In this document: one piece after another, positions 1 through 64,000 of the stretch
How the letters are laid out: the number at the start of each line of letters is the position of its first letter
How positions within the stretch are numbered: position 1 is the stretch's first letter
Sequence record: MK250017.1
Direction: 5' to 3' (one strand)
DNA: 64,000 nucleotides
Notes under the pieces: generated by a model
The model's database searches: none
What the model was told of the DNA's origin: nothing
Seen by the model: only the letters and a program-made list of their open reading frames with translations
Position numbers and translations under genes: made by a program

Positions 1-123
1 TCAACAAACTTCTTTCCGTATACATCAATATTCATCTTATTTACACCCTCTGCTAAAGTTTCATTAAGATTTTCTAATTCTTTCTTTATATCTACTTTTT
101 CCATAATAAATTTTATTTAAATA

Positions 124-1059
124 TTACATTGATCCATCATTTGGCTGCAAACACATAATACCATGTTCTCTCCACATTTTTACTACTTTTGAAGAATCTT
201 CCAAAACAAATAATACATTATAATATGGTTCAATAAATGTTTTATATAGGTTATACTTACAATCTGGACCCTTTGTAAAATTCTTGTATGGTCTCATCAT
301 AACCATATCTACATCACCATCCAAATTATTTTTTAACCATGTTTCAGTTGCTTTTCGTATATCAGGTGTATCTTCTCTACCTGTTAAAATAATAACTTTT
401 ACATTATCATCTTTAATATACTTATTAACTAACTTACAAATTTGTTCACATGGTACATCATTTGTCATTGTATCAGAAGCGCCATTACCATAAAATGGTC
501 TACCTTGTAAATTAAAACAAAGTGTTGCATCCATATCTACAAGAATACAATCTTTCTTATCCTTATCATATGGAACAAAACTGTTATATTGCTTCTTATT
601 AAGCTCTGTTGCTATAAAATTTCTATATTGTCTATATGTTCTCTTAATAACAGATTCTCCAATTGGATTTGTTCTCATTGAATCTCGCCTAATACACTCT
701 TCAACTGAAACATCAAAGAAATCTTTAAATACAAGTTCATATTGATATTTAGTATGTGTATTATTATAATTATCAATTCTATCCTGCATTTCTTTCCAAC
801 CCTTTGGATTAAGGTTCATATTATCCATAATAATATTTAAACCGTTTTCCATTGATGATTTAAAAAATGCATCTGTCATTTCTTTAATAATGTTTAATTT
901 TTCTCTTTCCTCTACCCAATACTGTCCAAACATATTTCTAAGAGAATCCCAATTAATTCTAATTCGTTCTGTTGGTTTTTCCTTTGCCCATTGTTCTGCA
1001 TAAGTTGACTTTCCAGAAGCTTGAATTCCCCTTGTTAATATAATTTCTCTTTTTTCCAT
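124..1059 (-). CDS. pseT: Polynucleotide 5'-kinase/3'-phosphatase (T4 PseT-like)
   Basis: N-terminal P-loop RGIQASGKST, C-terminal HAD DMDATL, LEDS; no in-frame TAG. Confidence 0.85.
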   Translation of the reverse strand: MEKREIILTRGIQASGKSTYAEQWAKEKPTERIRINWDSLRNMFGQYWVEEREKLNIIKEMTDAFFKSSMENGLNIIMDNMNLNPKGWKEMQDRIDNYNNTHTKYQYELVFKDFFDVSVEECIRRDSMRTNPIGESVIKRTYRQYRNFIATELNKKQYNSFVPYDKDKKDCILVDMDATLCFNLQGRPFYGNGASDTMTNDVPCEQICKLVNKYIKDDNVKVIILTGREDTPDIRKATETWLKNNLDGDVDMVMMRPYKNFTKGPDCKYNLYKTFIEPYYNVLFVLEDSSKVVKMWREHGIMCLQPNDGSM

Positions 1060-1086
1060 TATTCTTTTCTAATTTTATTTACAATA

Positions 1087-1094
1087 CAAAGATA
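1087..1094 (-). promoter_or_regulatory. Bacteroidetes-type -7 promoter element (TATCTTTG)
   Basis: Matches TAnnTTTG within the conserved ATGTATCTTTGTATT motif; 28 nt upstream of the pseT-like ATG. Confidence 0.75.
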
Positions 1095-1144
1095 CATATA
1101 TTTTTCCTAAATAAAAAATATAAATCTAATTATTTTCCTAAAAA

Positions 1145-1357
1145 TTATTCATTATCCATAGACATTCCTATAGTTGCATTTCTCATACAATCTAAATAAC
1201 CTTTCATATATAATGATTTCATATGTTCATGTAACTTCTTTAATTTATCCGGTATGTCTGTTTTTATATCTTCTGAAATTTTATCATCACCAAATAAAGA
1301 TATAAGTGAAACTCTTGATTTATGATCAGCAATATTTTTTAATTTTTCTATATTCAT
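1145..1357 (-). CDS. Hypothetical protein
   Basis: ORF in co-oriented gene run. Confidence 0.6.
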   Translation of the reverse strand: MNIEKLKNIADHKSRVSLISLFGDDKISEDIKTDIPDKLKKLHEHMKSLYMKGYLDCMRNATIGMSMDNE

Positions 1358-1368
1358 ATTTTAAATTA

Positions 1369-2064
1369 TTATAAGTTAGACAAGACTAAACCTAAACAAT
1401 ATTCGTTATTAATATCACAAATAAATTTACTAAGTTTACCTTTTAATATTTCAGCGTTTATTTCAAATTCTTCTAATATCTCTTTTTCTTTCTTTATAGT
1501 ATTAATATCAGTTTCTTTCAAATAACTATAAGTATCTTTAGTTTTAAAATTAATATTAGATATTGTATCATTTCTGATAGAATTTATAATTAACATTACA
1601 GATAACTCATATGTATCTTCATTTAATGCTGAACCATGATAACCACATATACCTTTATTTTTCAGTTCAAAAAATACAGGTCCATAACAGTATTTTCCTT
1701 CATGTACAATAGTTCCCAATGATTTCAAACCAAATGTCTTACATATATTAAACTTCTTATCAAGATAATCATTAAATAATTTATTAATAAACATCATCTG
1801 ATATGAAATAAATGTATCAGCATTTAATTCTAATTTAAAATGTGTCTTATCTAAAATATCATACATTAAATCTTGTATATTCATATTACCTAATTCTTCT
1901 TTATATAAAGATGATAAACACATATATAATCTATGTAATGTTTCTTTAATATCATAATTAATATGAACATTTTTCAATTTATCTTCATAATAATTTAAAA
2001 TCGATTTATTAATTAATGTTGCTGCATTATCAATAAAATATTTTCTATTTTCATCATATGTCAT
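1369..2064 (-). CDS. Hypothetical protein
   Basis: 231-aa ORF in tight operon. Confidence 0.7.
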   Translation of the reverse strand: MTYDENRKYFIDNAATLINKSILNYYEDKLKNVHINYDIKETLHRLYMCLSSLYKEELGNMNIQDLMYDILDKTHFKLELNADTFISYQMMFINKLFNDYLDKKFNICKTFGLKSLGTIVHEGKYCYGPVFFELKNKGICGYHGSALNEDTYELSVMLIINSIRNDTISNINFKTKDTYSYLKETDINTIKKEKEILEEFEINAEILKGKLSKFICDINNEYCLGLVLSNL

Positions 2065-2078
2065 ATAATTTAAAAAAA

Positions 2079-2276
2079 TTATTTTTCTTTCATTCGTCTT
2101 AAGATATGTTTAGGTTCTGTATAATAAAAATAATCTTTTGTATTATCATCGATAATATTAAGATTGTATAATGCTTGTGAAAACCTTATATCTTTATATG
2201 TAGTGAGATATTTCTTCAGTATATCTAATATTTCCATATTAGCCTTATATCTCTCAAATGTTTCTTTATCTTCCAT
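2079..2276 (-). CDS. Small hypothetical protein (DIRFSQ motif)
   Basis: 65-aa ORF abutting neighbours. Confidence 0.65.
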   Translation of the reverse strand: MEDKETFERYKANMEILDILKKYLTTYKDIRFSQALYNLNIIDDNTKDYFYYTEPKHILRRMKEK

Positions 2277-2675
2277 TTAAAATAACGGATTAATTTTTAT
2301 TTCATCTGTTTTAGAATATTCAGTTACATTTAATCTCAATGTTTCATTTAACCATTCTGCAATTAAATGTCTATGACAAAATTCATCTGGTTTTTCAAAA
2401 CAACATAATGCACAGTCATTTCCACTTGATATAAATTTAATTCTATCTACAAATATAGATGGATCTTTAAATAAAGATAAAACTTCATTTTTATATCGTT
2501 TTCTGAATTCCTGATGATTAGATCTACAGTTATTTAATATATCAGGTGTAGGAGCAATTGCTATTAAATTAGGTCCATGAAAATCTTTTGGTGGATAACA
2601 GCATATTCCTATTGGAACTATATTATTCTCTTTTAATTTCTTTAGATTTCCAAAATAACTCGTATATATCTTCAT
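2277..2675 (-). CDS. DUF488-like protein
   Basis: MKIYTSYF start and LCCFEKPDEFCHRHLIAEWL motif. Confidence 0.65.
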   Translation of the reverse strand: MKIYTSYFGNLKKLKENNIVPIGICCYPPKDFHGPNLIAIAPTPDILNNCRSNHQEFRKRYKNEVLSLFKDPSIFVDRIKFISSGNDCALCCFEKPDEFCHRHLIAEWLNETLRLNVTEYSKTDEIKINPLF

Positions 2676-2678
2676 ATA

Positions 2679-2894
2679 TTATTTAAAAATATCTTCTAAT
2701 TTTTTATATTCATCTTTTGATATATCATATTTAACAACTGAAGATGAATGAGCAGAACTCAAAGTATTACAAGTATCTATATGGTAAGAATTATCATATC
2801 TATCAAGATAAAAACGTACTATACATGAAATATTAATATAACCTGCACTTTTTGTATATATAAATTTTGTCTTATTATTCTTTAACTTTATCAT
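2679..2894 (-). CDS. Small hypothetical protein; possible paralog of 41981..42286
   Basis: MIKLKNNK start, INISCIV motif. Confidence 0.6.
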   Translation of the reverse strand: MIKLKNNKTKFIYTKSAGYINISCIVRFYLDRYDNSYHIDTCNTLSSAHSSSVVKYDISKDEYKKLEDIFK

Positions 2895-2954
2895 AGTATA
2901 AAAACATTATTATATATTTTTTATATAATATTAAATTGATTTTGTTTAATATAA

Positions 2955-3278
2955 ATGGCAGGTTTTGTATATCTTATTTGTAACCCTGATTAGAATTGTT
3001 ATAAAATCGGAGTAACAAGGGATTTAGCATAGAAACGATTAAAATAGTTATAGACAGGAAATTCATCAAAATTACATATAGTTCATTCTGTATATAGTGA
3101 ATATCCATTTAGGTTAGAATCTATGTTACATAAAACATTTGATTCAAAACGTTCTGAAGGTGAATGGTTTAATTTAGAATAGAAGGATGTAATTAATTTT
3201 AAAGATATATGTAATGAAAAAATTAATATTATTAATATTATGAAAGATAATCCATTCTTTAATAAAGATTTAAAATGA
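2955..3278 (+). CDS. GIY-YIG superfamily T5orf172/Mug113-like protein (TAG=Gln)
   Basis: Absent from the ORF track. Read with TAG=Q: MAGFVYLIC..CYKIGVT..RLKQLQTGN..GEWF; 107 aa, 5 TAG, ends TGA. Confidence 0.85.
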
Positions 3279-3280
3279 AT

Positions 3281-3318
3281 AAAGGTGATATAAGTTATTG
3301 GATTCTTATATCACCTTT
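3281..3318. terminator. Bidirectional intrinsic terminator
   Basis: 14-bp inverted repeat aaaggtgatataag/cttatatcaccttt between convergent genes. Confidence 0.75.
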
Positions 3319-3323
3319 ATTTT

Positions 3324-3590
3324 TTACTTGTTTAATTCTTTATTTAATTCAATCATTTCATCTTCAGATAATTCATGTAAATTAATGAAATTATCTATAT
3401 CTAATAATCCATATTTCAGCATATATGCAATTGTCATTCTTACGGCATAATCTGCAACATCATATGTAGATGCAATTTCCATATTAGATAAATCTGGATT
3501 TTGTAATGTTATTGTTGAAATATTATCTGATAAATCATTAATTGCATCCTTTAATGAATTTATCTGGTTATTTGTTAATGTATTACTCAT
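3324..3590 (-). CDS. Hypothetical protein
   Basis: 88-aa ORF. Confidence 0.65.
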   Translation of the reverse strand: MSNTLTNNQINSLKDAINDLSDNISTITLQNPDLSNMEIASTYDVADYAVRMTIAYMLKYGLLDIDNFINLHELSEDEMIELNKELNK

Positions 3591-3620
3591 TTTATTTTTT
3601 ATTATAATTTAAATAAAAAA

Positions 3621-3652
3621 GATGTTATTAAATTGTGAAATTTAATAACATC
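3621..3652 (-). terminator. Intrinsic terminator downstream of the large ncRNA
   Basis: 14-bp stem GATGTTATTAAATT/AATTTAATAACATC followed by a T tract on the minus strand. Confidence 0.75.
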
Positions 3653-3811
3653 AAGAACTTATGAAAAACTGCTTAAAAATATTCTATTCTTTTTAGGGAA
3701 TATGTTTTAGATTTTTGTACAAACATAAGGTTCTGCCCCTTATGATTCATTTTAACGTTTGCTCGTTATAATGAATGTTCATACTGAACTTTGTTATGTC
3801 CATGAGGACAA

Positions 3812-4690
3812 ATGGCTGAGAACTTGACCAACACCGACTCTCTATGCTGTAACGTTGGAGTTACATGTTCACACAACTCTTATTTCTAAGAGGTTGAGAG
3901 CATACCCACAACTTTTGTGAAAAATCGTAAACTCTTACTTGATAGGTTTCATAGAAATTCATTTCATACCAACTTCCTTGGAAGGATTCAATGTGTCCCC
4001 ACATTTAGCACGATACTACTTTTACTATTCTCATGTCTTTCCTTGCGGTACTCGAATCATGTCTACATATTTCAGTAGAATAAGGGTATTTTAACCACCA
4101 AGTGTCGCACACTTTTGCTTTTGTATAATTTATATACTTAAATAATGTAATCCTAATATTATTATTCTTTATATATTATATTTGATTAGACTTGAAAGAC
4201 GAGGTGCGACCAATAGCATTTCTTCCTTTTGAGAAGAACCCACTAAATCGCCTTTCTGAATTTACATTGCACCATACAATCATAATTCTACTCTTATAAC
4301 TTAACTACATATTTCAGTAGTAATCTTACCATTTCTGAACAAGTTACCAGCTTGCATAGATTATTTAGTTTATAATCCATATAAGATTCATTATAACAAT
4401 TAATATCAGCACTGGGAATTGGTATTCCGATCACTGAATATCCATAAACATAAACCTATTGTATTACTACTCACATCAGTTGCATATTTCACTTCCAATG
4501 TATTTAAACTTCATCTCAGAAAGTTTTCCCTTGATTTCCCATTCAAACAGGTTATTTATGTTTGGTTTTCTGTAGAATGCTCATTATTCATAAACATCAA
4601 CCAACATGCCTACTGTTGATTTTTATCACATCACTGCTTTATCCTTAACTCCACCGAAACCATGGATTCATATTTCAAAGAACTCATTTA
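3812..4690 (-). ncRNA. Large structured ncRNA, GOLLD-like
   Basis: ~880 nt non-coding and more GC-rich than its flanks. Ordered motifs TTCTCAAAAGGAAG..GGTCGCAC..GCAAAAGTGTGCGAC..CTACTGAAATATGTAG..CCGCAAGG..TCTCAGCC recall GOLLD; GTCGCAC/GTGCGAC pair. Boundaries approximate. Confidence 0.6.
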
Positions 4691-4964
4691 AAATGAAATA
4701 ATCTTCAAATTAAATTTGTTATTATTTAGATATTTAACTTAATAACATATATCTATAATATATGTGAAGTTAACCTAAGAAAACTTTATTTAATTTAAAT
4801 AGAGAAAGATAATTATCTAAATCTTATCTTTTTTAAGAAATATAATTTAAACTAAATTTTATATACATAATTTATAACTTAAATTCTTCCAATGACTTAA
4901 GATATAAACACTTAATAAACATACTTAAATTTAATCAAATTATATATTCTTTTATAATTTAAAT

Positions 4965-4993
4965 ATTATATAATCTATAATTTAAAAAGTCTA
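4965..4993 (-). promoter_or_regulatory. Sigma-70-type promoter TAGACT-N17-TATAAT
   Basis: -35 at 4988-4993, -10 at 4965-4970, 17-nt spacer; upstream of the GOLLD-like RNA. Confidence 0.6.
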
Positions 4994-5182
4994 TATTTTA
5001 ATCAAAAAATATTTTATTTTTTTAATTACTTTATTAACTATATGTGTCTTTATCTTCTTTTAATTGATAAAATATAATTTAATTAAAAACTTAATAATTT
5101 AGATTATCAATATGTTTCAAATTTAAATATTATATATGATAATAGAATAATTGTCTATATTTTATAGAAAAAATTTTAAAAA

Positions 5183-5359
5183 TTATTTTAAACAATATTC
5201 TAAATCAAAAATAAAACTCCCTAATAATTCAATCTTATGTCTAATAAGTTCTGCTTCAAGATTAAATTTATGTTCTGAACAAAATGATAATTCAGATAAT
5301 AATTTAGTTCTTTCAGTTTTCCACTTATTTATTAAATCATCTTTAGATAACTCTTCCAT
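5183..5359 (-). CDS. Small hypothetical protein
   Basis: 58-aa ORF MEELSKDDLINKW.., below the track cutoff, in the minus-strand run. Confidence 0.5.
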   Translation of the reverse strand: MEELSKDDLINKWKTERTKLLSELSFCSEHKFNLEAELIRHKIELLGSFIFDLEYCLK

Positions 5360-5384
5360 AATACATTTTCTTTAATCTATTTCA

Positions 5385-5660
5385 TTATTTAATAGTAACT
5401 TTAATTTTTGAATCAGTTACTTTGCCATTAACAACAGTATTTATAGTATCAATAGAAATAGAATCAAGGCTCTTAATAAACATATTAGGTATCTTTACAA
5501 TTGTATCTACACTATCTCTTATCTGAATTGAATCTTTAGTAATATTGATAGTATCATGAATAGGTTTATTATTTGTTACATATCTTGGATTAATCCAAAA
5601 ATACTGAATAGCAACACCTACAATAATTCCTATAATAAATGTCCAAAAAATATGTTTCAT
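5385..5660 (-). CDS. Membrane-anchored hypothetical protein
   Basis: N-terminal TM helix, then DT/DS-rich repeats typical of Bacteroidetes proteins. Confidence 0.65.
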   Translation of the reverse strand: MKHIFWTFIIGIIVGVAIQYFWINPRYVTNNKPIHDTINITKDSIQIRDSVDTIVKIPNMFIKSLDSISIDTINTVVNGKVTDSKIKVTIK

Positions 5661-5680
5661 TTTATATTATAAATTAAAAA

Positions 5681-5890
5681 TTAAACTTTATTTATTAAAT
5701 CAACTAAATCATTATATGTTATCTCTTCATATTTTGTTTTATTTCTACTAATAAAAATAGGTTTATTTAATGATATATTAACATCTTTTAATATCTCATT
5801 CTTATCATTCTCTAAAACATACCAATGTGTTTGTTTATCTAATATTTTTCCAGAACTTGTCTGTCCTAATCCCAACCGTACTATTGTCAT
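5681..5890 (-). CDS. Hypothetical protein
   Basis: 69-aa ORF. Confidence 0.6.
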   Translation of the reverse strand: MTIVRLGLGQTSSGKILDKQTHWYVLENDKNEILKDVNISLNKPIFISRNKTKYEEITYNDLVDLINKV

Positions 5891-6425
5891 ATGAATATAA
5901 TATTTTTAATATTTGAAAAAATCTACCTTCAAAAAAGAAAGAAATNNNNNNNNNNNNNNNNNNNNNNNNNNNNNNNNNNNNNNNNNNNNNNNNNNNNNNN
6001 NNNNNNNNNNNNNNNNNNNNNNNNNNNNNNNNNNNNNNNNNNNNNNNNNNNNNNNNNNNNNNNNNNNNNNNNNNNNNNNNNNNNNNNNNNNNNNNNNNNN
6101 NNNNNNNNTGTTTTACCAAAAAGTCTACATTTATCTTAATTATTTTTTAATCGGATTAAAAATAATTTATAACTAATTAATAATCAATAATTTAAATAAA
6201 TTAATTTTCATATAAATTAATATAAAATAAAAATTCAGATCTAAATTACTTAAATTTAAATCTGAATTTTTAACTAATATAAAAAATTAAATATTATATA
6301 TAAATATCTATCTCAANNNNNNNNNNNNNNNNNNNNNNNNNNNNCAAGTTTCAAGAAAAAGTCTATTTTTTTACAAAATATTTTTAATAAACACTAAAAA
6401 TAATTTATAACTAATTGATATATAA

Positions 6426-7136
6426 TTATTTAAGGTATTCCATTACATCATTAAATGCTTTATTATATTCATCTTCTGATGAACTCTCTAATTTTTCATA
6501 ATATATACGTTCCTGTAATATCTCTTTAATATCTGCATATTCTCGTTTAATATTATATACAGGTTCACCATCAGACCAAGTCTTAACAATAACTCGAGTA
6601 ATATCTAAATATCCTTTATATACATTATCTAACCCATGAATTTTAATATATTCATATATTGGCATAAATGTTTCTTTTATCAATGATTCTTCATCATCTT
6701 TTGAAAGATTCATTTCTTTAATTTGATTTAGTTTTTCTGTATATTCTGCTTTATGAAATTTAAGCCTTAAGGTTCGATAACGTATATATGATGTCGGAAC
6801 AATAGGAACTATATTTGTTTCAGGAAAATCTGAACATAAAGGATAAATTTGATCGAATAACCAAATAATGTATTTGTTATTTACATTAAATTGATATAGA
6901 TTATAAGATTGACGTTTATCATTACTTAACTCCCATAGTTCCTCACTATATGGCATTACTGCAATATAAGTTTCATTCCATATAGAATTATCTAATTTAT
7001 CGATATGAATACTTCGTTCATTCGATCTATCTTTATTGATACAATATAATTTTACATCATCAGGAACAAGAATTTTATCTACATATGAATCATATGCAAA
7101 TCTCCAAATTTTATATTCTTTATAGTTTTTATTCAT
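6426..7136 (-). CDS. Hypothetical protein
   Basis: 236-aa ORF, TAG-free. Confidence 0.7.
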   Translation of the reverse strand: MNKNYKEYKIWRFAYDSYVDKILVPDDVKLYCINKDRSNERSIHIDKLDNSIWNETYIAVMPYSEELWELSNDKRQSYNLYQFNVNNKYIIWLFDQIYPLCSDFPETNIVPIVPTSYIRYRTLRLKFHKAEYTEKLNQIKEMNLSKDDEESLIKETFMPIYEYIKIHGLDNVYKGYLDITRVIVKTWSDGEPVYNIKREYADIKEILQERIYYEKLESSSEDEYNKAFNDVMEYLK

Positions 7137-7156
7137 TTTATAGAAATGTTAAATGA

Positions 7157-7456
7157 TTATCTTCCAATAGCATCATCATCTCCCCATCTGTTTTTAATAA
7201 CATACCCATTTTTATCTACAAAACAATTTGCAAATTTAAATAATTGTAAATATGTTATATTATTGGTATCACATGGTAATGAACCATATATTACATAATT
7301 ACCAGGTTTCATTTCTTCTACAATATTACCATATGTTTCTGGATATTTTGGATATGATGCAGTTTTCTTAGCAAATGCAATATTCAATTCAAGAATATGA
7401 AGTTTTAATTCAATATTTAAATTATCTATTGAATCTGTTTTAATAATATTATTCAT
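7157..7456 (-). CDS. Hypothetical protein (ATG start at 7456 preferred over TTG at 7525)
   Basis: MNNIIK..; the upstream extension is hydrophobic, AT-rich filler. Confidence 0.6.
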   Translation of the reverse strand: MNNIIKTDSIDNLNIELKLHILELNIAFAKKTASYPKYPETYGNIVEEMKPGNYVIYGSLPCDTNNITYLQLFKFANCFVDKNGYVIKNRWGDDDAIGR

Positions 7457-7611
7457 TTTATTATTAATTAAAATAATTATAGAAAAATCGAGAAAAATGA
7501 TATAAAAATACTCAAATTTTCTCAATTTTTCTTATGTTTTTGATAGTATTTTTCAAACAAGTAGAAGTATACTGTGATACTTTAAAATATTCGTTTTAAG
7601 TATCTAAAACG

Positions 7612-8256
7612 TTACTTTGTAGAACTGTTAAATTCTGCTCTAACTTTCTCAATTGCATCACACATATTCACCTTCTTACCAGTAGTACGATCTACCTTTG
7701 TACAATCGTCATTATTAGTGCCATAAATATATACATATGTATCATATGCCTCAGGAAATTCATCTTTTAACTTATTCAATGTTGTAATGTTATTCAATAC
7801 ACAAAGAACTTCTTTGGACCATTTATTGATTTTATATGCATCCAATATAATTTCACGACATTCTGCATACAACTTAGGATAATGAATCTCTAAATATGTT
7901 GCAAGTGGATGATTATCTGATGAATAACCATTATGAACATTGAAATTATTATAAAAGTTATTCAGAAGTTTTGACAATTTAAATGCAGGTGCAGAATAAT
8001 ATCTGAAATTACTATCCAATTCGTTACTTCTAAAAAAGTTATAACCATACATGTTATATTCTCTTGCATTCACATATTGAGGATACTTATCATAAAGATC
8101 TTTTACTTCTGTTGGAACTTCATTCCAAAGTGCATCTTCAATCTCCTTTGAAATCTTTTCAACTCGATCATCAATTTCCTTACGACGTCTCATAGTCTCC
8201 ATTCTACGTGAAATAGTCTGACGCTCATCTTTTGTTAATTTCTTATATGCTACCAT
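7612..8256 (-). CDS. Nmad5-like protein (nucleotide modification associated domain)
   Basis: KLTKDERQTI N-terminus and ITTLNKLKDEFPEA C-terminal motif. Confidence 0.5.
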   Translation of the reverse strand: MVAYKKLTKDERQTISRRMETMRRRKEIDDRVEKISKEIEDALWNEVPTEVKDLYDKYPQYVNAREYNMYGYNFFRSNELDSNFRYYSAPAFKLSKLLNNFYNNFNVHNGYSSDNHPLATYLEIHYPKLYAECREIILDAYKINKWSKEVLCVLNNITTLNKLKDEFPEAYDTYVYIYGTNNDDCTKVDRTTGKKVNMCDAIEKVRAEFNSSTK

Positions 8257-8281
8257 TTTATCTAATTTTTAAAAATATTTG

Positions 8282-8884
8282 TTAAACCTTTGTTCTTTTC
8301 TTATTATATGGATCATTCCAAATTCCTTTAATAATAAGTTTATCAATATCAATATTAAACTTATTTGCAATATCTTCAAGTGAAATCATGTTAGCTGAAT
8401 CCGATTCTTTATCTGCTTTAATCTTCTTTCTAAGAATCTTTTCGGTTTCTTTACGATAATACTCTGCATCGCCAGGGCTATCAAATAACTTAATATCAAA
8501 ATTAGTTAAATCTGTAACTTCATTTATATTCAAAAATTGAAGTTCACTATATATTGATAAACCAGATGTATATCTTATATGAGACCATGCAATATCGAAC
8601 ATTTCTTTTGCAGTTTCAACATAATGATACTTATCATTAAAAGATGTATTAATACTAAACAATACATAACAACCTTCATTTGAATTATTATAAATCATCA
8701 AAGGAAATACATAATTCATTTGAACTTTCTTATCATGTTCACATATACCACATCCCCATATAATTTTTGAATAAGGAAAAATATCATTATTATTTGGCGA
8801 ACCAATTGCATAATGACGATATGTAAAATCATCATTAATAAGATACTTATCTAAGTCTTTAATATCTTTAATATTATTAAACAT
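8282..8884 (-). CDS. Hypothetical protein with C-terminal HTH-like segment; paralog of 8955..9590
   Basis: ISLEDIANKFNID vs FTIKEIADALGVE; shared FDSxxDAExYRK. Confidence 0.7.
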   Translation of the reverse strand: MFNNIKDIKDLDKYLINDDFTYRHYAIGSPNNNDIFPYSKIIWGCGICEHDKKVQMNYVFPLMIYNNSNEGCYVLFSINTSFNDKYHYVETAKEMFDIAWSHIRYTSGLSIYSELQFLNINEVTDLTNFDIKLFDSPGDAEYYRKETEKILRKKIKADKESDSANMISLEDIANKFNIDIDKLIIKGIWNDPYNKKRTKV

Positions 8885-8954
8885 ATAATTCTTCTTTTAT
8901 ATTAAAACTTTTTTAACTCTTATTAGTATAATAATTACTAATGTGTCTTGTTAT

Positions 8955-9590
8955 TTAAATATGGTCAGCAGAATCAAATAATACATTCATATTTTCAATT
9001 GAATCAATTATCTTGAAATTAGACGTTTCAACTCCTAATGCATCTGCGATCTCTTTAATTGTAAAATAACCTTCTTTTGCTTTTTTAATAGCATTACGTG
9101 TATATTCTTCAAATGACTTGCGGTATGTTTCAGCAATATCAAATGAGTTAAAAATTTTAGCTGGATAATTTTTTGTAAAAAATACGTCGGAAAAATCACA
9201 TGAATATACACGAGGTGTAAAGAATGTACGAATTGTCTTCTTATTCTTACTAAGAATAGAAGGATATATACATTCCAAAACGTGTTTTGGAATTGCATGC
9301 ATATGATAGTATGGAGTATTAATACAATTATAATACTTAACAATAAGTATAGGTACAATATAATTATTAACAATACGATTATTTCTCTTTAAAACAATTG
9401 TATACCAGCAAATATTATAATCTTCTCCTAATTTAAGAGTAGATACATCAATACTATTATTAATAATTTTTTCTGCAATATCTTTATCAGTAAGATACTT
9501 ATTTAATTCTTCGAAAGAATTAATAGCAGATGCAGATGCATTAATTAATGTATTATGTGACTCTGATAAGTAATTTTTATTTGATTTCAT
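8955..9590 (-). CDS. Hypothetical protein with C-terminal HTH-like segment; paralog of 8282..8884
   Basis: See paralog. Confidence 0.7.
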   Translation of the reverse strand: MKSNKNYLSESHNTLINASASAINSFEELNKYLTDKDIAEKIINNSIDVSTLKLGEDYNICWYTIVLKRNNRIVNNYIVPILIVKYYNCINTPYYHMHAIPKHVLECIYPSILSKNKKTIRTFFTPRVYSCDFSDVFFTKNYPAKIFNSFDIAETYRKSFEEYTRNAIKKAKEGYFTIKEIADALGVETSNFKIIDSIENMNVLFDSADHI

Positions 9591-9628
9591 ATTCTTTATA
9601 TTTTTTAATTGTTTATTATTTTATAATA

Positions 9629-9636
9629 CAAAGATA
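9629..9636 (-). promoter_or_regulatory. Bacteroidetes-type -7 promoter element
   Basis: TATCTTTG in the conserved motif upstream of 9590. Confidence 0.75.
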
Positions 9637-9704
9637 CATATTTTATTCCAAATAAAAAAATGTCTACAAGAATATATTTCAATTCTCATAGACATATAAT
9701 TATA

Positions 9705-10874
9705 TTAATATATTACTAATCTTACTGTGTTCATTACTTTTCCACCTGGTGTTTTGAATGTAATAATAGCATAATTATATTCATAACCATCCCATTCACA
9801 TTCACGGTCTTCACCATATCCATTATAACGGTCACCATCTTCCAACTTATATTTAAATTCAATAGTTGCTTTCCAATTTGGCTTCTTTATAGATTGTAAT
9901 GTTGTTTTATAATCCTTACATTTTTTTGAATCATGTGCAAGTAATCGTAATCCATATCTTTCAAAAATTTGACCACGTTTTCCTGCAACACTTTCTGCTG
10001 ATACTGTTGTTATTTCTAATGGTTTACATTTCAATACATTAACAATATACTTATTTAATGATTCAAATTCTTTACATGGTTTTGAAATAAAATGAATAAT
10101 ATCGATATATGTACTACGTTCGCTTCTTAACCACCCACTAGGACTATGTATCTCTGTTTTTTGTATATAACCAGGAACATCCACCTTATAAAGATCATAT
10201 CTATAAATATCTTCCTCTAATTGATCAACATCACCGTTAGGATAAAATTTAGATAATACTTTTTCATTCTTAAAATAAAAATCAACAATATTAATTTCAA
10301 TTACTGGTGATTTTTTTGATTTCTGTTCAGTAATATCTTTCTTTATAAGTTTTTTTAATATACCAACTTTATCATTTGATGATATACGAGGTTTTGATGT
10401 AGTTCTTGTATTTGTATTTGATGAACTATATGTATTCATACTTTTATCAGTAATACCAAAATCTTTTAATGTAATAGTACCTCCAATTTTAGTATTAACC
10501 CAATTAATAACGTTATTTGCATCTGCTGTATTACGTCTAAATAAATTAGTAAATGCTTCAATAGTTGCATTATCACGCTTAGGCATTTTTGCTTCAGCTT
10601 CACCAACAAAAGTCCAGATTAATTTAGGATTACCAAATGAAGCAAGTTTACATTTTCTACCTTGTTTAATAATACGTAGAACATATGATTGTTTTTGTGT
10701 TTCATCAACTAAATACAAATAATATACTGGATAACCAGTAGTACCATTAGCAATAAGTTTTATAATACTACCTCTGTAAGGTATATCATCAAAACTTGCA
10801 ATATTTTCAAAATTAAACTTAACAACTTTTTGTTCAGTTGTTGAAAGTGCTTCGAATAATCTATTAAATTTCAT
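9705..10874 (-). CDS. Putative virion internal protein
   Basis: MKFNRLFEA start (capsid-targeting-like); AATAAATA at 10901-10908. Confidence 0.6.
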   Translation of the reverse strand: MKFNRLFEALSTTEQKVVKFNFENIASFDDIPYRGSIIKLIANGTTGYPVYYLYLVDETQKQSYVLRIIKQGRKCKLASFGNPKLIWTFVGEAEAKMPKRDNATIEAFTNLFRRNTADANNVINWVNTKIGGTITLKDFGITDKSMNTYSSSNTNTRTTSKPRISSNDKVGILKKLIKKDITEQKSKKSPVIEINIVDFYFKNEKVLSKFYPNGDVDQLEEDIYRYDLYKVDVPGYIQKTEIHSPSGWLRSERSTYIDIIHFISKPCKEFESLNKYIVNVLKCKPLEITTVSAESVAGKRGQIFERYGLRLLAHDSKKCKDYKTTLQSIKKPNWKATIEFKYKLEDGDRYNGYGEDRECEWDGYEYNYAIITFKTPGGKVMNTVRLVIY

Positions 10875-10903
10875 TATTAAAAATATTTTAATGTTTAATA
10901 TAT

Positions 10904-11602
10904 TTATTTTCTACGAATTGCTCTAATTGGTAATGATGATAACATATCATATATAGTTATACCAATATTATTTGCATTTAATATTTTATATCCATAATTA
11001 AAATCATATCCGTCATACTCAGTAGAACTCCAGAAACATGCATCTGTTTTATCCTGTACTTTTTTTCCTTTAACAAAACCTGTTGAAGGAATAATTATGA
11101 ATTTATTAGGATTTTTTAATGATGAAACTTTAAATGCAATACCATTTCTTCCTACTCGTATTTGTGATACATCTGTATTATTAATTAATTCTTCAATATC
11201 TTTTTTAGAAGGTATATCCCAACTGGTTCCTAATATAAATTCAGGAACTGAATTATATTTTATTGTTTTATTTTTTAAACGACTATATAATAACTCTACA
11301 TAAGAATCCCAGTTAATACCAGCTGCACTATCTAGTGAAATTTTATCTAATGTAAATCCTTTTCGTCTAAAATAACCTCCTGTTTTTGTTGGTCTAGTTG
11401 CTCCGATATTTCTATCACACCATAAGTTTCCTGATGGTAAATCTAAATCAACAGCTTCATATTCAATTTTATCTTTTCCTATAGTTACACCTGTTACTTT
11501 TTCGGCAAATACCGTATCTATGGAATCTTTATCTGATGCTAAAATATTATCAGTTTCTTCATCAAATAAAGATTCCATAAGTATTTTTATATTTTTATTC
11601 AT
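10904..11602 (-). CDS. DUF1566/Lcl-like domain protein with LMES propeptide
   Basis: VDLDLPSGNLWCDRNIGA, WDIPSKKDIEEL, FWSSTE motifs; AATAAATA at 11626-11633. Confidence 0.6.
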   Translation of the reverse strand: MNKNIKILMESLFDEETDNILASDKDSIDTVFAEKVTGVTIGKDKIEYEAVDLDLPSGNLWCDRNIGATRPTKTGGYFRRKGFTLDKISLDSAAGINWDSYVELLYSRLKNKTIKYNSVPEFILGTSWDIPSKKDIEELINNTDVSQIRVGRNGIAFKVSSLKNPNKFIIIPSTGFVKGKKVQDKTDACFWSSTEYDGYDFNYGYKILNANNIGITIYDMLSSLPIRAIRRK

Positions 11603-11632
11603 TAATATTATATTAATATTTAAAATATTTAT

Positions 11633-12775
11633 TTAATAACGTCCATATATACCACTTGGTTTATCTAATGTAAACTCATTTGTTATAACCCAATATGAAA
11701 TGCCGACATTATAACATAGTATAATAATAAGAATTGCGATATACCAACCAATACTTAATTCTATACTTAGATAATTAAAATCATTAAATTCTTTTCTATG
11801 CCAATTTTTATCAATTTGTGTATCTAACCATTCAGCATAATCTTTGAAATTAATATCAGGATGTTTTATAAAATAATCTCTTGTTTTAACTTCAAGCATA
11901 GGTTCATCACTCCACGAGAATGGATTACACCAAATAACTGTATTATTTTTCACACCGAGACATACGACAAATTCATTTTTATTTCCACCTTGCCAATATG
12001 CTTTTTGCATTTCCGCAACTTCTAATGATGGATTATTAAAGCATAGAATAAAAACATGTATTTGATTTTTTGGACCTCTATAACCATTTAAATATCGTAC
12101 TGCATCAATATCAGTATCAGTCGCAGTGAAACCAAGAATAGGATTTTGATCATTATTTTTAATTTCTGGATAATCAAATAACTTATTTTCCTTAATTTCT
12201 TCTTCACTCATATTTCCGTATTTGAATATAGAATATGATGAAGCTTTAACTTTATTTTGATATAAATGTGTCCACGTTACAGGATAAGAGTTTTCTCTTG
12301 TTCTATTCCATGATGTAACATATGCATCGCCATCTTTTGATCTATATGATCTATGCATATCTTTAAAAACAGCAGGCATATTTAATTTATAACAAATTAA
12401 TTTATATTCATCTTCAGATACATCATTTGTTTCACCTGTTACTGTTTCATATACATATCGTTTAGGATGATAACGCCGTTCCGGAACTACATATGTTTCT
12501 GTACGAGTTTTACCTTTACCACATGAAACCGTTCTTGTATGTGTTATCATAACAGTTTCATCCCAATCTTCATAATATGTTATTTTACTTACCAAATCAC
12601 TTAAATATTCTTTATCTAATGATGATATATAAACAAATGAATATTTAAGAGCAAAAAATAACAATATTGATGGAACAAGTACAACTACATATTCCCACCA
12701 TGCTGTTTTTTCTCTAAATTTAAATGCAAGTATTCCCACTGTAACAATAGGAATTAAAAAGATTAATATTTCCAT
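11633..12775 (-). CDS. Conserved phage membrane protein
   Basis: Two N-terminal and one C-terminal TM helices around a soluble domain. Confidence 0.7.
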   Translation of the reverse strand: MEILIFLIPIVTVGILAFKFREKTAWWEYVVVLVPSILLFFALKYSFVYISSLDKEYLSDLVSKITYYEDWDETVMITHTRTVSCGKGKTRTETYVVPERRYHPKRYVYETVTGETNDVSEDEYKLICYKLNMPAVFKDMHRSYRSKDGDAYVTSWNRTRENSYPVTWTHLYQNKVKASSYSIFKYGNMSEEEIKENKLFDYPEIKNNDQNPILGFTATDTDIDAVRYLNGYRGPKNQIHVFILCFNNPSLEVAEMQKAYWQGGNKNEFVVCLGVKNNTVIWCNPFSWSDEPMLEVKTRDYFIKHPDINFKDYAEWLDTQIDKNWHRKEFNDFNYLSIELSIGWYIAILIIILCYNVGISYWVITNEFTLDKPSGIYGRY

Positions 12776-12815
12776 ATTTAATTAATACTATTTACTGATA
12801 TTCATATTTATAATA

Positions 12816-12823
12816 CAAAGATA
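12816..12823 (-). promoter_or_regulatory. Bacteroidetes-type -7 promoter element
   Basis: TATCTTTG upstream of 12775. Confidence 0.75.
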
Positions 12824-12869
12824 CATTTTTATTATTAAATAAAAAAATCTTGAAGATTTTACATTATCT

Positions 12870-13325
12870 TCAAGATTTCTCATATTTCTTTTTTAATTGT
12901 TCATATAATTTACGTTCATTATCTTCATTTTCTTTTTTATTCTTTTCCTCGATATATGTTTTGAATCTATTATAACGTTTATCACGCTCTTTATAATAGT
13001 CATCTCCATTTTTCAGAAAGTCTTCAAGTTGTTTTGCTGTTAAACCTCGCGTTGAATAATCATCATGCTCACCTCTTCCATAATAATCATTCCACTCAAT
13101 ATAATATAACCCATTAAATTTAGATATTTCAATATATGTTATATTACAAGATTCTACATCTACATCATCATTACAGAATGAATGAAGAAACTGCTTATAT
13201 GATTTTTTACTTGTAAATTCTTTTATAAACTTCTGTTTATATTCTTTGTATTTCTGTAATGAATTATTGTATTCTTTTTCTATTTCATTAAATTTCTCAA
13301 ATGAAAAATTAGTATTATTATCCAT
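12870..13325 (-). CDS. Hypothetical protein, tandem paralog of 13413..13859
   Basis: MDN..FSF start and LYExLKKKYEKS end shared. Confidence 0.75.
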   Translation of the reverse strand: MDNNTNFSFEKFNEIEKEYNNSLQKYKEYKQKFIKEFTSKKSYKQFLHSFCNDDVDVESCNITYIEISKFNGLYYIEWNDYYGRGEHDDYSTRGLTAKQLEDFLKNGDDYYKERDKRYNRFKTYIEEKNKKENEDNERKLYEQLKKKYEKS

Positions 13326-13412
13326 ATTTTAATAAATTTTAGTAAAATTATTATAAAAATCTTATGCATATCTTACAAAATATTGAAAACATTTAAAGAC
13401 GTTGTATTATCT

Positions 13413-13859
13413 TCAAGATTTCTCATATTTCTTTTTCAAACGTTCATATAATTCCCTTTCTTCTTTATCTTGATCTATATATTCATTATTTTTTGCATTT
13501 TGAATACGTTCATAACGTTCTTTAACTTTCTCATAATATTCATCTCCATTTTTGAAAAAGTCATCAATCTGCTTTATTGTTAAAGGTTTAGTCATAAATG
13601 ATTCAGTTTCACCAAGAAAAGAATCATCCCATTGAATATAAAATATATCACCGTATCTTAATAACTGAATAAATGAAATATTTTGATTAAATACGTCTAT
13701 ATCTTTATCATCTCTATGTTTATTCAAGAAATATTTATATGATTTCATATTCTCAAATGCAACACTAAAAGATTTTATATGTTCATTATATTTACGTAAG
13801 ATGTCTGCAAATTTATCATCATCTTCTACATACTGTTTAAATGAAAAAGTATTATCCAT
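13413..13859 (-). CDS. Hypothetical protein, tandem paralog of 12870..13325
   Basis: See paralog. Confidence 0.75.
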   Translation of the reverse strand: MDNTFSFKQYVEDDDKFADILRKYNEHIKSFSVAFENMKSYKYFLNKHRDDKDIDVFNQNISFIQLLRYGDIFYIQWDDSFLGETESFMTKPLTIKQIDDFFKNGDEYYEKVKERYERIQNAKNNEYIDQDKEERELYERLKKKYEKS

Positions 13860-13861
13860 AA

Positions 13862-14395
13862 TTAATAAATTTTTGTAAAATTATCATAAAAATCTTCTGC
13901 ATGTCTTACAAAATATGGTCCATCTGGACAATCATCATATAATGCTTTATAAAGAATAAGATTATTATTTTTTCGCCAATAATAATTATTTCTTTCTATA
14001 TATTCACCATCAATACAATCAGGTTCAATATCAAGATCTTTAAATAAAATATTTTCTTGAATAACTTCATATTCTCGATGATCAAAATCTTTTGCATTAT
14101 TGTATATATAATGTCCTATACCTGTTTTTGATTCACATATATGTTTAGTAGTATACCAAAAATCATTAAAATCATAATGTTCATCTGGAACTTTATCTTT
14201 ATTCATATATTGTTTTTCAACATGCAATTTTGTTACTGTACATTTTGCATAACTTCCAAACCAACATATTTCAAATATTGTTTCATTATAGAATTCATAT
14301 ATGTTTAATATTCTTTTTGGTTCAACTAGTAAAGGAAATTCTTTACATTTATGAAATATATAATCTCCAATTTTTAATTCATTGAATGTTTTCAT
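13862..14395 (-). CDS. Protein with C-terminal DUF1653-like domain
   Basis: ILYKALYD..YFVRHAEDFYDNF motif. Confidence 0.55.
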   Translation of the reverse strand: MKTFNELKIGDYIFHKCKEFPLLVEPKRILNIYEFYNETIFEICWFGSYAKCTVTKLHVEKQYMNKDKVPDEHYDFNDFWYTTKHICESKTGIGHYIYNNAKDFDHREYEVIQENILFKDLDIEPDCIDGEYIERNNYYWRKNNNLILYKALYDDCPDGPYFVRHAEDFYDNFTKIY

Positions 14396-14399
14396 ATTA

Positions 14400-15080
14400 T
14401 TAACTTATAATAGATAAAATATTTTCTATTTGATTAAATAAACTTTCTTGGTGTTCATCAATTAATTTTAATGAATATGATAATTTCATATCTTTCCATG
14501 AATCCATAAGAAATTTAATATGGTTTCCTAAAAATAATTTCCAATCATTAATACGTAATTCATCTTTTAAACCTATTGCACATTGTGTAAAATAATCGGA
14601 TGAAAATGAAACGAGTATATCACATTCTCTTAATATACGTTGATATAAATTAAGTTTATCATCTTCTATAATATATGGATAACATGTTGCTATGATATTA
14701 TCATGAACAATTTCTTTAATTCGTTCAACTGTATCTATATCATTAGGGAATTCTCTTGTAAAATAATCTTCCATAATTTTACATGCATTACTTACATTTA
14801 TATCATCTGTAAATCTTCCTGCACTATGATTAAAATCATGAAATATTGCAGATACAAGCAAAATATATAAACCTTCTGAATCTAATTTAAATTCATAATC
14901 ATCTTTTTGACTTTCTTCATATATACAACATATATGATACATCATTGATAATGTATGATTAGCATTATGATATGGATTAGAAAGTGTTATACAGTTATTA
15001 ACATAGAAAGAAAATATTTTCTTTAAATTATCATTACCATTAATAAAATTAAATACTTTATTATAATCTATATTAATCAT
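14400..15080 (-). CDS. HD-domain phosphohydrolase (PDEase-like)
   Basis: PYHNANH, AIFHDFNH and a downstream CDI aspartate. Confidence 0.75.
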   Translation of the reverse strand: MINIDYNKVFNFINGNDNLKKIFSFYVNNCITLSNPYHNANHTLSMMYHICCIYEESQKDDYEFKLDSEGLYILLVSAIFHDFNHSAGRFTDDINVSNACKIMEDYFTREFPNDIDTVERIKEIVHDNIIATCYPYIIEDDKLNLYQRILRECDILVSFSSDYFTQCAIGLKDELRINDWKLFLGNHIKFLMDSWKDMKLSYSLKLIDEHQESLFNQIENILSIIS

Positions 15081-15200
15081 TTTTAAATTTATTTTTTAAC
15101 TTATATTTTCTTATATATGTATGAATATAAAAAGTCCTGATTAACGTTTGAATTAATCAGGACTTTTATATATATTTAACATAATTTTATTTAATATTAA

Positions 15201-16955
15201 TTAAATATTATCATAAGTTTGTTCAAGAATCTTTGCATAATCCATATGGTAACCAAGTGGATGTTCTGATTCTTGTACAGGTTTCATAATAGGTTTCTGT
15301 GCAACTTTATAACGACGAACGAATTCTTCATTCATTACTCGCTGTGCTTCTCTGGTACGAAGACCAGTTTTCTCCCAGAATTCATCTACATCTTGTTTAT
15401 TTTCAAGAACCCAGTAACGAGCCATATTTTCAATAGCATCCTGCTCTTGAAGTGGTGCTTTTGTATAAAGTTCAATATCTTTAGGATCTGCTAATCTTAA
15501 CCAGTTTTTGAGAACACGCTTTTCTGCAAGTAGAGGAACATTCCATTGATTGTTAATATCTTCTATCTTATAGATATTATGTTCAACTACATATTTCATA
15601 CACTTCTTTTTCTGTGTAGGTTTAAGAGCTGCAAATTTAGCAAAATTTTCAGGAGATAATGAAATAGAGAATGGATAACGTGAAACAATTTGTTCTTTAA
15701 TACTTTCTTTCTTTTCAAGATTGTCAAGAAGATCCTGAAATTCTTCCATATCTTTTTCAGTTTCTGCTGCAATTCTTTCTGCTTTTTCTGTAGATGTTTT
15801 TGAGTCTTCATCAGCAGGCGCTGCCTCATCTGCCTCATCATTTGCAGTATCTGTATCGGAAACATCTTCTGAATCATCTGACTTATCTGCATCGCCATCA
15901 TCAGCTTTATCTTCATCTGACTGTCCTTCAATGTCGATAATATCCGCACGTTTTTCATCTTTATCATCACTGTCTTCATCAGATGATTCGCCATCAGCAT
16001 CTTCTGATGTAATATCAAGAATTAAGGCACGTTTCTTCTGTTTCTCTTCATCTGTTGGTTCTGACTTATTAGTATCTGTAGATGTATTTGTATCATTATC
16101 TTTATTATCATCCGATTTATCATCTTTATTATCACTATCAGATGATGAATTATCTGCACCATCAGGTGTTACATCAGCTTCAGGTAATTTGAATTCTTCT
16201 TCATCTTCCTCAAGTAATGGCTTAGATAAATCTTTTAGGTTAACAGGCTTGTTTTTCATTTCCATACATTTTTCATTAATTGGCGCTTCTTGCTCTAATT
16301 CATTAACAGTAACGCCTTCCATAAGAACTTTATATTTCTTATTAGTTGTTTCTTTCTGTGATTTTTGAGCAGAAACAGATTCATTAAGATATGACATAGT
16401 ATTTACACCAAGTGATTCATTGATTCTATCAAGACGTGCTTCTGCAAAACCTGGTGTACATACAATATCATAAGTGAATATTTGAGCGATTTCAACTTCA
16501 TGTGTTTTTTCATCTACATCACCTGCTGCACGAGAAGATACAAATAAAGGATAACCAGCTTCAACTAATTCCTGTGCGATTTTACCGTTTGGTGTATCAA
16601 GGATTTCAAGTTTTCCCATTACATTATGATTCTCCTGATCATACCAAAGATCTGTAATTTTATGAGAGGCTTCTTTTAATTGAATATCAAAACGTCCTTC
16701 AGGATGATCTAATTCACCAAGAATTGAACCACTTTGTTTAATCATTTCACGTAAATATCCAAGATGACGTAAAACTTCCTTTTCCGGATAACTTCTATTG
16801 TTTCTGTTAATTACAACATGTCCAGGTACAGAGCATGCAGTAAAAACACCAGAGAATATATATTTCTTATTATTTGGTGTACTGTCAAAGGCTTCATTAA
16901 GAGTAAGAGGCTGCAATGACTTACTTTTTATCATTAATTTACTATTCTTTGTCAT
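15201..16955 (-). CDS. Prohead protease (T4 gp21-like) fused to an acidic scaffold-like region
   Basis: NRNNRSYP, LGELDHP, VSSRAAG, YDIVCTPGFAEA motifs; long D/E-rich linker; AATAAATA at 16982 and 16999. Confidence 0.85.
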   Translation of the reverse strand: MTKNSKLMIKSKSLQPLTLNEAFDSTPNNKKYIFSGVFTACSVPGHVVINRNNRSYPEKEVLRHLGYLREMIKQSGSILGELDHPEGRFDIQLKEASHKITDLWYDQENHNVMGKLEILDTPNGKIAQELVEAGYPLFVSSRAAGDVDEKTHEVEIAQIFTYDIVCTPGFAEARLDRINESLGVNTMSYLNESVSAQKSQKETTNKKYKVLMEGVTVNELEQEAPINEKCMEMKNKPVNLKDLSKPLLEEDEEEFKLPEADVTPDGADNSSSDSDNKDDKSDDNKDNDTNTSTDTNKSEPTDEEKQKKRALILDITSEDADGESSDEDSDDKDEKRADIIDIEGQSDEDKADDGDADKSDDSEDVSDTDTANDEADEAAPADEDSKTSTEKAERIAAETEKDMEEFQDLLDNLEKKESIKEQIVSRYPFSISLSPENFAKFAALKPTQKKKCMKYVVEHNIYKIEDINNQWNVPLLAEKRVLKNWLRLADPKDIELYTKAPLQEQDAIENMARYWVLENKQDVDEFWEKTGLRTREAQRVMNEEFVRRYKVAQKPIMKPVQESEHPLGYHMDYAKILEQTYDNI

Positions 16956-17050
16956 ATAAACAAAATAATTCTTATTTTTATTATTTATTCATTCTATATA
17001 TTTATTAAAAATGCAATTTAAAATAAATATTTAAATATGATATAACTATA

Positions 17051-17752
17051 ATGAATAAAAATATAAAACATTTATTAGAATATATTGTTAACGAAGAAAA
17101 TATACAATTAACTAATAAATTGAATAATAATGGTGATTTTCTAAATAATATTATAACTTATTTTAAAACAAATTTCAAGCCTCAAATTTTAGTAAATATT
17201 AAAATAAAAGATGAAAACATTAAAAATAATGATTTTTATAAAGCAGTAATGATAAATATCGCGAGTTAGTTAATAGAATATTATGTCGCGAATTTTATGC
17301 TTAATATGTTTAAATCTAAATTTAAATTTAATGGTAATTTAATTTTTGATGAAGATAAAGATGATGAAAATAATAAAATTACTATTAAAAGAGGTAGAGT
17401 TCATGATTTTATAGTATAGTTTAAAAATGATGATAAGGATGATTTTTATAATTAGCCATTTGAAATTAAATCATATAATAAAGAATTCGGTAATATTACA
17501 TTAACAGATAATCAAAGAAAAATAAGTAATATAGGAACGCCTATTTATGTTTTATGCAATTATGATTTAAACGATAATGCAATAATTATTACAGATATTG
17601 ATTTAGTATTAGGAAGTAACTTATTAAGTTACTTATTAAGTAAGTCACTATTTAATAATGATAAGGCAGGTTCAAGACATATCAGTAAAGATGTAGGAAG
17701 AATTAATATATATAAAAGAGAATAGGAATAGTTAAATTCTTCAACTAAATAA
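17051..17752 (+). CDS. Hypothetical protein (TAG=Gln), possible PD-(D/E)XK nuclease fold
   Basis: Open for 233 aa with 5 TAG; HDFIV..FEIKS; AATAAATA at 17022. Confidence 0.7.
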
Positions 17753-17774
17753 AAAGTAAATGGATAACTTATCA

Positions 17775-18383
17775 TCAAGATAAGTTATCCATTTTTTGTT
17801 TACAATTATCAAATGAGTTTGTAAGTTTTGTGCAAAATGAATCAATATCATCTGGTGAATAACCATGAAATGTAATTTCCCATAAAACTTCAGCAATAAT
17901 TGTATTTTTATTGAAATTCTTTAATGTATCTGGGTGAATATTCAAATACAAAACATTACGCCAATCCATAAGATCTATTGCATAACTAACATCTCTTTCT
18001 TTAATAAAACCAGATACATTGATATATTCATCATGATTTCCTAAATATTCATCAATTACTGTATTTAAACATATGTACATATTAAATGATGGTTTAATAG
18101 GTTTCATATTTTTGAGAATATGAAATGCTTGTTTATAACCATCAATATTTTTCTTTTCATCATGATGATGTATGTACATTGCATTCATAATATCATTAAA
18201 TGATGAATTCATTATTAATTCCTTAAAAGAAATAGTACGATCATTATTTCTTTTAGGACATGTATTTAATGTATTTAATGGTCTAATGTTATTTAGAGTT
18301 GGCTGAATTAAGTTGTATTTACAACCATGATGAGAACAATTCTTACACCAAATTTTCCCAATTTTGCAATAATTCTTACTCAT
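17775..18383 (-). CDS. Hypothetical protein with N-terminal Cys cluster and LWEITFHGY motif
   Basis: 202-aa ORF. Confidence 0.7.
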   Translation of the reverse strand: MSKNYCKIGKIWCKNCSHHGCKYNLIQPTLNNIRPLNTLNTCPKRNNDRTISFKELIMNSSFNDIMNAMYIHHHDEKKNIDGYKQAFHILKNMKPIKPSFNMYICLNTVIDEYLGNHDEYINVSGFIKERDVSYAIDLMDWRNVLYLNIHPDTLKNFNKNTIIAEVLWEITFHGYSPDDIDSFCTKLTNSFDNCKQKMDNLS

Positions 18384-18388
18384 AATTA

Positions 18389-18514
18389 TTATTTTTTAGT
18401 ATTCACCTTATTTAAATATTCTTGTTTCATACACATATCAATATATTCATCTTCTAACATACCTCCGATGAAATTACAAAAACATTCTTTAAATTTTATG
18501 AAAACCTTTTTCAT
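18389..18514 (-). CDS. Small hypothetical protein (MKKVFIKF..)
   Basis: ATG just downstream of a host-type promoter; the longer track ORF overlaps the promoter and neighbour gene. Confidence 0.45.
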   Translation of the reverse strand: MKKVFIKFKECFCNFIGGMLEDEYIDMCMKQEYLNKVNTKK

Positions 18515-18542
18515 ATAAATATTAATTTTAATTATTATAATA

Positions 18543-18550
18543 CAAAGATA
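18543..18550 (-). promoter_or_regulatory. Bacteroidetes-type -7 promoter element
   Basis: TATCTTTG in the conserved motif. Confidence 0.75.
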
Positions 18551-18584
18551 CATATTTTTATTGACACATAAAAATTTATGTATA

Positions 18585-19607
18585 TTAAATATTGCTAAAT
18601 AATGATTCTCGATAATATTCATCAAACTTATTTTCTTTTAATGCATAATTAATAGCTTTTTGTAACTTAAAAAAATAATTTGAAATAAATTTATTAATAT
18701 CATATTTAACGTTATCTGCATTTTGTTTATCTAATGATGTATATTTATTATTCTATAACATTTTTCTTATGGATGATTCCTTAATATCATTTTTTAATAA
18801 TTTCTAAATATGTCCATAATAACCTATAATATTTAATAATAATACATATTCATAATTATTAGAAACAATATCATTTTTTAATAATATATTAAAATCAAGG
18901 AGATATTTGTCGTATAAATTAATATTTTTAAAATATTGTATAAGTGAACCAATAACATCATTATTTTTTATTATTTCATTAATTTCTTCATTTGTTAAAT
19001 CACATATCAATCTATATTGTTGATTTACTCTTGCTTGAATTTCTGTAGGAGACATTAAATATAATATATCTTTAACTTTATCAAATAAATCATCTGATAT
19101 ATTGAAAATATTATCAATATTATCTGCCATATTTTTATTATTTAAAATAATATTTTTATTTTTGAATTTATACATATGTTTTACATGTATAAATTCATGA
19201 TGAAATATTGATTTAATTGTTTTTATATTAAACCCTTTTACTACATTTGCATTTATTTTTACAATATGATCATTTAAATTTATATCAATTCCTCGAATAT
19301 CAGTTGTAGCATTTGCATTACTATTCCAATTTGCTTCCCAATATACAAATATAGAATATAAGTCTTCATTTTCGGTTTCTTTACATTTAACACATTCAGA
19401 CGTTTCTATATTTAATTTCCATCCAGTATAAATTAATCCATACATACGTCCTCTACTTTTTATAAATGTATCGTATATATCATCAACAACATCATCAAAT
19501 GTTCTTAAAATATGAAATTCTTCTAATAATGTATTTGATATTGCATCTATTAATGATTCCTATAATCTTAATCTTAAATTTCGTGGTATTGTATTATAAC
19601 AACTCAT
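18585..19607 (-). CDS. Zincin-like HExxH metalloprotein (TAG=Gln)
   Basis: 340 aa when TAG=Q; HHEFIH and PTEIQARV. Confidence 0.7.
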
Positions 19608-19628
19608 TATTATAATTATTAAATTTTG

Positions 19629-20378
19629 TTATTTACGAAATATATTTTCATATATAAGTTTAATATCATTACTTGTTAATTTATGATAAGATTCTTTAAT
19701 CGATATAGGTTCAACTCTACTAGAAAAATCTTCTATACATTGTTTTGTATCAAATTCTATATTTCTACCAAGTCCCCTTAATTTATTAATGTCTTTCTTT
19801 TTATCTAATATACCATCTTTAACTAATTGATCAAATGCATACTTATCATCTGATATAAAAGTTTTACCACCTTTCTTCCATTCATCTGTATATGTTTCAG
19901 ATTTATGATCATATTTAGGATCACAATTACCAAATAAACGTTTTACATCTTTTCTGTATGCATTTCCTTTTTCTGGTATATAACATCTGAATTGTTTACC
20001 ATCATAATATACCATAATACATATAGGACATTCCCAGTCACCGCCAGCATACATAATAATATATGGACATCCTTTTACTGTTCTAAGACTACCACTGATT
20101 TCAAAATTTTCCCAATCTGGTTTAATATCTTTAAAGTCTTTATAAATAGTAGATTTATCATCATAATATGATTGTCTGACTGCTCGTGGTAAAGTTGCAA
20201 TAATTTTATTTGATGCATTTGTATTGTTTATTTTATCAACAGTGTATGTATCATCTTTACAAATATTTAATATAAATGCTTTAGCTTTTTCGACAAACTA
20301 AGTTTCACTTAATTTTGCAATTTTCCTACCACCTTTTCTTAATTTTATATTGTTATATAATGAATAATATTTACTCAT
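19629..20378 (-). CDS. Hypothetical protein (TAG=Gln; single TAG at codon 27)
   Basis: In-frame extension of track ORF 19629..20054; AGGDWECP motif. Confidence 0.75.
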
Positions 20379-20380
20379 AA

Positions 20381-21766
20381 TTAATTTTGTTTAATTTTAT
20401 TAATCTCATTATTAATGTTTAACAAGAATTTCTTAAATTCATTGATATTCCATCCTGTATATGAATTAAACTCTTCATATTTAATATCTAACGATAATAA
20501 TTCTCGTTTAATATAATATTCTATATTAGTATTATCTACAATTTCTTTTATATCGTATAAGTCATTAACAACTTTATTTTTTATAAGAATTTTCATTGGT
20601 GGAAATCCGTCTCCTTTGTTAACATTATCTTCTGAAACTTCTGAACATATATCATATAATAATTCAAATTCACTGTATGTTAATACATCTATTGTTAATA
20701 AATCTTCATTTTGATATGTATCTGGATCCTATCCTTCTAATGTGATAATATCTTCTAAATCCATAAAATAATCATCATCTGTTAAATGATTAATTGCATC
20801 AATATCGATGTTTACTCTATATATTTTAGGATAATAATGGTTATCCCCACCATCACCATATTCAAATTCACCTACATCAAACTGTTCTGTACTTCTATCA
20901 AATCCAAGTTTTAAGAAATCCCATTCATCCAATACTCTTGCAGATTTATGTTCTTTCTATGTTTTTGTACCTGTATCATACAGATCAAAATAACCGTTTT
21001 TAAATGAACGTAAATCAATTAATGATAAATCCTAATTAAATGATGTACAACCATATAGTAAATAACTTATATCCATATTTTTTGTTATATTCCATTTCTA
21101 TATAGGCTAATTGAATTTTCTACAATTATAAAACATATATGATAAATTTTCAGCACTAGATATATCCCAATTACTTATATCCTAATTAAATGATGAACAC
21201 CCATAAAACATAGAATCAAATCTTGTAACTTTACTTACATTCCAATTACTAATATTGCTGTTGAACGTTGAACATTCATAAAACATATTTACCATTGATG
21301 TTACTTTAGATGTATCCCATTTACTTAAATCACAAATATCTTTACATCCGTTAAATGTACCAACCATGGATGTTACATGTGATGTATCCCAATCTGAAAC
21401 ATTCCAAAATATATACTGCCTGTTAAATGTACCAACATTAAATAATTGGTCTAACATGGTAACATTAGAAATATCAAGCCAATTTAAATTAAAAGCATCT
21501 ACCTTATCTTTATATAATTGTTTTTTTATATCTGCTATTATATGAACCAATTCACTAAAATCTTTTACTTTATATTTAAATGCATCCTAACATACTAATT
21601 CTAAATCATCATCAGATACAACCATGCCTTTTAATAATTGTTCATGTATTTTTTTAGCATCATCTTCTAATAAATCATTAGTCATACCTATGTTATCATC
21701 ATTAAATAATTCATCATCGTCATCATCAAATAACGATTCTAATAATTTATTTATTTCTTTAATCAT
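20381..21766 (-). CDS. BspA/DUF285 repeat protein (TAG=Gln)
   Basis: Three track ORFs join in frame; repeats WDTSxVTSMxxMF and FNQDISNW, with Q encoded by TAG. Confidence 0.85.
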
Positions 21767-21793
21767 AAAAATAATATGTGTGTTTTTTAATAA

Positions 21794-22120
21794 TTACCAA
21801 TGATAACCTAATTCTGCACCCATTGCAGCTAATACAAGTCTCGATGTTAGTAAATTTCCTAATGTACCTTTTTCATCTATACCTAAACATTTACATATAG
21901 CTTTCATAATACTCTACCCAATTGTTGATGAAACTGCACTTCCCAATAATGCAGTAAATAAACCTTCATCTACTATATCATCTAAAGGAACACCTTCTTT
22001 TTTTGCAATTTCATTTGCTTCAACAATATAATCATATACTTTTTTACTATCCATTATTTGCTTAGGTGTATAATTACTTAAATCAATACCTTCAAATAAA
22101 TTATTATATTTTTCACTCAT
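21794..22120 (-). CDS. Small putative virion protein (TAG=Gln)
   Basis: 108 aa, NLFEG start, hydrophobic Gly-rich C-terminus; AATAAATA at 22154. Confidence 0.7.
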
Positions 22121-22256
22121 AATAGTTATTATTTTAGTTAGCTTATTTTAAGATATTTATTTTTAATAATAAATAAGTTAAATAAATAATAAAAAGATAA
22201 TTCAACTATATGAATTGTTTTTATAAAAGTAAAAAATAATTTTCGAAAATTATAAT

Positions 22257-23507
22257 ATGAAAAAAACAACAAAAACTGTAAATAGTATGAGAAGTCAGAA
22301 AGCACTTTATAATGCTATTATGGAATCAGTAACTCCTCAGATTGCTAGATTAGTAAAAGAAGCAGAGGAAGCAGATGATGAAGACAAAGCATCTGATGAT
22401 GTAAAGGATGCAGAGAAAAATGAATCAAACGATGTTGATGAAGCAGCACTTAATGAACTTTTTGGTTTTGGTTCATCTGTACAGAAACCAGAGAAAGCAT
22501 TATCTCTTGAAAATTCTGATGATGAAAATGCAGATTTATTTATTGCATGGTGTGCATACTATATGTCTAAATGTAGTAATGACGCAAAGAAAGGAATGGA
22601 TGCATTTTTTAAAGCTTCTGGTGATGTTATTAAGAAAGCACCTATGATGATTGTAAAAGGTATTCTTAAGTTAATGTCAGGTGCAATTAAAGGTTCTGTA
22701 TTTGGTGTAAGTACAGTTGCAGCTGTTGTTCTTGGTAGTATCTCTATGTTGGTACGTTTAACAGTTTCAGGTGTAGAGAAAGCAAAGGAAGCACTTTCGC
22801 AATTATATAAGACTATTAGTCAGGGTATTACTACATTCTATAAGAATTTTACTGGTGGTGCAGAAAAAATGGCAAATGATTCATCAGATAAATTAACTGT
22901 ATGGGTTGGTGTTATTTCTGGTGCACTTATGGCATGTGCAAATAAGGTTCAAGGTGCAGTTGAAACATTAGGTAATTTCTTTAAACAAGTTCTTGCAGAT
23001 GCAAAGGCAAAGAAAGATGGAGCTGTTCTTCTTGTAAAGACATGGTTACAGGCAAAATCAGACGCAGTTAAATCATGGATTACTGAAACAGGTGGTGAGA
23101 TTCGTAAGACTGTTATTGAAGCATGGAATGCAATGGATAAGAAAGTTCGTAATGCATATGATAAAGTTGCAAAGAAACTTGAAGACTGGATGAATGATAT
23201 TAAGGAATTAGTTCAGGAAATAGGTACAAAAATTTCTGATGCTGCTGATAAAGCAAAGGATGTTGTTATTGATAAGAAAGATAAGGCCCTTGTATGGGGT
23301 ATTCAGAAAGGTGTTAAGGGACTTTCAAAGAATTATACAGAAGATCAGGTTGTAGCACTTGTTCGTAAATGTTATAATGAGTCTGTTGTACCTAATACAA
23401 GAACTGGTAATATTGTTATCAATGAAGCATATTTACATGCAAAAGGTACTAGAGCACGTGTACTTTATGAAAGAAAACAAGCACGTCGTGGAAAACTTTT
23501 AAAATGA
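22257..23507 (+). CDS. Helical amphipathic putative virion protein
   Basis: ALYNAIMES motif, hydrophobic central helices, apolipoprotein-like periodicity; AATAAATA at 22181. Confidence 0.7.
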   Translation: MKKTTKTVNSMRSQKALYNAIMESVTPQIARLVKEAEEADDEDKASDDVKDAEKNESNDVDEAALNELFGFGSSVQKPEKALSLENSDDENADLFIAWCAYYMSKCSNDAKKGMDAFFKASGDVIKKAPMMIVKGILKLMSGAIKGSVFGVSTVAAVVLGSISMLVRLTVSGVEKAKEALSQLYKTISQGITTFYKNFTGGAEKMANDSSDKLTVWVGVISGALMACANKVQGAVETLGNFFKQVLADAKAKKDGAVLLVKTWLQAKSDAVKSWITETGGEIRKTVIEAWNAMDKKVRNAYDKVAKKLEDWMNDIKELVQEIGTKISDAADKAKDVVIDKKDKALVWGIQKGVKGLSKNYTEDQVVALVRKCYNESVVPNTRTGNIVINEAYLHAKGTRARVLYERKQARRGKLLK

Positions 23508-23568
23508 TTTTAATTAATATATAATGAAAAAGAGATAAATCTATCAAATAGATTTATCTCTTTATTTT

Positions 23569-23796
23569 TTATAATGTAAATGTAGAATATTGTTGTATTG
23601 TGTCTACAGTTTGTTGTGCAACCGGAATTTTATATTTAATTAATAATTCAATTAATTGTCTTTGTGACAATTCAATTTTATCAGATTTAACATAAACATA
23701 TTCTGTACGAACACCTGTTTTACTTAAATCAATAGGTTTGCACTTTTTATCTTCCGTATCAATGCTTTTAATTTTACTGAAATCAATCGAAAACAT
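23569..23796 (-). CDS. Hypothetical protein
   Basis: 75-aa ORF. Confidence 0.6.
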   Translation of the reverse strand: MFSIDFSKIKSIDTEDKKCKPIDLSKTGVRTEYVYVKSDKIELSQRQLIELLIKYKIPVAQQTVDTIQQYSTFTL

Positions 23797-23825
23797 ATAT
23801 AAACTAATTATTTTTAATTATTTAT

Positions 23826-24101
23826 TTATGCAGATTCTCTCATTTGTCTTTCTTTATTCCAACGCTCAAATTCTCTATTTAATTTTTTAACAGACGCTGG
23901 TGATTTACCAAATTTTAAGTCTCTAATAAATAATGGTAATTTCTTTTCGGCATCTTCTTTTATCTGTTTTTTATGAAGTCTATTTTCTCTTAGAATTCCT
24001 GCATGAATTAAACCATTATAATGCTTTTTACTTCGTACAATAGATTCATCAATAACTTTCTTTTTATTAGAAATTACTTTTCGATTAAAAACTTTTCTCA
24101 T
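23826..24101 (-). CDS. Small basic protein
   Basis: K/R-rich 91 aa. Confidence 0.6.
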   Translation of the reverse strand: MRKVFNRKVISNKKKVIDESIVRSKKHYNGLIHAGILRENRLHKKQIKEDAEKKLPLFIRDLKFGKSPASVKKLNREFERWNKERQMRESA

Positions 24102-24104
24102 ATT

Positions 24105-24329
24105 TTAATAAGGATCAATTTTTATATATTTAGATAACATTTTATTTAAATCTAAATATGGTTCTATATCAATATAATTAATTTTATTTTTAAAATTATT
24201 TTGTAATTTTTGTTTTAGTTTTTCTTTCTCTTTTTCTGATATATAATTGTTATATGAGTCATTAAGTATTTTATAAATAAGGTCTATTAACTTATTAAGG
24301 TTATTATTCTTTTCTCTGAATTTAATCAT
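24105..24329 (-). CDS. Small hypothetical protein (MIKF family-like start)
   Basis: MIKFREK start. Confidence 0.55.
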   Translation of the reverse strand: MIKFREKNNNLNKLIDLIYKILNDSYNNYISEKEKEKLKQKLQNNFKNKINYIDIEPYLDLNKMLSKYIKIDPY

Positions 24330-24331
24330 AA

Positions 24332-24901
24332 TTATTTAAAAACTTTAAATAAACCCATAAATTTCTTTTGCTTCATCTCTTCAATTTCTTGTTTAAGATC
24401 TGTATTTTCATTTTCAAGTTCTTTATTCTTCTTCTTAATGTCGATATAAAGATTTTCAATTTGTTCAAGATCTTGCTTATAATAATTGAATGCATTTTGA
24501 TGTTCTTCTTTATTACAATGATTTATACATTTAACAAACATTTCAATAAGGAGAATAGATGATTCTTTTTGCAAATCTACTAACATTGCATTTTTTCTAT
24601 CAATGTCATTATCGAAATCGAGACCTTCATATTCTTGTGTTTTCTTTGCAAGAATTGCAGTTGATCTTATTTGATATTCATTAAATAAATCTTGAATAAA
24701 TTTTCTGATACTATTAATTATATCTATTTCTTCTTTTGTTTTACCTTCAAGATCTTTTGCATCCCAATTAATTTGAGAACATACATTTTCAGGATTTGTG
24801 CCAGCTTCTTTAATTGCATCAAGTTCTTCCTGTATATTACTTAATTCATTTTGAAATAATGATTTAATAATTTTATCTCGCTTTGTACTTAAATTTTCCA
24901 T
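24332..24901 (-). CDS. Coiled-coil hypothetical protein
   Basis: Heptad-rich C-terminus. Confidence 0.7.
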   Translation of the reverse strand: MENLSTKRDKIIKSLFQNELSNIQEELDAIKEAGTNPENVCSQINWDAKDLEGKTKEEIDIINSIRKFIQDLFNEYQIRSTAILAKKTQEYEGLDFDNDIDRKNAMLVDLQKESSILLIEMFVKCINHCNKEEHQNAFNYYKQDLEQIENLYIDIKKKNKELENENTDLKQEIEEMKQKKFMGLFKVFK

Positions 24902-24960
24902 CTTATAATTATTTACTATTATATAAATTATATAATTATTTTCTTAATATGTTTATTTTT

Positions 24961-25356
24961 TTATTCTGTTAATTCATAATATGTCAATACTTTACAATAT
25001 CCACAATCCCATGAATCATAATAAAATCCATTTATACATGCTACTACATGTCCTCTTAAATTTAATAAAAAATGACCATTATTATGTTGTTTAACAAATT
25101 CACTTACTGTTAAACGATGTTGTCCTTTATGCAGTTTTCCAAATGAACGTTTAATATAACCATGATTCTTTAACCAAAGTTCTATAATTTTCCATTCATT
25201 TGGCATTCGTTTCTTCTTTCTACCTAAATCACAAAGTTCATCATAACATGTTATCCAATCTCTATCAGTCAATTTCATCATTGCACGTATTGCACAATCA
25301 TCTGCATTCTTCTTTTGTGATTCAAATTTTATATAACGGTCATTCATAATAAACAA
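24961..25356 (-). CDS. Conserved phage protein, possible papain/C39-like fold
   Basis: DDCAIRA..GHVVACING.YYDSWD. Confidence 0.55.
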   Translation of the reverse strand: MFIMNDRYIKFESQKKNADDCAIRAMMKLTDRDWITCYDELCDLGRKKKRMPNEWKIIELWLKNHGYIKRSFGKLHKGQHRLTVSEFVKQHNNGHFLLNLRGHVVACINGFYYDSWDCGYCKVLTYYELTE

Positions 25357-25435
25357 TATAAATTTATATAATAATATATTAAACTATTTCTTAAAACGAT
25401 AAAATCTGGAAACACACCATTCCCAGATTTTACTA

Positions 25436-26389
25436 TTACATATCATATTCATGTTTTTTATCTAATTCAGAATCGATTACTTTATAAAAGTCATATATAT
25501 ATTGATTAAAATAATCATTAAAGAAATTATATATTTTCTTTGCAATTATCTTATCATTTCTTGTTAATTTATAATCGAACCTTTTTATCTTTTCAATATA
25601 ATCTTTATCAATTCCAAAATCTCTTACATTCAATTTTGTTAAGAAATAACCTAAATAAAATACAGGTCTTATCTCGTTAGGATCTTCATCCATAAAATGA
25701 AATAAAAAGAAATAAAATAAATTATAATAATTAGAATCAATAAAATTATTAATTAATGTACATACACGTTTAAATCCATGATTACCGTAACATATTAAAT
25801 CAATCTGCTGTTGTGTTAAAGCATTTACTTTATTTTGTATACATTCAATTCTATTCAATTTTTCTGATGGAGATAATAATGATAACATTCTTGTAGCAAA
25901 TAAAAAATCTACAGATGATATATCAATATCATTTTTCAAATAATGTACAAGTGTTATATTATCTTTTATATATACTCTATGTGTTAAACAGAATTCTAAA
26001 TAAAATAATTGAGTTCTTAGATAATGTTTATATTTGTTAATATCTGTAGATACATAATGTACATTTATAAAAATATACATACCATCATCATTTAATTTAA
26101 TATCTACATATTGATAATCATTTTCATCATAATAATGAACATATATAGGAACAGTATCACCATTTTGTGTCATACAACCATATATGGCATACATACTTTC
26201 TGAATTCAATTCATATTTAATTGATAACTCAAATTCATGTTCAAAATTTTCTTCTATTGCAATATCAATAGCTTCATCTGCAATTTTTGTATGAATTAAA
26301 GAGCATTTTGAATAAAATTCTTTTAATGAATTATATCTATATGTAGGAATTATTTCTCGTATTTTATTTACAATACATTTATTAAACAT
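25436..26389 (-). CDS. Degenerate paralog of the zincin-like protein 18585..19607
   Basis: LLSPSEKLNRI vs LMSPTEIQARV; HExxH not intact; AATAAATA at 26414. Confidence 0.6.
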   Translation of the reverse strand: MFNKCIVNKIREIIPTYRYNSLKEFYSKCSLIHTKIADEAIDIAIEENFEHEFELSIKYELNSESMYAIYGCMTQNGDTVPIYVHYYDENDYQYVDIKLNDDGMYIFINVHYVSTDINKYKHYLRTQLFYLEFCLTHRVYIKDNITLVHYLKNDIDISSVDFLFATRMLSLLSPSEKLNRIECIQNKVNALTQQQIDLICYGNHGFKRVCTLINNFIDSNYYNLFYFFLFHFMDEDPNEIRPVFYLGYFLTKLNVRDFGIDKDYIEKIKRFDYKLTRNDKIIAKKIYNFFNDYFNQYIYDFYKVIDSELDKKHEYDM

Positions 26390-26425
26390 TGTATTAACTA
26401 ATGTTATTTAATATATTTATTAAAT

Positions 26426-26644
26426 TTACTTATATCTATATGAAATACGTCCCTTTGTTAAATCATATGGAGACATCTCTACCTTTACCTTATCTCCTGT
26501 AATAAGTTTAATATAATTCATTCTAAGTTTACCAGCAAGTACACAACTAATTTCAAATCCGTTTTCTAACTCTACTTTGAACCTTGTACTTGGAAGACAT
26601 TCTGTAATAATGCCATTCATTTCTAACGCTTTTTCTTTTGCCAT
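26426..26644 (-). CDS. infA: Translation initiation factor IF-1
   Basis: [43 protein letters not shown]. Confidence 0.95.
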
Positions 26645-26665
26645 GTTAAATTATCAATTTTATTA

Positions 26666-26857
26666 TTAATATGAGAAATAAACATTATGAGTTTTATACT
26701 CATCATTCTCATCAAATACAGATATATTTATCTTATTTCCTTTAATACGTTTAATAAACAACTTTATAATATCTTTAAACGTTAATTCTATACCTTCAAT
26801 ATAAGGACCTTTTTCTGAAATCCTTTTTTCTACAATAAGTTTGTTTTGTAAATCCAT
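26666..26857 (-). CDS. Hypothetical protein
   Basis: 63-aa ORF. Confidence 0.55.
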   Translation of the reverse strand: MDLQNKLIVEKRISEKGPYIEGIELTFKDIIKLFIKRIKGNKINISVFDENDEYKTHNVYFSY

Positions 26858-26874
26858 AATAATTATAAATAGTT

Positions 26875-27093
26875 TTATGAAGAAATTTTACGTAATTTAT
26901 TAATTTGACAATTAGTATTTTTTTGAATATCTGTTAGCCGTTCTTGTCCATATATATTTAAACCATGTTTATGAATATTAAAACATATATATAAATTTAA
27001 AATATTATTATTAAGCGTTTCTATATTTTGTTCTAATATATCTAATCTTTCTTGAACATGTTTTACCTTCGTTTTTTTCTTAAATTTAATCAT
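26875..27093 (-). CDS. MIKF-family small coiled-coil/HxH protein, copy 4
   Basis: MIKFKKK..NIHKH. Confidence 0.7.
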   Translation of the reverse strand: MIKFKKKTKVKHVQERLDILEQNIETLNNNILNLYICFNIHKHGLNIYGQERLTDIQKNTNCQINKLRKISS

Positions 27094-27095
27094 AA

Positions 27096-27293
27096 TTAGA
27101 GCATTGGACTTCCTGTCACATATTTTGTATAAATTCTATGTTTATGCTTATTAAATTTATTACGTAAATATTCATAATTTTTAATTATATCTTCTTGTGT
27201 ATCAGTTAAGTTCTTTAATGAATCTAATATATTATCCATAGAATTTTCTATAACAGATATACGATCTTTTTTCTTTTCTTTAAATTTAATCAT
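27096..27293 (-). CDS. MIKF-family small protein, copy 3
   Basis: MIKFKEKKK..NKHKH. Confidence 0.7.
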   Translation of the reverse strand: MIKFKEKKKDRISVIENSMDNILDSLKNLTDTQEDIIKNYEYLRNKFNKHKHRIYTKYVTGSPML

Positions 27294-27507
27294 ATGATAT
27301 TAATTTATGAAAACTAATGTGTTGTTGCATTGCTTTTTCTGATATATGACTTTTTGTATAATGATTATGATTCAAACAAAATTGTCTTAATGAATCCGTA
27401 TTATGATCTAATGCTTTAATGTTAGAATCATATGAATTAATTAAACTAATGAATTTGTTATATTCATCTATTGTTAATTCTTTTTTCTTTTCCTTAAATC
27501 TAATCAT
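27286..27507 (-). CDS. MIKF-family small protein, copy 2 (start corrected to 27507)
   Basis: MIRFKEKKK..NHNH; ATG follows the upstream TAA. Confidence 0.7.
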   Translation of the reverse strand: MIRFKEKKKELTIDEYNKFISLINSYDSNIKALDHNTDSLRQFCLNHNHYTKSHISEKAMQQHISFHKLISYD

Positions 27508-27508
27508 A

Positions 27509-27742
27509 TTACATTTTATATTCAACCTTTTCATCTGTTCTATGTGAACATGTTTCAATCATACCACACTCAACAATATGTGAATGCCTGTTATATGCTG
27601 TTTTAAACCTTGTAAGATCTAAATATATCTTTTTAATTTTATCTTTTATTTGTTTTTGATCATTCATGATATTATCTAAAAACTCATAAATATCAGATAA
27701 TTCATCTCTAATAGGTTTATCTTTCTTTTTAAATTTAATCAT
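27509..27742 (-). CDS. MIKF-family small protein, copy 1
   Basis: MIKFKKKDK..NRHSH. Confidence 0.7.
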   Translation of the reverse strand: MIKFKKKDKPIRDELSDIYEFLDNIMNDQKQIKDKIKKIYLDLTRFKTAYNRHSHIVECGMIETCSHRTDEKVEYKM

Positions 27743-27773
27743 TATTAAAATTAAATTATAATTATAATTAAAA

Positions 27774-28274
27774 TTATCGAGTAATAGAAATATTCAAATC
27801 ATCAAATACATTCTGATCTGCAAGAAGAATCCATCTATATTTTCCGTCAGCTAAACCACATTTTCCAACAATACAATTATCAGATGCATAGATATAGTAA
27901 TATTGCTCTCCTATACCTCTTGTTCCATATGATTTAATCCATTTTGACTCATCTATAAATTTATCAATATCAAAGATTTTTGTAACATTCTTATTATAAT
28001 TACCAAATATACAATACCAATTATAATCGTCATATTTCTCATCTATGACTTTTAATTTCATTTCCTTAATAACATCTAGTATTTTACTAAAAAGTGTCTT
28101 AGAAATGAAATCTGATGCCTTATATCGAGGATATTTATTAACAAGACTATTATCATTCATTGACGTAACAAATACTTTCCAGTTAACTGGATTAAAACAA
28201 CTCTTTGCTTGCTCCTCTCTTTTATTTGTTGTCTCAAATAATATATTCATCGTATCTCTTATCTCTTTATTCAT
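27774..28274 (-). CDS. Hypothetical protein
   Basis: 166-aa ORF. Confidence 0.7.
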   Translation of the reverse strand: MNKEIRDTMNILFETTNKREEQAKSCFNPVNWKVFVTSMNDNSLVNKYPRYKASDFISKTLFSKILDVIKEMKLKVIDEKYDDYNWYCIFGNYNKNVTKIFDIDKFIDESKWIKSYGTRGIGEQYYYIYASDNCIVGKCGLADGKYRWILLADQNVFDDLNISITR

Positions 28275-28305
28275 CTATATAATTATAGTAATATTTAAAT
28301 TAATT

Positions 28306-28334
28306 ATTATAATAATTAAAAATAAAAAAGTCTA
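28306..28334 (-). promoter_or_regulatory. Sigma-70-type promoter TAGACT-N17-TATAAT (overlaps a terminator stem)
   Basis: -35 at 28329-28334, -10 at 28306-28311. Confidence 0.6.
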
Positions 28335-28364
28335 TAACCATATAAAGTTATAGACTTAAATTTA

Positions 28365-29378
28365 TTATGCTTGTTTTTTATTTAATGCATAAAAATAATT
28401 CTTTAATTCAGAAAATGAAAAGAATTCTAAATAATTTAAACCATGTTTTTCTGCTATTTCTCTTTTCATAATATCTCTAGTTGTCCAAACATTAATAGCT
28501 GAAATATAATAATCTTTTTCTTTCGATCTCTTTTTCCATAAATTTAATTTCTTAATGTCGTCGGGATTATTTTTATCAAAACCATGTTTACCATGTGTCC
28601 AATGAAAATTACATTCAATATATAAATCATTATCTGCAATATAAAAATCACAAGCAAAAGGATATTCTTCTGATTTATATTGTCTTTTAATATCAGTATA
28701 TATTGTTTTTAAAAGTTCATATACTTTATCTTCTTCCTTTGAACATGTATGTGTTTTATGTTTCGTTTTAGATTCATGTATTTTGTCTATTGTTGATTGT
28801 AATTGTGTAGTNNNNNNNNNNNNNNNNNNNNNNNNNNNNNNNNCTTTTCTTTTTTCTTTTATAACTTCACATTTACCAACATTATCAACACCATACTTTT
28901 CTAGTACAGTTTCTTTACGTTTTTCCTTTACATAGTCACTAGCTAATGCCATTTCAGTACCATAACGTTCTAAATTCGTGGCTTTAATTTTATCCCATAC
29001 TTTCTATGATTTTGCAGGATTATCTACACCATAACGTTCAATATTTGTTTTCTTTATCTTTTCTTTAACACTTTCTAATTGAAATGGATTTGCAACTCCA
29101 TATTTTTTAATCATAGATTGCTTTTTCAGACCATATATACATTTAGAATTACCACAACTTTTGTGATATTTATAACCGTCACGTTTACATGGTTTTCCAC
29201 AAATATGACATCTTGGTACATCATTAGTATCATTTAATATACATAACAGTTTATCGATAATATCCATATCAGATTTATCGATAAACTGTGTATTTAAATA
29301 TTCAATAATATTAACAGGTATCTTATTTTTATTTAATGAATGCTCCTTATAATACTATTTTATATATTCATTATTCAT
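28365..29378 (-). CDS. Putative free-standing homing endonuclease (Zn ribbon, KYGV repeats, Vsr/PD-(D/E)XK-like C-terminus; TAG=Gln)
   Basis: Two track ORFs join through TAG; CHICG..CGNSKC, RYGVDNP repeats, CDFYI..IECNFHWTHG; contains an N gap. Confidence 0.7.
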
Positions 29379-29386
29379 AATGTTAT

Positions 29387-30934
29387 TTATGCACTTTGTT
29401 TTCTATGTTCAAGAATATGCTTTAATTCTTCATATTCTGTATTAGCTATTTTCTTATCCATTTTTGCTGCTTTTCGCAATGCAAAATAATGTGTAAGAAT
29501 AGCAGGAACCACAGCATTTGGATCTTTTTTATAAACAGCACCCGAACATGTTTTAATTTCATCAGATTTTGGTATATAATTCTCATCTTTAAATAAAAAT
29601 GATTCTGGAGAAATCTGGAACTGCCTCATGATACTCGGATATAGGGAAGCGAAATCCAGTCCACCTATGTATTTGAAGATACCGGGTCTAGTAGGCCATA
29701 CAAAAGCGCCCTGATAATCTCCATCTGAATTGTCTGTTTTTTTATAAGATTTCTCTGGTATTACTTTATAATTTGGATACACAAAGTTACACATTACGAC
29801 ATGTGTAGGTTGAATTGTTGAGAATGCAACATTTAATTCAAGTCTGAGTTCACATGCGAGCATATACCAGATTTCAGCAGTTTTTAGGAATTTATCGATA
29901 TGTTCTACCAATATTGTATCGATGCAATTATAAAATACATATTCTTTGAAATGTTCTTCATAGAATTCTTTGAATCCCCAAGGGTGATTAACTTTTTTGA
30001 TGCCTAATGCTTTTTCTGCAACGAAGTCAAGTGTATTATTTTCTTTAGGTTGAATTGTCATATCCCATGTTTTATATACGAGTAAGTAGTCATATATAAT
30101 TTTGTGCATTGGGACTTTAACATTAATTGTTTTACCTCCAGCGCGTGGTGTAATTTTAAAGTTTGTAAATGTTCTGGTAGGAGATATTCTTTCAATATCA
30201 ATATTATTGATTTTGCATCTATTATAGATATATAACCAGTCGAATCCAAGGAAATTCCAACCAGACATTGCAGTAATTGGTGTGATGAAGTCTATGAAGT
30301 CTTCAAGCATTTCTCTTTCAGTAGGGAAATATCTGAATTCGAATTTATATCCTTTAGTTATATGGGTACCATTATTTTTTTCTGAATATTGTTCTATTTG
30401 TTCTTGAACCCAAATTTTTTCTTCTTCTGTTAGATTTTTCCTGGACCAAATAATTGTTTGTGGAAATTTGGTCATTGATATTGTATTGATTCTTGTAGAT
30501 GCTTCTTCTGGATCAGGAAAACCATCTTCAGAAACTTCTGTTTCAATATCGCACCACCATGTTGGCGGAATATTCATTTCAAATAATGGGTCAACTGCTT
30601 TTCCGAATGAATTTAGAATTTCATTTATACGAAGTTCTGGAAGTTTATCTACAGGATTTCTTCTAACCCATTTATTATCATATGATTTCCATTGATGCAT
30701 AACAGGAGTTCCATCGGGATTGAACTTATATTGTTTTGTTGCAAAATCATATTCTTGAAATGGTTTATCTGCATTTGCTTTATTTGTATATTTCCATTCG
30801 AACATTGATTCTTTAGGAACAGGATATTGTAAAAATTTAACATCTCCTTTTTTATCTACATATGAAACAAGTAATTTCTTTGTAGGTGTCCCATCTGGTA
30901 ATATAAAATCTATCTATTCTTTATTAATAATCAT
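29387..30934 (-). CDS. Family B DNA polymerase, N-terminal subunit (exonuclease + motif A; gp43A-like); single TAG at codon 7
   Basis: DIETE ExoI, GWNFLGFD, DFASLYPSIM; ends in the fingers helix without motifs B/C. Confidence 0.9.
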
Positions 30935-30963
30935 ACTTATATTAATGATATATTTTGCTAATA

Positions 30964-30992
30964 ATTATAGTAAGTTAATCAGTATAAGTTTA
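30964..30992 (-). promoter_or_regulatory. Sigma-70-type promoter TAAACT-N17-TATAAT
   Basis: -35 at 30987-30992, -10 at 30964-30969; upstream of the polymerase. Confidence 0.5.
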
Positions 30993-31598
30993 GATTACTT
31001 TACTGATTAACTTAAGTTTTAATGCTTCATCTGCTGTTATTACCCAGTCTTTTTTCTTATCATAAATATCATCAAGATCTGCTTTTGTAATTGCTGTTTC
31101 TTTCATGAATAAATCAAATATCATATCATTTAATCGTTTTGCTTCTTTAACAGAATCTTCAAGTTCTGCGACTTTACCAACAGCAAGAGATGAAACCGTA
31201 TGAATCATAAATGTTGTATTTTTATATGCAAATCGTTGTTCATATGGAACTGAGAGAAGAATAAATGTCCCAGCAGATAAGCATGCACCAACTGCATATA
31301 TATTAACTTTACAATGGTTATTAAGATTTCTTAACATATCATGTATAGCCCAACCATCATAACATGCCCCGCCAAAAGTATTAAGATATACATTTACATC
31401 AGGTGGAGTAATTTTTTCCTTTAGCTTTTGATGAAATGTATCTTCTAATATTTTGGTATTTTCTTTTATTATTTTATTATCTTTTATTATTAAGTTATTA
31501 CAAAATTTAACAGTATCACATGATGTAACATTATCTATATCATCATTAATATATAATACTCTATCTGATAAATTGAATGTTTGTAATTCGTTTGTCAT
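30990..31598 (-). CDS. clpP: ClpP-like serine protease
   Basis: NTFGGACYDG, CLSAG (Ser), FMIH (His), DWVITADEA (Asp). Confidence 0.85.
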   Translation of the reverse strand: MTNELQTFNLSDRVLYINDDIDNVTSCDTVKFCNNLIIKDNKIIKENTKILEDTFHQKLKEKITPPDVNVYLNTFGGACYDGWAIHDMLRNLNNHCKVNIYAVGACLSAGTFILLSVPYEQRFAYKNTTFMIHTVSSLAVGKVAELEDSVKEAKRLNDMIFDLFMKETAITKADLDDIYDKKKDWVITADEALKLKLISKVI

Positions 31599-31710
31599 CT
31601 ACTTTATTATTATAATTTAACTTTATATGTTATATAACAGAAATTAACTTTTGTTTGAAATAAAAAAGGATATTACATTGCCGTGTAATATCCTTTAATA
31701 TATTAATTTT

Positions 31711-32316
31711 TTATCTTCTACCACCAAAATGTCCTGTTCCTCTATTATTTGATGGGAAATGCCCTTGTGTTACTCTCGTTGAACTTCTTCTGGAACCAAA
31801 ACCATTAGGTCTCCTATTAGATGGTTGACTATTTAAATTTGGTCTTCGAACCATTGGTGGACGTTGCTGATTTCCAAATGATTGTCTATGATTTGGTTTA
31901 CCATAATTAAATGGTGGTCGACTATCATGTGGTTTTCCATAATTTGGATTTCTATATGGTCTCATTGGTGGACGTTTAAATTCATAATCACGTGGACCAT
32001 GTCTCATATAATGTCTATAACCAGGATTATAATGATATACATATCCATGAGGTCTGCAATAATGAGATGGATAGAAATACCAATAATTATTATATCTATA
32101 TGGATAATAATATATACCTCTATATAAATAGTAACTTAAAACATTATCAATATAATATGGTGTTCCATATCTAACAACAGTTGAAAATGTAACAGATGAT
32201 GTTGTATATGTATCATCATATTCATATGGTGATTGTGCAGATGCATATGTAGTTGAACAAGATGCAAATGTAATTATAGTAATTAGCAGAATCAAAAAAT
32301 ATTTAATCTTATTCAT
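31711..32316 (-). CDS. Lipoprotein with Tyr/Arg/Pro/Gly-rich low-complexity tail
   Basis: Signal peptide II FASC. Confidence 0.7.
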   Translation of the reverse strand: MNKIKYFLILLITIITFASCSTTYASAQSPYEYDDTYTTSSVTFSTVVRYGTPYYIDNVLSYYLYRGIYYYPYRYNNYWYFYPSHYCRPHGYVYHYNPGYRHYMRHGPRDYEFKRPPMRPYRNPNYGKPHDSRPPFNYGKPNHRQSFGNQQRPPMVRRPNLNSQPSNRRPNGFGSRRSSTRVTQGHFPSNNRGTGHFGGRR

Positions 32317-32413
32317 ATCTTTAAAATTTTTAATATTTATATATTAGTATATGTAAAAATGCTATGGGTAAATTCATATTTGTTAATATGAAATACCATA
32401 TATTTTTATATTA

Positions 32414-32421
32414 CAAAGATA
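32414..32421 (-). promoter_or_regulatory. Bacteroidetes-type -7 promoter element
   Basis: TATCTTTG next to an N gap. Confidence 0.65.
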
Positions 32422-32445
32422 CATNNNNNNNNNNNNNNNNNNNNN

Positions 32446-33189
32446 TTAAATATCAAAATGTTGATCATCATTTGTTTTACCAAATGGTAAATTATATGTT
32501 CCTTGTAATTTACAATTTTGACCAGTAAAATAAAATAGTTTTATAGTATATCCATAATTCCACTCTTCTCCATCATAATATTTTATTGCTTTATTTTCTC
32601 CTGCAATATATAAATTACTCATATATATATGGTCAGGATATGGATCAGATGAATTAGTATAATAACATTCCATTGTACATAAAGGATATATAGAAGATTT
32701 AATTTTAATTGCACTCCAAGAAGATGGCGAGTCTGTTAATGTACCATTAGAGACAATAGATGGATATACACCATTACTACCTATGTTTCTTATAAATACC
32801 TTATATGTGTAAGTTACTGATGTGCTTTTCTTTTGTTGTAATATAGTAAATAGCGGTGTACCATTATAACTAAATATAATAGTTCTAGTTTTATCACTTT
32901 TGGGTACATTTATATTTATATTCATACCTGTATCATTATCTGGCTGATCCCAATAATGATATACAGAAGCATCACAATTAGGCTAATTACATGTTAACTA
33001 TATAGGCTTATCATTTATTCCTTTTAAATTATTTTTAAAATTTGTTCCATCTGTTAAACCAAAATATATAAGTTTGTTATCAGAATTAATATCATTTGAA
33101 AGCATTCCTGTACTAAGAAGCCCTGAAGATATACCTGAATCTGTGCAATAAAACTTAGTTGAACCTGTATATTTCTAAAATTCTTTCAT
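32446..33189 (-). CDS. Hypothetical beta-rich protein (TAG=Gln; first TAG at codon 5)
   Basis: In-frame extension of track ORF 32446..32925; 247 aa. Confidence 0.7.
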
Positions 33190-33287
33190 AAAATTATAAT
33201 TTATTTTTATATCTACGTCTAATTATGAAATACAATAAGTTACTTTACATATCTAATAAATAATGAAAATTAATTATATTCTAATAC

Positions 33288-34154
33288 ATGAATTCTAAAT
33301 AGATTGGAAAGTTAATATATAATTTAGATCTAGGAAAATTTAATAATAAAACAAAATTATTTGAATCAAATAATAAAGATAATTGGTGGAGAAATGAAGA
33401 AACGTTTAATACAATAAAATATCATCCATTAAATTCTAATACAAATAATTTATTATATAAAGAATATGAACAGGAATATTTATATGAAGGATTAATATGT
33501 TCAGCAGATCCAAATAAAACAAAAGATATATTAAATAGGAATGCAATTGGTTTTATACATGATATAAGAATTGTTTATAATCCATTATAGATAGATATGA
33601 AAACGCCTGTAATAGATTTTTTTATATATAAAGAAGACTATTATGATTTAGAATATGGAAAATTAGCTTATAATGAATTATTAACATTAATTAATAATTT
33701 AGGTTATTTCGTATCAGGTAAGAAAGAATTATCAACTATTATTAATATTGTTATAATGCCGAAATTTTTATATGAAGTTACAGATGAAATATATAAAGAA
33801 GATGGTATATTATATCATATAACACCGTTATAGAATAAAAAGAAAATTTTATAGAAAGGATTAATTCCAAAATATAAAAATTATAGATTAGATAATTATC
33901 CTGATAGAATATATTTTTATAGAAGTAATCAAAAAAATAAATTAGATTTATTATGTAAAAATTTATCATGTGATACATGTATAAAAGAATGGTTAATTCT
34001 TAAAATTAATCTTAAGGATAGGAGAAGTTATAAAGAAAATGATAAATCTACAATGTATCGTTTTTTTGAAGATCCAAAATCATAGTATGGCGTATTTACA
34101 TACGAAAATATAGATCCACAATGTATAGAATTTTATAAAGAAGTTAAATTATAA
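33288..34154 (+). CDS. ADP-ribosyltransferase/KptA-fold protein (TAG=Gln)
   Basis: LYHITP..KILQKGLIPK..YPDRIYF..ILKINL..TYENIDP; 288 aa; AATAAATA at 33255. Confidence 0.65.
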
Positions 34155-34206
34155 AAATAAATGGTTAGATTCTTTATTTCGTTTAAGAATCTAACCATTT
34201 TCTTAT

Positions 34207-35250
34207 TTATGCTTGATAAGAATACTTGTCAAACATTGAATCAATATTAGAGGGATGCACAGCATTAATGCCGATTTCATCACATTTCCTTAATGTATCA
34301 TGAAAATCATCTATAAGACATACATCCTTAAGATCCCACTTCATCTTATGAGCAAGCTGCTCAATAAAGACGTGCTTGAAATTTTTATTTCCAACGAACA
34401 TTCGGTTCTCAACAGGAATTTCAGGAAAATATTTATCAAGCCATTCATTCTTCTCCTTCCACGCAATTGAATTGGCACATGCAGTAACAATATATACATT
34501 ATTCATGTCATAATGTTCCTTTACAAAATCAATAACATGTTTCACTGGTTTCAGATTTTTAAATAGTTCGCTACTTACAAAATCAGAATTACCATGAATG
34601 TCAAGTTTTGCTTTGCCATAACAGGCTAATGTACCATCCATGTCAAGAAGTAAATACTTATTAGTAAAATAATCAACGCGTATGAATTCATCTACTAATG
34701 GAATGTATTTATTCTTACATGCTTCAATACGTAAGTTTTTCTTATAAATATCTTCAACTGGAACTTTACGAGCTCGTCCTTGAAGTCTCTTTATACAAAC
34801 TTCTACAGGAGTATCGAAGAATACACAAGTAATCTTATCTACATTATGTTCTCTTAAATAATCTATAATACTAAGATTATAATGATTATTAATTCCACCA
34901 CCATCAAGAATAATATTAACGTTTAGATTTTTTGATTTTGCAATTTCAAAAATCATTCGTCTTGCTAATTGAACAGAATCCTCATGAACAACTTCAGGAT
35001 GTTCATCAGTATATCCTTCTAACATAGGTTTAATTTCATCAGCAGAAATAATCCATGTAGAATTATCAATTAAATTATTCTCTAATGCCTCATTAATTTC
35101 TTCAAATGAATAATCATCAAATGGATGTGTTGTTGATAATAGAGTTGACAACATATCACATAAATGACCTGCATCTGAATAATTATTTGATATAAACGTA
35201 GATTTACCGCAACACGGTAAACCTACGAAATACATAAACTTACTAATCAT
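34207..35250 (-). CDS. P-loop kinase fused to a HAD 5'(3')-nucleotidase-like domain
   Basis: GLPCCGKST; LLDMDGTL; LIDD. Confidence 0.8.
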   Translation of the reverse strand: MISKFMYFVGLPCCGKSTFISNNYSDAGHLCDMLSTLLSTTHPFDDYSFEEINEALENNLIDNSTWIISADEIKPMLEGYTDEHPEVVHEDSVQLARRMIFEIAKSKNLNVNIILDGGGINNHYNLSIIDYLREHNVDKITCVFFDTPVEVCIKRLQGRARKVPVEDIYKKNLRIEACKNKYIPLVDEFIRVDYFTNKYLLLDMDGTLACYGKAKLDIHGNSDFVSSELFKNLKPVKHVIDFVKEHYDMNNVYIVTACANSIAWKEKNEWLDKYFPEIPVENRMFVGNKNFKHVFIEQLAHKMKWDLKDVCLIDDFHDTLRKCDEIGINAVHPSNIDSMFDKYSYQA

Positions 35251-35277
35251 AACCTATTATAATTTATAAGTTTATTT

Positions 35278-35615
35278 TTAATCAATAGTACCATCAAGAA
35301 GTTTATGAACTGCATCTTGACGTGTTTTACGAATTTCTGCAAGTGTAAACTCTTTTACAAGCTTACCGTCTTCAAACACCGTCTTCAATTCATTCTTATC
35401 TGATGCTTCATCTTCAATAGAAACTCGATCAATAGGTTTATAATTACCATTTTCATCCTTTACAACCATAATAAGACCACGATGTGATTTCTTTGGTGTA
35501 CCAGTAACAGTCTTTGGATCTTTAAAGATCTCTATCTGCTTATTATCTACTTTACACCATGTTGCCTTACATGCAAATGCAAGTTGGTCACGGGTGTTCA
35601 TTTGATAGGAAAATG
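35278..35615 (-). CDS. nadV: Nicotinamide phosphoribosyltransferase, exon 2
   Basis: Spliced junction restores LGIGSFSYQMNTRD; KDP..KKSHRG; joined CDS 1584 nt = 528 codons. Confidence 0.85.
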
Positions 35616-36992
35616 CTTAGAAATATTGCTTTATATGTTCATAAATATTATCAGTAAATAACTCAGAAGAATATGTTGTATATTTCCTAATATTTTTATA
35701 TTCCTATAAAATTTGTTGTTCTATACAAAATGCAGTATAAAGTTCATATTGTTTATAATATAATATCTCTATATCTAATACAATACTAGAATTACGCAAT
35801 GCAGATGAACGTAATGAACGTATTCTCTACTTTGGTGTTTCTTTTTTTGTTATACCTATTTTATAAAGTATTTGGTTATTTGTTTTATCAATAACTTTTA
35901 AATAATATAATATTCCTATATGTGATTTTTGTTCAGGATGATTATTAAACCAATCTATATTATATCCACCTGGTACATATCCATTTAATATAGTTCTTTC
36001 TATTTTACATTTAGGACATTCCTAACCTGCATTTAGAAATTTAGAAATTCTTTTTTCAAAAATCCCATGTTTTGGACAAATAATCTAAATTTTAGATTGT
36101 TTTGTTTTATAAATGTCTCTATTGCTTTCTGGATATGTATAATAATCGCCATATTTTTCTTTACACATACCAATAATCTAATCATATGTAAATGATTTAT
36201 GTAATGCTCTCATTTTATTACCACATAATGGACAACCATTTTTATTGCCGTTTATTATATGTGTACGAGCTAATACATTAAAAGCACCATGTATAGGACA
36301 GATAACCGTTATTTCTGAATTTACTAATCCGGTCCAGTTATCTAAATTATATGTAAATTTATTATTATATTTTTTATTAGCTATTTCTAAAAATTCTTCT
36401 TTTGTTATTCTGGATTCAATTTGAGCTTTTTTATTTGCTAATGTTCCCTTGTATGTTTTATCTTTATATTTCTATGCACACATTGGACATCCAAATTTAT
36501 TTCTTAAATGATCCATCGGGCGTTGCCAGAATGTTCCATGTTCTGGACAAATTATTTCAACTGGAGTTCGCATAGTTATATATTTTACTTTACTATAATC
36601 AAACTTATTATTGAATAATTTTTCACCTCTATTTATGAAACTTTGTTTATAAAACTCATTTCCACGGACTATTTCTTCACCCTCATCATTACATGCTAGG
36701 GGCAAGGCGCTTCCACCATTATTGGAATCTAATGGCGTACTCCCCGAAGGGATAGTCTCTGAACCTTCCTAATGAGTAGTCAATTCATTAGGCTTGGCTG
36801 CAGATTCTTGTACTATATTTTCTATTAAATTATCTGACATCTAAAAAGTATTTTTATGTTTCATTTTATTTATCGTGATAATAAAATATAAAATATGAAT
36901 ATACACATTCCTGCAATTCACCTTGTTATTCAATGCCACTTACGCAGCAAGGGAGCCATTTTTACAATCTGCCTCAACAGCAGTGTACGCTA
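35616..36992 (-). mobile_element. Group I intron in NAMPT
   Basis: Exon 1 ends in U and the intron ends in G; P AATTGCAGGAA, Q AATCTGCAGC, R TCAGAGACTA, S AAGAAATAGTCC; IGS AAAATG-G-CTC (36953-36962) pairs both exons. Confidence 0.92.
35617..36840 (-). CDS. Intron-encoded endonuclease (three CPxHG..CPxC Zn-ribbon repeats + YKIGIT GIY-YIG-like domain; TAG=Gln)
   Basis: Frame open from ATG 36840 (or 36864) to TAA next to the 3' splice site. Confidence 0.8.
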
Positions 36993-38238
36993 ACCCAATT
37001 CCCAAAATCAAATTAGTAGCAGCAAACATCTTATCTTCAAGTTGCGCATAAATCATTCTTTGACGTTTCATATTGATAGAATCACCATAAAGAAGTCCAA
37101 TATGTGTATCAAGTACTTTATATCCCTTCTTATTAAATGTTCCACCAAATGTATTCCAAAGAAATTCATATGAACCCATCTTTACAAATTGATCATTTGC
37201 TTCTGAATCACCACAAATAATCTTTACAGGATCACCACTATCAGGACGGATAACTACTCGACCATTTCGACTCATAATCTGTTCCTTATACTTAGGTACG
37301 ATCTTTGTAATAAAATACCAGTAATCATAGCCGTCTGCTACAATAGAAATAATACCATCAGGAAATTCATCAAGCATTCTCTTAAAATAAATTTCATCAT
37401 CTGGAATACCAGAATCATTTGTTGCATTTGAACATTCCACTGAATGTTCTGTTGCAGGTACTGTAGCTGCAATTAATTCTTTCTTAGGATCTGCTTTATA
37501 ATAGTATTCAATCATTTTAATTGCAGGTACTGATTCAGAACCGCAAAATGATGTAAGATGTGCCATGCCTGAAGTGATTGTAGTTTCAAGAGAACTCATA
37601 CCTCTCATTGAAAAATCATGACACAAGAAATCAAGGTTAGACAAATCATTAGGATTATAAAAACCTGTTTTCATTGCATGTCTAACAAGTTCACGTCTAT
37701 AAACATCTGAAATTGTAGCGGATGTCATTGGTTGCCACAAAATATTTGAAAGAATAGACTCCAAATAATTAGTAAGCCAAGCAAAATCAGGATGTGTGTT
37801 TGTGATTGTCAAAACAGGACATCCGATTGGACAATATGAACCTTCAGGAAGTGCCTTAATTCTAATAGGGAGATAACCAAGCTTATGCAAAGCAATAATA
37901 TGATCTACTCCTACTTTCTTTGCAACTGCTTCACCAAGAAATGATGTAGTTAAATCAGTATATGTTTTTCTAACAGTATCTTCATCAAGGTTAAAGAAGA
38001 AATTATTAAACGTATTAATAAGATACTTCTTGATAAAATACTGAATACCAAATACAACTACACCTTCATTTGCCTCTGGGAGGTACTTATTTCCTCGTGG
38101 TGTAAAATTACTAAAAAGTTGTGTCATTCCCTTAGGATACATACAGTGATGACCAAGCTTGTAGCCATCAGTCATAAGCATTGCATTGAGAAGTATGTCT
38201 TCTACCATTACATGCTGAGAATCTTTTACGTTTGTCAT
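36993..38238 (-). CDS. nadV: Nicotinamide phosphoribosyltransferase, exon 1
   Basis: TDGYKLGH, HDFSMRG, VPATEHSV, IRPDSGDP, YGDSI motifs. Confidence 0.92.
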
Positions 38239-38309
38239 AAAATTAATTTATTTGTTTTTATTATTTGATTACAATAATAATCTGTTTGTTTGATTAACTG
38301 TAATCGTTA

Positions 38310-38338
38310 TTTATATATTATGTTAACTTTAAAGTCTA
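38310..38338 (-). promoter_or_regulatory. Sigma-70-type promoter TAGACT-N17-TATAAA
   Basis: -35 at 38333-38338, -10 at 38310-38315; upstream of NAMPT. Confidence 0.6.
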
Positions 38339-38441
38339 TATTTTTCATTAAAAAATAACATCCTATTTTCACAAACAAGATGTTATTATTTGATTTAATT
38401 TTTTATATGTTTAATTATAAAAATAAAAAGGATCTTTTTAA

Positions 38442-38987
38442 TTAAGCAACTTCACGTACTTCCCAATCACTGATTTCTACATCATACTTTTCTTTGTTAA
38501 TTGAAATAGATTTGATGTTCTTAAGCGACAATGTACGATATTCAATAACTGCAGTACTTGCCTTTTTCTTTGGCATAAATCTTTCCATATATGCTTTGTC
38601 AACTACAGAAATTGGTTCATCATTAAGAATAATGTTATTCTTGCAGTAATTGTTAGGAATATAAATCAAACATACATTACCTGTACTGTTATACTGCATA
38701 ATAACATTCTTAACAATATGACGTCTATTTGTATCAGTTGCCTTATAATCTTCTCCAAGGATTTTACTCATTGTTTTCTCGTAATCCTGACCGAAATGGA
38801 AAGTTACAGAGAAACTTGTGCGAGGCTGAAAGTCATCCTTGATTCTTTCCTTTGGAAGACCATCGGTGTTGAACTTATTCAACTTAATATCTGATTCACC
38901 ATAAACGGTTACATATTTACCATTACACTTAGCGTTTGCCATAATGTTGATAAACTCGTCTACTGATGTGATAATATTTGTATTCAT
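38442..38987 (-). CDS. Hypothetical protein
   Basis: 181-aa ORF. Confidence 0.75.
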   Translation of the reverse strand: MNTNIITSVDEFINIMANAKCNGKYVTVYGESDIKLNKFNTDGLPKERIKDDFQPRTSFSVTFHFGQDYEKTMSKILGEDYKATDTNRRHIVKNVIMQYNSTGNVCLIYIPNNYCKNNIILNDEPISVVDKAYMERFMPKKKASTAVIEYRTLSLKNIKSISINKEKYDVEISDWEVREVA

Positions 38988-39027
38988 AATTTTTATTTTT
39001 TAATTGTTTATTATTTCATTAACAATA

Positions 39028-39035
39028 CAAAGATA
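39028..39035 (-). promoter_or_regulatory. Bacteroidetes-type -7 promoter element
   Basis: TATCTTTG upstream of 38987. Confidence 0.75.
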
Positions 39036-39082
39036 CACATTTTATTCCAAATAAAAAAATATATAAAGATAAAAACTATATT

Positions 39083-39229
39083 TTATTTAAAATTGTCTCT
39101 GATGAAATTATCTATCACATCTTTTACAGAATTACATTTAAATTGTGTTTCAACATAACTACCAGTCCAATCTGTATGAACTTTAAAGTTATCTAAAAAC
39201 CATTTAGAAATTTTTTCTTTATTCATCAT
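39083..39229 (-). CDS. Small hypothetical protein
   Basis: 48 aa; ATGA overlap with the upstream stop. Confidence 0.5.
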   Translation of the reverse strand: MMNKEKISKWFLDNFKVHTDWTGSYVETQFKCNSVKDVIDNFIRDNFK

Positions 39230-39480
39230 TTTTGATTTTTTAAGTCATCAACCAATCGTTCTGTTTCTTTTAATAGAAAACGCAATACTATAAATAATCC
39301 ACAAAGGATAAAAATAAACATAATCCATAATATAGTATTATTATCATGTTTTTCCATTAATATAAAAAACATAATTATATCTATAGATGTAAACGGAAGA
39401 ATTAAATATATTATCCAATTTATTATATGGCGCCAAATTCGTTCTTCTATATAATTATTTTGTTTTATATTATTATTCAT
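39226..39480 (-). CDS. Small membrane protein (2 TM)
   Basis: Two hydrophobic helices. Confidence 0.6.
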   Translation of the reverse strand: MNNNIKQNNYIEERIWRHIINWIIYLILPFTSIDIIMFFILMEKHDNNTILWIMFIFILCGLFIVLRFLLKETERLVDDLKNQK

Positions 39481-39485
39481 ATTAC

Positions 39486-39863
39486 TTATTGTTTAATTTC
39501 TCTTTCTAAAATATTCTTTAATACCCATAATAACATATTATATGCAGTTTCTAACATATTATCATCTGCCGTAGTTTCTGCATGATAAATATCATCATTT
39601 TTAATATATTGTAATTGAATACATACAGGAGTAATAACAAGGAAATAATCTAATGTTATAATATCATCAATACGTTTATAAATATCTTCTAACGTATATG
39701 TATAAAAACCTAATTTACATTTGATAATAGTATCAATATACTTTTCATTTTTATTTAAATTATATTGTCCCTTACCCATATAAACAAGGGAAGCATCTGA
39801 AACATCAAGACCTGCATTAATAAGAGTATCCATCTGTTTCTTTGTTAAAGCTATTTTGTTCAT
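39486..39863 (-). CDS. Hypothetical protein
   Basis: LINAGLDVSDAS..AYNMLLWVL. Confidence 0.65.
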   Translation of the reverse strand: MNKIALTKKQMDTLINAGLDVSDASLVYMGKGQYNLNKNEKYIDTIIKCKLGFYTYTLEDIYKRIDDIITLDYFLVITPVCIQLQYIKNDDIYHAETTADDNMLETAYNMLLWVLKNILEREIKQ

Positions 39864-39889
39864 AATTATTTCGTTTTTATATTACTATA

Positions 39890-39897
39890 CAAAGATA
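39890..39897 (-). promoter_or_regulatory. Bacteroidetes-type -7 promoter element
   Basis: TATCTTTG upstream of 39863. Confidence 0.75.
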
Positions 39898-39968
39898 CAT
39901 ATTTTATTCTAAATAAAAAAGAGAGATACTAAAATATAAAGTATCTCTCTTAAAATTATTATTAATTA

Positions 39969-40985
39969 TTACATGATATATTGTAAAAGCATTCTTGTTT
40001 CTTCATCTTGTCCGAGTTTTTTATTAGCCTCTCTCAAAATCTAATTAACTCGTGTTTCTGTCATATTGTTTTCTTCTGCAATTTGCCAGGTATTTTTCTC
40101 AGGACGACCATTAATAGCATAGCATGCACAAACAATTTCACCATTTCTTTTACCCATAACTCTCTTGATATTATCTTCAAGTTCTCTTGTTAAATCTTCA
40201 TTTTCAAGACTACTTCCAGGCTCATTGAAAACATTATTTGTTGTCATATCACCTAATGTTACTTTAGAATCTCCATCATCTCCAACAGATTGATCTAAAC
40301 TATTTGCACGAGCATTTGCTTTCATCGTCTATACAAATGAATCATAAGTTAAATTAGGATGTTTCTTAACTAATACATCATAAATATCATCAATATCAGG
40401 TTCATAACCATTCTTATTAAATAAACGTTCTTTTACACGAGCAGCTTCACGAGCAATACTACCCATATTACGAGGAACTGCCATATGACCACCTACTTCA
40501 TCAACTGCCATCATAATCTCACGACGAATATACCAAATAGCATATGATACAAATTTTACATCTTTTTCTGGTGTACTTGGATCATATGTTTCAGCTGCTT
40601 TCATAAGTCCAATATTACCATATTGAATTAAATCTTCTTTAGGAATATTAAGATTTTTATACTTATTAACAACAGTAACAACAAACGGAAGATTTGCAGA
40701 AACTAATTTATTTTTTGCTGCCTCTACCTATCTCTTATTTGACGAATGCTGAATAATATCTGCAAGTTTGCATTCATCTTCATGTGTTAATCTTTGTTTC
40801 TTATTAATTGCTTTTAAATATGCTACAAATGATTTTGCTGTATTTTCATCCTATGTAATAGTAAAATCATCATGTAAATCCATATGCATTCCATTATTAT
40901 CTTCATTAAGAGTATTTCGTAATGAACGAGAAATACCTTCCATAAGGCTATTATACAATGCTTTCTTTTTATTAATTACTCTCAT
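39969..40985 (-). CDS. RpoD-like sigma-70 factor with N-terminal extension (TAG=Gln, 4 TAG)
   Basis: Region 1.2 YLKAINK..LTHEDE; region 2 LVSANLPFVV..DLIQYGNIGLMKAAETYDP..KFVSYAIWYIRREI; region 4 TETRVNQIL; 338 aa. Confidence 0.9.
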
Positions 40986-41040
40986 ATTTTATTTAATAAA
41001 TTAATTTCAATAATTTATTATATTTATCAATATATAAAAA

Positions 41041-41069
41041 TAGAGAATAGTTATCCCAACTATTCTCTA
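41041..41069 (-). terminator. Intrinsic terminator insulating the sigma-70 gene from the upstream early operon
   Basis: 12-bp stem tagagaatagtt/aactattctcta with a T tract on the minus strand. Confidence 0.7.
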
Positions 41070-41076
41070 TTATAAT

Positions 41077-41637
41077 TTAGTTATCCTATACAATATTTAA
41101 TATATGTTTAATCTTTTCTATATCATTATCTGTTATCCCTGTATAATTATCAATGTGCACAAAATTATTCATTTGTTTGTCTAACATATCTTTATCATCA
41201 TCTATAATACAATACTCTATATTTAAATCATCACTATTAAAAAAATTTATATCATATAATACAATATTATATGTTTGCGCACTTTTATCTAATACAATCG
41301 TTAAAAAATCATCAATTTCTTTTCCACGTGGTATATTATCTAAATTTATATAATTTGGTGTTATTCCGACTATATATTTGTTTAAGGGTTTTAAATCTTT
41401 GTATCGTTCAAATTCATGTTTTGTTGCATCTAATGTAAATAGTCTCCAAGATGATGATATAACTAATCTTACATTATACTTTTCACAAAGTTCTTTTATT
41501 CTATAAACTGCTTTTTTATCGATAAAAATATCACCACTATTTTTTATATATTCTTTTCCTTCATCATTCTCTGTACACCATATTGCATATTCTTCTGAAT
41601 TCAAAACACCATCTATATCTAAAAATAAAAGTTTCAT
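41077..41637 (-). CDS. HAD-family protein (Swiss-Army-knife RNA repair HAD type)
   Basis: LFLDIDGVLN, VISSSWR, RGKEI, IIDDD; one TAG 3 codons before TAA. Confidence 0.75.
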
Positions 41638-41661
41638 AATTTACAATATATCTTATTTCAT

Positions 41662-41988
41662 TTAATCATCATCAAAATTATCATATATAGAAATTTTATT
41701 CTTTTTCCTCTCTTTATGTTTTTCAATACACGGGAAACAGTATTCACCAATACCTTTTATATATTTTTCATTTGTATATGTTGGTTCACCTTTAAAATTA
41801 AAATTTCGTTGTTCACCGTATGCAATATGTTTCTTCTTTTTCCATTTAACAACTTTATCATGTTGTACTTCAATATCTCGAAGCTCTTTATATTTATTTT
41901 TTATTTTATATTTTTTATCGCCTTCTATAACAAAACTAGATGAACCTTTTTTACTAATTTTATGTGACTGATGATAACTTCTAGACAT
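41662..41988 (-). CDS. Basic hypothetical protein
   Basis: MSRSYH start, K-rich. Confidence 0.6.
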   Translation of the reverse strand: MSRSYHQSHKISKKGSSSFVIEGDKKYKIKNKYKELRDIEVQHDKVVKWKKKKHIAYGEQRNFNFKGEPTYTNEKYIKGIGEYCFPCIEKHKERKKNKISIYDNFDDD

Positions 41989-42286
41989 CTTTTATATTAT
42001 ATATTTTATTTTTAAAATGTTTTAAAAAATCTTGATATTGCTCATAATTTAATTCAATAAAATCATATTTTAATTTAAAATCAGTATTATTATTTGATAA
42101 ACCATAATAAGAATCTGGTTGTTTATACAAAATCTGTTTATTGTAATAAATTTTATATGTATCGTACATACGATTTGAATAACCAGTAGGCTTATATATT
42201 TCGACAGAAATAATACTACTTATCGGTATAATTTTACCATCTGATGTACTAATATAATCATATTTTTTCTTTAATTTTATTGACAT
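41981..42286 (-). CDS. Hypothetical protein
   Basis: 101-aa ORF. Confidence 0.6.
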   Translation of the reverse strand: MSIKLKKKYDYISTSDGKIIPISSIISVEIYKPTGYSNRMYDTYKIYYNKQILYKQPDSYYGLSNNNTDFKLKYDFIELNYEQYQDFLKHFKNKIYNIKDV

Positions 42287-42296
42287 ATTTTTTTAA

Positions 42297-42698
42297 TTAA
42301 TATTCATCATCTATTTCATCACATAAATCTAAAAATTCCTCCTGTATTGCATTATCCAAAATTTGAAATTCTCTGCGTTCGTTATATTCGTCTTCTGATT
42401 TAATCGCATCTGCCAAATCTGCATCAATATCATATACTTTTCTTGTATCTGTTGACATAACACGAATCATATTATGAATTTCTTTTTGCTTTCTGAATCC
42501 ATAATCAGAAATATATCGTTCTACAAGAATTTCTTTTTTAAATATAGGAATAATACAAATGAGTTTCGTATTCATTTCATCTTTCTCACATGAATGAATA
42601 CCAGGAATCAACAATACAGACTTACCTGTTTCTACATTTATATTATATGATGTATTACTGCGAAGAAATACAAGATCACCAATTTTAAATTCTGCCAT
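42297..42698 (-). CDS. Hypothetical protein
   Basis: FKIGDLV start. Confidence 0.65.
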   Translation of the reverse strand: MAEFKIGDLVFLRSNTSYNINVETGKSVLLIPGIHSCEKDEMNTKLICIIPIFKKEILVERYISDYGFRKQKEIHNMIRVMSTDTRKVYDIDADLADAIKSEDEYNERREFQILDNAIQEEFLDLCDEIDDEY

Positions 42699-42738
42699 AA
42701 TTTTAATATCTTATTAATATTGTTTATTATTTACAATA

Positions 42739-42746
42739 CAAAGATA
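42739..42746 (-). promoter_or_regulatory. Bacteroidetes-type -7 promoter element
   Basis: TATCTTTG upstream of 42698. Confidence 0.75.
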
Positions 42747-42852
42747 CACATATTATTTGAATTAAAAAAATAAAAAAAGAAAAATCTTAATATATTATTT
42801 CTATAATAAGAATATATATATTAAGATTTAACGTTTTAAGCCTATGAAATAG

Positions 42853-42953
42853 TAGATGTAGGGAGACTTGAACTCCCAAATTCCATACCTAGAATACCAT
42901 GAAATAAACTCAAAATATTATTGAGTTGCGTTTACCCATTTCGCCATACATCT
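42853..42953 (-). tRNA. Class II (Leu/Tyr-like) tRNA-like gene with aberrant anticodon loop
   Basis: Acceptor AGATGTA/TACATCT + A73; D arm GGCGAAATGGGTAAACGC; T arm GGGAG-TTCAAGT-CTCCC; anticodon arm ACTCA-ATAATATTT-TGAGT; ~30-nt variable region. Confidence 0.75.
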
Positions 42954-43165
42954 ATAAAAAGGTAGTTTCTTATCCGAATGCAGTCTAACTACCAAACCTT
43001 GAGTATCACATTTCGTACGTTTCCCAGATATTGTGACATCTGCTTACTATATTACTATAATAAGTTAATCCTTGAATCACTTAAACCTAATTTAATAGGG
43101 ATACATGTCAATCCATGATTAAAAAGTCTTTAGCTTAACAATATTAAAAAATATCGCAAGGATTG

Positions 43166-43237
43166 CAGCCCTAATAAGATTCGAACTTATAACATCACAA
43201 TTAAATATTATGTGCTCTACCATTGAGCTATAGGGCC
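43166..43237 (-). tRNA. tRNA-Lys(TTT)-like gene with A33
   Basis: GGCCCTA/TAGGGCT, GCTC/GAGC D stem, CATAA-TATTTAA-TTGTG, ATAAG-TTCGAAT-CTTAT. Confidence 0.8.
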
Positions 43238-43324
43238 AAGGTCTTATTTTAAATTTCCACGCAATAAGACCTTAGATTTTTGTAGATATGTGTTCATAGT
43301 ACTTAAACTAATGCTTGTAAATAT

Positions 43325-43416
43325 ACTGACGTGTTAACCACTTCACCAATCGCCCATATATATTGTTTTTTGCTTTAATTGAGGGCAATACGGGAATCGA
43401 ACCCGTGTTGGTCAGT
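43325..43416 (-). tRNA. Circularly permuted tRNA-like gene (3' half 43382-43416 precedes 5' half 43325-43355)
   Basis: 3' half ACTGA-CCAAC-ACGGG-TTCGATT-CCCGT-ATTGCCC-T; 26-nt spacer; 5' half GGGCGAT-TG-GTG..CAC-G-TCAGT; acceptor 7/7 and anticodon stem 5/5 complementary. Confidence 0.75.
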
Positions 43417-43560
43417 AAAATTCATGATGTATCACGAATGAACTATGACAATCTAACATTTACTGTAATACTAAAGCTCTTGACTCAATGCTAATGCTAA
43501 AATCTAGGATTTTGTTTATGCTAAATGTAATCAAGCTAATGCTTTAGTCAATTTACATTA

Positions 43561-43589
43561 TTTATATATCAAACAATATACAAAGTCTA
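43561..43589 (-). promoter_or_regulatory. Sigma-70-type promoter TAGACT-N17-TATAAA
   Basis: -35 at 43584-43589, -10 at 43561-43566; upstream of the tRNA-like cluster. Confidence 0.6.
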
Positions 43590-43652
43590 TTTTTATTCTT
43601 AAAATAATTTCACTTAAATAAATATCATAAATGAAATAGTTATCGTAACTAA

Positions 43653-44870
43653 ATGAAAAAGAATAATTATCTATATGAAGAAATGATACAGGATATTTCT
43701 GTTATCGTTAAACATCGAATAAATGAAGCATATGATAATCAACTTCTTGAAGAATATGGTGCAAAAGATATATTTAATGATGTAATGAAAGAAGCTACAA
43801 AAGATGGAAAAATCTTTTATACACATCTTAAAAAATTTATTATTTATGTTATCAAAAAACTTCAAGAAACAAATCAATATAAGCAAGCAGAAAAAATGAT
43901 GAATGCATATGTTCAGAAAATATAGAAATATATAAATGAACATAAAAAGATTACACCTCGTCGTATGTTAAAAATTACAGTTACTGTATTAGCAATATAT
44001 GGCGGTGTATCAATGGTATAGGATTGTAAATCACTAATAAAATCACTACAAAATAATGTAGAAACATATGAGCAAACAGCAGAAGATATTCCAGATTTAC
44101 AATAGGAAAATATTACTGTTGATGAACCAGAAAATTTTGTAGTCAATGTAAAGGATGAAGCAAAATAGACATTAAGTGTTAAACATGTTTCATAGGAAGA
44201 TATTAATAATTCTCCTGCAAATAAATTCGAACATGATAAGAATTTCAATTTTAAATCAAGTAACAGTGCACGTGAATTTATTAAAAAACATGAAATGCTT
44301 CTACTTTATCCTTATTATGCAAATGAAGCTGAAGAAAAACAAGGTAAAGTAACTATAGGTTATGGACATGTTGTATTAGAAACTGATGGTGCATTATATC
44401 AGCAAATACAACAATTAAAAAAGAAAGGTCTTATAAAGCAGTCATTTACTCGTGATAAGAAAACAGGAAAACTTATATTAAATCCTAAACATTGTAAACC
44501 AATTATTACAAAAGTGCAAGCAAATAAATTATTCTTAAAAGATATTAAGATAGCAGAAGATAGAGCATATAAAGCATTGCAAGATATGCCTACTGATGAT
44601 GATAATGTTAAGTGCTATATGTTATATAATCAAAAAATAAGAGATGGATTAACATCACTATGTTATAATGCTGGTAATCTTAAACATGATAAGTATTCAT
44701 TTATAACAAAAGGACTTGCAAAATGTAGATATGATTATAAAAACCAGAAAATTAATCCAGGTGATTATAATGTATCATTCAGTTATTTTAAAAATATTAA
44801 AGATAATCCTAATAGAAGAAATGAAGAATATAAGTTATTCTTTATGAATGCAAATAAATCAATGTCATAA
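43653..44870 (+). CDS. Lysozyme (GH24/T4L-like) with N-terminal propeptide-like segment and TM helix (TAG=Gln, 5 TAG)
   Basis: FIKKHE..VTIGYGH..DGLTSLCYNAG..RRNEE; 405 aa; AATAAATA at 43617. Confidence 0.85.
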
Positions 44871-44891
44871 AAATAAAAAAATATTAATATA

Positions 44892-46175
44892 ATGAAGAAA
44901 TTATTTGAAGCAAAACAAAAACCATTAGTTGTTTATAATCCTGCTGATATATTTATGAAATATAATATGAAACCAGGAGATTATGTTTCTATTGCATATA
45001 TATCAGACGTTTTACAAGGTGAATCAAGCCATCCTATTGCAAGAAGTGGTTCTCAAAAACAATGTTATAATATTAATGATGAAACAGATGCATAGTTAAT
45101 GGAATATATTGACAACCTTCCTAATAATAGAATTAAACAATTATTAACAGAATTTAGAGAATCTAAGAAATATTAGGATTTTTTAAATGGTACCAGTAAA
45201 TTAAAAACATGTAAATTAAATTTAACGACAGAACATATTATTAAAGTAAGTCATCTTACATGTAACTGGAAAGATTCAAAAGCATTGGCAAAATTCTATG
45301 ATAAGTAGCGAGATGCTATTTGGAAACTCCGTCAAGATTATGGATTTGAAGATGGTTTTGATGATAATTATGATAGAGATGAAGATGATGTAAACTGGAG
45401 AGATTCACATGATGGTAGAAATATAATGCCTCGTACAAAAAAGAATTATAACGGTAATGTATATAAAGATGCTACTATCCTTCCTGGCATTTATGCAAGT
45501 CTTTCAGATCCTGATAAAGTTGCATTTAGATTCGCATATAATCAAAGATCTAGTCATAAAGATTCTGATTATTATTATGTAAATGGTGATGGAACATTAT
45601 TTCCTTTAAATAAAGCATTCGTTACATTCTTAACATATGCATATAAGAAAAATAAAGAAGATGAAATTTATCCTACATAGGAAGAAAGAGAATTTGTTGC
45701 TAAACTTAAACAAATTACTGATGAAGCAGCAAGTACAGCAGAAATGACTCTTAGCTGTAATTAGATTTTATTTATGAAGTCAACTGCACGCACATCAAAG
45801 AACGCAAGAATTTCTCAAAATATTCCATTTGTATGGATTAATACAAAAGCAGTTGTCAATAAATATGATTTTATTAATCCAACTGAATTAAATAACATTA
45901 TTAAAAATCTTGTGTATTCACTTGATGATACTGATGTTAATGGTACAATTGAAAATATCAATGTTAAAGGTAAATCAATAAGTGATCTTCTTAATATAGA
46001 TATGTCTGGTAAAGCAACTGCTGATCCTGCAACTATTAGACAACGTTTAGGAATTACAGAAGCATTACATATGTTAGCATATAAATTTACACAAACAAAA
46101 AAGAAACGTGCATTATATGAATCAATTATGAAAAATGTTTCTAAAACAATAAAAAGAAAATTACAATTAATCTAA
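44892..46175 (+). CDS. Putative virion protein (TAG=Gln, 5 TAG)
   Basis: Three track ORFs join; MKKLFEA start, RALYESIM C-terminal motif. Confidence 0.8.
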
Positions 46176-46181
46176 AATAAT

Positions 46182-46215
46182 AAAGAGATTGAATAATCAA
46201 ATATTCAATCTCTTT
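46182..46215. terminator. Bidirectional intrinsic terminator
   Basis: 14-bp IR aaagagattgaata/tattcaatctcttt between convergent genes. Confidence 0.75.
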
Positions 46216-46232
46216 TCTTTTATATTAAAAAA

Positions 46233-47486
46233 TTAAAATCTAATAAATGAAACTACTTTTGCAGAAACATTAGGATCTGCAATTTTGAATACCTTATCAG
46301 GATTAACCTATAACATGATATTTGCATCACCTTTATCTGCAACAGAAGATGTCCAATATCTACCGGTACCGATAATATCCATTACTTTATTAAGTTCTGG
46401 TAATGTAGGAAGATATGCACGTTCAAAAATTTGTGATTTTACTTCATTAACTTGTTCACTATTCAAACCATTTAATTGTAATTTCTTTATAGCCATTTGC
46501 TTTGCAAGTTTAGCAGCATTATTACCATTATCTTCAAGAATACTTGTATAAAAATTTCCTTTAATTTCCTCTTGATAATAATAATTAGATCCTGGTGTAA
46601 TCTCTAATTTCTATTTAGCACCAACTAGCTTTTTCTTAAAATAATATGAATCATATACATTATTATTTCCTGGATTACCCAATGTTGATTCCTATGAATC
46701 CAATATCATAAATACTGGTTTCTTATCTAATGACTAATAACTAGAAATAACACATTTAGCAAATGATCCCTATGCATCATTACTTAAAACTAAACCATCT
46801 ACTTCATCCCATTTAAGGAACATACCTTCATTTGCTTTTTTCAAAAAATTACCTACTGTTTTAAAATATGGTTTTAAATCTGCATATTTTTCACCAAATG
46901 GTTCATCTTCTGCAATTTCATCCTCTATATCTTCATCATTTGAATCTGATGTATCTACATCATCATAATCAGGATAATCTGTCTATGTAGTTTCTTCAGG
47001 TTCATCAACCTTTTTACTTACACTATCATCAAACCCATGTGAAACTATAGGTTTATCCTAAATAACTGGTTCATCTTCTATTGTATTATCATCTGTTTGC
47101 ACATCATCATAATCAGGATAATCAGGAGTCTATACTGGTTCATCCTAAGAAATATTACCATCGAATTCACCACCATTTTCAACATATAATTTCTGAATAT
47201 CTGCTATACTACCACCAGCATCTATATATGCATTACCAATATTCTTATATGCTTTTAATTTATTAATATCTGAATTATTATGTGGACATCCAACCTTCAT
47301 AGTAAGCAAACCTGCAACATATTTCTATAAAAGAACCTCTTTTGTATCTTTCTTCATTACCTTTGCATCTTCACCTAATGTTGAACGCAAACGACTTGAC
47401 ATTGAACTCATTGAAGCCCAAATTTTTGGATCAATTGTTCTCTATACACGGGCTTCATTTAATATATCATTTATAAATGTTCTCAT
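46233..47486 (-). CDS. Putative virion protein with acidic DYPDYDDV repeats and a DUF1566-like C-terminus (TAG=Gln, ~11 TAG)
   Basis: 417 aa open frame; ILNEA start; LPTLPELN..YWTSS; AATAAATA at 47514. Confidence 0.8.
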
Positions 47487-47616
47487 TTAAAATAAATCAA
47501 TAATTATTTTATATATTTATTTTGTTATAATTATTTATTATAACATTATCATTTACCATAAAATTAAAGAGTATAACTTTTTAAATTATACTCTTTATTC
47601 TTTATTTTGTTTTTAA

Positions 47617-48246
47617 TTATAAAATTGTTGTCCATGCTTCAAATACTGCATCATCATATTCTTCATAAGGAATAGTAATATATCCATGATCTGCCCATGA
47701 TGTTCCCCATGAATTTCTAATAATAAATCCTTGCTTATTATAGCCAACGCATAATACACAATGCCCTCCGGCATAATTAGAACCTTTTCTCCAAAAATAT
47801 GGATCATTATCTGTAAAAACAGGAAAACCCATAGAAACTGGGCCAAACATAATTAATGCACGTTTTAAAACTTCTCCTGATGGAACTAAAGCATATGAAT
47901 TAATTTTTTCACCATTTAAACCATTAGTTTTAAGATATTTTAATGCTTCTTTTATAGACATACCTTCCTATGGTTTATTTGAACGAGAATTATATAATGT
48001 ATTAATAGAGAAATTATTACATTTACCATCAGTTCCTACTTTACTGTTATGAAGATAGTCAAGTACACCAGTTAATGATTGACATACACAAGTCTATGTA
48101 TTACCCTAATCACGAACAGGAGGCATAACATCTCTTAAAGAAAATTCATCAGGTAATGGTATTTTTGAATCAACATTTACTACTTGTTCTGTACCATCTA
48201 ATTTAGACGGAATACATCCATAAAAATGTTTCTACTTATTATCCAT
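47617..48246 (-). CDS. Papain-like C1A cysteine protease (TAG=Gln)
   Basis: PVRDQGNTQTC (oxyanion Q = TAG), GGHCV, IRNSWG; 209 aa. Confidence 0.9.
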
Positions 48247-48334
48247 ATGTCATTAAATATATTTTATATATTTATTTTCTATATAATAAAAGAAAGAGTT
48301 AGATATTCGAATATCTAACTCTTTTATATTTTTA

Positions 48335-50230
48335 TTAAGAGAAATCACCACCGGTATCACCTCCACCAGTATCTGCAATTTCAGAACCACCAGATCCCAT
48401 ACCAGTATCACCACCAGAGAATGCTTCATCACCGCCAGAGAAGTCTCCTCCACCACCGAAGTCACCTCCACCGGTATCACCTTCAGCCCCGAATGAATCA
48501 TCAAAACCTGAACCTCCAGAATCACCGCCGAAATCCATTTCGCCTGGTGCACCATTACCTTGCTGTTCACCAACTTGTTTTCCCATTTCTTGGTGTTGTT
48601 TAATTATTTTGGCTTGTTCTAATCGTTCAATAATTTCGCCTTGCTTATATTTTTCATTAAGTGCAAAATCTTCATCAGACATACCTAGAAATTTCTCAAT
48701 AAGGAATTTCATACTAAAGAATGGTTTATTTTCACCTAATTGAATTTGTGCTAAAGTACCTATAATTTCAGCCCCCTATTTTAATGCAGTTCTTTCTTTT
48801 GCTTTAACAAATAAGTTTTCTTCATTAAATACAATACCTATACATTGTTTAAGCAATTCAGAATTAGCTAATTCTGGCATCATTAAACATATTTGCACCC
48901 ATAAAGGTTTTAACAAAATTTCACGATACATAACGCGAATACGACTAATAAATCTACTAAATGCATATTCCTCTCGTGTTATACTTGCATCATCTCCACC
49001 TAATGGATGTGCGCCATCAGCAGCAGGATCAATCATAAATCTATTTGCTGGAACTTTTGTTTCTAATATAAAACGTCTCCAAAAATATTTCAATGGTGTA
49101 ATATCACTTAAGTCATAACCTTCTGTAGGTATTTCTTCTATTGTCATCGAATTACCATCACGAATTGGGAAAAAATGAGTTTTGGAAAATGAAAAACGTG
49201 GTTGACCATTTACAACCATTTCACCAGATATTTCATCAACTGTTGTTTCTTCATTCCAATCTGCTTTTACTTCATTAACCTTTGCACGAGCTTTGTCCTA
49301 TGAAATATTACCTACTGGAATACCAACTTTAACACGTTTCTGTGAATTCATAATATTCCAAACCATTCTTGATGTTTCAAGTTGTGTTAACATTGTATAT
49401 GATCTTATTAATCCTTCTAGATAAGAAACTCGTGAATTTTCACCATACATACCTGTTGACCATGATATATATACAATATTTGAATCTGGTATTTTTCTTT
49501 CCAACTATGCATCACCTCTATATTGATACCATACTTTTACTTCTTTTCCTGTTTCTGGATCTATTTCAATATCAGGTTCAAGAGTTGCTGCATCCAATTC
49601 TCTCATACCTATAATACGTGTAGGTTTCATAAGATTATCAACAACAATTTCAAATGCCAAATATCCTTCAACTAAGAATTTTTTAAAATAATTCCATGCA
49701 TCATTTGATTTATCCCATCCATATGTAGAATATATAATCTTAAATGCTTTTTGACAATTTTTAATTAAATCATCTGCAGTTTCACCATTTGCACCTTTAT
49801 AATTAGTGTTAAGCTTTAATTTCAGAAGATTTAAATCTAACTATGCAAAATAATTGTTTTCATCTAATATTATAGTTTCATCTGAAATAGTATCAAGAAC
49901 AAAAGAAATTGTTTGTTGTGAAGCGAACTATCTTAACTATTCACGTCTCTATTGATATGATAAATCATAATATGCATAAGATTGTTTTGTATTTTTAGTA
50001 ATATCAACATACTATGAAAAAGAATTTTGATCCTAATTTAAACCATCGTTAAATGGGTATAATGAATCACCTGTATAATTATTTGTTTGAGCGGAACCTA
50101 AAGCTAATGATGTTTTAAGAATACTCTATGATGAATTTAAACTGAGAGAAGACAGATTAATAAGTGTATTGATTTTATTATGATCTGCTTTTCCTGGATT
50201 AAACTTTCTTGCTATATATTTTGTAGGCAT
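48335..50230 (-). CDS. Portal protein (T4 gp20-like; TAG=Gln, 10 TAG)
   Basis: Three track ORFs plus the N-terminal region join into 631 aa; YLEGLIR..QLE, KYFWRRF..KVP..RF, ITREEYAFSRFI; Gly/Asp-rich tail; AATAAATA at 50255. Confidence 0.9.
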
Positions 50231-50351
50231 TATTATGCTTTTATTTAGTTTTTATATTTATTATATATAAAAATAGGTAATATGTTTATGAAAAATACAT
50301 ATTACCTATCAAACAAAATTAAACAATTAAATATATATATTATGAAAAATG

Positions 50352-50744
50352 TGGAGACATCCGGAGTCGAACCGGAGTATTACTAACTTGTCAATAATAA
50401 ACTATCTACGTGCGTATTTCTTAATTAGTTTTCATCATACATTCTTAGGAGTTAAACAGTTTAATGTCGTAATCACTCTTATTGGACAAAAAGTATAGTG
50501 AGTTTTATTTAACAGAGAAAACACTCACCGAACTCCGTGGCGATGCTCAACTTACCTTGTAAGGAGCAAATGCTTCAATGGGTTTATATTACCAATCCTA
50601 CCGGATTAAGCTGCCATACGAAAATCAATTTCGTCGTCATTTAAATTTATTTGCTAAATTTCTTTGTATTACTACAAAAGGCTTTTAACTTTCCTACACG
50701 ATTTATTACCACATAATTAATAAGCAAAACCAAAAAATGTCCCC
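50352..50744 (-). ncRNA. ssrA: tmRNA
   Basis: 5' GGGGACA pairs 3' TGTCTCC (G3.U70); T arm CCGG-TTCGACT-CCGG; tag frame DDEIDFRMAA* at 50606-50638. Confidence 0.92.
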
Positions 50745-50762
50745 TAAATATTAATTACATAT

Positions 50763-50791
50763 TTTATATATGTAATTAATTAAAAAGTTTA
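50763..50791 (-). promoter_or_regulatory. Sigma-70-type promoter TAAACT-N17-TATAAA
   Basis: Directly upstream of the tmRNA. Confidence 0.55.
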
Positions 50792-51139
50792 CTTTTTCTT
50801 TAACTTTTTACCTGTTTTATAATAACGCTGTAACTTATTATTTAATACAGTATTTATCACATTAAGTCTATGATTTTCACTAATTAACTTATTATATTTA
50901 CTATATAATGTATTATATGATATATCAAAATCTTTAAGTATTTTCTCTTGTGCTTTAATTACATCATCTTGTAATAAAGACCTTTCATCCTGTGTTTTAA
51001 TTATATCATCATTATTTTTTATTATTGAAGTATATATAGTATATAGTTCTTCTCGTTTTTTATCAATATTATTACTATTCGGCGTAAAAATAGCACTTAA
51101 TATATTTGTAAAATAATCAGATAATTTCATAATTAACAT
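50789..51139 (-). CDS. Coiled-coil hypothetical protein
   Basis: 116 aa. Confidence 0.6.
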   Translation of the reverse strand: MLIMKLSDYFTNILSAIFTPNSNNIDKKREELYTIYTSIIKNNDDIIKTQDERSLLQDDVIKAQEKILKDFDISYNTLYSKYNKLISENHRLNVINTVLNNKLQRYYKTGKKLKKK

Positions 51140-51149
51140 TCTTATTATA

Positions 51150-51953
51150 TTAAACGAATATAGTTAATTCCATATTTTGTGACATTAAATTTCCAAATAC
51201 ATTCATAGGAAGTGTTTTTGAAAATGTATCATTAACATACAAATCAATATAATTTGCATAACATGATGACTTATTCAATTTATTTTTTCCTTTCTCTAGA
51301 ACTGTAATTCTACCATAAACAATATCACCTTCTTTAACATCACTTAAATAATTTGTCTTGATATGAATTCGTTTAACAATATATTTCGGTGTTGCTAAAT
51401 AAATATCTCCATTGTTTGGCGCATTATCAATTGCATCCCATTTTGCTTTTCTTCTTGCTGCATTCTTTTGTTGTCTCTTATTATATTCAGCAATAGCATC
51501 TTCTTCTGTTTCAAAACAACGATTCCTTGTATTAACATGTGGTACATCACACACAGAAAGAAGATAATATCCCTCTCTAATTTTATAATTATCATCCGCT
51601 TCTCTTACAAAACATACAGACCATTTGTCTGCAGAAGAATATCTTATAATTTCTGAAGCACCTCTAACTGCAGGTGAAATTTCTTTATTAAGCTTTACAA
51701 ATACAATACGTCTACTATCTTTTGATATAGGATCTACTGTATATAATGATTTACATTCATTATCTAATACTTCTTTCTTGATAAGAAATCCATAAATAGT
51801 TCTACTAAAACTAAAATAGTATGATGATCTCCCACTTTCTTCATAATTACCAAGATATAAATCTGTATTATCAATATAATATTCATCAGGAATATTTGAT
51901 AATGATTTATTATGGTCATATGAATTTATAAATGTATATGATTTTGCTTTCAT
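51150..51953 (-). CDS. Hypothetical protein
   Basis: 267 aa. Confidence 0.7.
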   Translation of the reverse strand: MKAKSYTFINSYDHNKSLSNIPDEYYIDNTDLYLGNYEESGRSSYYFSFSRTIYGFLIKKEVLDNECKSLYTVDPISKDSRRIVFVKLNKEISPAVRGASEIIRYSSADKWSVCFVREADDNYKIREGYYLLSVCDVPHVNTRNRCFETEEDAIAEYNKRQQKNAARRKAKWDAIDNAPNNGDIYLATPKYIVKRIHIKTNYLSDVKEGDIVYGRITVLEKGKNKLNKSSCYANYIDLYVNDTFSKTLPMNVFGNLMSQNMELTIFV

Positions 51954-51985
51954 AATTTCTATTTTTCTTTCATTAATTTATATTT

Positions 51986-51993
51986 CAAAGATA
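51986..51993 (-). promoter_or_regulatory. Bacteroidetes-type -7 element, nested in an AAAACT-N17-TATAAA promoter (51977-52005)
   Basis: TATCTTTG upstream of 51953. Confidence 0.7.
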
Positions 51994-52062
51994 CATAAAA
52001 GTTTTTAAAATAAAAAATGGAGACTATATGAATAATCTCCATTTAATGTATAATATCATTTT

Positions 52063-52281
52063 TTAACAATCTTCTACATTTGTAATAGATACCTTATTTA
52101 ATTCATCTTGCCAATTAATAACAAACTGTAAATTAAATAAATTATCTTCTACTAATTTCATATTATTAAGTCTCTTAACTTCATTATATAATGTAATTGC
52201 TTCTTTTACATTATTCTCCATTCTAATTGCTAAATCTGCAATTTCTGTGTATTCTTGCTTTAATATATCTTCTTTAATCAT
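52063..52281 (-). CDS. Hypothetical protein
   Basis: 72 aa. Confidence 0.6.
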   Translation of the reverse strand: MIKEDILKQEYTEIADLAIRMENNVKEAITLYNEVKRLNNMKLVEDNLFNLQFVINWQDELNKVSITNVEDC

Positions 52282-52332
52282 TTAAATTCTCTCACAATTT
52301 TTTTGATCGAAAAAGACAAAATATTATGTTGT

Positions 52333-52614
52333 TTAATTATCAGAGATATAATATTTAAACCCATTCTGTAATTTTGTTAACATATGTTTAATCTTAACAT
52401 CTCTAATTTCTGAATTTTTAATTACATTATATTGTCCTATTATAAGATCAATATAATTAGCAACAGCTTTAGCATCTAATTTATCAATAACTGAATATAG
52501 ATTTATCTCTGGTGTTTTTACTTTACTTTCATATAACTCACATTCTGTTTTATTAGTAAAAACTTTTCCATCATCTGCATAATATTCTGTCTTTATAATT
52601 GTCTTCTGTTTCAT
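52333..52614 (-). CDS. Hypothetical protein (YYADDGKVF..ECELYE motif)
   Basis: 93 aa. Confidence 0.65.
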   Translation of the reverse strand: MKQKTIIKTEYYADDGKVFTNKTECELYESKVKTPEINLYSVIDKLDAKAVANYIDLIIGQYNVIKNSEIRDVKIKHMLTKLQNGFKYYISDN

Positions 52615-52652
52615 AATTGTAAAAAATTAAAAATATTACTAATGTCATGTCG

Positions 52653-52724
52653 TTGGGGATCCGAGACTCGAACTCGGCCTAAGAGTTTTAGAGACTCCTG
52701 TACTGACCACTATACTAATCCCCA
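52653..52724 (-). tRNA. Amber suppressor tRNA (anticodon CTA), Gln-like
   Basis: TGGGGAT/ATCCCCA (U1-A72, G2-C71, G3-C70); loop CT-CTA-AA; canonical T arm. Confidence 0.92.
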
Positions 52725-52754
52725 ATACTATATTTTAATTTACATAACTATTAA

Positions 52755-53525
52755 TTATTCTATATAATCGCTTAATTTCTATTTGTAATGATAATATGTT
52801 GATTTACATACATTATATTTAGTTAAAAAATCTGATTCTGATATATTATTTACAATATCATTCTTCATATCTACTGTTAATTTACTGCAGCCATTAGAAT
52901 TAAATAACTATATTTTCTAATTATATTTAGATATTTTCTACATTAATTCTTGTTTATCACGTGATAATATATATCGTTTTTTAACTAAAAGATTACTGAC
53001 ACTACCTCTTGTAAAATTAACATTCATATCACGTTTTAATTGTTGTAATGATGTAGATGAAACAATATTCTTTGTATTTACATCATAACAATATATTGTA
53101 TGCCTTCCATCATTCTATTTTTCATATGATTTTTTCTAAACTATTAATTTCTATTCATCTGTGAATTTATATCCATCAATACCACCATCACCACCTTTTG
53201 TTTGATTATAACCAGTAGCTCCATAACTATTATATTTACGAATATACTATTTTTCTAATAGATCTAATTGTTGTTTTATATCAGACGTGATATAATTATC
53301 AAATGTTTTTAATATATATAATGAAAAGGAATCTATACCATATTTCTTAAATGCTTTATATATTGGCGCATTATATCTATTATTAACAGAATTATTAATA
53401 TGATGTAATAATCTTTTATGTAGATTTATACTCTAACCAATATAACACTTTTTATTTATATCATTCTAAATCATATAAATACCCGGACACTATGGTATAT
53501 TATTTATAATATCATCTTTACTCAT
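52755..53525 (-). CDS. GIY-YIG homing endonuclease, Seg-like (TAG=Gln, ~11 TAG)
   Basis: Absent from the track; GIYMI..YIGQSINL..R..LEKQYI..GYNQTKGG; 256 aa. Confidence 0.9.
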
Positions 53526-53557
53526 AATAATTTTTAATATTTAATAACCATATTTTG

Positions 53558-53631
53558 TAGCCCCACTCAGATTCGAACTGAGTCAGCGAAAGTTAGAGTT
53601 TCGAATGCTTAAACCATTACATCATAGGGCA
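53558..53631 (-). tRNA. Second amber suppressor tRNA (anticodon CTA), Gln-like
   Basis: TGCCCTA/TGGGGCT (U1.U72 mismatch); CGAAA-CTCTAAC-TTTCG; CTCAG-TTCGAAT-CTGAG. Confidence 0.92.
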
Positions 53632-53646
53632 ATAAAAATATAAAAA

Positions 53647-53997
53647 TTAAATATAATCTTTTCGTCCTGTTCCCGTTTCAGGATTCCATTTATAATATTC
53701 TTTTGGTAAAGTACCTTTACATGTATCAATTAATTTATAATCAGAAATATCAAATCCAAATTTTTGTATATATGTAATATCTGGTTTATTTATACCCCAT
53801 AAATAATAACCTTTTGAATTTTGAAATACATAATAAGTCCAAGTATTATCTATTTCTTCTTCGACTTTTACTTTCTTTTCTGTTTCATCAAATTCACGTA
53901 AAATTTCAATGTCATTTTCTGTAATCTTCATTCTCTTTAATTTCTTCGGAAGATTATTTGTATAACATTTTTGTCCTTTATATAAAAATTCAATCAT
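53647..53997 (-). CDS. Hypothetical protein
   Basis: 116 aa, TAG-free. Confidence 0.7.
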   Translation of the reverse strand: MIEFLYKGQKCYTNNLPKKLKRMKITENDIEILREFDETEKKVKVEEEIDNTWTYYVFQNSKGYYLWGINKPDITYIQKFGFDISDYKLIDTCKGTLPKEYYKWNPETGTGRKDYI

Positions 53998-54012
53998 TTA
54001 ATATTCATATAT

Positions 54013-54041
54013 ATTTTATGAAAAAATGCGTTAAAAGTTTT
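54013..54041 (-). promoter_or_regulatory. Degenerate sigma-70-type promoter AAAACT-N17-TAAAAT
   Basis: Upstream of the unit containing both suppressor tRNAs. Confidence 0.4.
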
Positions 54042-54149
54042 AAATATTCTTAATTATTTTTAAATATTTTTAACTAAGTAATATAAAATATTTTTTGCAT
54101 TTAACATATATTATAACATGAAATATTAATAATGTCTAAAATATTTTTA

Positions 54150-54626
54150 TTATTTTATTTTTTTAATTAACTTTTCTGATTTATCATATAGAGATTCTGT
54201 TTCACTAATCATTTTCATATATTTAGATTTAAATTCATCTGTAGATAATTCAATTATAGTAAGATTAAGAAATTCATTTAAATTATATGATAATTGTTTA
54301 TGTGCATCAAATTCAAACCATATATCATCAAGATATGAGGAATCATTATATTTAAAAAACAATCCATTTAAATATACTCTTGTATCATGTTTATCACACG
54401 TTACAAATTGTTCATATACATGAATATAAACAGCATTATTATATGAACGTTCTTTTGATATACGAACATATTTACCTCTCAAATCTCGTTGGGAAATAAG
54501 TAATTCATTTTTTAATGTTTTATATTCATATGCTTTTTCATATGTTTCATTCTCTAATTTCTGAAGATATTCTATATTTCCTGTTATATCTGGTTTATGT
54601 AGAATATTTTGTAATTGTTTATTCAT
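54150..54626 (-). CDS. Hypothetical protein
   Basis: 158 aa. Confidence 0.7.
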   Translation of the reverse strand: MNKQLQNILHKPDITGNIEYLQKLENETYEKAYEYKTLKNELLISQRDLRGKYVRISKERSYNNAVYIHVYEQFVTCDKHDTRVYLNGLFFKYNDSSYLDDIWFEFDAHKQLSYNLNEFLNLTIIELSTDEFKSKYMKMISETESLYDKSEKLIKKIK

Positions 54627-55710
54627 ACTTAATTATTTCATATAAATTTCTATTGTTATAGTTATTAATAAAATTGTCACAATCTTTCTGTGTAATATTA
54701 TTAATTGGTATAAATATATCATTTTTGCGATATATTAATTGCATTGATTCTGGTATTCCTAAACTTTTCTCTAATGCTTTCTTCTTTTTTTGTTCTTTAA
54801 TATATAAGTCTAATTCTTTTTCTGTTTTGATATTTTTCATGGGAAAAGGATAACGACATAATTTTTTTTCTTCTTCTAAATAATCGTCACCATTATATAT
54901 TTCAAAATTATCCGCTTTAGACCATATTCTGATATTTGATTTATTAAACGGTAATAGCTTATTATCAATACAATAATCAATAAATGTTTTAATATTAGCT
55001 GGATAATATAATTCAGGTAATTTATATCTTTTATATCTATTATCTTTATTATCATTTAAACAATATAAACGTTTAGTTTTTTGAAGTTCAACTATTGTAT
55101 TTCCCTTTAATAAATCTTTATTAATCTTTAATATAGGAATTGACATAAAAATAACTTGGTCATCTTCCCAGGCAACATTATATCCGTTTTGTTTTTCTAA
55201 TTCTTCATCAGCTTCATTAGAATTCATAACATATGAATGTTCCTTCCATAATATTCTGGATTGCCTACAATATACTTGAAATACACCAAAATCTAATTTA
55301 ATAATTCTGAATGTATATGGACCATTATTAGGTCTATTTGCTATTTCTTTATTATATTGTTTTATTACTTGTATATATTCCTTATATTTTAAAGAATTAA
55401 TTGTATCTTGTATCGCAAAATATCCTATATTAACTTTGCTTAATTGTGGACAATCTTTAACGAATTTTTGTATATCGAATAAACGGTCCAAATCCCATGA
55501 ATAACTATTATCTTTCCACTCAGCTTCAAAATTATTTTGTTTTAAGTTATCATATATATCTTTACGAATATCATTTTTAAATTTTGTACAATAATCTTTA
55601 ATTGTATGACAACTCCAATATTTTTTAATTGTGGTAATTTGTTTTTGAGATGGATGCTTTTTTATCACCCATCTCAACCATTCATTTATATCTATAATTT
55701 TATTATCCAT
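54619..55710 (-). CDS. Hypothetical protein
   Basis: 363 aa. Confidence 0.75.
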   Translation of the reverse strand: MDNKIIDINEWLRWVIKKHPSQKQITTIKKYWSCHTIKDYCTKFKNDIRKDIYDNLKQNNFEAEWKDNSYSWDLDRLFDIQKFVKDCPQLSKVNIGYFAIQDTINSLKYKEYIQVIKQYNKEIANRPNNGPYTFRIIKLDFGVFQVYCRQSRILWKEHSYVMNSNEADEELEKQNGYNVAWEDDQVIFMSIPILKINKDLLKGNTIVELQKTKRLYCLNDNKDNRYKRYKLPELYYPANIKTFIDYCIDNKLLPFNKSNIRIWSKADNFEIYNGDDYLEEEKKLCRYPFPMKNIKTEKELDLYIKEQKKKKALEKSLGIPESMQLIYRKNDIFIPINNITQKDCDNFINNYNNRNLYEIIKYE

Positions 55711-55714
55711 ATAA

Positions 55715-57430
55715 TCAATTCAAACCTGTTACTTTTCCATCTACAAAATCAATATGCTTAGCTGCTGGTTCTTTAGGTAATCCTGGCATACGCATCATAT
55801 TTCCTGCAATAACAACAAAAAATTCTGCACCATTATTAATCTTTATTTCATCTATATTAAATATTGTATTATTATTTACAGATGGAATAACCTTAGGATT
55901 ATCAGAGAATGAATATTGTGTTTTTGCCATGCAAATAGGATATTCATAAATTTCATTAATAAATTCATCTTCATGATTTTCATATGTTCTATCAAATCTT
56001 GAAATAAATTTTAATGCATCTTTTGAATATCTTATATTATCTGGATTAATACCATATACATTTTTACATAGATCCGCAATTTTTTCCTTCATACTATCTA
56101 ATGTATGATATGCAAAAATAGGTAACATTGGTTTCCTATTATTGTCTACAATATCAACAACCTCTTTTGCAAGATCAATAGCACCATCACTGCCATTTAA
56201 ATAACTTGTATTCTTAATACATTTTACATTTCTACATGTACAGAAATTCTCAAGAATACGCTGTTCATTATTTGTATCAGTATCAAATACATTATTTGTT
56301 ACAACAATTCTTACACCAAATTTCTTAATATTTGTAATATGTTGTTCAAGATTCTTTAATCCAATTTCAAGTGATTTAATATCTTCTTTAGATAGATCTG
56401 TACATCCACCTTGATTTTTCAATCCTGGAATTGTCGCAACTAATACTACAACATCTGGACATAAACCATTCTTTCTACATTTAATATCTATAAATTTCTC
56501 TGCACCAAGATCTGAACCAAATCCTGCTTCAGTAACCACATAATCACATAATGATAAACCCATACGTGTCGCAATAACAGAATTACAACCATGAGCAATA
56601 TTAGCAAATGGTCCACCATGAACAATAACAGGATTATTATCCAAACTTTGAACAAGATTTGGTTTAATTGCATCTGATAGTAAAGCAACAATAGAACCTG
56701 TTATACCTAATTCACTGCAGAACATAAAACTACCATCTATACGTTCTGCAATAATAATCTTATTGATACGTCTGCGAAGATCATCAATATCACGTGCCAT
56801 ACAGAAAACTGCCATTAATTCAGAAGCGGGTGTAATATCAAATCCTGTTTGAATTAATTTACCATATTTCTGTGTTGTATATATTGTTCGAAGAGAACGA
56901 TCATTAATATCTAAACAACGTCTAAATGTAATATTTTTAATTTTTGATTCTTCTTCTGGATTCTGATAAAAATAATTATCAATAGCAGCTGCAATCATAT
57001 TATTTGCAGTTGTTATAGCATGAAAATCTCCTGTAAAATGTAAATTAATTTTATCCATAGGAACAATCTGTGAATAACCACCACCACATGCACCTCCTTT
57101 CATTCCGAAACAAGGTCCTAATGATGGTTCGCGTAACACCGCGATTGAATTTTTCTTGAGTTTTCGAAGTGCATCATTCAATCCAATACTTACAGTTGTT
57201 TTACCAATACCAGATTTAGTAGGACTAATAGAAGTAACAAGAATAAGATGTTTATCTGTATAACTTGTATACGGTTTCATTAATTCCAAAGGAATCTTTC
57301 CCATATACTTTCCATACATTTCAATATTTCCATTTGATGGTATATTACCTGTAGGAAATAATTTATTAAAAACACAATCAATACTTTGCATAGATGCTTC
57401 TTGAGCAATCTGAATATCTGATTTCATCAT
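55715..57430 (-). CDS. fhs: Formate--tetrahydrofolate ligase
   Basis: TSISPTKSGIGKTT, REPSLGPCFGMKGGACGGG, LHFTGDFHA, HGGPFANIAHGCNS, MPGLPKEP. Confidence 0.95.
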   Translation of the reverse strand: MMKSDIQIAQEASMQSIDCVFNKLFPTGNIPSNGNIEMYGKYMGKIPLELMKPYTSYTDKHLILVTSISPTKSGIGKTTVSIGLNDALRKLKKNSIAVLREPSLGPCFGMKGGACGGGYSQIVPMDKINLHFTGDFHAITTANNMIAAAIDNYFYQNPEEESKIKNITFRRCLDINDRSLRTIYTTQKYGKLIQTGFDITPASELMAVFCMARDIDDLRRRINKIIIAERIDGSFMFCSELGITGSIVALLSDAIKPNLVQSLDNNPVIVHGGPFANIAHGCNSVIATRMGLSLCDYVVTEAGFGSDLGAEKFIDIKCRKNGLCPDVVVLVATIPGLKNQGGCTDLSKEDIKSLEIGLKNLEQHITNIKKFGVRIVVTNNVFDTDTNNEQRILENFCTCRNVKCIKNTSYLNGSDGAIDLAKEVVDIVDNNRKPMLPIFAYHTLDSMKEKIADLCKNVYGINPDNIRYSKDALKFISRFDRTYENHEDEFINEIYEYPICMAKTQYSFSDNPKVIPSVNNNTIFNIDEIKINNGAEFFVVIAGNMMRMPGLPKEPAAKHIDFVDGKVTGLN

Positions 57431-57591
57431 AAATTTTTTTATTATAAATTCAACTTACTTTTTATACAATAAATTATATAAAAAGTTATATAAAAATTAT
57501 AGGAGAATAACAAACGAATGTTATTCTCCTATGTTTATTATATTAAATTATGTTTGTATCTGAATTTAAACGTATTCACAAAGTTATTTAA

Positions 57592-58098
57592 TTAATCGTT
57601 AAAACATTTACAATTTATTGTCCTCCATTCAGTATCACCTGATAATTCTCCTGTTTTAAACTTTTCATAAAATGGACAAATTCCTTTACCATTATATTCA
57701 TGTCCTTCTGATGTTAAATCACCTGGAAAATTATCACAATTACAACAGAGATCTTCAAATCTGTATGGATTATCTTTATTTTCCATATATTCATCAAGTT
57801 CTTCTTGATCTTCTTTTGAAAGTTTCCTGTCATTTAATCGTTTTTTATGTTCTTCTTTAATATCAAAACGTTTATTATCTGTCATTACAGTTCCTGTATT
57901 TTTTATCAATACACCAAATCTGTCTTTTGTAAAATTCTGCCATGATTCAGCAGGGTTTTCACGTATAGATTTTATTGTTCTTGGTTTCTTCTGCTTAATG
58001 GGAGAAATGTAATTCCATAATACATGTGAATTCCAGAGTTTCTTTAATCGTGAAATCCACTTTTTCTTCTGACGATAACGTCGCTCGGCTCTATCCAT
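57592..58098 (-). CDS. Hypothetical protein with basic N-terminus and C-terminal Cys cluster
   Basis: MDRAERRYRQ..CCNCDNF..CPF..CKC. Confidence 0.7.
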   Translation of the reverse strand: MDRAERRYRQKKKWISRLKKLWNSHVLWNYISPIKQKKPRTIKSIRENPAESWQNFTKDRFGVLIKNTGTVMTDNKRFDIKEEHKKRLNDRKLSKEDQEELDEYMENKDNPYRFEDLCCNCDNFPGDLTSEGHEYNGKGICPFYEKFKTGELSGDTEWRTINCKCFND

Positions 58099-58262
58099 AT
58101 TCTTTTGATATAAAAATTTTAAATCATATACATGTCAGTAACATATATATTAATCCCAAAATTACAAACATAATTATTACCTATATAATGGAAATTATGT
58201 GAATACGTATATCTTTATTCATTCAATAAAATAAATTTTATATATTATACTTAGAAAGTATA

Positions 58263-58784
58263 TTAATGTCTTAATGTTCTTTCAGAAAGTAAAACATCAA
58301 GCTTATTATTCATATCTAAAATTTGATTTTTCAAATCTCCAATACACTATATCTGCTCTTTGTTTTCTATCAAAAATTGTTGAATTTTTTTAAGTTTTTC
58401 ATCAAAAATTATCTAATTTTTCTCAATTTTTTCAATGTTTTCTTTATCCTATTGTTTTTCTGCAATAAATTTAACAATCTCTATTAATGCATCATTATCT
58501 AATATATTAAATGACATTGTTTTGATTTCTTTGTCATTATAATCTACATATTTTACATCTATATGATTAATATAATTTTTACTATATGATAACATACTAC
58601 CAGATGCACCACCTGCTATTAAATTAATATCCAATATACGAGATGATATTATTTCACCATTTGAAACAATAACACCTGATTTTGTTATAGGATCTTCACC
58701 AAAGCAGAATAAATTACTTTTATATGCACCAATACGTTTAAGTACATTCTTTACATTTCCTTTTGCGAATATAATATCACTCAT
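58263..58784 (-). CDS. Hypothetical protein with coiled-coil tail (TAG=Gln, 3 TAG)
   Basis: Read-through of the TAG at 58449 gives 173 aa; AATAAATA at 58810. Confidence 0.7.
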
Positions 58785-58858
58785 TATTAAAGTAACTATT
58801 TCTTTATTCTATTTATTGATTTTTAATAAATATATAAAGTTTATTTTAATTAAAGAAG

Positions 58859-59305
58859 ATGAATAATAATCAATACGAAATACTACCAACTGCAAAATCT
58901 AATATTAATGCATATAACCGTTATCCATTTACATGTTATGAAGAAGCAGTTCAGAATATTATGTAGAAAAATTTAAAACCTGGAGAATAGGCTGTTGCAT
59001 ATTATTTTGATGAAAATTCTATTATAGGTATAAGTGCAATAACTGCATTTGGAAATTTAAAAAAAGCAGGAAATATTATTTTTAAAAGTGGTCAGGATCT
59101 CGATAGAGATCTAGAACATTTGCATAAAGATGTTGTTATGCACAAAAAGGTAATTAATAATATGGTTGATACTATTAATCATGCAAATAAAAACTGGTCA
59201 TAGATTGAAGGTAGAATTAAAAAAATAGAATAGAAATTTGATAAAGAACATGATACATTACATGTACAAGTAATCGATTTAGATAATTATGATTTAGATG
59301 TTTAA
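58859..59305 (+). CDS. Hypothetical protein (TAG=Gln, 4 TAG)
   Basis: Absent from the track; 148 aa; AATAAATA at 58825. Confidence 0.7.
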
Positions 59306-59361
59306 AATAATAAAGGATTATAACTCAATAAAAATGAATTATAATCCTTTATTTGTTTCTT

Positions 59362-59544
59362 TTAAAATAAAGACGCAATCTTTCCTTTAATGTGATTTTT
59401 AACATCACTAATAATTGTAATTTTCTTCGTATCCTTCTTTTTCTCAGGAACGAAATTAAATTGTGGAGTCACATCAAAATCCAAACCTTTTGAAGGACAT
59501 CCAGGACAAATCTTTACCCGCCGCGGTGCCATTTTCTTTACCAT
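59362..59544 (-). CDS. Small basic protein (CPGC)
   Basis: 60 aa. Confidence 0.55.
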   Translation of the reverse strand: MVKKMAPRRVKICPGCPSKGLDFDVTPQFNFVPEKKKDTKKITIISDVKNHIKGKIASLF

Positions 59545-59577
59545 TAGTTTCCTCTAAAAATTTAATTATTAAAATAT

Positions 59578-59949
59578 TTATTTTTCTTTTGTAAGATCCT
59601 TCAAGTTGAAGATCTTAGTCTTTAATGGTTCAACTTCTTTACCATCTATTACTTCATACATAGAAAATACATATTTATCAGTAAAACCTTGACATTTCCC
59701 CAATACAACACCTTTAAATATTTTTTCGGATGGTTTATGAAAAACTTTCATTTTTATTTTTTCATTATCTAATAGTCTAGATTGTCTATCTAAAAATGAT
59801 TGAGTTAATACATAATCATCTTCAACTTCATTTGATGTGTCATCTTCATTTTCATTTGATGTATCTTCAGTATCATCTTCATTTTCTACATCCTGAAGAT
59901 ACATCATTTCTTCTAAATCTATATTAGCTTCGTCGTACATGTTAAACAT
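59578..59949 (-). CDS. Protein with acidic N-terminus
   Basis: 123 aa. Confidence 0.65.
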   Translation of the reverse strand: MFNMYDEANIDLEEMMYLQDVENEDDTEDTSNENEDDTSNEVEDDYVLTQSFLDRQSRLLDNEKIKMKVFHKPSEKIFKGVVLGKCQGFTDKYVFSMYEVIDGKEVEPLKTKIFNLKDLTKEK

Positions 59950-60010
59950 AGTTGTTAGATTATTTTATAAATTTAATTTGTTTATTTATACAACAATCTA
60001 AAATTAATTT

Positions 60011-60769
60011 TTAATAGTAGTCAGATAACTTAATTTGTGATTCATATACATTATCATTTTTATAATCAATTCTGTCATTTTTATCATTTCTTATATCTGA
60101 TAAAATTTCTTTCTTATCTGCTTGAATAACCAAAGGAATTGTAGAAATGTAAGAATTAATTATTTTATCATTTATCGGTGCTTTATATAATGGTCCATCT
60201 GCAACCCAGAAAAACTTATCCATAAATGCAATATAATATTGCATGCCTATCCTAGATAATGCATACATAGAAGCATTCCATAATGCAACATCTTTATGAG
60301 TCGTCCAATATATATTATCATCATATTTTTCTAATATATTTTTTGCACGTGGATCTGTAGTAAATCCTCCAAATTGAAGTATATCATAATCTACAGGTAT
60401 ATTATGAATAAAAGTTAAAAAAGTCTCATTATTTTTTAAAAATTTTATATCATCTTCCATTACTAATATATTAGAAAATCCTCTATCATAACATTCTTTT
60501 ACAATTGCATAATGATTTCTTGCACAATCATATTCATTTGCTTTTGTAAATCTACCTTTTCCAGATTCATTAAATGCAGATGCTATTAAACTATTATAAG
60601 GAAATTTTGTCGTATAATGATAACGTAACCATGTACTTTCATTAATATTATCAAAATTCATTTCCTTAAATTGTGTTTCCATATTATTTCTGCGATCTTT
60701 TCGATCACTTAAGTTTAATACATAACATATATCAAACTTTTCTTTTAATACATCTTGTAATTTTTCCAT
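60011..60769 (-). CDS. Glycosyltransferase family 25-like protein (start corrected to ATG 60769)
   Basis: YVLNLSDRKDRR, CARNH, LVMEDDI. Confidence 0.75.
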   Translation of the reverse strand: MEKLQDVLKEKFDICYVLNLSDRKDRRNNMETQFKEMNFDNINESTWLRYHYTTKFPYNSLIASAFNESGKGRFTKANEYDCARNHYAIVKECYDRGFSNILVMEDDIKFLKNNETFLTFIHNIPVDYDILQFGGFTTDPRAKNILEKYDDNIYWTTHKDVALWNASMYALSRIGMQYYIAFMDKFFWVADGPLYKAPINDKIINSYISTIPLVIQADKKEILSDIRNDKNDRIDYKNDNVYESQIKLSDYY

Positions 60770-60824
60770 AATAATAAAAAACTCTAATAGATAAATGTTA
60801 AAAATATCTATTAGAGCATACATT

Positions 60825-61370
60825 TTACATTTTTAATATATCTTGCATATTAACTGGTTCTGTATTGGTATTTTTAGATTTTCTTATTATTTGTTTCACT
60901 TGTGGTTGTTCAAAATAAATACCACTTTTATTATATTTACCTTTATCATATGCTCGTTCAATAGCTTTACGAACTCTACGCTTTGTTTTACCATCCATCA
61001 TATAATGATGCTGCTGATAATAAAGTTCACCTTGCTGATACATCATAGATTCAATAAACTGCTTTCTCTGCTCATGCTTTTGCTTTGTTTTTTCTCTTAT
61101 ATCTGATTCTGATTTTGCTTTTGCAATAGCTGCTTGTGTAATAAGAGTATTCATACCAGATTCTTCATTTAACGTCTCTACTTGCTTATCTAAATTATTA
61201 TCAATAGGTGTACCTGGAATTACTGTATTACCATCATCATATGCATATGATCTTTCAATTCTATCTTGTACTTTATCTTTAGATAACAACATTTTATTTA
61301 ATGTTTCATTATCAATAACTGAACCATTCTCAGTAATATAATTATTTAATGTGTTACTATATGCGGGCAT
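60825..61370 (-). CDS. Hypothetical protein
   Basis: 181 aa. Confidence 0.7.
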   Translation of the reverse strand: MPAYSNTLNNYITENGSVIDNETLNKMLLSKDKVQDRIERSYAYDDGNTVIPGTPIDNNLDKQVETLNEESGMNTLITQAAIAKAKSESDIREKTKQKHEQRKQFIESMMYQQGELYYQQHHYMMDGKTKRRVRKAIERAYDKGKYNKSGIYFEQPQVKQIIRKSKNTNTEPVNMQDILKM

Positions 61371-61394
61371 AATTTATTAATTGTATTTTTTAAT

Positions 61395-61781
61395 TTAAAA
61401 TGAATGTATATTATTATCAAGACTTGTCATTTCAGATGCTTTAAATTTACCATAAATCTTATTCCATCCTTTTGATAAACCGTTACATAACATACTGGTA
61501 TAATATGCAAATGGATTACTAAATCGTTCTGGATCAAAGCTTCGCCAATACATTGCAACATCCAACATTGCTGTCTGTATACAATCTTCCTTATCCTCTT
61601 GACATTTATAATGTTTCTTTTTTGCTAAATTTTCAGCAATTAACTAAAGCATGACAACAGCATTATATGTAAGTTCATCTCTCTATTTTGAAAGAACTAT
61701 TTCTTTCATCAACTCTTTATTCTACACATATGGTTTTCCACCTTTAGTTTTAATACCTTCTACTTTACTAAAATCTTCCAT
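61395..61781 (-). CDS. Late-transcription sigma factor, T4 gp55-like (TAG=Gln, 3 TAG)
   Basis: Absent from the track; PYVQNKEL (cf. HYVNNKEL), LIAENL, FDPERFSNPFAYYT (cf. FDETKYKNPHAYIT); 128 aa. Confidence 0.85.
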
Positions 61782-61809
61782 GGTTTTTAAATAAAAATAG
61801 CTATTTCTT

Positions 61810-61838
61810 ATTTTACTAAGAAATAGCTAAAAAGTTTT
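61810..61838 (-). promoter_or_regulatory. Degenerate sigma-70-type promoter AAAACT-N17-TAAAAT
   Basis: About 30 nt upstream of the gp55-like ATG. Confidence 0.4.
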
Positions 61839-61845
61839 AATAAAT

Positions 61846-62931
61846 TCATTTATTAATTGCTTCCAAATGTTCTTTTTCATTAGGTGTTAAATTATCAGGA
61901 ATCAAATAATGTACGCATACAAAATAATCTCCTCTTTGATTCATATCAGGTCGTTTAAGACCTTCACCAGATAATCGCATAACTGTACCTTCTTTAATAC
62001 AACTCTGCAACTTTATTGTTTTTGATACACCAGAAGGTATATTAACTGTATATGAACAACCAAGTAATAGTTTATAATAAGGTACATGAATATGCTCTAT
62101 TACATTCAAACCATCAACTTGATATTTGTTTGTATCAAATTTATAATCAGCTATAGCAATAAAATTACCATTCTGCCCAACTGATTTCTTTGATTCTGAT
62201 CCTTTACCACTATATACTTTATATTCACCATTCTGAATGCCTGTATTAAATTCAATTTCAATCTTTACTTCTTGCTTTTCAAATCCAGAACCACCACAAT
62301 GATTACATTTATTTTCTACATAAAAACCTGTTCCATGACATAATGGACAAATTTCTTCTTGAATTGAAAATGTTCCTCTTCCTATAAGAGACTGGTGAAT
62401 AATTTTTCCTGCACCATGACACTTTGGACATGTTTTCTGTCCAGTTCCACCAGCACCATGACATGACGGACAACGTACATCTCTCTTATATTTAACAACC
62501 TTCTTAATACCATTAAATATATCTTCAATAGTAACAGGAATTTTCATTTGAATATCTCTGCCTGGTTGAACTTGATTTCTCTGTTGTTTAGCACCTCCAA
62601 AACCGCTAAATCCTCCAAATGGATTAAATCCTCCAAATGGATCAAAACCCGATCCACCAAATGGATCAAAACCTGAACCACCAAATGGATTTTGCTGACC
62701 ATTTTCATCACCATATGTATCATAATTCTGTTTCTTCTGTGGATCACTCAATACTTCATATGCATGATTCACATCCTTAAATTTCTCTTCAGCTTCTTTT
62801 ACTTCAGATGGTGATTTACCTTTCTGCATATCAGGATGATATTTCTTTGAAAGTTTTCTATATGCTGTCTTTAAGTCTTTCTCATTACAATCTCTAGAAA
62901 CACCTAAAATTTCGTATAAGTCTTTTGCCAT
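61846..62931 (-). CDS. dnaJ: Chaperone DnaJ
   Basis: J domain HPD, G/F region, CxxCxGxG repeats. Confidence 0.95.
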   Translation of the reverse strand: MAKDLYEILGVSRDCNEKDLKTAYRKLSKKYHPDMQKGKSPSEVKEAEEKFKDVNHAYEVLSDPQKKQNYDTYGDENGQQNPFGGSGFDPFGGSGFDPFGGFNPFGGFSGFGGAKQQRNQVQPGRDIQMKIPVTIEDIFNGIKKVVKYKRDVRCPSCHGAGGTGQKTCPKCHGAGKIIHQSLIGRGTFSIQEEICPLCHGTGFYVENKCNHCGGSGFEKQEVKIEIEFNTGIQNGEYKVYSGKGSESKKSVGQNGNFIAIADYKFDTNKYQVDGLNVIEHIHVPYYKLLLGCSYTVNIPSGVSKTIKLQSCIKEGTVMRLSGEGLKRPDMNQRGDYFVCVHYLIPDNLTPNEKEHLEAINK

Positions 62932-63068
62932 ATTTAATAACTATATAATAACATTTAAAATAAAAAGGGAACTGAATACAATCCTCTTGTATACGTTCCC
63001 TTCTTCAAATACTTTTACTCACTTTTTATAGTTTTCATTTATTCTAAATTAAAATATTGTATTCTATT

Positions 63069-63097
63069 ATTTTATAGAATTTTTAGAAGTTAGTCTA
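63069..63097 (-). promoter_or_regulatory. Sigma-70-type promoter TAGACT-N17-TAAAAT (overlaps the dnaK terminator)
   Basis: -35 at 63092-63097, -10 at 63069-63074. Confidence 0.5.
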
Positions 63098-63126
63098 TAA
63101 ATTTATAGACTAACTTTTATATCTTT

Positions 63127-64000
63127 TTAGACCTCTTCGTATTCTGCTTCCTGAACGTTATCATCTGTCTTTGAATTCTCAGATGTTGAATTATTTGCAG
63201 TTGCATCACCAAAACCTGCATTTGCAAACATATCGTTAGGGTTTTGCGCAGAATTTTCCTGAGGTTGAGAACCACCAGCATTCTTATACATTTCTTCAAC
63301 AATTGGCTTAAATACTGTCTCAAGCTCTACACGTGCAGATTCTGCTGCAACAGCATCCTTCTTAGAAACTGCATCAAGTACTGCACTAATCTTTGTCTTC
63401 AATGTATCTTTCTTATCAGAAGGAATTGATGAACCTGTCTTCTCATCATCCATATACTTCTGAACCTGAGTTGCATACTGCTCTGCACCATTCAACTTAT
63501 CAACTTCATCCTTCTTCTTCTTATCTGCTTCTGCAAACTTCTCTGCATCTGCCTTAATACGTGCAATCTCTTCATCTGAAAGTGCATTAGGAGACTGAAT
63601 TGTTACCTTCTGCTCTTTATTTGTACCCTTATCTTTTGCTGTTACTTCAAGAATACCATCAGCATTAATATCAAATGTTACTTCAATCTGAGGAACACCC
63701 TTTGGTGCAGGTGCAATACCCTCCAAATTAAAATTACCAATTACCTTATTATCTGCAGACATTGGACGCTCACCCTGAAGAACCTTAATTGTTACTGCAG
63801 GCTGATTATCTACTGCTGTAGTAAATACCTGTGACTTACGTGTAGGAATAGTTGTATTTGCATCAATCAACTTTGCCATCTCACAACCATTTACCTCAAT
63901 ACCCAATGAAATTGGTGTTACATCAAGAAGAAGAACTGAATCTTCTGTTGCATTACCAGCAAGTGTATTTGCCTGAATTGCAGCACCAAGGGCAACAGCC
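63127..64000 (-). CDS. dnaK: Chaperone DnaK (3' part; runs off the window)
   Basis: [52 protein letters not shown] tail. Confidence 0.95.

What the first reader, a model, noticed from the sequence alone, without database searches (positions are those of the whole stretch)
3812..4690. ~880-nt GOLLD-like ornate RNA in a recoded gut megaphage
Seen: a long, ORF-poor, GC-enriched stretch with a duplicated hairpin CTAC-TGAAATAT-GTAG (4063-4078, 4305-4320), a GTCGCAC/GTGCGAC long-range pair (4204-4210 with 4104-4110), a CCGCAAGG tetraloop, its own promoter and a terminator. Established: GOLLD RNAs are ~800 nt, phage-associated, of unknown function, and form multimeric cages. The family call rests on recalled motif order and is not verified.
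Basis: partly seen in the sequence, partly recalled or inferred. Interest (0 to 1): 0.65.

Follow-up and report, generated by a model that had tools for sequence, protein, structure and literature searches.

The report
Divergent GOLLD RNA in Lak megaphage
The gene-free, GC-enriched stretch is a roughly 1,000-nucleotide structured RNA gene on the minus strand of Prevotella megaphage Lak-A1; it is a divergent, previously unannotated member of the phage-borne GOLLD family, it is far more conserved than the proteins around it, and it turns up in metatranscriptomes.

Summary
The window is Prevotella phage Lak-A1, which reads TAG as glutamine.

- **Not coding:** it has no conserved reading frame and no three-base periodicity in its substitutions.
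- **Conservation:** it is 89-92% identical across Lak lineages whose neighbouring proteins are only 43-81% identical.
- **Structure:** an 18-sequence alignment gives a consensus fold with z = -10 against column shuffles. It has 56 pairs with compensatory changes, against 3-10 in slid controls. G-U pairs place the RNA on the minus strand.
- **Family:** Rfam scans of 64 kb and 2 kb found nothing. A 1-kb scan with laxer filters hit GOLLD (RF02032) full length, E = 1.2e-16, 65.9 bits (curated cut-off 150). A divergent Lak relative also hits (E = 4.6e-8).
- **Relatives:** a profile of the Lak core finds homologues in unrelated viral contigs, in or beside tRNA islands. One has a tRNA inside the linker, a GOLLD hallmark. 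The family alignment supports the GOLLD helices and pseudoknot by covariation.
- **Expression:** one metatranscriptome holds a 978-nt contig covering 3733-4710 with no flank coverage.

A promoter and a terminator are not shown. Cage formation is inferred.

The parts
3714..4711 (-). Whole conserved RNA gene, about 1,000 nt, read 4711 to 3714.
   Evidence: These are the limits of high conservation across Lak lineages. A metatranscriptome contig covers 3733-4710. The strand follows from G-U pairs: 98.3% of cells are paired on the minus strand and 85.9% when the structure is mirrored onto the plus strand.
4257..4711 (-). 5' domain, the less conserved part, made of many covarying hairpins.
   Evidence: It is 84-93% identical among Lak lineages and 66% identical in L027. 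Most helices with compensatory changes lie here. It lies upstream of the Rfam GOLLD model match.
4305..4320 (-). First copy of the CUAC-UGAAAUAU-GUAG hairpin, in the 5' domain.
   Evidence: The exact 16-mer is present. The stem covaries among Lak lineages while the loop is not conserved. The identity with the second copy is therefore specific to some lineages.
3891..4256 (-). Match to the Rfam GOLLD model RF02032 (model positions 1-416).
   Evidence: 65.9 bits, E = 1.2e-16.
4194..4256 (-). Three-part stem with the conserved CAAAA loop, model positions 1-60. The outer helix is 4256-4248 with 4202-4194.
   Evidence: All 9 outer pairs are canonical in 18 Lak sequences. In the family alignment 97 of 97 cells are paired and 4 of 9 pairs show double changes. 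The inner stem has 5 of 9 pairs with double changes.
4122..4193 (-). Variable AU-rich linker between the 5' and 3' regions. It is flanked by the complementary 7-mers at 4204-4210 and 4104-4110.
   Evidence: It is 47-73% identical among Lak lineages and varies in length. It aligns to the unstructured AU-rich part of the GOLLD model. Relative L075 carries a tRNA-Ser at this position. The 7-mers are invariant in Lak and complementary in the relatives, but with shifts of register.
4111..4121 (-). AAAGCAAAAGU motif that opens the 3' region.
   Evidence: It is invariant in all relatives outside Lak and in all Lak lineages but L018, which has one change. It is identical to the GOLLD consensus.
4094..4103 (-). 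5' strand of the GOLLD pseudoknot.
   Evidence: It pairs with 3937-3946. In the family alignment 4 of 9 pairs show double compensatory changes.
3937..3946 (-). 3' strand of the GOLLD pseudoknot.
   Evidence: Same evidence as for the 5' strand.
4062..4079 (-). Conserved hairpin with loop UGNAAUAU.
   Evidence: The stem is invariant in Lak. It covaries in the family (3 of 5 pairs) and the loop is conserved.
4032..4061 (-). Hairpin capped by CCGCAAGG (4041-4048).
   Evidence: It aligns to the GOLLD CGCAA loop. CGCAAG is invariant in all relatives while the stem sequences vary.
3814..3829 (-). GGUCAAGUUCUCAGCC element, the likely true counterpart of the UCUCA hairpin that ends the GOLLD model.
   Evidence: It is conserved in L075, L136 and L087. 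The Rfam alignment placed that hairpin at 3891-3906 and deleted about 90 model positions. The reassignment is my inference.
3714..3813 (-). 3' tail with four hairpins, including the terminal one at 3724-3744 whose loop GGCAGAA is conserved.
   Evidence: It is 92-93% identical among Lak lineages and 63% in L027. The terminal stem has compensatory changes, and 3790-3794 pairs with 3719-3723 with two double changes.
124..2675 (-). Downstream neighbours on the same strand: DUF488-N3a (2277-2675), a 231-aa protein (1369-2064) and polynucleotide kinase-phosphatase (124-1059). This is context, not part of the RNA.
   Evidence: Pfam and PHROGs matches. The gene order is kept in L016, L017, L018, L027 and L038.

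Best explanation
Window 3714-4711 (minus strand) is a gene for a structured non-coding RNA of about 1,000 nt. It is a divergent member of the GOLLD family, the giant ornate RNAs of phages and prophages.

It has the GOLLD layout:
- a less conserved 5' domain of many hairpins (4711-4257);
- a variable AU-rich linker (4193-4122) closed by conserved complementary strands;
- a nearly invariant 3' domain (4121 to about 3813) that carries the GOLLD core helices, pseudoknot and conserved loops;
- a tail of about 100 nt (3813-3714) that lies beyond the end of the Rfam model.

Shown here: homology to GOLLD, a conserved secondary structure, the strand, the absence of coding signal, and presence as a discrete RNA-sized contig in metatranscriptomes.

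Inferred from published work on GOLLD: the RNA accumulates during lytic growth and assembles with copies of itself into a hollow multimeric cage, with the linker facing inward.

My own speculation: it acts on tRNA or RNA-damage biology. Other GOLLDs sit among tRNA genes. This one sits just upstream of an RNA-repair gene set (DUF488, polynucleotide kinase-phosphatase).
For: **Identity of the genome.** The window is 100% identical to the Lak-A1 records.

**Family.**
- GOLLD RF02032 matches full length at E = 1.2e-16 in the window and at E = 4.6e-8 in relative L027.
- The shared features are the CAAAA-loop stem, the AU-rich linker, AAAGCAAAAGU, the pseudoknot and the CGCAAG hairpin.

**Reciprocal search.**
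- An HMM of the Lak core finds L075 (116 bits, E = 5e-34), L136, L087, L116, L101 and L089 in unrelated viral contigs.
- L075, L136, L087 and L089 lie in or beside tRNA genes. L075 has a tRNA-Ser in the linker.
- These loci hold no homologues of the Lak neighbour proteins.

**Covariation.**
- Eight GOLLD helices tested on that family alignment give 658 of 720 canonical cells. 32 of 58 pairs show double compensatory changes.
- Within Lak there are 318 predicted pairs, 98.3% of cells paired and 56 pairs with double changes. Slid partners give 3-10.
- The consensus energy is -372.5 against -286.6 +/- 8.5 in 12 column shuffles, z = -10.1.

**Conservation.**
- The element is 90.7% identical over 990 nt in L016, where the neighbouring 231-aa protein is 43% identical.
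- The 3' core is 94-98% identical, the 5' domain 84-93% and the linker 47-73%.

**Non-coding.** Variable columns by codon position are 147/132/120. The longest open frame is not conserved between lineages, and indels are mostly not multiples of three.

**Expression.**
- Run X11 (wastewater metatranscriptome) has a 978-nt contig equal to 3733-4710, with no Lak-like flank coverage.
- Run X13 (gut metatranscriptome) has contigs at 3768-4448 and 4419-4716.
Against: - The bit score (65.9) is under Rfam's gathering score (150). The match was lost in the 64-kb and 2-kb scans.
- About 90 model positions near the 3' end were aligned as deleted.
- No tRNA gene was found from about 6 kb upstream to about 13 kb downstream in the Lak-A and Lak-B loci. 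GOLLDs are typically near tRNA islands.
Their assignment rests on the consensus-derived pattern, sequence similarity and context.
- The laid runs are contigs. They cannot show strand, ends or level, and DNA carry-over cannot be excluded formally.
- Within Lak most 3'-domain helices are invariant, so they carry no covariation of their own.
- Multimer formation and function were not tested.
Confidence: 0.85

Rival explanations
1. It is a Lak-specific large structured RNA of independent origin. It resembles GOLLD only by convergence or chance, through shared AU-rich stretches and common loop motifs.
For: The Rfam score is below the curated threshold and the hit depends on filters. Part of the model is aligned as deleted. 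The RNA is not next to tRNA genes. The 5' domain and the 3' tail have no Rfam counterpart.
Against: E = 1.2e-16 over the full model on the correct strand. There is a second hit in L027 that mostly avoids the AU-rich linker. Sequence-level homologues in tRNA islands score 50-116 bits. Compensatory changes across the family fit the GOLLD helices and pseudoknot.
Confidence: 0.07
2. It is a long structured leader or processed 5' UTR that controls the downstream same-strand genes (88-aa protein, DUF488, 231-aa protein, kinase-phosphatase), and has no role of its own.
For: It has the same orientation as the downstream genes and ends about 125 nt from the next start codon. No clear terminator follows it. 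The gene order is kept in several lineages.
Against: Metatranscriptome contigs stop at the element's limits and do not run into the downstream genes. Homologous RNAs in other phages have unrelated neighbours. Extra genes separate the RNA from its upstream neighbour in L036 and L038. Its conservation far exceeds that of the genes it would regulate.
Confidence: 0.04
3. It is a DNA-level element, such as a replication origin, packaging site or recombination hotspot, or a recently transferred mobile segment. That would explain the high identity without any RNA function.
For: Identity is unusually high compared with the flanks. A GIY-YIG homing-endonuclease-like gene lies nearby. AT-rich tracts flank it.
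Against: Substitutions keep base pairs. 735 G-U cells work on one strand only. The conservation is graded by RNA domain. The position is syntenic in all Lak lineages. The CM match is to an RNA family. Contigs in RNA libraries lack the flanks.
Confidence: 0.02
4. It is a protein-coding gene or pseudogene hidden by recoding, frameshifts or introns.
For: The phage reads TAG as glutamine. Lak-B lineages have a 134-codon stop-free frame inside the element.
Against: No frame is conserved between lineages: the longest stop-free run is 80-134 codons. Substitutions show no three-base periodicity. Indels of 1-2 nt are spread along the element. No ORF exceeds 74 aa in Lak-A1 with TAG=Q.
Confidence: 0.01

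Closest known systems
GOLLD RNA (Rfam RF02032; Weinberg et al. 2009; cryo-EM structure in Kretsch et al., bioRxiv 10.1101/2024.12.08.627333)
   Same: - It is phage-encoded and longer than 800 nt.
- It has a less conserved 5' region, a variable linker and a highly conserved 3' region.
- It shares the core helices, the pseudoknot and conserved loops: CAAAA, AAAGCAAAAGU, UGNAAUAU, CGCAAG and UCUCAG.
- It is found in RNA libraries.
   Different: - It scores 65.9 bits against the curated 150, and part of the model aligns poorly.
- It is about 1,000 nt long, with a 3' tail of about 100 nt beyond the model.
- It is not in a tRNA island and has no tRNA in its linker.
- Its host is a 540-kb, TAG-recoded Prevotella megaphage, not one of the Lactobacillales, mycobacterial or aquatic sources usually cited for GOLLD.
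- Its neighbours are RNA-repair genes.
- Multimer formation was not tested.
ROOL RNA (Rfam; phage and prophage RNA of about 580 nt that forms an octameric cage)
   Same: It is a large, ornate, phage-associated RNA of unknown function, abundant and often near tRNA genes.
   Different: No ROOL match appeared at E <= 10 in any scan of the element. [quoted passage not shown]
The 'highly expressed large intergenic regions' of Lak phages (Devoto et al. 2019, PMC6784885; bioRxiv 10.1101/356790)
   Same: The genome is the same. The authors describe regions of up to about 1.5 kb without predicted proteins or tRNAs, some among the most highly expressed parts of A1 and A2. This element fits that description.
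   Different: The paper names no RNA family, structure or coordinates in the text I could read, so I cannot tell whether this region is one of those they plotted. I found no paper in the library that links GOLLD with Lak.

Membership tests
GOLLD RNA (RF02032) | A significant match to the family covariance model. | tested here: met
   Window 3891-4256 (-): E = 1.2e-16, model 1-416 of 416. L027: E = 4.6e-8.
GOLLD RNA (RF02032) | A score at or above Rfam's curated gathering threshold of 150 bits. | tested here: not met
   The score is 65.9 bits. The hit is absent from the 64-kb gathering scan and from the 2-kb E <= 10 scan. The likely causes are divergence and a poorly aligned 3' part.
GOLLD RNA (RF02032) | A highly conserved 3' region, a less conserved 5' region and a variable linker between them. 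| tested here: met
   The 3' core is 94-98% identical, the 5' domain 84-93% and the linker 47-73% among Lak lineages. In L027 the figures are 84%, 66% and 47%. The feature is as stated by Kretsch et al..
GOLLD RNA (RF02032) | Core helices and the long-range pseudoknot kept by covariation. | tested here: met
   The family alignment of Lak sequences and seven viral relatives gives 658 of 720 canonical cells. 32 of 58 pairs show double changes, and the pseudoknot has 4 of 9. The alignment was made by HMM and was not fitted to the structure.
GOLLD RNA (RF02032) | A length of about 800 nt or more, encoded by a phage or prophage. | tested here: met
   About 1,000 nt conserved, in Prevotella phage Lak-A1.
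GOLLD RNA (RF02032) | Location near tRNA islands, sometimes with a tRNA in the linker. This is frequent in the family but not obligatory. | tested here: not met
   No tRNA was found from about 6 kb upstream to 13 kb downstream in the Lak-A and Lak-B loci. The nearest in the window is about 38 kb away. The non-Lak relatives do show the feature.
GOLLD RNA (RF02032) | Accumulation of the RNA during lytic infection. | tested here: inconclusive
   Contigs the size of the element, without flanks, are present in two metatranscriptome studies. Devoto et al. report high expression of intergenic regions. Contigs cannot show strand, level or timing.
GOLLD RNA (RF02032) | Self-assembly into a 14-mer RNA-only cage with D7 symmetry. 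| not testable with these tools
   This is known for GOLLD env-38 only. No tool here predicts RNA quaternary structure.
ROOL, OLE, raiA, HEARO, group I and II introns, RNase P | A match to the Rfam covariance model. | tested here: not met
   None of these appeared at E <= 10 in the scans of 3300-5300 or 3700-4720.

The most novel reading that the evidence does not exclude
The Lak RNA is a distinct, tRNA-free GOLLD subclass and one of the most conserved loci of these megaphages. Its retained long-range pairings build an RNA cage. That cage works together with the adjacent DUF488 and polynucleotide kinase-phosphatase genes in a conflict over tRNA or RNA damage with Prevotella. This would give the first functional context for GOLLD RNAs.
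Probability: 0.15. Interest if true: 0.75.

Novelty: new member of a known kind. Interest (0 to 1): 0.5.

Why it matters
GOLLD RNAs are among the largest bacterial and phage non-coding RNAs. They form RNA-only cages and still have no known function.

- **Wider range.** Finding a divergent member in Lak megaphages extends the family to Prevotella-infecting phages of more than 540 kb, which are among the largest in the human gut and use an alternative genetic code.
- **A name for a known oddity.** It is a candidate identity for one of the 'highly expressed large intergenic regions' reported for Lak phages in 2019.
- **Essentiality.** Its conservation (94-98% in the 3' core, where neighbouring proteins are 43-81% identical) argues for a strongly selected role.
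- **Natural variation.** It has no tRNA in the linker, an added 3' tail and RNA-repair neighbours. This variation can guide hypotheses about function.
- **Method.** Genome-scale Infernal scans with default filters miss this RNA, so GOLLD-like RNAs in AT-rich phage genomes are probably under-counted.
- **Detection.** The invariant 3' core may also serve as a broad marker for Lak phages.

Tried and rejected
- **Rfam at the gathering threshold on 64 kb and at E <= 10 on 2 kb.** Neither gave a GOLLD hit. I first concluded the RNA was outside Rfam, and corrected this after the 1-kb scan.
- **Single-sequence folding.** The z-scores were -1.6 on the minus strand and -0.9 on the plus strand, which is uninformative.
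- **Promoter and terminator scan.** The counts were at chance level.
- **Exact-pattern scans for more distant Lak-like copies.**
  - The viral collection returned the same six Lak contigs.
  - The metagenome scan gave mostly 97-99% identical copies, and its 22-mer has two mismatches to L027-type sequences, so it could not find them.
  - The prokaryote genome scan gave one chance match in a Treponema genome with no further similarity.
- **Synteny walks through neighbouring proteins.**
  - L028, whose kinase is 70% identical, has a tRNA array at roughly the same place instead of the RNA. It has no GOLLD hit even in a short scan.
  - L030 and L034 are cut at the contig end.
  - L031, L035 and L037 are not syntenic.
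- **My own consensus fold.** It paired CUUGGUGG with ACCGCAAG, and CUCGUCUUUC with GAAAGACAUGAG. I rejected both in favour of the GOLLD pseudoknot and outer helix, which the family alignment supports.
- **A sarcin-ricin-like reading of GAGUACCGCAAGGAAAG.** This was recalled from memory, was not tested, and I dropped it.
- **Paralogues.** None were found in the nearest held Lak record. Only AT-rich linker fragments matched.
- **Relatives of the virus record.** They could not be drawn for a whole-genome search.
- **BLAST of relative L136 against GenBank phages.** No match.
- **Run X7 (canine library).** It matched only the AT-rich spacer, so it is no evidence.
- **The run of N in L027.** It lies in the linker. 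I left it unfilled and treated it as gaps.

Full report
**What the window is.** The stretch 3600-4800 is 100% identical to four GenBank records of Prevotella phage Lak-A1. It is 98.7-98.8% identical to Lak-A2 and Lak-C1, and about 90% identical to nine Lak-B genomes over window 3714-4711. The window carries two tRNA genes with anticodon CUA, a tRNA-Lys and a tmRNA. A GIY-YIG/T5orf172 gene at 2955-3278 on the plus strand has five in-frame TAG codons. This agrees with the published use of code 15 by Lak phages.

**The observation.**
- GC content is 30-37% across 3750-4650. It is about 22% downstream and 11-17% upstream.
- No ORF exceeds 74 aa, with or without TAG read as glutamine.
- Promoter-like sites are at chance level (16 found against 19.2 expected). 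The only terminator-like call at the element's end is the hairpin 3724-3744 read on the plus strand.

**Conservation.** Against Lak-B3 the flanking genes are 68-80% identical in DNA, while 3714-4711 is 90% identical. I walked out through neighbouring proteins to fetch more distant Lak-like contigs.
- In L016 the adjacent 231-aa protein is only 43% identical, yet the element is 90.7% identical over 990 nt.
- L017, L018, L036 and L038 are 89-92% identical.
- In L027 the kinase is 69% identical. The element's 3' half is 80% identical and its 5' half 70%.
- L027 has a run of N in the variable middle part. I left it unfilled.
- The element is single-copy in the nearest held Lak record.

**It is a structured RNA on the minus strand and it does not code.**
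- An 18-sequence alignment, folded with RNAalifold, gives 318 pairs with 98.3% of cells paired.
- 56 pairs show changes on both sides. Sliding the partners by 1-3 columns leaves 3-10 such pairs and 36-42% of cells paired.
- Twelve column shuffles that keep conservation classes, refolded, give -286.6 +/- 8.5 kcal/mol against -372.5 observed (z = -10.1). They show 3-19 double-change pairs.
- The same structure mirrored onto the plus strand is only 85.9% paired, because 735 G-U cells become A-C.
- Variable columns show no codon periodicity (147/132/120). The longest stop-free frame differs between lineages (80-134 codons). Indels are mostly not multiples of three.
- More than twenty helices carry compensatory changes, mainly in the 5' half. 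The 3' half is so conserved within Lak that most of its helices never vary.

**Family.** Rfam at the gathering threshold on the whole window found only tRNAs and the tmRNA. A 2-kb scan at E <= 10 listed only noise. I therefore worked for a while on the assumption of a new class.

Rescanning only 3700-4720, where the tool's filters are laxer, gave GOLLD (RF02032). The match is 3891-4256 on the minus strand, 65.9 bits, E = 1.2e-16, model 1-416 of 416, against a gathering score of 150. L027 gave 37.4 bits and E = 4.6e-8 over model 109-298. The alignment shares:
- the three-part stem with the CAAAA loop;
- the AU-rich unstructured linker;
- AAAGCAAAAGU;
- the pseudoknot strands;
- a terminal UCUCA hairpin.

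About 90 model positions near the 3' end were aligned as deleted.

**Reciprocal test.**
- An HMM of the Lak core (no structure used) then found L075 (116 bits, E = 5e-34). It also found L136 (64 bits), L087, L116 and L101 (about 50 bits each), L089 (35 bits) and L073 (22 bits).
- These scores are well beyond what the 17 fixed bases of the pattern can give, except for L073.
- Five of these seven loci carry tRNA genes in or beside the hit. L075 has 12 tRNAs and a tmRNA, with a tRNA-Ser at 10969-11041 exactly where the Lak linker aligns. L073 adjoins 18 tRNAs. L087, L136 and L089 have a tRNA within about 60-350 nt. L116 and L101 have none.
- None of these loci encodes a homologue of the Lak neighbour proteins.
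- On the HMM-made family alignment, eight helices mapped from the Rfam structure give 658 of 720 canonical cells. 32 of 58 pairs show double compensatory changes, including the pseudoknot at 4103-4094 with 3946-3937.
- This overturned two long-range helices of my own consensus fold.
- The alignment also shows that GGUCAAGUUCUCAGCC (3829-3814) and the hairpins before it are conserved in the relatives. The 'deleted' 3' part of the model is therefore probably present but misaligned. That would partly explain the low bit score, and it is my inference.

**Layout.** Identity to Lak-A1 by region:

| Region | Other Lak lineages | L027 |
|---|---|---|
| 5' domain | 84-93% | 66% |
| First GOLLD stem | 95-100% | 90% |
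| Linker | 47-73% | 47% |
| 3' core | 94-98% | 84% |
| 3' tail | 92-93% | 63% |

. This is the published GOLLD pattern of a universally conserved 3' region, a less conserved 5' region and a variable linker.

It is invariant in Lak and complementary in the relatives, but with register shifts. I call it plausible, not proven.

The two identical 16-mer hairpins are not equivalent. The copy at 4062-4079 is a conserved family hairpin with loop UGNAAUAU. The copy at 4305-4320 is a 5'-domain hairpin whose stem covaries and whose loop differs between Lak lineages.

**Expression.**
- Public runs labelled as metatranscriptomes hold the element.
- I laid four runs on 1500-7400 at 80% likeness. Run X11 (wastewater) has one 978-nt contig equal to 3733-4710, with nine differences and no Lak-like coverage of the flanks.
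- Run X13 (gut) has contigs at 3768-4448 and 4419-4716.
- Contigs cannot give strand, exact ends or level, and DNA carry-over is formally possible. However, DNA would be expected to bring the flanks as well.
[quoted passage not shown] They name no RNA family.
- I found no paper in the held library that links GOLLD to Lak or Prevotella phages.

**How it most likely works.**
- *Shown:* a conserved, folded, non-coding, minus-strand RNA that is homologous to GOLLD.
- *Inferred from GOLLD env-38:* copies of the RNA assemble through kissing loops and A-minor contacts into a hollow cage. The 5' domains form caps, the 3' domains form rings, and the linker points inward. One long-range pairing first predicted by covariation is intermolecular in that structure. 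I could not determine whether it is the pseudoknot mapped here.
- *Speculative:* the link to tRNA or RNA-repair biology. It rests only on the neighbours (DUF488-N3a and T4-type polynucleotide kinase-phosphatase) and on the tRNA context of other GOLLDs.

**Differences from typical GOLLD.**
- The Rfam score is below the curated threshold.
- The length is about 1,000 nt, with a 3' tail beyond the model.
- There is no tRNA island.
- The host is a recoded Prevotella megaphage.

**Verdict.** This is a new, divergent member of a known family. It is of moderate interest for three reasons: its extreme conservation, its host, and the fact that standard scans miss it.

Noticed in passing
window 42853-42953 (-): A 101-nt tRNA match (43.3 bits) appeared only in the 1-kb Rfam scan. 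The 64-kb scan and ARAGORN both missed it. Its length suggests an intron-containing tRNA of the kind Devoto et al. describe for Lak phages.
   Followed up: no
window 50349-50744 (-), 52652-52724 (-), 53557-53631 (-), 43165-43237 (-): The phage encodes a tmRNA (54 bits), two tRNAs with anticodon CUA (TAG suppressors) and a tRNA-Lys(UUU). This translation toolkit is consistent with code 15.
   Followed up: partly
window 2955-3278 (+): A 107-aa GIY-YIG/T5orf172/MUG113 homing-endonuclease-like gene has five in-frame TAG codons. It lies on the opposite strand within a block of minus-strand genes that use no TAG. The gene recurs downstream of the RNA in L016, L027, L028, L034 and L038.
   Followed up: partly
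window 124-2675 (-): An RNA-repair-type gene set lies just downstream of the RNA: DUF488-N3a, a Lak-specific 231-aa protein and a T4-like polynucleotide kinase-phosphatase. The protein at 7612-8256 has a weak hit to a ligase N-terminal domain (E = 0.0035).
   Followed up: partly
window 4712-5384 and 5850-6450: These spacers are extremely AT-rich (GC 11-17% and 7-11%) and have no conserved ORF. The first differs between strains by indels: one metatranscriptome contig skips 4717-4965.
   Followed up: no
L028:2950-6500: A Lak-like relative (kinase 70% identical) has ten tRNA genes at roughly the place of the RNA. Between them lie GC-rich untranslated spacers of 200-600 nt (for example 4720-4970 and 5430-6030) that match no Rfam family.
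   Followed up: partly
L075:10540-11450: This is the closest relative of the RNA outside Lak (92-kb viral contig, 40% GC). It has a tRNA-Ser inside its linker and sits among 12 tRNAs and a tmRNA. It also shows weak similarity to the Lak 5' domain (E = 0.002).
   Followed up: partly
L027:2300-2420: A scaffold gap (run of N) lies inside the variable linker, with the same roughly 50-nt sequence on both sides of it. It looks like an assembly overlap. I left it unfilled.
   Followed up: no
window 3700-4720 (method): The same Rfam library found GOLLD at E = 1e-16 on 1 kb but nothing on 2 kb or 64 kb. Filter loss in AT-rich sequence may hide other RNAs in this genome.
   Followed up: partly
L001, L003, L007 (Lak-B copies of the element): Lak-B lineages have a 134-codon stop-free frame within the RNA. 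It is not conserved in other lineages.
   Followed up: no

What the first reader, a model, noticed from the sequence alone, without database searches (positions are those of the whole stretch)
4965..63097. A third promoter class, TAGACT-N17-TATAAW, in a Bacteroidetes phage
Seen: all five assessable intergenic TAGACT hexamers I found on the minus strand (4988, 28329, 38333, 43584, 63092) have TA[T/A]AA[T/A] exactly 17 nt downstream. Near matches with the same spacing precede the polymerase (30987), tmRNA (50786), the suppressor-tRNA unit (54036), gp55 (61833), fhs (57484), 51953, 33189 and the HD gene (15133). Established: the Bacteroidetes primary sigma reads TTTG/TAnnTTTG, not an E. coli-like -35/-10. 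Inference: these promoters are read by the phage RpoD-like sigma (39969-40985), whose regions 2.4 (IRREIM) and 4.2 (TETRVNQ) differ from RpoD (IRQAIT, TRERIRQ) at DNA-reading positions.
Basis: partly seen in the sequence, partly recalled or inferred. Interest (0 to 1): 0.8.

Follow-up and report, generated by a model that had tools for sequence, protein, structure and literature searches.

The report
Phage-specific promoter class in Lak megaphage

Summary
The window is Prevotella phage Lak-A1, a TAG-recoded phage of about 541 kb. TAGACT-N17-TAWAAW occurs 6 times, all on the minus strand, against 0.18 expected, and only at spacing 17. Unbiased scans of a close relative (G001) and of the roughly 80%-identical Lak-B1 show that TAGACT is one variant of a wider class, (T/A)A(A/G)AC(T/A)-N17-TATAA(T/A). 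Lak-B1 has 60 intergenic sites against 1.9 in shuffles. Both boxes are better conserved than the spacer, and compensating indels keep the spacing at 17.

In the window this class precedes the tmRNA, a tRNA cluster, the amber-suppressor tRNA unit, the DNA polymerase gene, NAMPT and the gp55-like gene. It differs from two other classes:
- **Host-type TAnnTTTG promoters:** the genes behind them are almost entirely TAG-free.
- **A T4-late-like (A/G)ATAAATA class:** it sits before TAG-rich genes.

The proposed reader is doubtful. In Lak-A1 the RpoD-like sigma gene has four in-frame TAGs and follows a late-type motif. A SigW-like ECF sigma about 62 kb beyond the window fits better. It is readable under the standard code, lies in a host-type operon, and has its own promoter of this class. 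Its DNA-reading helix is invariant in relatives that use GAAAC/AAAAC-type -35 boxes. No transcription start sites were mapped.

The parts
4965..4993 (-). Class-S promoter, TAGACT-N17-TATAAT. It is followed by about 1.4 kb without an ORF of 55 aa or more.
   Evidence: The Lak-B1 counterpart is TAAACT-N17-TATAAT, with both boxes kept and the spacer diverged.
5129..5157 (-). Class-S promoter, TAGACA-N17-TATAAT.
2920..2948 (-). Class-S promoter, TAAACA-N17-TATAAA, 25 nt before the ATG of gene 2679-2894.
24927..24955 (-). Class-S promoter, TAAACA-N17-TATAAT, 25 nt before gene 24332-24901.
28306..28334 (-). Class-S promoter, TAGACT-N17-TATAAT, 31 nt before gene 27774-28274. Its -35 box is also the 3' arm of the terminator hairpin of the upstream gene.
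   Evidence: The site is 100% identical in Lak-B1, spacer included.
30964..30992 (-). Class-S promoter, TAAACT-N17-TATAAT, 29 nt before the DNA polymerase gene 29387-30934.
38310..38338 (-). Class-S promoter, TAGACT-N17-TATAAA, before the nicotinamide phosphoribosyltransferase gene 36940-38238.
   Evidence: Lak-B1 has TAAACA-N17-TATAAA, with two compensating 2-nt indels that keep N17.
43561..43589 (-). Class-S promoter, TAGACT-N17-TATAAA. It heads a conserved leader and a tRNA cluster.
42853..43237 (-). tRNA cluster downstream of promoter 43589: tRNA-Lys at 43165-43237 and a 101-nt tRNA at 42853-42953.
50260..50288 (-). Class-S match, TAAACA-N17-TATAAT, 29 nt before the portal gene 48335-50230 (10 TAG). 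Its -10 box overlaps a late-type AATAAATA, so the class is ambiguous.
50763..50791 (-). Class-S promoter, TAAACT-N17-TATAAA. Its -10 box ends 18 nt before the tmRNA 5' end.
   Evidence: In Lak-B1 both boxes are kept and N17 is preserved by compensating indels.
50349..50744 (-). tmRNA gene.
   Evidence: Rfam RF00023, 54 bits. Contig depth is 400-500 in RNA run X9 against 5-60 nearby.
54110..54138 (-). Class-S promoter, TAGACA-N17-TATAAT, heading the suppressor-tRNA unit.
   Evidence: Lak-B1 has TAGACT-N17-TATAAA.
54013..54041 (-). Weaker class-S promoter, AAAACT-N17-TAAAAT, in the same unit.
   Evidence: Lak-B1 has AAGACT-N17-TAAAAT.
52652..53631 (-). Two amber-suppressor tRNAs (anticodon CTA, 52652-52724 and 53557-53631) flanking a homing-endonuclease gene with 11 TAG codons.
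61810..61838 (-). Weaker class-S match, AAAACT-N17-TAAAAT, before the gp55-like gene. It overlaps a hairpin.
   Evidence: Lak-B1 has AAAACA-N17-TATAAA.
61395..61781 (-). gp55-like late sigma. The likely start is Met34 of the long ORF, and three in-frame TAG codons lie after that start.
   Evidence: phrog_234, E = 9e-11. The Lak-B1 alignment begins being conserved at that ATG.
63069..63097 (-). TAGACT-N17-TAAAAT match of doubtful promoter status; TAGACT forms a hairpin arm here.
   Evidence: Lak-B1 has GGTCT..AGACC, a compensatory change, and TATATA at the -10 position.
59751..59779 (-). Chance match inside ORF 59578-59949.
   Evidence: Not conserved in Lak-B1.
39969..40985 (-). RpoD/RpoS-like sigma gene with regions 1.2 to 4 and four in-frame TAG codons (codons 45, 86, 219, 315).
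41021..41028 (-). Late-type GATAAATA motif between a terminator hairpin and the RpoD-like sigma gene.
   Evidence: Conserved in Lak-B1.
6122..6365 (-). Two TAGACT hexamers (6122-6127 and 6360-6365) whose -10 positions lie in N. They are not assessable and were left unread.

Best explanation
The TAGACT sites are the G-variant of one phage-specific promoter class, called S here, with consensus (T>A)A(A=G)AC(T/A), a rigid 17-bp spacer that often starts with a T-tract, and TATAA(T>A). The class is shown to be real by enrichment, placement and conservation. The rest is inferred.

Host core RNA polymerase reads class S with a phage-encoded sigma. The most likely sigma is the SigW-like ECF sigma, encoded about 62 kb beyond the window end (G001 180214-181164; Lak-A1 record MK250015 298379-299326).

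Proposed cascade:
1. Host sigmaA reads the TAnnTTTG promoters (class H). These drive TAG-free early genes, including the ECF sigma operon.
2. The ECF sigma then drives class S. This includes its own gene, the amber-suppressor tRNAs, the tmRNA, other tRNAs, replication genes and the gp55-like gene.
3. The gp55-like sigma, whose mRNA needs TAG read as Gln, drives (A/G)ATAAATA promoters (class L) before TAG-rich late genes. These include the RpoD-like sigma gene.
For: **The class is real.**
- In unbiased scans of all hexamers 17 nt upstream of TATAAW, the same four hexamers come top in G001 and in Lak-B1.
- TARACW-N17-TAWAAW gives 59 hits at N17 (52 intergenic) against about 12 at other spacings in G001, and 97 against about 20 in Lak-B1.
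- Intergenic shuffles give 37 against 1.09 and 60 against 1.9.
- The -10 box mostly ends 20-40 nt before a start codon.
- In the G001 to Lak-B1 comparison the boxes are 91% and 95% identical, the spacer 76% and the flanks 81%. N17 is kept by compensating indels.

**It is a separate temporal class.** The first gene is TAG-free behind 45 of 46 class-H promoters in Lak-B1 (p = 9e-9). The TAG density per 1000 codons is 0.1-1.1 behind H, 4.7-7.2 behind S and 11 behind L.

**The ECF sigma is the likely reader.**
- NCBIfam SigW gives 2e-21, and the only PDB hit is B. subtilis SigW.
- The gene is readable under the standard code in all six relatives examined.
- It sits behind a full host-type cassette and also has TAGACA-N17-TATAAA directly upstream in both Lak-A and Lak-B. 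ECF sigmas typically autoregulate (PMC5758882).
- Its sigma-4 helix, NESTVKNYLYKGKE, is invariant down to 41% identity. Those relatives use GAAAC/AAAAC(T)TTT -35 boxes, close to the SigW tGAAACnTTTt (PMC5758882).
- 33-42% of S sites carry a -35-proximal T-tract, against 8-9% of all TARAC.

**RNA libraries.** The tmRNA is strongly represented, and contig depth steps up across the promoter-bearing spacer 53965-54588.
Against: - No transcription start site was mapped. The RNA data are contigs only.
- The -10 box TATAAT is not the CGT-type -10 of SigW-like ECF promoters (PMC5758882). It looks more like a group-1 -10, and the RpoD-like sigma keeps F427, Y430 and W433.
- In Lak, half of the -35 boxes read GAC rather than the canonical AAC.
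- Enrichment is weak in some relatives that carry the ECF sigma (G003, L032).
- Some S matches precede TAG-rich genes such as the portal gene.
- The putative anti-sigma partner could not be supported.
- The ECF gene lies outside the window, and only 61% of a Lak-A-type genome plus one complete Lak-B genome were searched for sigma genes.
Confidence: 0.55

Rival explanations
1. One reading: class-S promoters are read by the phage RpoD-like sigma (39969-40985), whose altered regions 2.4 and 4.2 give it a TAGACT/TATAAT specificity.
For: - It is a full-length sigma with regions 2, 3 and 4.
- A TATAAT-like -10 box 17 bp from a -35 hexamer is the geometry of group 1/2 sigmas.
- The melting residues F427, Y430 and W433 are kept, while the base-reading positions Q437, T440, R584, E585 and R588 are changed.
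- It is present in all Lak A, B and C genomes.
- In Lak-B1 it has no TAG codon.
- If it were packaged in the virion, the timing objection would fall.
Against: - In Lak-A1 it needs four TAG-to-Gln readings, the first at codon 45. The suppressor tRNAs lie behind class-S promoters, which makes the dependence circular.
- Its gene follows a terminator and a conserved late-type GATAAATA motif, not an H or S promoter.
- The residue equivalent to R588 differs between Lak-A (N) and Lak-B (L), although the -35 consensus is identical.
- There is no excess at N16 or N18 and no extended -10 TG, and the last -10 position is T or A.
- The G002 and G003 fragments use related promoters and show an ECF and a gp55-like gene but no RpoD-like gene. 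Those fragments are only 41% and 22% complete.
Confidence: 0.22
2. Two readers share the class. One sigma prefers TAGACW (RNA genes and promoter cassettes) and the other prefers TAAACW (protein genes), or the two act at different times on the same sites.
For: TAGACT sites lie more than 150 nt from the next ORF in 9 of 15 cases (G001) and 15 of 22 (Lak-B1), against 7 of 30 and 12 of 49 for TAAACW. Two full sigma genes exist.
Against: Orthologous sites switch between TAGACT and TAAACT or TAAACA between Lak-A and Lak-B (4993 and 38338). The spacing and the -10 box are identical in all four variants.
Confidence: 0.12
3. A host factor reads the class: either a Prevotella alternative (ECF) sigma, or host sigmaA redirected by a phage appropriator in the manner of T4 AsiA/MotA.
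For: Bacteroidetes carry many ECF sigmas (PMC7366714). No experiment here excludes them.
Against: The phage encodes its own ECF sigma with a class-S promoter in front of it. The -10 box TATAAT is unlike the sigmaA TAnnTTTG (PMC7366714). Host genomes and AsiA/MotA homologues were not searched.
Confidence: 0.08
4. The sites are not promoters at all. They are terminator hairpins, repeat-family remnants or AT-rich chance matches.
For: TAGACT is a hairpin arm at 28334 and 63097. Several TAGACT sites belong to repeated cassettes.
Against: - There is a 30- to 100-fold excess over shuffles at one spacing only.
- 48 of 52 sites remain after near-duplicates are removed.
- Both boxes are conserved while the spacer drifts.
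- The sites are oriented towards genes, 20-40 nt from the ATG.
Confidence: 0.03

Closest known systems
ECF sigma promoters of the SigW type (B. subtilis: tGAAACnTTTt ... CGTA; PMC5758882)
   Same: An AAC-type -35 core, a T-tract right after the -35 box, close adherence to consensus, a fixed spacer, and a promoter of the same class in front of the sigma gene. The phage sigma's best family and only PDB match is SigW. Distant phage relatives use GAAAC itself.
   Different: The -10 box is TATAAT rather than CGT(A/C). In Lak the -35 box is TA(A/G)AC, with G as common as A. The sigma has an N-terminal extension of about 100 aa. No anti-sigma partner was shown.
E. coli/Bacillus sigma70-type promoters (TTGACA-N17-TATAAT)
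   Same: Two hexamers 17 bp apart, a -10 box identical to TATAAT, and 4 of 6 positions of the -35 box shared.
   Different: Position 2 of the -35 box is A rather than T, and position 3 is A or G. There is no tolerance for 16 or 18 bp. The last -10 base is T or A. The host phylum's primary sigma does not use such promoters (PMC7366714).
Phage phiEco32 gp36 and Bacillus phage SPO1 sigma cascade (PMC12276001, PMC13401047)
   Same: The host sigma reads early promoters, and a phage-encoded sigma then redirects host core polymerase to middle and late promoters that have their own consensus.
   Different: The consensus differs (phiEco32: AATGTA at about -11.5). Here there are three sigma-like genes, a Bacteroidetes host, and a link to stop-codon recoding. 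Nothing has been tested biochemically.
T4 late promoters and gp55 (own knowledge: TATAAATA, no -35 box; jumbo-phage group 2 in PMC7824862)
   Same: Lak has a gp55-like gene and a T4-late-like class (A/G)ATAAATA without a -35 box. As in T4, the gp55-like gene sits behind an earlier-class promoter.
   Different: That late-like class is class L, not the class in this finding. Class S needs a -35 box at a fixed distance.

Membership tests
sigma70 (group 1) type -35/-10 promoter | Two hexamers about 17 bp apart, with a -10 box close to TATAAT | tested here: met
   TATAAT and TATAAA are the only strongly enriched hexamers 17 nt after TARACW (30 against 3.8 and 19 against 2.6).
sigma70 (group 1) type -35/-10 promoter | A -35 box of TTGACA (T at position 2, G at position 3) | tested here: not met
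   Leave-one-out counts: position 2 is A in 59 of 78 sites and T in 10. Position 3 is A in 34 and G in 25.
sigma70 (group 1) type -35/-10 promoter | Spacer tolerance of 16-18 bp | tested here: not met
   N16 and N18 are at background (11 and 12 against 59 at N17 in G001; 14 and 18 against 97 in Lak-B1).
sigma70 (group 1) type -35/-10 promoter | Transcription depends on a group-1 or group-2 sigma | not testable with these tools
   This needs in vitro transcription or genetics.
ECF sigma-dependent promoter | A conserved AAC core in the -35 box | tested here: inconclusive
   Lak has RAC, with A in 34 and G in 25 sites at the first position. Relatives with the same sigma-4 helix have GAAAC or AAAAC.
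ECF sigma-dependent promoter | A T-tract next to the -35 box | tested here: met
   At least 4 T in the 5 nt after TARAC in 18 of 55 and 35 of 83 sites, against 131 of 1649 and 245 of 2608 genome-wide.
ECF sigma-dependent promoter | A group-specific short -10 box (CGT type for SigW-like sigmas) | tested here: not met
   The -10 box is TATAA(T/A), and no CG is enriched just upstream of it.
ECF sigma-dependent promoter | A promoter of the same class in front of the sigma gene (autoregulation) | tested here: met
   TAGACA-N17-TATAAA lies 13-14 nt before the ATG of the ECF sigma in G001 and Lak-B1. An AAAACT-N17-TATAAA lies upstream in G002.
ECF sigma-dependent promoter | A co-transcribed anti-sigma factor that binds the sigma | tested here: inconclusive
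   A 164-aa tail-anchored protein follows the gene. It has no family match, and the complex prediction gave no verdict.
Bacteroidetes sigmaA promoter | TAnnTTTG at -7, with TTTG near -33 | tested here: not met
   Class-S sites lack it. A separate cassette ending in GTATCTTTG carries it. The consensus is from PMC7366714.
T4-type late promoter (gp55) | An extended -10 box TATAAATA with no -35 requirement | tested here: not met
   Class S requires a -35 box at exactly 17 bp. The no-35 class (A/G)ATAAATA is separate.
T4-type middle promoter (sigma appropriation) | A MotA-box-like element at -30 plus AsiA and MotA proteins | not tested
   AsiA and MotA homologues were not searched.

The most novel reading that the evidence does not exclude
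Lak megaphages run a three-step transcription cascade that is interlocked with their genetic-code switch.
1. Host sigmaA transcribes only TAG-free genes, among them a phage ECF sigma.
2. That sigma turns on the amber-suppressor tRNAs, along with the tmRNA, other tRNAs and replication genes.
3. The late, gp55-like sigma and the RpoD-like sigma can be translated only once TAG is read as Gln.

On this reading, recoding acts as a checkpoint between the middle and late programmes.
Probability: 0.4. Interest if true: 0.75.

Novelty: new member of a known kind. Interest (0 to 1): 0.6.

Why it matters
Lak phages are uncultivated phages of about 540 kb that are common in animal and human guts, and their gene regulation is undescribed. 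The Lak papers read here mention sigma factors but no promoters.

A defined promoter consensus, conserved across Lak clades, does three things:
- It gives a first regulatory map: three promoter classes that track TAG usage.
- It names concrete templates and two candidate sigmas for in vitro transcription.
- It makes testable the idea that stop-codon recoding times the lytic programme.

The class may also offer orthogonal promoter and sigma parts for Bacteroidales, whose own polymerase ignores classical -35/-10 promoters.

Tried and rejected
- **RNA evidence.** All RNA runs that hold the locus are kept only as contigs. Laying four of them on 49800-55700 showed presence, a high tmRNA depth in X9, and a depth step across 53965-54588 in X11. 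It showed no start sites. One contig ends in adapter sequence at 53965, about 40 nt from either predicted start, and this remains unexplained.
- **Anti-sigma test.** The complex prediction for the ECF sigma and the downstream tail-anchored protein gave no verdict, score 0.00. It is not evidence either way.
- **Presence/absence test between the two sigmas.** This failed because both are in every Lak A, B and C record. The distant relatives held are fragments.
- **An 'AAAGAT-N17' signal.** It turned out to be the reverse strand of the host-type cassette.
- **Rfam.** It found no family in the 1.4-kb non-coding stretch after 4993, nor in the leader after 43589 apart from tRNAs.
- **Splitting class S** by overlap with the late motif did not change its intermediate TAG density.
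- **First hexamer scan.** It timed out and was rewritten.
- **Masked letters.** One search printed, within a genome-wide list, two G001 sites that lie opposite the window gaps at 5946-6108 and 6317-6344. They were not used to fill the gaps, and those stretches were masked in my copy from then on.

Full report
**What the window is.** The window has about 25% G+C and carries two tRNAs with anticodon CTA. It is 100% identical to Prevotella phage Lak-A1 (MK250015, 541,664 bp) over the stretch tested. A 331-kb virus record, G001, is about 97% identical to it. The complete Lak-B1 genome (MK250020) is about 80% identical and was fetched whole as an independent test set. Genes were called with a simple longest-ORF rule under TAG=Q. 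"Intergenic" is therefore approximate, and ORFs under 55 aa are missed.

**The observation.**
- TAGACT-N17-TAWAAW occurs 6 times, all on the minus strand, against 0.18 expected.
- TAGACT alone is not enriched.
- Of spacings 8-27, only 17 has hits.
- In intergenic DNA alone, 5 sites stand against 0.04 in shuffles.
- The sixth hit (59779) lies in an ORF and is not conserved.
- One further intergenic TAGACT (42987, between two tRNAs) has no -10 box.
- Two TAGACT hexamers (6127, 6365) have their -10 positions inside N and were left unread.

**The class is wider than TAGACT.** I scored every hexamer 17 nt upstream of TATAAW against its counts at other spacings. The same four hexamers came top in G001 and in Lak-B1: TAGACT, TAGACA, TAAACT and TAAACA.
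- Leave-one-out counts give the consensus (T>A)A(A=G)AC(T/A)-N17-TATAA(T>A).
- TARACW-N17-TAWAAW has 59 hits at N17 in G001, 52 of them intergenic, against about 12 at each other spacing. Lak-B1 has 97 against about 20.
- Intergenic shuffles give 37 against 1.09 and 60 against 1.9.
- The -10 box usually ends 20-40 nt before a start codon.
- 33-42% of sites carry a T-tract right after the -35 box, against 8-9% of all TARAC.

**Conservation.**
- Across 44 alignable G001 sites, identity to Lak-B1 is 91% in the -35 box, 95% in the -10 box, 76% in the spacer and 81% in the flanks.
- At 38338, at the tmRNA promoter and at the suppressor-tRNA promoter, indels compensate so that the spacing stays at 17.
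- At 4993 and 38338, Lak-B1 has TAAACT and TAAACA where Lak-A1 has TAGACT. The G and A variants are therefore interchangeable.
- At 28334 the whole promoter is identical, and its -35 box doubles as a terminator arm.
- At 63097 the hairpin, not the box, is what Lak-B1 preserves.

**What the class drives in the window.**
- The tmRNA (Rfam).
- A tRNA cluster.
- The unit with both amber-suppressor tRNAs.
- The DNA polymerase gene and NAMPT.
- The gp55-like gene.
- Several small genes.
- TAGACT sites more often head stretches without a sizeable ORF than TAAACW sites do. These stretches include repeated cassettes of promoter plus 5' leader.
- RNA libraries hold the locus, with tmRNA depth 400-500 against 5-60 around it in one run. 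These are contigs and show no starts.

**Three classes that track the genetic code.**
- **Class H.** A host-type cassette of about 45 nt ending in GTATCTTTG matches the Bacteroidetes sigmaA -7 box TAnnTTTG (PMC7366714). The first gene behind it is TAG-free in 45 of 46 cases in Lak-B1, 28 of 31 in G001 and 8 of 8 in the window. Genome-wide, 63-65% of genes are TAG-free.
- **Class L.** The motif (A/G)ATAAATA-N4-AA has no -35 box and has 129 sites in Lak-B1. It lies mostly 20-30 nt before the ATG and precedes TAG-rich genes: 29% are TAG-free and the density is 11 TAG per 1000 codons.
- **Class S.** It lies between the two, at 4.7-7.2 TAG per 1000 codons.
- This ordering suggests early, middle and late classes. 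That is an inference.

**Which sigma reads class S.** G001 and the complete Lak-B1 genome each hold two full sigma-70-family genes and one gp55-like gene.

- In Lak-A1 it has four in-frame TAG codons, which align to Q, E, Q and Q in Lak-B1.
- It follows a terminator and a conserved GATAAATA motif.
- Its R588-equivalent differs between the clades.

The other gene is a SigW-like ECF sigma:
- It is readable under the standard code in six relatives. Where TAG occurs, it lies in the last few codons.
- It sits in an operon headed by the host-type cassette, and has TAGACA-N17-TATAAA directly upstream in both clades.
- Its sigma-4 recognition helix is invariant down to 41% identity.
- Those relatives use GAAAC or AAAAC followed by T-tracts, 17-18 bp before TAnAAT. 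This resembles the SigW -35 box (PMC5758882).

Against the ECF sigma, TATAAT is not an ECF-like -10 box.

I put the ECF sigma at 0.55, the RpoD-like sigma at 0.22, shared reading at 0.12, a host factor at 0.08 and "not promoters" at 0.03.

**Comparison with what is known.** Phage sigmas that redirect host core polymerase are well known, for example in SPO1, T4 and phiEco32 (PMC13401047, PMC12276001). Lak phages were known to encode sigma factors (PMC6784885, PMC7824862). None of the papers I searched or read describes their promoters. This is therefore a new member of a known kind. The possible coupling to recoding is the more novel reading.

**Gaps.** From alignment coordinates alone:
- The gaps at 28812-28843 and 32425-32445 are flanked by continuous sequence of matching length.
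- The pair at 5946-6108 and 6317-6344 spans 401 nt against 352 nt in G001, so continuity there is unknown.
- ORFs that the ORF listing draws through those N runs are not evidence of genes.
- No letters were filled in.

Noticed in passing
window minus strand, first bases 1094, 9636, 12823, 32421, 39035, 39897, 42746, 51993: A conserved host-type promoter cassette of about 45 nt, T-run, ATTTrGAATAAAA, then TGTATCTTTGTATTG. The first genes behind it are all TAG-free. G001 has about 32 intergenic copies and Lak-B1 about 50.
   Followed up: partly
window, for example 41021-41028, 36867-36874, 47514-47539, 48269-48276, 58810-58832, 43617-43624 (+), 33255-33262 (+), 17022-17029 (+): A T4-late-like motif, (A/G)ATAAATA followed by AA 4 nt later, with no -35 box. 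It lies 20-30 nt before the ATG of TAG-rich genes and is probably read by the gp55-like sigma.
   Followed up: partly
G001 69694, 69936, 176745, 226231 and 176938, 226433; window 6122-6127 and 6360-6365 (partly N): Repeated cassettes made of a TAGACT promoter with a palindromic spacer, plus a conserved leader of about 55 nt that ends in ATG. A second type has a hairpin at the transcript start. A related cassette occurs in the distant relatives G002 and G003. They resemble mobile promoter cassettes.
   Followed up: partly
window 43238-43560 and 42853-42953, minus strand: A leader of about 320 nt lies between promoter 43589 and tRNA-Lys. Its promoter-proximal part (about 120 nt, all that was aligned) is about 95% identical to Lak-B1, and it matches no Rfam family. 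A 101-nt tRNA was found only at the E-value threshold and was missed by ARAGORN.
   Followed up: partly
window 3591-4964, minus strand: A stretch of 1.4 kb after promoters 4993 and 5157 has no ORF of 55 aa or more and no Rfam match. It contains an element of about 45 nt that is repeated at three places in Lak-B1.
   Followed up: partly
window 28365-29378, 35617-36939 and 52755-53525: Homing or HNH endonuclease genes rich in TAG (2, 8 and 11 codons) sit next to the DNA polymerase gene and between the two suppressor tRNAs.
   Followed up: no
G001 181175-181669 (outside the window): A 164-aa tail-anchored membrane protein lies directly after the ECF sigma gene and is conserved in Lak-B1. It may be an anti-sigma factor. 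It has no family match, and the complex prediction gave no verdict.
   Followed up: partly
window 39969-40985 compared with Lak-B1 198324-199337: The RpoD-like sigma has four TAG codons in Lak-A1 and none in Lak-B1. One of them is the Gln that aligns with RpoD Q589 in the -35 recognition helix.
   Followed up: yes
window 53965 (RNA run X11): A high-depth RNA contig ends in Illumina adapter sequence at 53965, inside the first ORF of the suppressor-tRNA unit and about 40 nt from either predicted start. It may be a processed end or an artefact.
   Followed up: no

What the first reader, a model, noticed from the sequence alone, without database searches (positions are those of the whole stretch)
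9705..47486. Family of late proteins with capsid-targeting-like termini
Seen: genes behind AATAAATA repeatedly begin with a short segment ending in hydrophobic-x-E: MKFNRLFE|A (10874), MNKNIKILME|S (11602), MNKNIKHLLE|Y (17051), ..SNTLLE|E (19607), MIKEINKLLE|S (21766), MSEKYNNLFE|G (22120), ..AIME|S (22257), ..KLFE|S and LYE|G (33288), ..RINE|A (43653), MKKLFE|A (44892), ..DILNE|A (47486). The prohead protease has internal LNE/INE sites. Established: T4 internal proteins use an N-terminal capsid-targeting sequence removed by gp21 after [LI]-x-E. Inference: this predicts an injected cargo set (ART, lysozyme, zincin, nuclease-like, sigma, repeat proteins).
Basis: partly seen in the sequence, partly recalled or inferred. 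Interest (0 to 1): 0.75.

Follow-up and report, generated by a model that had tools for sequence, protein, structure and literature searches.

The report
Portable head-targeting leaders in Lak megaphage
About thirty otherwise unrelated late proteins of the uncultivated gut megaphage Lak-A1 begin with shared short leader peptides that end in Leu-x-Glu, the cutting signal of the T4-type head protease this phage encodes, so they are probably loaded into the capsid as T4 loads its internal proteins; the set includes a sigma factor.

Summary
The window is Prevotella megaphage Lak-A1 (24% GC). TAG is read as Gln in its late genes, and the window holds two tRNA-CUA genes. The loose motif alone is weak. 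L-x-E within residues 2-30 occurs in 33% of late-promoter genes, 15% of other genes and 10% of early-promoter genes. Beneath it lie two conserved leader families: A (a 10-residue leader, cut site, then SLFDDD) and B (a 25-30-residue helix with a LYE site and a terminal [IL]NE site). Together they head 24-29 late proteins genome-wide, whose mature parts fall into 24 unrelated groups. No leader gene has an early promoter. The phage encodes a Peptidase_S77 (T4 gp21-type) prohead protease. Conserved LNE sites flank its catalytic domain, and the major capsid protein has a 64-residue N-terminal segment ending in LNE. Cargo with recognisable domains: a sigma-70 factor, a lysozyme-like protein, a tape-measure-like membrane protein, and DUF285 and FISUMP repeat proteins. 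Best reading: T4-style capsid-targeting propeptides. Cleavage, packaging and injection remain inference. New member of a known kind.

The parts
15201..16955 (-). Prohead protease (584 aa): N-terminal S77 catalytic domain, acidic middle region, conserved C-terminal domain. LNE sites at residues 19-21 and 190-192 flank the catalytic domain.
   Evidence: Pfam Peptidase_S77 9e-15; PHROG head maturation protease 2.4e-31; aligns to T4 gp21 structure 5JBL. Both LNE sites are conserved in an 88%-identical and a 38%-identical relative.
10851..10874 (-). Short leader MKFNRLFE| of gene 9705-10874 (389 aa, unknown fold)
   Evidence: Late motif at -34. L6, F7 and E8 are invariant in 21 homologues down to 42% identity, while leader length varies from 6 to 9 residues. 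Residues 1-19 have pLDDT below 50 in the model.
11573..11602 (-). A-type leader MNKNIKILME| (then SLFDEE...) of gene 10904-11602, whose cargo is a FISUMP-like domain
   Evidence: HMM built without window genes, E=7e-5; TIGR02145 1.9e-5, below its cut-off; late motif at -31.
17051..17080 (+). A-type first half only, MNKNIKHLLE|, of gene 17051-17752 (233 aa, 5 TAG)
   Evidence: Late motif at -29. Weak HMM hit, 0.06 leave-out and 3e-4 iterated. No Lak-B orthologue found.
19521..19607 (-). Weak B-like N-terminus (..RLQE|S.. ..NTLLE|E) of gene 18585-19607, which carries an HExxH motif
   Evidence: Sites are kept in the 76%-identical Lak-B-type orthologue (RLYE|S, NTLLE|E). No family hit.
21737..21766 (-). 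A-type leader MIKEINKLLE| (then SLFDDDDD) of gene 20381-21766 (461 aa, 7 TAG), a DUF285 repeat protein
   Evidence: Leave-out HMM 3e-4; DUF285 7e-48. The orthologue at 48% identity keeps LME|SLFDDDD.
22091..22120 (-). Short leader-like MSEKYNNLFE|G of gene 21794-22120 (108 aa)
   Evidence: Late motif at -41. The orthologue is 96% identical, so conservation says little.
22257..22325 (+). B-type leader (..KALYNAIME|S) of gene 22257-23507 (416 aa), a tape-measure-like protein with a hydrophobic segment
   Evidence: HMM 0.016 leave-out, 1e-7 iterated; PHROG tape-measure families down to 6.5e-7; AATAAATA at 22168 and 22181.
33288..33365 (+). Doubtful case: KLFE|S at residue 26 of gene 33288-34154
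   Evidence: Late motif at -33, but no leader-family hit. The Lak-B1 counterpart is a 71-aa fragment.
40902..40985 (-). B-type leader (..KKALYNSLME|G..TLNE|D) of sigma-70 family gene 39969-40985 (338 aa, 4 TAG)
   Evidence: Sigma70 r2/r3/r4; RpoD/RpoS-like 4e-37, with family matches starting at residues 26-90. Leave-out HMM 2e-3. The Lak-B1 orthologue has the canonical leader ..KKALYE|SIMKSVSKTIRKKLNE|A. The terminal [IL]NE is invariant in 120 orthologues. GATAAATA lies at -43.
43653..43727 (+). B-type leader (..YLYE|E ... RINE|A) of gene 43653-44870 (405 aa, 5 TAG), lysozyme-like
   Evidence: Leave-out HMM 2e-4; Phage_lysozyme 2.2e-4 and endolysin phrog_7 2.4e-7; leader kept in Lak-B1; late motif at -36.
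44892..44909 (+). Short N-terminal MKKLFE|A of gene 44892-46175 (427 aa, 5 TAG)
   Evidence: Identical in Lak-B1. The gene starts 22 nt after the stop of 43653-44870.
46098..46172 (+). C-terminal copy of the B-type module (..KKRALYE|SIMKNVSKTIKRKLQLI stop) on gene 44892-46175, preceded by ITE|A
   Evidence: Leave-out HMM 1.7e-10; conserved at the C-terminus of the Lak-B1 orthologue; 51/56 nt identical to the leader of another gene about 290 kb away.
47454..47486 (-). Shortened B-type leader MRTFINDILNE|A of gene 46233-47486 (417 aa, 11 TAG), one of a five-member paralogue family
   Evidence: The paralogues have full B-type leaders, all ending [IL]NE| just before a conserved ..RTID.K[LI]W segment. 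Late motifs at 47514 and 47532.
48335..50230 (-). Portal protein (631 aa, 10 TAG). It has no leader and marks this region as a head-gene cluster.
   Evidence: Portal_T4 1e-58; late motif at 50255.
52652..53631 (-). Two tRNA genes with anticodon CUA (52652-52724 and 53557-53631), which justify reading TAG as an amino acid
   Evidence: ARAGORN. TAG aligns with CAA/CAG Gln codons in orthologues. Published for Lak phages (PMC8346664).

Best explanation
The leaders are capsid-targeting propeptides of the T4 kind. Late in infection, Lak-A1 makes about 25-30 proteins with a portable N-terminal leader; one protein carries it at the C-terminus. Type A is a 10-residue leader ending L-[LMIV]-E, followed by SLFDDD and an acidic run. 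Type B is a 25-30-residue amphipathic helix with a LYE site and a terminal [IL]NE site. There are also a few 6-10-residue leaders ending LFE. The leader docks the protein to the assembling prohead core. That core probably includes the protease's own acidic and C-terminal extension. The gp21-family serine protease then cuts after the Glu of L/I-x-E. This frees the mature protein inside the head and trims the capsid protein (after LNE-64) and the protease itself (LNE-21, LNE-192). Part of the cargo would leave with the DNA at the next infection: the sigma-70 factor, the lysozyme-like protein and the tape-measure-like membrane protein. Shown here: the motif, its portability, its N-terminal position, its restriction to late genes, and the protease family. 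Inferred: docking, cleavage, packaging and ejection.
For: The protease belongs to Pfam S77, the T4 gp21 family. Unbiased scans find only L at P3 and only E at P1 enriched in residues 2-30 of late genes (p=2e-5). There is no enrichment in protein bodies, and 4/41 early-promoter genes have the motif. The most enriched N-terminal tripeptides are LYE, ESL, YES, KAL and LFD. Leader HMMs built without window genes hit seven window sites. Iterated HMMs find 24 genes: 15 have the late motif against 105/568 overall (OR 8.4, p=1.2e-6), and none has the early motif. The mature parts of 29 leader proteins form 24 BLAST-unrelated groups. Among 1.84 billion proteins, the A-leader profile finds 50, and 47 of those matches start at residue 1. 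The capsid protein (Gp23 family) has IYE-31 and LNE-64, and the LNE is kept in a distant relative. Protease LNE-21 and LNE-192 are kept at 38% identity. In sigma orthologues the leader sequence drifts, but the terminal [IL]NE and the residues right after it are fixed. The other full-length sigma-70 gene in the genome has no leader, no late motif and no TAG. The three ORFs with the highest [LI]xE density in the genome are all late, and one is the protease. T4 precedents come from the literature: the L/I-X-E rule, a 10-residue CTS, propeptides of 7-65 residues, Alt cut at both ends, and LIE-9 in gp21 (PMC9026906, PMC3012670, PMC5694885).
Against: There are no protein-level data: Lak phages are uncultivated, and I found no virion proteome. 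L-x-E within the first 30 residues also occurs in 15% of non-late genes, so single cases are not individually significant. Ile at P3 is not enriched overall. In type A the residues after the supposed cut (SLFDDD) are as conserved as those before it. Type A cargo (DUF285 and FISUMP repeats) resembles surface-binding proteins. In the 9705-10874 family the residues after LFE are also conserved. The capsid protein's N-terminus could not be aligned with T4 gp23's cleavage site.
Confidence: 0.6

Rival explanations
1. The leaders, at least type A, are uncleaved assembly or attachment tags. A short helix plus an acidic linker would anchor varied binding proteins (repeat or lectin-like domains) to the outside of the virion as fibres, whiskers or decoration. 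These proteins would be neither internal nor injected.
For: Type A cargo with recognisable domains is adhesin-like: DUF285 at 7e-48, FISUMP at 1.9e-5, and a weak LRR_EndoS hit. Conservation continues past the Glu into SLFDDD and the acidic run.
Against: Types A and B share one core, [KA]-L-[LY]-E-S-[LI]-[FM], and hybrid leaders exist. The B type sits on a sigma factor and a lysozyme-like protein, which have no role outside the particle. The motif matches the specificity of the phage's own protease family. Known fibre anchors are folded domains, not 10-residue peptides (general knowledge).
Confidence: 0.2
2. The shared N-termini have no targeting role. They would reflect recombination or gene conversion between late genes, or selection on the 5' ends of late mRNAs (A-rich codons such as MNKNIKK that favour initiation).
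For: The C-terminal module of 44892-46175 is 51/56 nt identical to a leader about 290 kb away. MNK/NKN starts are common in this AT-rich genome.
Against: mRNA effects do not explain conserved L-x-E, SLFDDD or the 25-residue B helix, nor the copy at a C-terminus. In sigma orthologues the peptide pattern is kept while its sequence changes. With 24% GC, identical peptides are expected to share most nucleotides anyway.
Confidence: 0.08
3. The pattern is chance: short hydrophobic-x-E strings are simply frequent in K/N/I/L/E-rich proteins of a 24% GC genome.
For: The background rate of [LI]xE is 0.011 per position, and 13-15% of non-late genes have a site near the N-terminus.
Against: Family-level E-values reach 1e-10 with models that never saw the window. 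The global hits are N-terminal only. Enrichment is limited to late genes and to the first 30 residues.
Confidence: 0.03

Closest known systems
T4 capsid targeting sequence (CTS) of internal proteins IPI-III and Alt, processed by gp21
   Same: A gp21-family protease; a short N-terminal leader (10 residues in type A, as in IPIII) ending L/I-x-E; attachment to unrelated cargo; late expression beside head genes; one protein with motifs at both ends, like Alt; a site near the protease's own N-terminus (LIE-9 in gp21, LNE-21 here).
   Different: The leader sequences are unrelated to T4's. Type B is a 25-30-residue helix with two sites. Type A carries a conserved acidic stretch after the site. There are far more cargo genes (about 25-30, against a handful). 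The cargo includes a sigma-70 factor. None of this has been tested at the protein level.
Propeptides of head and ejection proteins in phiKZ, 201phi2-1 and SPN3US giant phages
   Same: Many head proteins are processed after Glu. Propeptides hold several redundant sites. Diverged paralogues keep conserved N-termini. The protease cuts its own C-terminus. Transcription machinery is packaged (a virion RNA polymerase in those phages).
   Different: Those phages use S/A-x-E, and many of their propeptides exceed 100 residues. Here P3 is Leu (S and A are not enriched) and the leaders are short. The protease here hits the T4 family model directly.
Cargo-loading peptides of encapsulins and scaffold-docking helices such as the P22 scaffolding protein C-terminus
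   Same: A short portable peptide directs a protein into an HK97-fold shell and can work at a terminus.
   Different: Those peptides are not removed by a maturation protease, and they bind the shell protein itself. No sequence relation was tested or is claimed.

Membership tests
T4-type CTS / gp21-processed head proteins | The phage encodes a gp21-family (Peptidase S77) prohead protease | tested here: met
   Pfam PF03420 9e-15; PHROG 207 2.4e-31; aligned to 5JBL, with the SSR serine and DHP histidine segments matching.
T4-type CTS / gp21-processed head proteins | A short N-terminal propeptide ending in L/I-x-E | tested here: met
   Present at all listed N-termini. L at P3 and E at P1 are the only enriched residues. 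The sites are conserved in orthologues.
T4-type CTS / gp21-processed head proteins | The same leader heads otherwise unrelated proteins (portability) | tested here: met
   29 leader proteins fall into 24 BLAST-unrelated mature parts. Globally, 47 of 50 profile hits start at residue 1.
T4-type CTS / gp21-processed head proteins | Made late, together with head proteins | tested here: inconclusive
   Late-promoter-like motif in 15/24 leader genes against 105/568 overall, and none with the early motif. TAG codons occur in 14/24. Timing itself was not measured: the RNA-library data are contigs only.
T4-type CTS / gp21-processed head proteins | The capsid protein and the protease carry sites of the same type | tested here: met
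   Capsid protein IYE-31 and LNE-64, with LNE kept in a distant relative. Protease LNE-21 and LNE-192 are kept at 38% identity.
T4-type CTS / gp21-processed head proteins | The propeptide is removed and the mature protein is found in the head | not testable with these tools
   Needs virion proteomics or N-terminomics. A complex prediction of protease plus leader gave no verdict.
T4-type CTS / gp21-processed head proteins | The leader is sufficient to package a foreign protein | not testable with these tools
   Needs a packaging assay, and no cultured Lak phage exists.
phiKZ-type propeptides | Cleavage motif S/A-x-E | tested here: not met
   S and A at P3 are not enriched in late N-termini (7% versus 7%; 6% versus 4%).
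Sigma-70 family (cargo 39969-40985) | Regions 2, 3 and 4 | tested here: met
   PF04542 1.4e-12, PF04539 1.9e-6, PF04545 0.0088; TIGR02997 4e-37; phrog_351 1.5e-43.
Genetic code 15 (TAG = Gln) in late genes | In-frame TAG in long conserved ORFs, a suppressor tRNA, and TAG aligned with Gln codons | tested here: met
   Portal has 10 TAG and gene 46233-47486 has 11. Two tRNA-CUA genes. TAG aligns with Gln in Lak-A versus Lak-B orthologues. Published in PMC8346664.

The most novel reading that the evidence does not exclude
Lak megaphages use a small 'address code' of portable leader peptides to load some thirty unrelated proteins into the capsid. Among them is a sigma-70 factor made late, packaged, and delivered with the DNA to reprogramme the Prevotella RNA polymerase at the start of the next infection. 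If so, the ejected proteome of an uncultivated 540-kb phage, and of its relatives, could be read directly from sequence.
Probability: 0.3. Interest if true: 0.75.

Novelty: new member of a known kind. Interest (0 to 1): 0.6.

Why it matters
Lak phages are among the largest known phages. They are common in human and animal guts and have never been cultured, so nothing is known about what their virions carry. A sequence-readable packaging signal turns dozens of orphan genes into a concrete, testable list of candidate head-internal and ejected proteins. It points to a packaged sigma factor as a possible take-over device. It also extends the T4 targeting principle to a distant, recoded megaphage lineage. 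My literature searches found no report of such leaders in Lak phages.

Tried and rejected
Complex prediction of the full protease with the first 45 residues of 43653-44870 returned no answer (score 0.00, controls not run). It counts neither for nor against. The fold of 9705-10874 (pLDDT 79) had no PDB match at E<=0.001, and the protein atlas gave only weak leads, so the 'ART' idea found no support. The capsid protein's N-terminus could not be aligned to T4 gp23: the PDB sequence searches were blank or matched the C-terminal part only. The cleavage position is therefore not shown to be homologous. A region-limited word search with the A leader found only orthologues of the query. The first Lak-B1 stretch I fetched on the assumption of synteny was the wrong place, so I located orthologues by searching that record instead. 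The 38%-identical relative (L018) has no clear leader genes next to its protease. RNA-library runs are stored as contigs only, so they cannot show transcript starts behind AATAAATA. Pfam found nothing in most leader cargo outside the window.


Full report
IDENTITY AND GENETIC CODE. The 584-aa protein encoded at 15201-16955(-) is 100% identical to Prevotella phage Lak-A1 (541 kb, from human faeces) and 83% identical to Lak-B phages. The window has 24% GC. Under table 11 there are long stretches with no ORF. Reading TAG as a sense codon fills them with long ORFs, such as the portal at 48335-50230(-) with 10 TAG and gene 46233-47486(-) with 11 TAG. The genome itself supports this reading. Two tRNA genes with anticodon CUA lie at 52652-52724 and 53557-53631. 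TAG codons in one Lak clade align with Gln codons in the other. The recoding is published for Lak phages (PMC8346664). I therefore read late genes with TAG=Q.

ASSEMBLY GAPS. The N run at 28812-28843 lies inside ORF 28365-29378(-). Only one frame is open on both sides, and it is the same frame at the written length. The N run at 32425-32445 is intergenic. It directly follows the stop codon of 32446-33189(-) and cuts an early-promoter motif that precedes 31711-32316(-). Neither gap touches a listed N-terminus. To avoid looking up masked letters, I fetched the Lak-A1 record only outside the window and combined it with the window for genome-wide statistics: 568 ORFs of at least 60 aa.

THE OBSERVATION. 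All eleven N-termini are present as written. Two upstream motifs stand out genome-wide. TATCTTTG precedes 41 genes, 19 times expectation. It matches the Bacteroidetes -7 element (TAnnTTTG, from general knowledge) and so looks like an early promoter. AATAAATA precedes 85 genes, 16 times expectation, mostly 30-45 nt before the ATG. It resembles the T4 late promoter TATAAATA (again from general knowledge). Taken alone, the loose motif is weak. [LI]xE ending by residue 12 occurs in 26% of late-motif genes against 13% of the rest (p=0.0017), on a background of 0.011 per position. Unbiased scans are sharper. Among all a-x-E patterns in residues 2-30, only a=L is enriched in late genes. Among all L-x-b patterns, only b=E is enriched (35/105 versus 68/463, p=2e-5). 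Residues 61-90 show no enrichment, and only 4 of 41 early-promoter genes have the motif.

WHAT IS REALLY THERE. The most enriched N-terminal tripeptides in late genes are LYE (12/105 versus 5/463, p=2.5e-6), ESL, YES, KAL and LFD. They belong to two conserved leader families.
- Type A is M-N-K-x-I-K-x-L-[LMIV]-E, followed by S-L-F-D-D-D and an acidic run. There are 14 genes. In the window these are 10904-11602 and 20381-21766, plus the first ten residues of 17051-17752.
- Type B is ..K-K-A-L-Y-E-S-I-M-x-x-[VI]-S-K-x-[IV]-K-[KR]-x-[IL]-N-E. There are 11 genes. In the window these are 43653-44870, the sigma factor 39969-40985 and 22257-23507. A shortened form heads 46233-47486.
The two types share a core, [KA]-L-[LY]-E-S-[LI]-[FM], and hybrid leaders exist. 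Profiles built only from genes outside the window still hit the window's N-termini against all 7,778 six-frame segments of the genome. Type A scores are 7e-5, 3e-4 and 0.06. Type B scores are 2e-4, 2e-3 and 0.016. The B profile also hits the C-terminus of 44892-46175 at 1.7e-10. That C-terminal copy is conserved in Lak-B1.

Of the 24 genes defined by the iterated profiles, 15 have the strict late motif, against 105/568 overall (OR 8.4, p=1.2e-6). Most of the remainder have TATAAATA-like variants or TAG codons, and none has the early motif. The mature parts (residue 46 onward) of 29 leader proteins form 24 BLAST-unrelated groups, so the leader is a portable module and not a sign of whole-gene paralogy. 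A profile of the A leader was searched against 1.84 billion representative proteins. It finds 50 at E<=1e-3, and in 47 of them the match starts at residue 1.

LINK TO THE PROTEASE. The 584-aa protein is a gp21-family prohead protease: Pfam S77 at 9e-15, PHROG head maturation protease at 2.4e-31, and an alignment to the T4 gp21 structure 5JBL. After the catalytic domain come an acidic region and a conserved C-terminal domain. T4 gp21 cuts after L/I-X-E. The T4 CTS is the first 10 residues of IPIII, T4 propeptides range from 7 to 65 residues, Alt is cut at both ends, and gp21 has LIE-9 near its own N-terminus (PMC9026906; also PMC3012670 and PMC5694885). In Lak, LNE-21 and LNE-192 flank the catalytic domain, and both are conserved in an 88%-identical and a 38%-identical relative. 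The major capsid protein (Gp23 family, 3.5e-32, outside the window) has IYE-31 and LNE-64, and the LNE is kept in the distant relative. I could not show that this position is homologous to the T4 gp23 cut site. S and A at P3, the phiKZ rule, are not enriched. The three ORFs with the highest [LI]xE density in the genome are all late. They are a 1,685-aa acidic protein, a 136-aa protein with repeated LYE, and the protease itself. This fits core proteins that are cut into pieces.

CONSERVATION PATTERN. In the sigma factor, the Lak-A leader (..ALYNSLME|G..TLNE|D) and the Lak-B leader (..ALYE|SIMKSVSKTIRKKLNE|A) differ at about half their positions. The residues directly after the terminal site (NNGMHMDLHDDF) are identical. 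Across 120 orthologues the terminal [IL]NE never changes, whereas the first site moves or is lost. In the five-member family of 46233-47486, leaders vary from 11 to about 25 residues, yet all end [IL]NE| just before a conserved segment. In the family of 9705-10874, L6, F7 and E8 are invariant down to 42% identity while leader length varies. The model shows residues 1-19 as low-confidence, flexible sequence. Together these patterns point to selection for a site at a boundary.

THE CARGO.
- A sigma-70 family protein with regions 2-4 is confirmed. Family matches start after the leader.
- A lysozyme- or endolysin-like domain is confirmed at a borderline level.
- 22257-23507 is tape-measure-like with a hydrophobic segment.
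- DUF285 repeats are confirmed, and a FISUMP-like domain scores below its cut-off.
- 18585-19607 has an HExxH motif by eye only, with no family hit.
- Most cargo elsewhere in the genome has no Pfam family.
The genome's other full-length sigma-70 gene lacks a leader, a late motif and TAG codons. The two sigma genes are not close paralogues. This contrast fits the idea that the leader-bearing sigma factor is made late for packaging.

VERDICT. The T4-style reading, targeting propeptides cut by the head protease, is the best explanation at about 0.6. The main rival, chiefly for type A, is an uncleaved attachment tag for external binding proteins. Cleavage, packaging and ejection are all inferences. 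Individual single cases (33288, 19607, 17051, 22120) remain uncertain. The mechanism is a known kind (T4 CTS; giant-phage propeptides). Its presence in Lak phages, the two leader types, the C-terminal copy and the sigma-factor cargo appear to be undescribed.

Noticed in passing
window 52652-53631: Two tRNA-CUA (amber suppressor) genes flank gene 52755-53525(-). That gene has 11 in-frame TAG codons in 256 aa, and its N-terminus looks GIY-YIG-like by eye.
   Followed up: partly
window, upstream of 124-1059, 8955-9590, 11633-12775, 38442-38987, 39486-39863, 42297-42698, 51150-51953 (all - strand): A second, longer promoter-like motif, TGTATCTTTGTATTGTAAAT, precedes genes without TAG codons. Its core TATCTTTG fits the Bacteroidetes -7 element and occurs before 41 genes genome-wide, which suggests host-sigma early promoters.
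   Followed up: partly
window 15201-16955 (-), residues 193-584: The protease is fused to a roughly 200-residue Asp/Glu/Ser-rich region and a conserved C-terminal helical domain. Six [LI]xE sites cluster at residues 178-259. It looks like a protease-scaffold fusion.
   Followed up: partly
window 46098-46172 (+) and Lak-A1 record about 524.0 kb (L010:37226-37606): The C-terminal B-type module of 44892-46175 is 51/56 nt identical to the N-terminal leader of a 127-aa protein about 290 kb away. An RNA-library contig switches from one to the other at 46159. This could be gene conversion, or simply codon bias.
   Followed up: partly
window 61395-61880 (-): A small ORF (161 aa, 4 TAG) gives a weak Sigma70_r2 hit (2e-4) and starts MKKNIWKQLINE|F. 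It has no late motif and overlaps the start of the DnaJ-like gene 61846-62931.
   Followed up: no
window 47617-48246 (-): A papain-like (Peptidase_C1) late gene with 4 TAG codons lies between a leader gene and the portal. It is a second protease in the head-gene cluster, of unknown role.
   Followed up: no
window 35617-36864 (-): A gene with DUF723, zinc-ribbon and T5orf172 domains (homing-endonuclease-like) and 8 TAG codons lies directly upstream of 35278-35601 and downstream of 36940-38238.
   Followed up: no
L002:2482-7536 (Lak-A1 record, outside the window): A 1,685-aa late protein is 25% Asp+Glu and has 40 [LI]xE sites, the highest density in the genome (p=2e-5). It starts MGKLNKNELLE|G. 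It is a candidate scaffold or core protein that is cut into peptides.
   Followed up: partly
window 12870-13325 and 13413-13859 (-): Tandem paralogues of about 150 aa with the same C-terminal ..LYE[QR]LKKKYEKS tail. Neither has a late motif or a family hit.
   Followed up: no
window 42600-48400: Contigs from four metatranscriptome-labelled runs (wastewater, gut, pig) cover most of this stretch in roughly gene-sized pieces at 90-99% identity. Because these are contigs, this shows neither transcription nor transcript ends.
   Followed up: partly

What the first reader, a model, noticed from the sequence alone, without database searches (positions are those of the whole stretch)
29387..61838. Candidate closed circuit coupling genetic-code switching to a sigma cascade
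Inference built from the separate observations: host sigma (9 TAnnTTTG promoters) expresses TAG-free early genes; the phage sigma-70 expresses CTA tRNAs, tmRNA and the mRNAs for polymerase and gp55; amber suppression unlocks polymerase (TAG at codon 7) and gp55 (3 TAG); gp55 transcribes AATAAATA late genes (portal, lysozyme, protease and the sigma-70 itself) for the next round. Recoding of lytic and structural genes has been described. I am not aware of a description in which the master transcription and replication regulators are the gated points and the loop is closed by a virion-borne sigma. The promoter upstream of the suppressor tRNAs is only a degenerate match, which is the weakest link.
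Basis: inference. Interest (0 to 1): 0.88.

Follow-up and report, generated by a model that had tools for sequence, protein, structure and literature searches.

The report
Code-switch timing in Lak megaphage
This stretch of the gut megaphage Lak-A1 has two promoter types that separate genes readable in the normal genetic code from genes needing the phage's own stop-codon-reading tRNAs, and its late transcription factor and DNA polymerase sit behind such stop codons; the proposed closed loop through a packaged sigma factor is not supported.

Summary
The window is Prevotella phage Lak-A1, which reads TAG as Gln.
- two tRNA(CUA) genes and a tmRNA;
- a split family-B polymerase with TAG at codon 7;
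- a gp55-like late sigma with three TAGs;
- nine TATCTTTG boxes before TAG-free genes;
- AATAAATA boxes before portal, protease and lysozyme.

Raw motif counts are not above chance; placement is. In 472 kb of Lak-C1 outside the window, 33 of 34 genes behind TATCTTTG are TAG-free, against 13 of 69 behind AATAAATA (p=3e-15). Clade B replicates this (p=3e-18).

The polymerase TAG belongs to a wider class. Of 33 single-TAG genes, 15 carry the TAG within codon 15 (1.9 expected), and nine of these are conserved in clade B.

The closed loop is not supported:
- E. coli-type promoters are not enriched;
- tmRNA and polymerase lie in early-type units;
- the RpoD-like sigma has four TAGs in Lak-A1 but none in Lak-B3;
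- a TAG-free ECF-type sigma sits in an early unit elsewhere in the genome;
- nothing bears on virion packaging.

Best reading: an open feed-forward cascade running early promoters, suppressor tRNAs, amber-gated gp55, late genes. No expression timing data were available.

The parts
32414..32421 (-). Early-type box TATCTTTG heading the unit 31711-32316, ClpP, PolB-N. Its upstream half is hidden by the gap 32425-32445.
30990..31598 (-). ClpP-like protease, TAG-free, directly upstream of PolB-N
   Evidence: PF00574, 6e-24
29387..30934 (-). Family-B DNA polymerase, N-terminal part (exonuclease domain plus start of the polymerase domain). Its single TAG is at codon 7 (30916-30914).
   Evidence: The TAG is conserved in Lak-C1, Lak-B3 and two IMG/VR contigs.
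39028..39035 (-). Early-type box before TAG-free gene 38442-38987; NAMPT follows
39890..39897 (-). Early-type box before TAG-free genes 39486-39863 and 39226-39480
41021..41028 (-). Late-type variant box GATAAATA, 35 nt before the sigma-70 ATG. It follows a terminator-like hairpin at 41070-41041.
   Evidence: conserved in Lak-B3. Genome-wide, 16 of 17 genes behind GATAAATA carry TAG.
39969..40985 (-). RpoD/RpoS-like sigma factor (regions 2, 3 and 4), with 4 TAG at codons 45, 86, 219 and 315
   Evidence: The Lak-B3 orthologue has Q, E, Q, Q at these sites and no TAG.
42739..42746 (-). Early-type box heading 42297-42698 and three further genes up to the HAD gene 41077-41637
43617..43624 (+). Late box AATAAATA before the lysozyme-like gene 43653-44870 (5 TAG) and 44892-46175 (5 TAG)
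47514..47539 (-). Two late boxes before 46233-47486 (11 TAG)
48269..48276 (-). Late box before the papain-like protease 47617-48246 (4 TAG)
50255..50262 (-). Late box before the T4-type portal 48335-50230 (10 TAG)
50349..50744 (-). tmRNA, 44 nt after ORF 50789-51139, inside the unit led by the early box at 51986-51993
   Evidence: RNA contigs are deeper over it in two RNA runs (a hint only).
51986..51993 (-). Early-type box heading 51150-51953, 50789-51139 and the tmRNA
52015..52044 (-). Terminator-like hairpin plus T-run that ends the tRNA-bearing unit
52652..52724 (-). tRNA(CUA) no. 1, with a Gln-like acceptor (U1-A72, G2-C71, G3-C70)
   Evidence: Its 5' half resembles the phage tRNA-Gln(CTG). 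Present in Lak-C1 and Lak-B2, absent from Lak-B3.
52755..53525 (-). GIY-YIG homing-endonuclease gene between the two tRNAs; 11 TAG, the densest in the window
   Evidence: absent at this locus in Lak-B3
53557..53631 (-). tRNA(CUA) no. 2 (U1.U72 mismatch), 15 nt after TAG-free ORF 53647-53997
   Evidence: found only in clades A and C
54110..54138 (-). TAGACA-N17-TATAAT box (with TG), the nearest promoter candidate upstream of the tRNAs
   Evidence: conserved in clade B. It belongs to a weakly supported third class.
55715..57430 (-). Formate-tetrahydrofolate ligase, first gene of the TAG-free block that runs down to the tRNAs. It is preceded by a conserved hairpin (57532-57499) and TTATATAAT.
58810..58832 (.). 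Back-to-back late boxes driving 58263-58784 (-, 3 TAG) and 58859-59305 (+, 4 TAG)
61395..61781 (-). gp55-like late sigma, 128 aa, with TAG at codons 20, 33 and 46
   Evidence: phrog_234 at 9e-11. T4 gp55 (7D7C_F) is the only PDB hit, E=0.017. The TAGs are at identical sites in Lak-B3 and IMG/VR relatives. A 54%-identical relative has 2 TAGs at other sites.
61798..61829 (-). Hairpin plus T-run between the DnaJ stop and the gp55 ATG. Clade B keeps it through compensatory changes.

Best explanation
The region is part of the timed expression programme of Prevotella megaphage Lak-A1 (TAG = Gln). The programme works as an open feed-forward cascade, not a demonstrated closed loop.

(1) Early. A long conserved element (T-run, about 12 nt, TG-TATCTTTG) carries the -7 box of the Bacteroidetes primary sigma. 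It heads units that the uninfected host can translate, because they lack TAG.
(2) Code switch. Two Gln-type tRNA(CUA) genes lie in a TAG-free block that ends at a terminator. Release factor 2 is also TAG-free. The tRNAs' promoter is not an early box. The best candidate is a conserved TAGACA-N17-TATAAT box.
(3) Gate. The gp55-like late sigma carries in-frame TAGs, so it can be made only once suppression works. A set of otherwise TAG-free genes carries one TAG within the first 15 codons: polymerase N-part, Mre11-like nuclease, Hsp90-like protein, a PD-(D/E)XK nuclease and others. These genes are held back in the same way.
(4) Late. gp55 with host core RNA polymerase reads (A/G)ATAAATA boxes 20-35 nt before TAG-rich structural, lysis and protease genes, and before the RpoD-like sigma gene.

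Shown: the motifs, their placement, the TAG partition and the conservation. Inferred: which sigma reads which box, and the order in time.
For: IDENTITY AND CODE
- 100% identity to Lak-A1.
- TAG aligns with Gln in the Lak-B3 sigma-70 orthologue at 3 of 4 sites.
- The suppressor tRNAs have Gln-type features.
- Devoto 2019 reports the same code.

EARLY BOX
- Nine copies in the window, all on the coding strand, embedded in a consensus of about 45 nt built from 40 sites.
- It matches the sigma-ABfr -7 consensus TAnnTTTG (PMC7366714).

LATE BOX
- AATAAATA is the most frequent 8-mer in the 60 nt before genes: 16 genes against 1.26 expected.
- Its distance to the ATG peaks at 20-35 nt. GATAAATA behaves the same way.

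LINK TO THE CODE
- First genes behind the early box: 33/34 TAG-free (0.16 TAG per 1000 codons).
- First genes behind the late box: 13/69 TAG-free (11.8 per 1000). Fisher p=3e-15. Window alone: 7/7 against 8/17, p=0.022.
- Lak-B3 replicate: 44/45 against 21/90, p=3e-18.
- The split holds for downstream genes of the units.

GATES
- gp55 TAGs are conserved. A divergent relative still has 2.
- The polymerase codon-7 TAG is conserved in five genomes, with mostly synonymous change around it.
- N-terminal gates: 15 of 33 single-TAG genes against 1.9 expected, p=2e-9. Nine are conserved in clade B.

OTHER
- RF2 and the ECF-type sigma are TAG-free in both clades.
- No phage RNA polymerase beta-like gene was found, which fits sigma replacement on host core enzyme.
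Against: - No time-resolved expression data exist. Public RNA runs are held only as contigs and cannot show starts or order.
- Promoters are motif inferences. Raw motif counts are not above chance.
- The gp55 promoter is unidentified. Only a hairpin lies before its ATG, plus a 7/8 (Lak-A1) or 8/8 (Lak-B3) late box 66 nt upstream, outside the usual distance.
- Some late-box genes are TAG-free, for example the prohead protease 15201-16955. TAG is therefore not obligatory for late genes.
- With about 8.5% nucleotide divergence between clades, keeping three TAGs is only weakly informative.
- Lak-B3 has no detectable tRNA(CUA), and 13 of 51 Lak genomes lack one (PMC8346664). These tRNAs may not be the only switch.
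- The T4 co-factor gp45 C-domain was not detected, and gp33 was not sought.
Confidence: 0.6

Rival explanations
1. The RpoD-like sigma is made late, packaged in the virion and injected. It then transcribes the suppressor tRNAs, tmRNA, polymerase and gp55 mRNAs in the next cell, so the loop closes.
For: - The RpoD-like sigma gene has a conserved late-type box (GATAAATA), and in Lak-A1 four TAGs, so in Lak-A1 it can only be made late.
- The box before the tRNA unit (TAGACA-N17-TATAAT) fits an RpoD-type sigma better than the Bacteroidetes host sigma. It is conserved in clade B.
- A (T/A)AGAC-N15-18-TATA class shows 28 sense against 10 antisense sites in upstream regions. Lak-B3 shows 19 against 7.
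Against: - There are no data on virion content.
- Lak-B3's orthologue has no TAG, so the gate on this sigma is not a conserved design.
- E. coli-type promoters are not enriched: 125 against 129+-12, and 0 strict sites in upstream regions.
- tmRNA and polymerase lie in early-box units without a promoter of their own.
- A TAG-free ECF-type sigma in an early unit could start a middle class without any packaged protein.
- I know of no precedent for a packaged sigma factor (own knowledge).
Confidence: 0.07
2. Passive codon drift. TAG has no gating role. Any gene that is expressed after the suppressor is present tolerates TAG as one more Gln codon and accumulates it neutrally. The promoter/TAG link is a consequence of timing, not a cause.
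For: - In TAG-bearing genes, TAG supplies 1293 of 3318 Gln codons, so it acts as an ordinary synonymous codon there.
- TAG positions in gp55 turn over in a 54%-identical relative.
- The RpoD-like sigma lost or gained all four TAGs between clades.
- Several late-box genes have no TAG.
Against: Drift does not predict a single TAG within the first 15 codons of otherwise TAG-free long genes: 15 observed against 1.9 expected, nine conserved across clades, some in early-box units. The polymerase N-part has 1.9 TAG per 1000 codons, far below the late-gene average of 11.8, and its one TAG is at codon 7 in all five genomes.
Confidence: 0.22
3. The suppressor tRNAs are made by the host holoenzyme. They would be read through from the TAG-free FTHFS block or from an unrecognised host-type promoter, so no phage sigma stands upstream of the code switch.
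For: - No terminator is predicted between the FTHFS start (57430) and the terminator at 52044-52015.
- All genes of that block except the inserted GIY-YIG gene are TAG-free.
- tRNA no. 2 starts 15 nt after an ORF, so it is co-transcribed with it.
Against: No TATCTTTG element precedes this block. The conserved upstream elements are TATAAT-like, which the Bacteroidetes primary sigma is not known to use (PMC7366714).
Confidence: 0.2

Closest known systems
Stop-codon recoding as a post-transcriptional timer of late and lytic genes in phages (Borges et al., preprint 10.1101/2021.08.26.457843; Devoto et al. 2019, PMC6784885)
   Same: Lak phages read TAG as Gln, encode tRNA(CUA) and RF2, leave large regions TAG-free, and use TAG in structural and lysis genes. 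The model is early genes in standard code, then a switch. The Fig. S5 legend already says that Lak replication genes are mostly alternatively coded.
   Different: In the texts searched, those papers give no promoters, no sigma factors and no positional analysis of TAG. New here: two promoter classes that partition TAG use, the amber-bearing late sigma, and the N-terminal single-TAG class.
Phage T4 late transcription (gp55 with gp33 and the gp45 clamp on host core RNA polymerase; late promoter TATAAATA at -10, no -35 element)
   Same: A small region-2-only sigma related to gp55, and an 8-bp A/T box as the only conserved element, at a fixed short distance before late morphogenetic genes (T4-type portal and prohead protease).
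   Different: The box is (A/G)ATAAATA. The T4 form TATAAATA is not clearly enriched. The protein has 128 aa against 185 in T4. The gp45 C-domain was not detected, and gp33 was not searched. The gp55 gene carries in-frame TAGs.
Bacteroidetes primary-sigma (sigma-ABfr) promoters: TAnnTTTG at -7, TTTG near -33
   Same: The invariant TATCTTTG fits TAnnTTTG, and a T-rich block covers the -33 zone.
   Different: The element is far more uniform and longer than host promoters (about 45 nt, with TG directly before the box). TTTG itself is present in only part of the sites. Recognition by the host sigma is inferred, not tested.
Phage sigma cascades (Bacillus phage SPO1; phiEco32 and 7-11)
   Same: Host sigma drives early genes, and phage-encoded sigma factors take over for later classes (abstracts listed).
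   Different: Here one step of the cascade additionally depends on a change of genetic code. There are three sigma-family genes: RpoD-like, ECF-like and gp55-like.

Membership tests
T4 gp55 late sigma family | Sequence similarity to gp55 / late-sigma profiles | tested here: met
   phrog_234 'late sigma transcription factor' at 9e-11. T4 gp55 (7D7C_F) is the only PDB sequence hit, E=0.017, over residues 12-102. Homologues in T4-like Sinorhizobium phages are annotated as late sigma. It is the only such gene in Lak-C1.
T4 gp55 late sigma family | Cognate -10-only late promoter before late genes | tested here: met
   RATAAATA lies 20-35 nt before the ATG of 82 genes with no other conserved block. 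That gp55 itself reads the box is inferred.
T4 gp55 late sigma family | Co-activators gp33 and the gp45 sliding clamp | tested here: inconclusive
   PF09116 (gp45 C-domain) gave no match in Lak-C1. gp33 was not searched. Divergent homologues may escape the profile.
Sigma-70 family, group 1-3 (RpoD-like) | Regions 2, 3 and 4 | tested here: met
   PF04542 1.4e-12, PF04539 1.9e-6, PF04545 weak. TIGR02997 scores 128 bits, far below its equivalog cut-off. It is a family member but no orthologue of a named sigma.
Sigma-70-type promoters (TTGACA-N17-TATAAT) as a class in this genome | More sites than chance, placed before genes | tested here: not met
   125 sites against 129+-12 in shuffles. There are 0 strict sites in upstream regions. 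A relaxed (T/A)AGAC-N15-18-TATA class is only modestly enriched.
Bacteroidetes sigma-ABfr promoter | TAnnTTTG at -7 upstream of genes, T-rich/TTTG near -33 | tested here: met
   Actual transcription starts and sigma dependence cannot be tested with these tools.
Code-15 (TAG=Gln) recoded phage | In-frame TAGs in conserved genes, aligned with Gln; tRNA(CUA); RF2 | tested here: met
   literature
Closed regulatory loop through a virion-borne sigma | The sigma protein is present in virions and is needed for tRNA(CUA) transcription | not testable with these tools
   No virion proteome or infection data are available. Indirect evidence is against a conserved design.
tmRNA | Covariance-model match over the full length | tested here: met
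   RF00023, 54 bits, model positions 1-374. ARAGORN did not call it.

The most novel reading that the evidence does not exclude
In Lak megaphages the suppressor tRNA is the master clock of the infection cycle. Amber codons are placed under selection as translational gates on the late sigma factor (gp55). They also act as single N-terminal gates on otherwise standard-code replication, recombination and chaperone genes (polymerase, Mre11-like nuclease, Hsp90-like protein). Transcriptional and translational timing are thereby wired in series. In clade A the RpoD-like sigma is gated as well and might be carried over in the virion.
Probability: 0.35. Interest if true: 0.8.

Novelty: new variant of a known kind. 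Interest (0 to 1): 0.62.

Why it matters
Stop-codon recoding in gut phages has been proposed to time late gene expression, mainly from the uneven distribution of recoded codons. This work adds three things:
- independent sequence evidence for that model in the largest known gut phages, because promoter class predicts code use almost perfectly in two clades;
- a concrete coupling point, because the late sigma factor itself needs suppression;
- a previously undescribed pattern, single amber codons in the first 15 codons of otherwise standard-code genes, which looks like a purpose-built translational gate.

Each point gives a testable prediction once a Lak phage or a reporter system in Prevotella or Bacteroides is available. 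The motifs also improve annotation of these genomes (gene starts, operons, temporal class).

Tried and rejected
I used Lak-C1 and Lak-B3 records instead, leaving out all stretches homologous to window 1-64000 (Lak-C1) or 1-34000 (Lak-B3, where the four N runs map), so that no gap letters were seen.
- E. coli-type promoter scan: no enrichment.
- De novo 7-mer search for a third promoter class among genes without a known box: nothing above about 3-fold. The (T/A)AGAC-N-TATA class came from phylogenetic footprinting and is only modestly supported.
- T4's own TATAAATA as the late box: not clearly above AT-rich controls.
- RNA evidence: all 22 runs are held as contigs only. Laying four RNA runs cannot give transcript starts or order. 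I report only hints: deeper contigs over the tmRNA, and one contig end at 53965 followed by an adapter.
- Search for tRNA(CUA) in Lak-B3: none among 30 tRNAs. Two insert-bearing tRNA-like genes remain unresolved.
- More divergent polymerase relatives: only A/B/C-like contigs were found.
- gp45 and phage RNA polymerase profiles: no matches. The control for PF00940 was uninformative.
- No structure prediction or complex prediction was run, because none would decide the timing question.

Full report
IDENTITY AND CODE. The window is 100% identical to Prevotella phage Lak-A1 (MK250015.1, about 172.7-236.7 kb) over the stretch tested. GC is about 25%. Reading TAG as a sense codon joins many fragments into long genes and gives 86% coding. 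The genome itself shows the code. TAGs interrupt conserved genes, including the T4-type portal (10 TAGs). In Lak-B3 the orthologue of the RpoD-like sigma has Q, E, Q, Q where Lak-A1 has TAG. Both tRNA(CUA) genes have Gln-type acceptor or D-arm features like the phage's own tRNA-Gln genes. This agrees with Devoto et al. 2019 and Crisci et al. 2021.

THE GAP. N runs lie at 5946-6108, 6317-6344, 28812-28843 and 32425-32445. The one inside the finding is intergenic. On one side, ORF 33189->32446 ends with TAA at the very edge. On the other side lies ATG-TATCTTTG of an early-type box whose upstream half is unread. No frame crosses it and no conclusion depends on it. I did not fill or look up any gap. 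Fetches from Lak-C1 and Lak-B3 left out the homologous stretches.

GENE CONTENT OF 29387-61838, almost all on the minus strand:
- early box 32414-32421, then 31711-32316, ClpP, and the family-B polymerase N-part (one TAG, codon 7);
- nicotinamide phosphoribosyltransferase split by a TAG-rich endonuclease gene;
- RpoD-like sigma (4 TAG); tRNA-Lys;
- lysozyme-like gene, papain-like protease and portal (all TAG-rich);
- tmRNA (Rfam 54 bits);
- a TAG-free block from formate-tetrahydrofolate ligase down to two tRNA(CUA) genes that flank a GIY-YIG gene (11 TAG);
- glycosyltransferase; gp55-like sigma (3 TAG); DnaJ and DnaK.

EARLY BOX. The window holds 80 matches to TAnnTTTG, but exactly nine TATCTTTG, all on the minus strand. 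Eight lie 26-97 nt before the ATG of a TAG-free gene. The count alone is not unusual: 9 against 6.3+-2.6 in shuffles. The placement and the flanks are unusual. Forty sites from the window and Lak-C1 share a consensus of about 45 nt: a T-run, about 12 nt, TG, TATCTTTG, then TAtTgTaAA. TAnnTTTG at -7 is the recognition sequence of the Bacteroidetes primary sigma (PMC7366714). Reading by the Prevotella holoenzyme is therefore plausible, but it is inferred.

LATE BOX. AATAAATA is the most frequent 8-mer in the 60 nt before genes: 16 genes against 1.26 expected. Its distance to the ATG peaks at 20-35 nt. GATAAATA behaves alike: 17 genes, 16 with TAG. CATAAATA never occurs there, and T4's TATAAATA is not clearly enriched. 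Overall RATAAATA is depleted in the window: 39 against 63.8+-7.7. That fits avoidance of stray promoters. No other block is conserved around it, as in T4 late promoters. It precedes portal, protease, the lysozyme-like gene, 46233-47486, 33288-34154 and the divergent pair at 58810-58832. It also precedes TAG-free genes such as the prohead protease at 15201-16955.

PROMOTER CLASS PREDICTS CODE USE.
- In 472 kb of Lak-C1 outside the window-equivalent, the first gene behind TATCTTTG is TAG-free in 33 of 34 cases (0.16 TAG per 1000 codons).
- Behind AATAAATA it is TAG-free in 13 of 69 cases (11.8 per 1000). Fisher p=3e-15. The window alone gives 7/7 against 8/17, p=0.022.
- Lak-B3, a different clade, gives 44/45 against 21/90, p=3e-18.
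- The difference persists for the second to fourth genes of the units.
This is the strongest result. As far as the searched literature shows, it is new support for the early-standard, late-recoded model.

THE CLAIMED GATES.
- Polymerase: ATG at 30934 and TAG at codon 7 are conserved in Lak-C1, Lak-B3 and two IMG/VR contigs, with mostly synonymous change downstream and a diverged upstream spacer. The TAG is therefore coding. The next ATG is at codon 44.
- gp55: the three TAGs sit at identical sites in clade B and in seven IMG/VR contigs. With 33 of 387 nt differing, this is weak evidence. A relative only 54% identical still has two TAGs at other positions. 71 non-recoded relatives have no TAG or TGA in the matched frame.
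- The family assignment rests on phrog_234 (9e-11) and on T4 gp55 being the only PDB hit.

A WIDER PATTERN. Among 33 genes of at least 150 aa with exactly one TAG, 15 carry it within the first 15 codons (1.9 expected; p=2e-9). Several cannot be start-codon artefacts, because conserved motifs or long Met-free stretches follow. Nine are conserved at the same site in Lak-B3: the polymerase N-part, an Mre11/SbcD-like phosphoesterase (codon 9), an Hsp90-like protein (codon 11), a PD-(D/E)XK nuclease, two DUF7487 proteins and others. Lak-B3 on its own shows 11 of 25. An early amber codon costs only a short peptide before the switch, so this looks like deliberate gating. It argues against pure codon drift.

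WHAT IS NOT SUPPORTED.
- (a) A sigma-70 promoter class. The consensus scan finds 125 sites against 129+-12 in shuffles, and no strict site lies in upstream regions.
- (b) Separate promoters for tmRNA and polymerase. The tmRNA starts 44 nt after an ORF in the unit led by the early box at 51986-51993. The polymerase follows ClpP in the unit led by 32414-32421.
- (c) gp55. Its ATG is preceded directly by a hairpin plus T-run that clade B keeps through compensatory changes. A late-like box lies 66 nt upstream (7/8 in Lak-A1, 8/8 in Lak-B3). The promoter is unknown. Read-through from the TAG-free DnaK-DnaJ unit is possible, and that would fit "mRNA first, translation later".
- (d) tRNAs. tRNA no. 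2 starts 15 nt after a TAG-free ORF. The 150-nt spacer before that ORF holds TAGACA-N17-TATAAT (54138-54110), which is conserved in clade B. A relaxed class (T/A)AGAC-N15-18-TATA is modestly enriched: 81 against 57 in shuffles; 28 sense against 10 antisense; Lak-B3 19 against 7. It has no link to TAG.
- (e) The gate on the RpoD-like sigma is not conserved: four TAGs in Lak-A1 and Lak-C1, none in Lak-B3. Its GATAAATA box and upstream terminator are conserved.
- (f) The genome has a third sigma-family gene outside the window. It is ECF-type and TAG-free in both clades. It is the second gene of a unit led by an early box, and has its own TAGACA-N17-TATAAA. RF2 is TAG-free too. A virion-borne sigma is therefore not required to start the cascade, and nothing here bears on packaging.

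COMPLICATIONS. The two tRNA(CUA) genes are the only ones in Lak-A1 and Lak-C1. Lak-B2 has only no. 1. Lak-B3 has neither, and none among its 30 tRNAs, although its portal, gp55 and polymerase carry TAGs. Crisci et al. report 38 of 51 genomes with such a tRNA. The suppressor may sit on a mobile cassette with the GIY-YIG gene, or another decoding route may exist.

RNA DATA. Only assembled contigs of public runs were available. In two RNA runs the contigs over the tmRNA are much deeper than their neighbours. In a pig run, one deep contig covering the tRNAs, tmRNA and part of the portal gene ends at 53965, followed by adapter sequence. These are hints that Lak RNAs exist in such samples. They say nothing about order.

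VERDICT. The anatomy is largely confirmed. The early/late promoter split with its coupling to the code is solid. The amber-bearing late sigma and the N-terminal gates make a coherent feed-forward timer. The sigma-70 leg and the closure of the loop are unsupported and partly contradicted. The general idea is known (Borges et al.). The promoter classes, the gated late sigma and the N-terminal gates are new details.

Noticed in passing
window 29387-30934; Lak-C1 390995-391360 and 393511-393786 (loci L029, L030 region): The family-B polymerase is encoded in at least three pieces about 230 kb apart. The second piece ends just after the DTD motif with an intein-like start (its second residue is a TAG). 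The third piece begins with an intein-like end (..HN|S) followed by the rest of the polymerase motif. This suggests a split intein or an intein broken by an insertion.
   Followed up: partly
window 35278-38238 (-): The nicotinamide phosphoribosyltransferase gene is split into 36940-38238 and 35278-35601 by an inserted DUF723/T5orf172 endonuclease gene (35617-36939) with 8 TAGs. The flanking halves are TAG-free.
   Followed up: no
window 52652-53631; L004, L005: The GIY-YIG gene and tRNA(CUA) no. 1 form an indel between closely related clade-B genomes: present in Lak-B2, absent in Lak-B3. The suppressor may travel with a homing endonuclease.
   Followed up: partly
Lak-B3 whole record (W01); 421798-422046: Lak-B3 uses TAG heavily but has no detectable tRNA(CUA). 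Two tRNA-like genes with long inserts are unresolved. How it decodes TAG is unexplained.
   Followed up: partly
window 41077-41637 and 41960-42286 (-): Two genes of an early-box unit end at TAG in the standard code, with a TAA backstop 3-7 codons later. Their products would gain a short tail after the code switch.
   Followed up: no
whole window: RATAAATA is depleted relative to shuffles (39 against 63.8+-7.7) even though it is the top motif before genes. This suggests selection against stray late promoters.
   Followed up: no
window 16982-17029, 22154-22188, 58810-58832: Late boxes occur as back-to-back divergent pairs that drive genes on both strands.
   Followed up: no
window 53965; 50349-50744: In a pig RNA run, a deep contig ends at 53965 followed by Illumina adapter. 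This could be a real RNA 5' end, about 30 nt inside the annotated ORF and just after a conserved TATATAAA. tmRNA contigs are much deeper than their neighbours in two runs.
   Followed up: partly
Lak-C1 about 333.3 kb, upstream of RF2: A tRNA-like 3' half (T-arm and acceptor) that ARAGORN does not call lies just before a hairpin and the RF2 gene, in both clades.
   Followed up: no
window 55715-57430, 30990-31598, 61846-63999: The window has a dense set of host-like helper genes, all TAG-free: formate-tetrahydrofolate ligase (680 bits), ClpP, DnaJ and DnaK. The Hsp90-like gene elsewhere carries an N-terminal TAG.
   Followed up: no
window 18543-18550 (-): The ninth TATCTTTG box lies inside a doubtful 77-aa ORF, 160 nt before gene 17775-18383. 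Either the ORF is spurious or the leader is unusually long.
   Followed up: no
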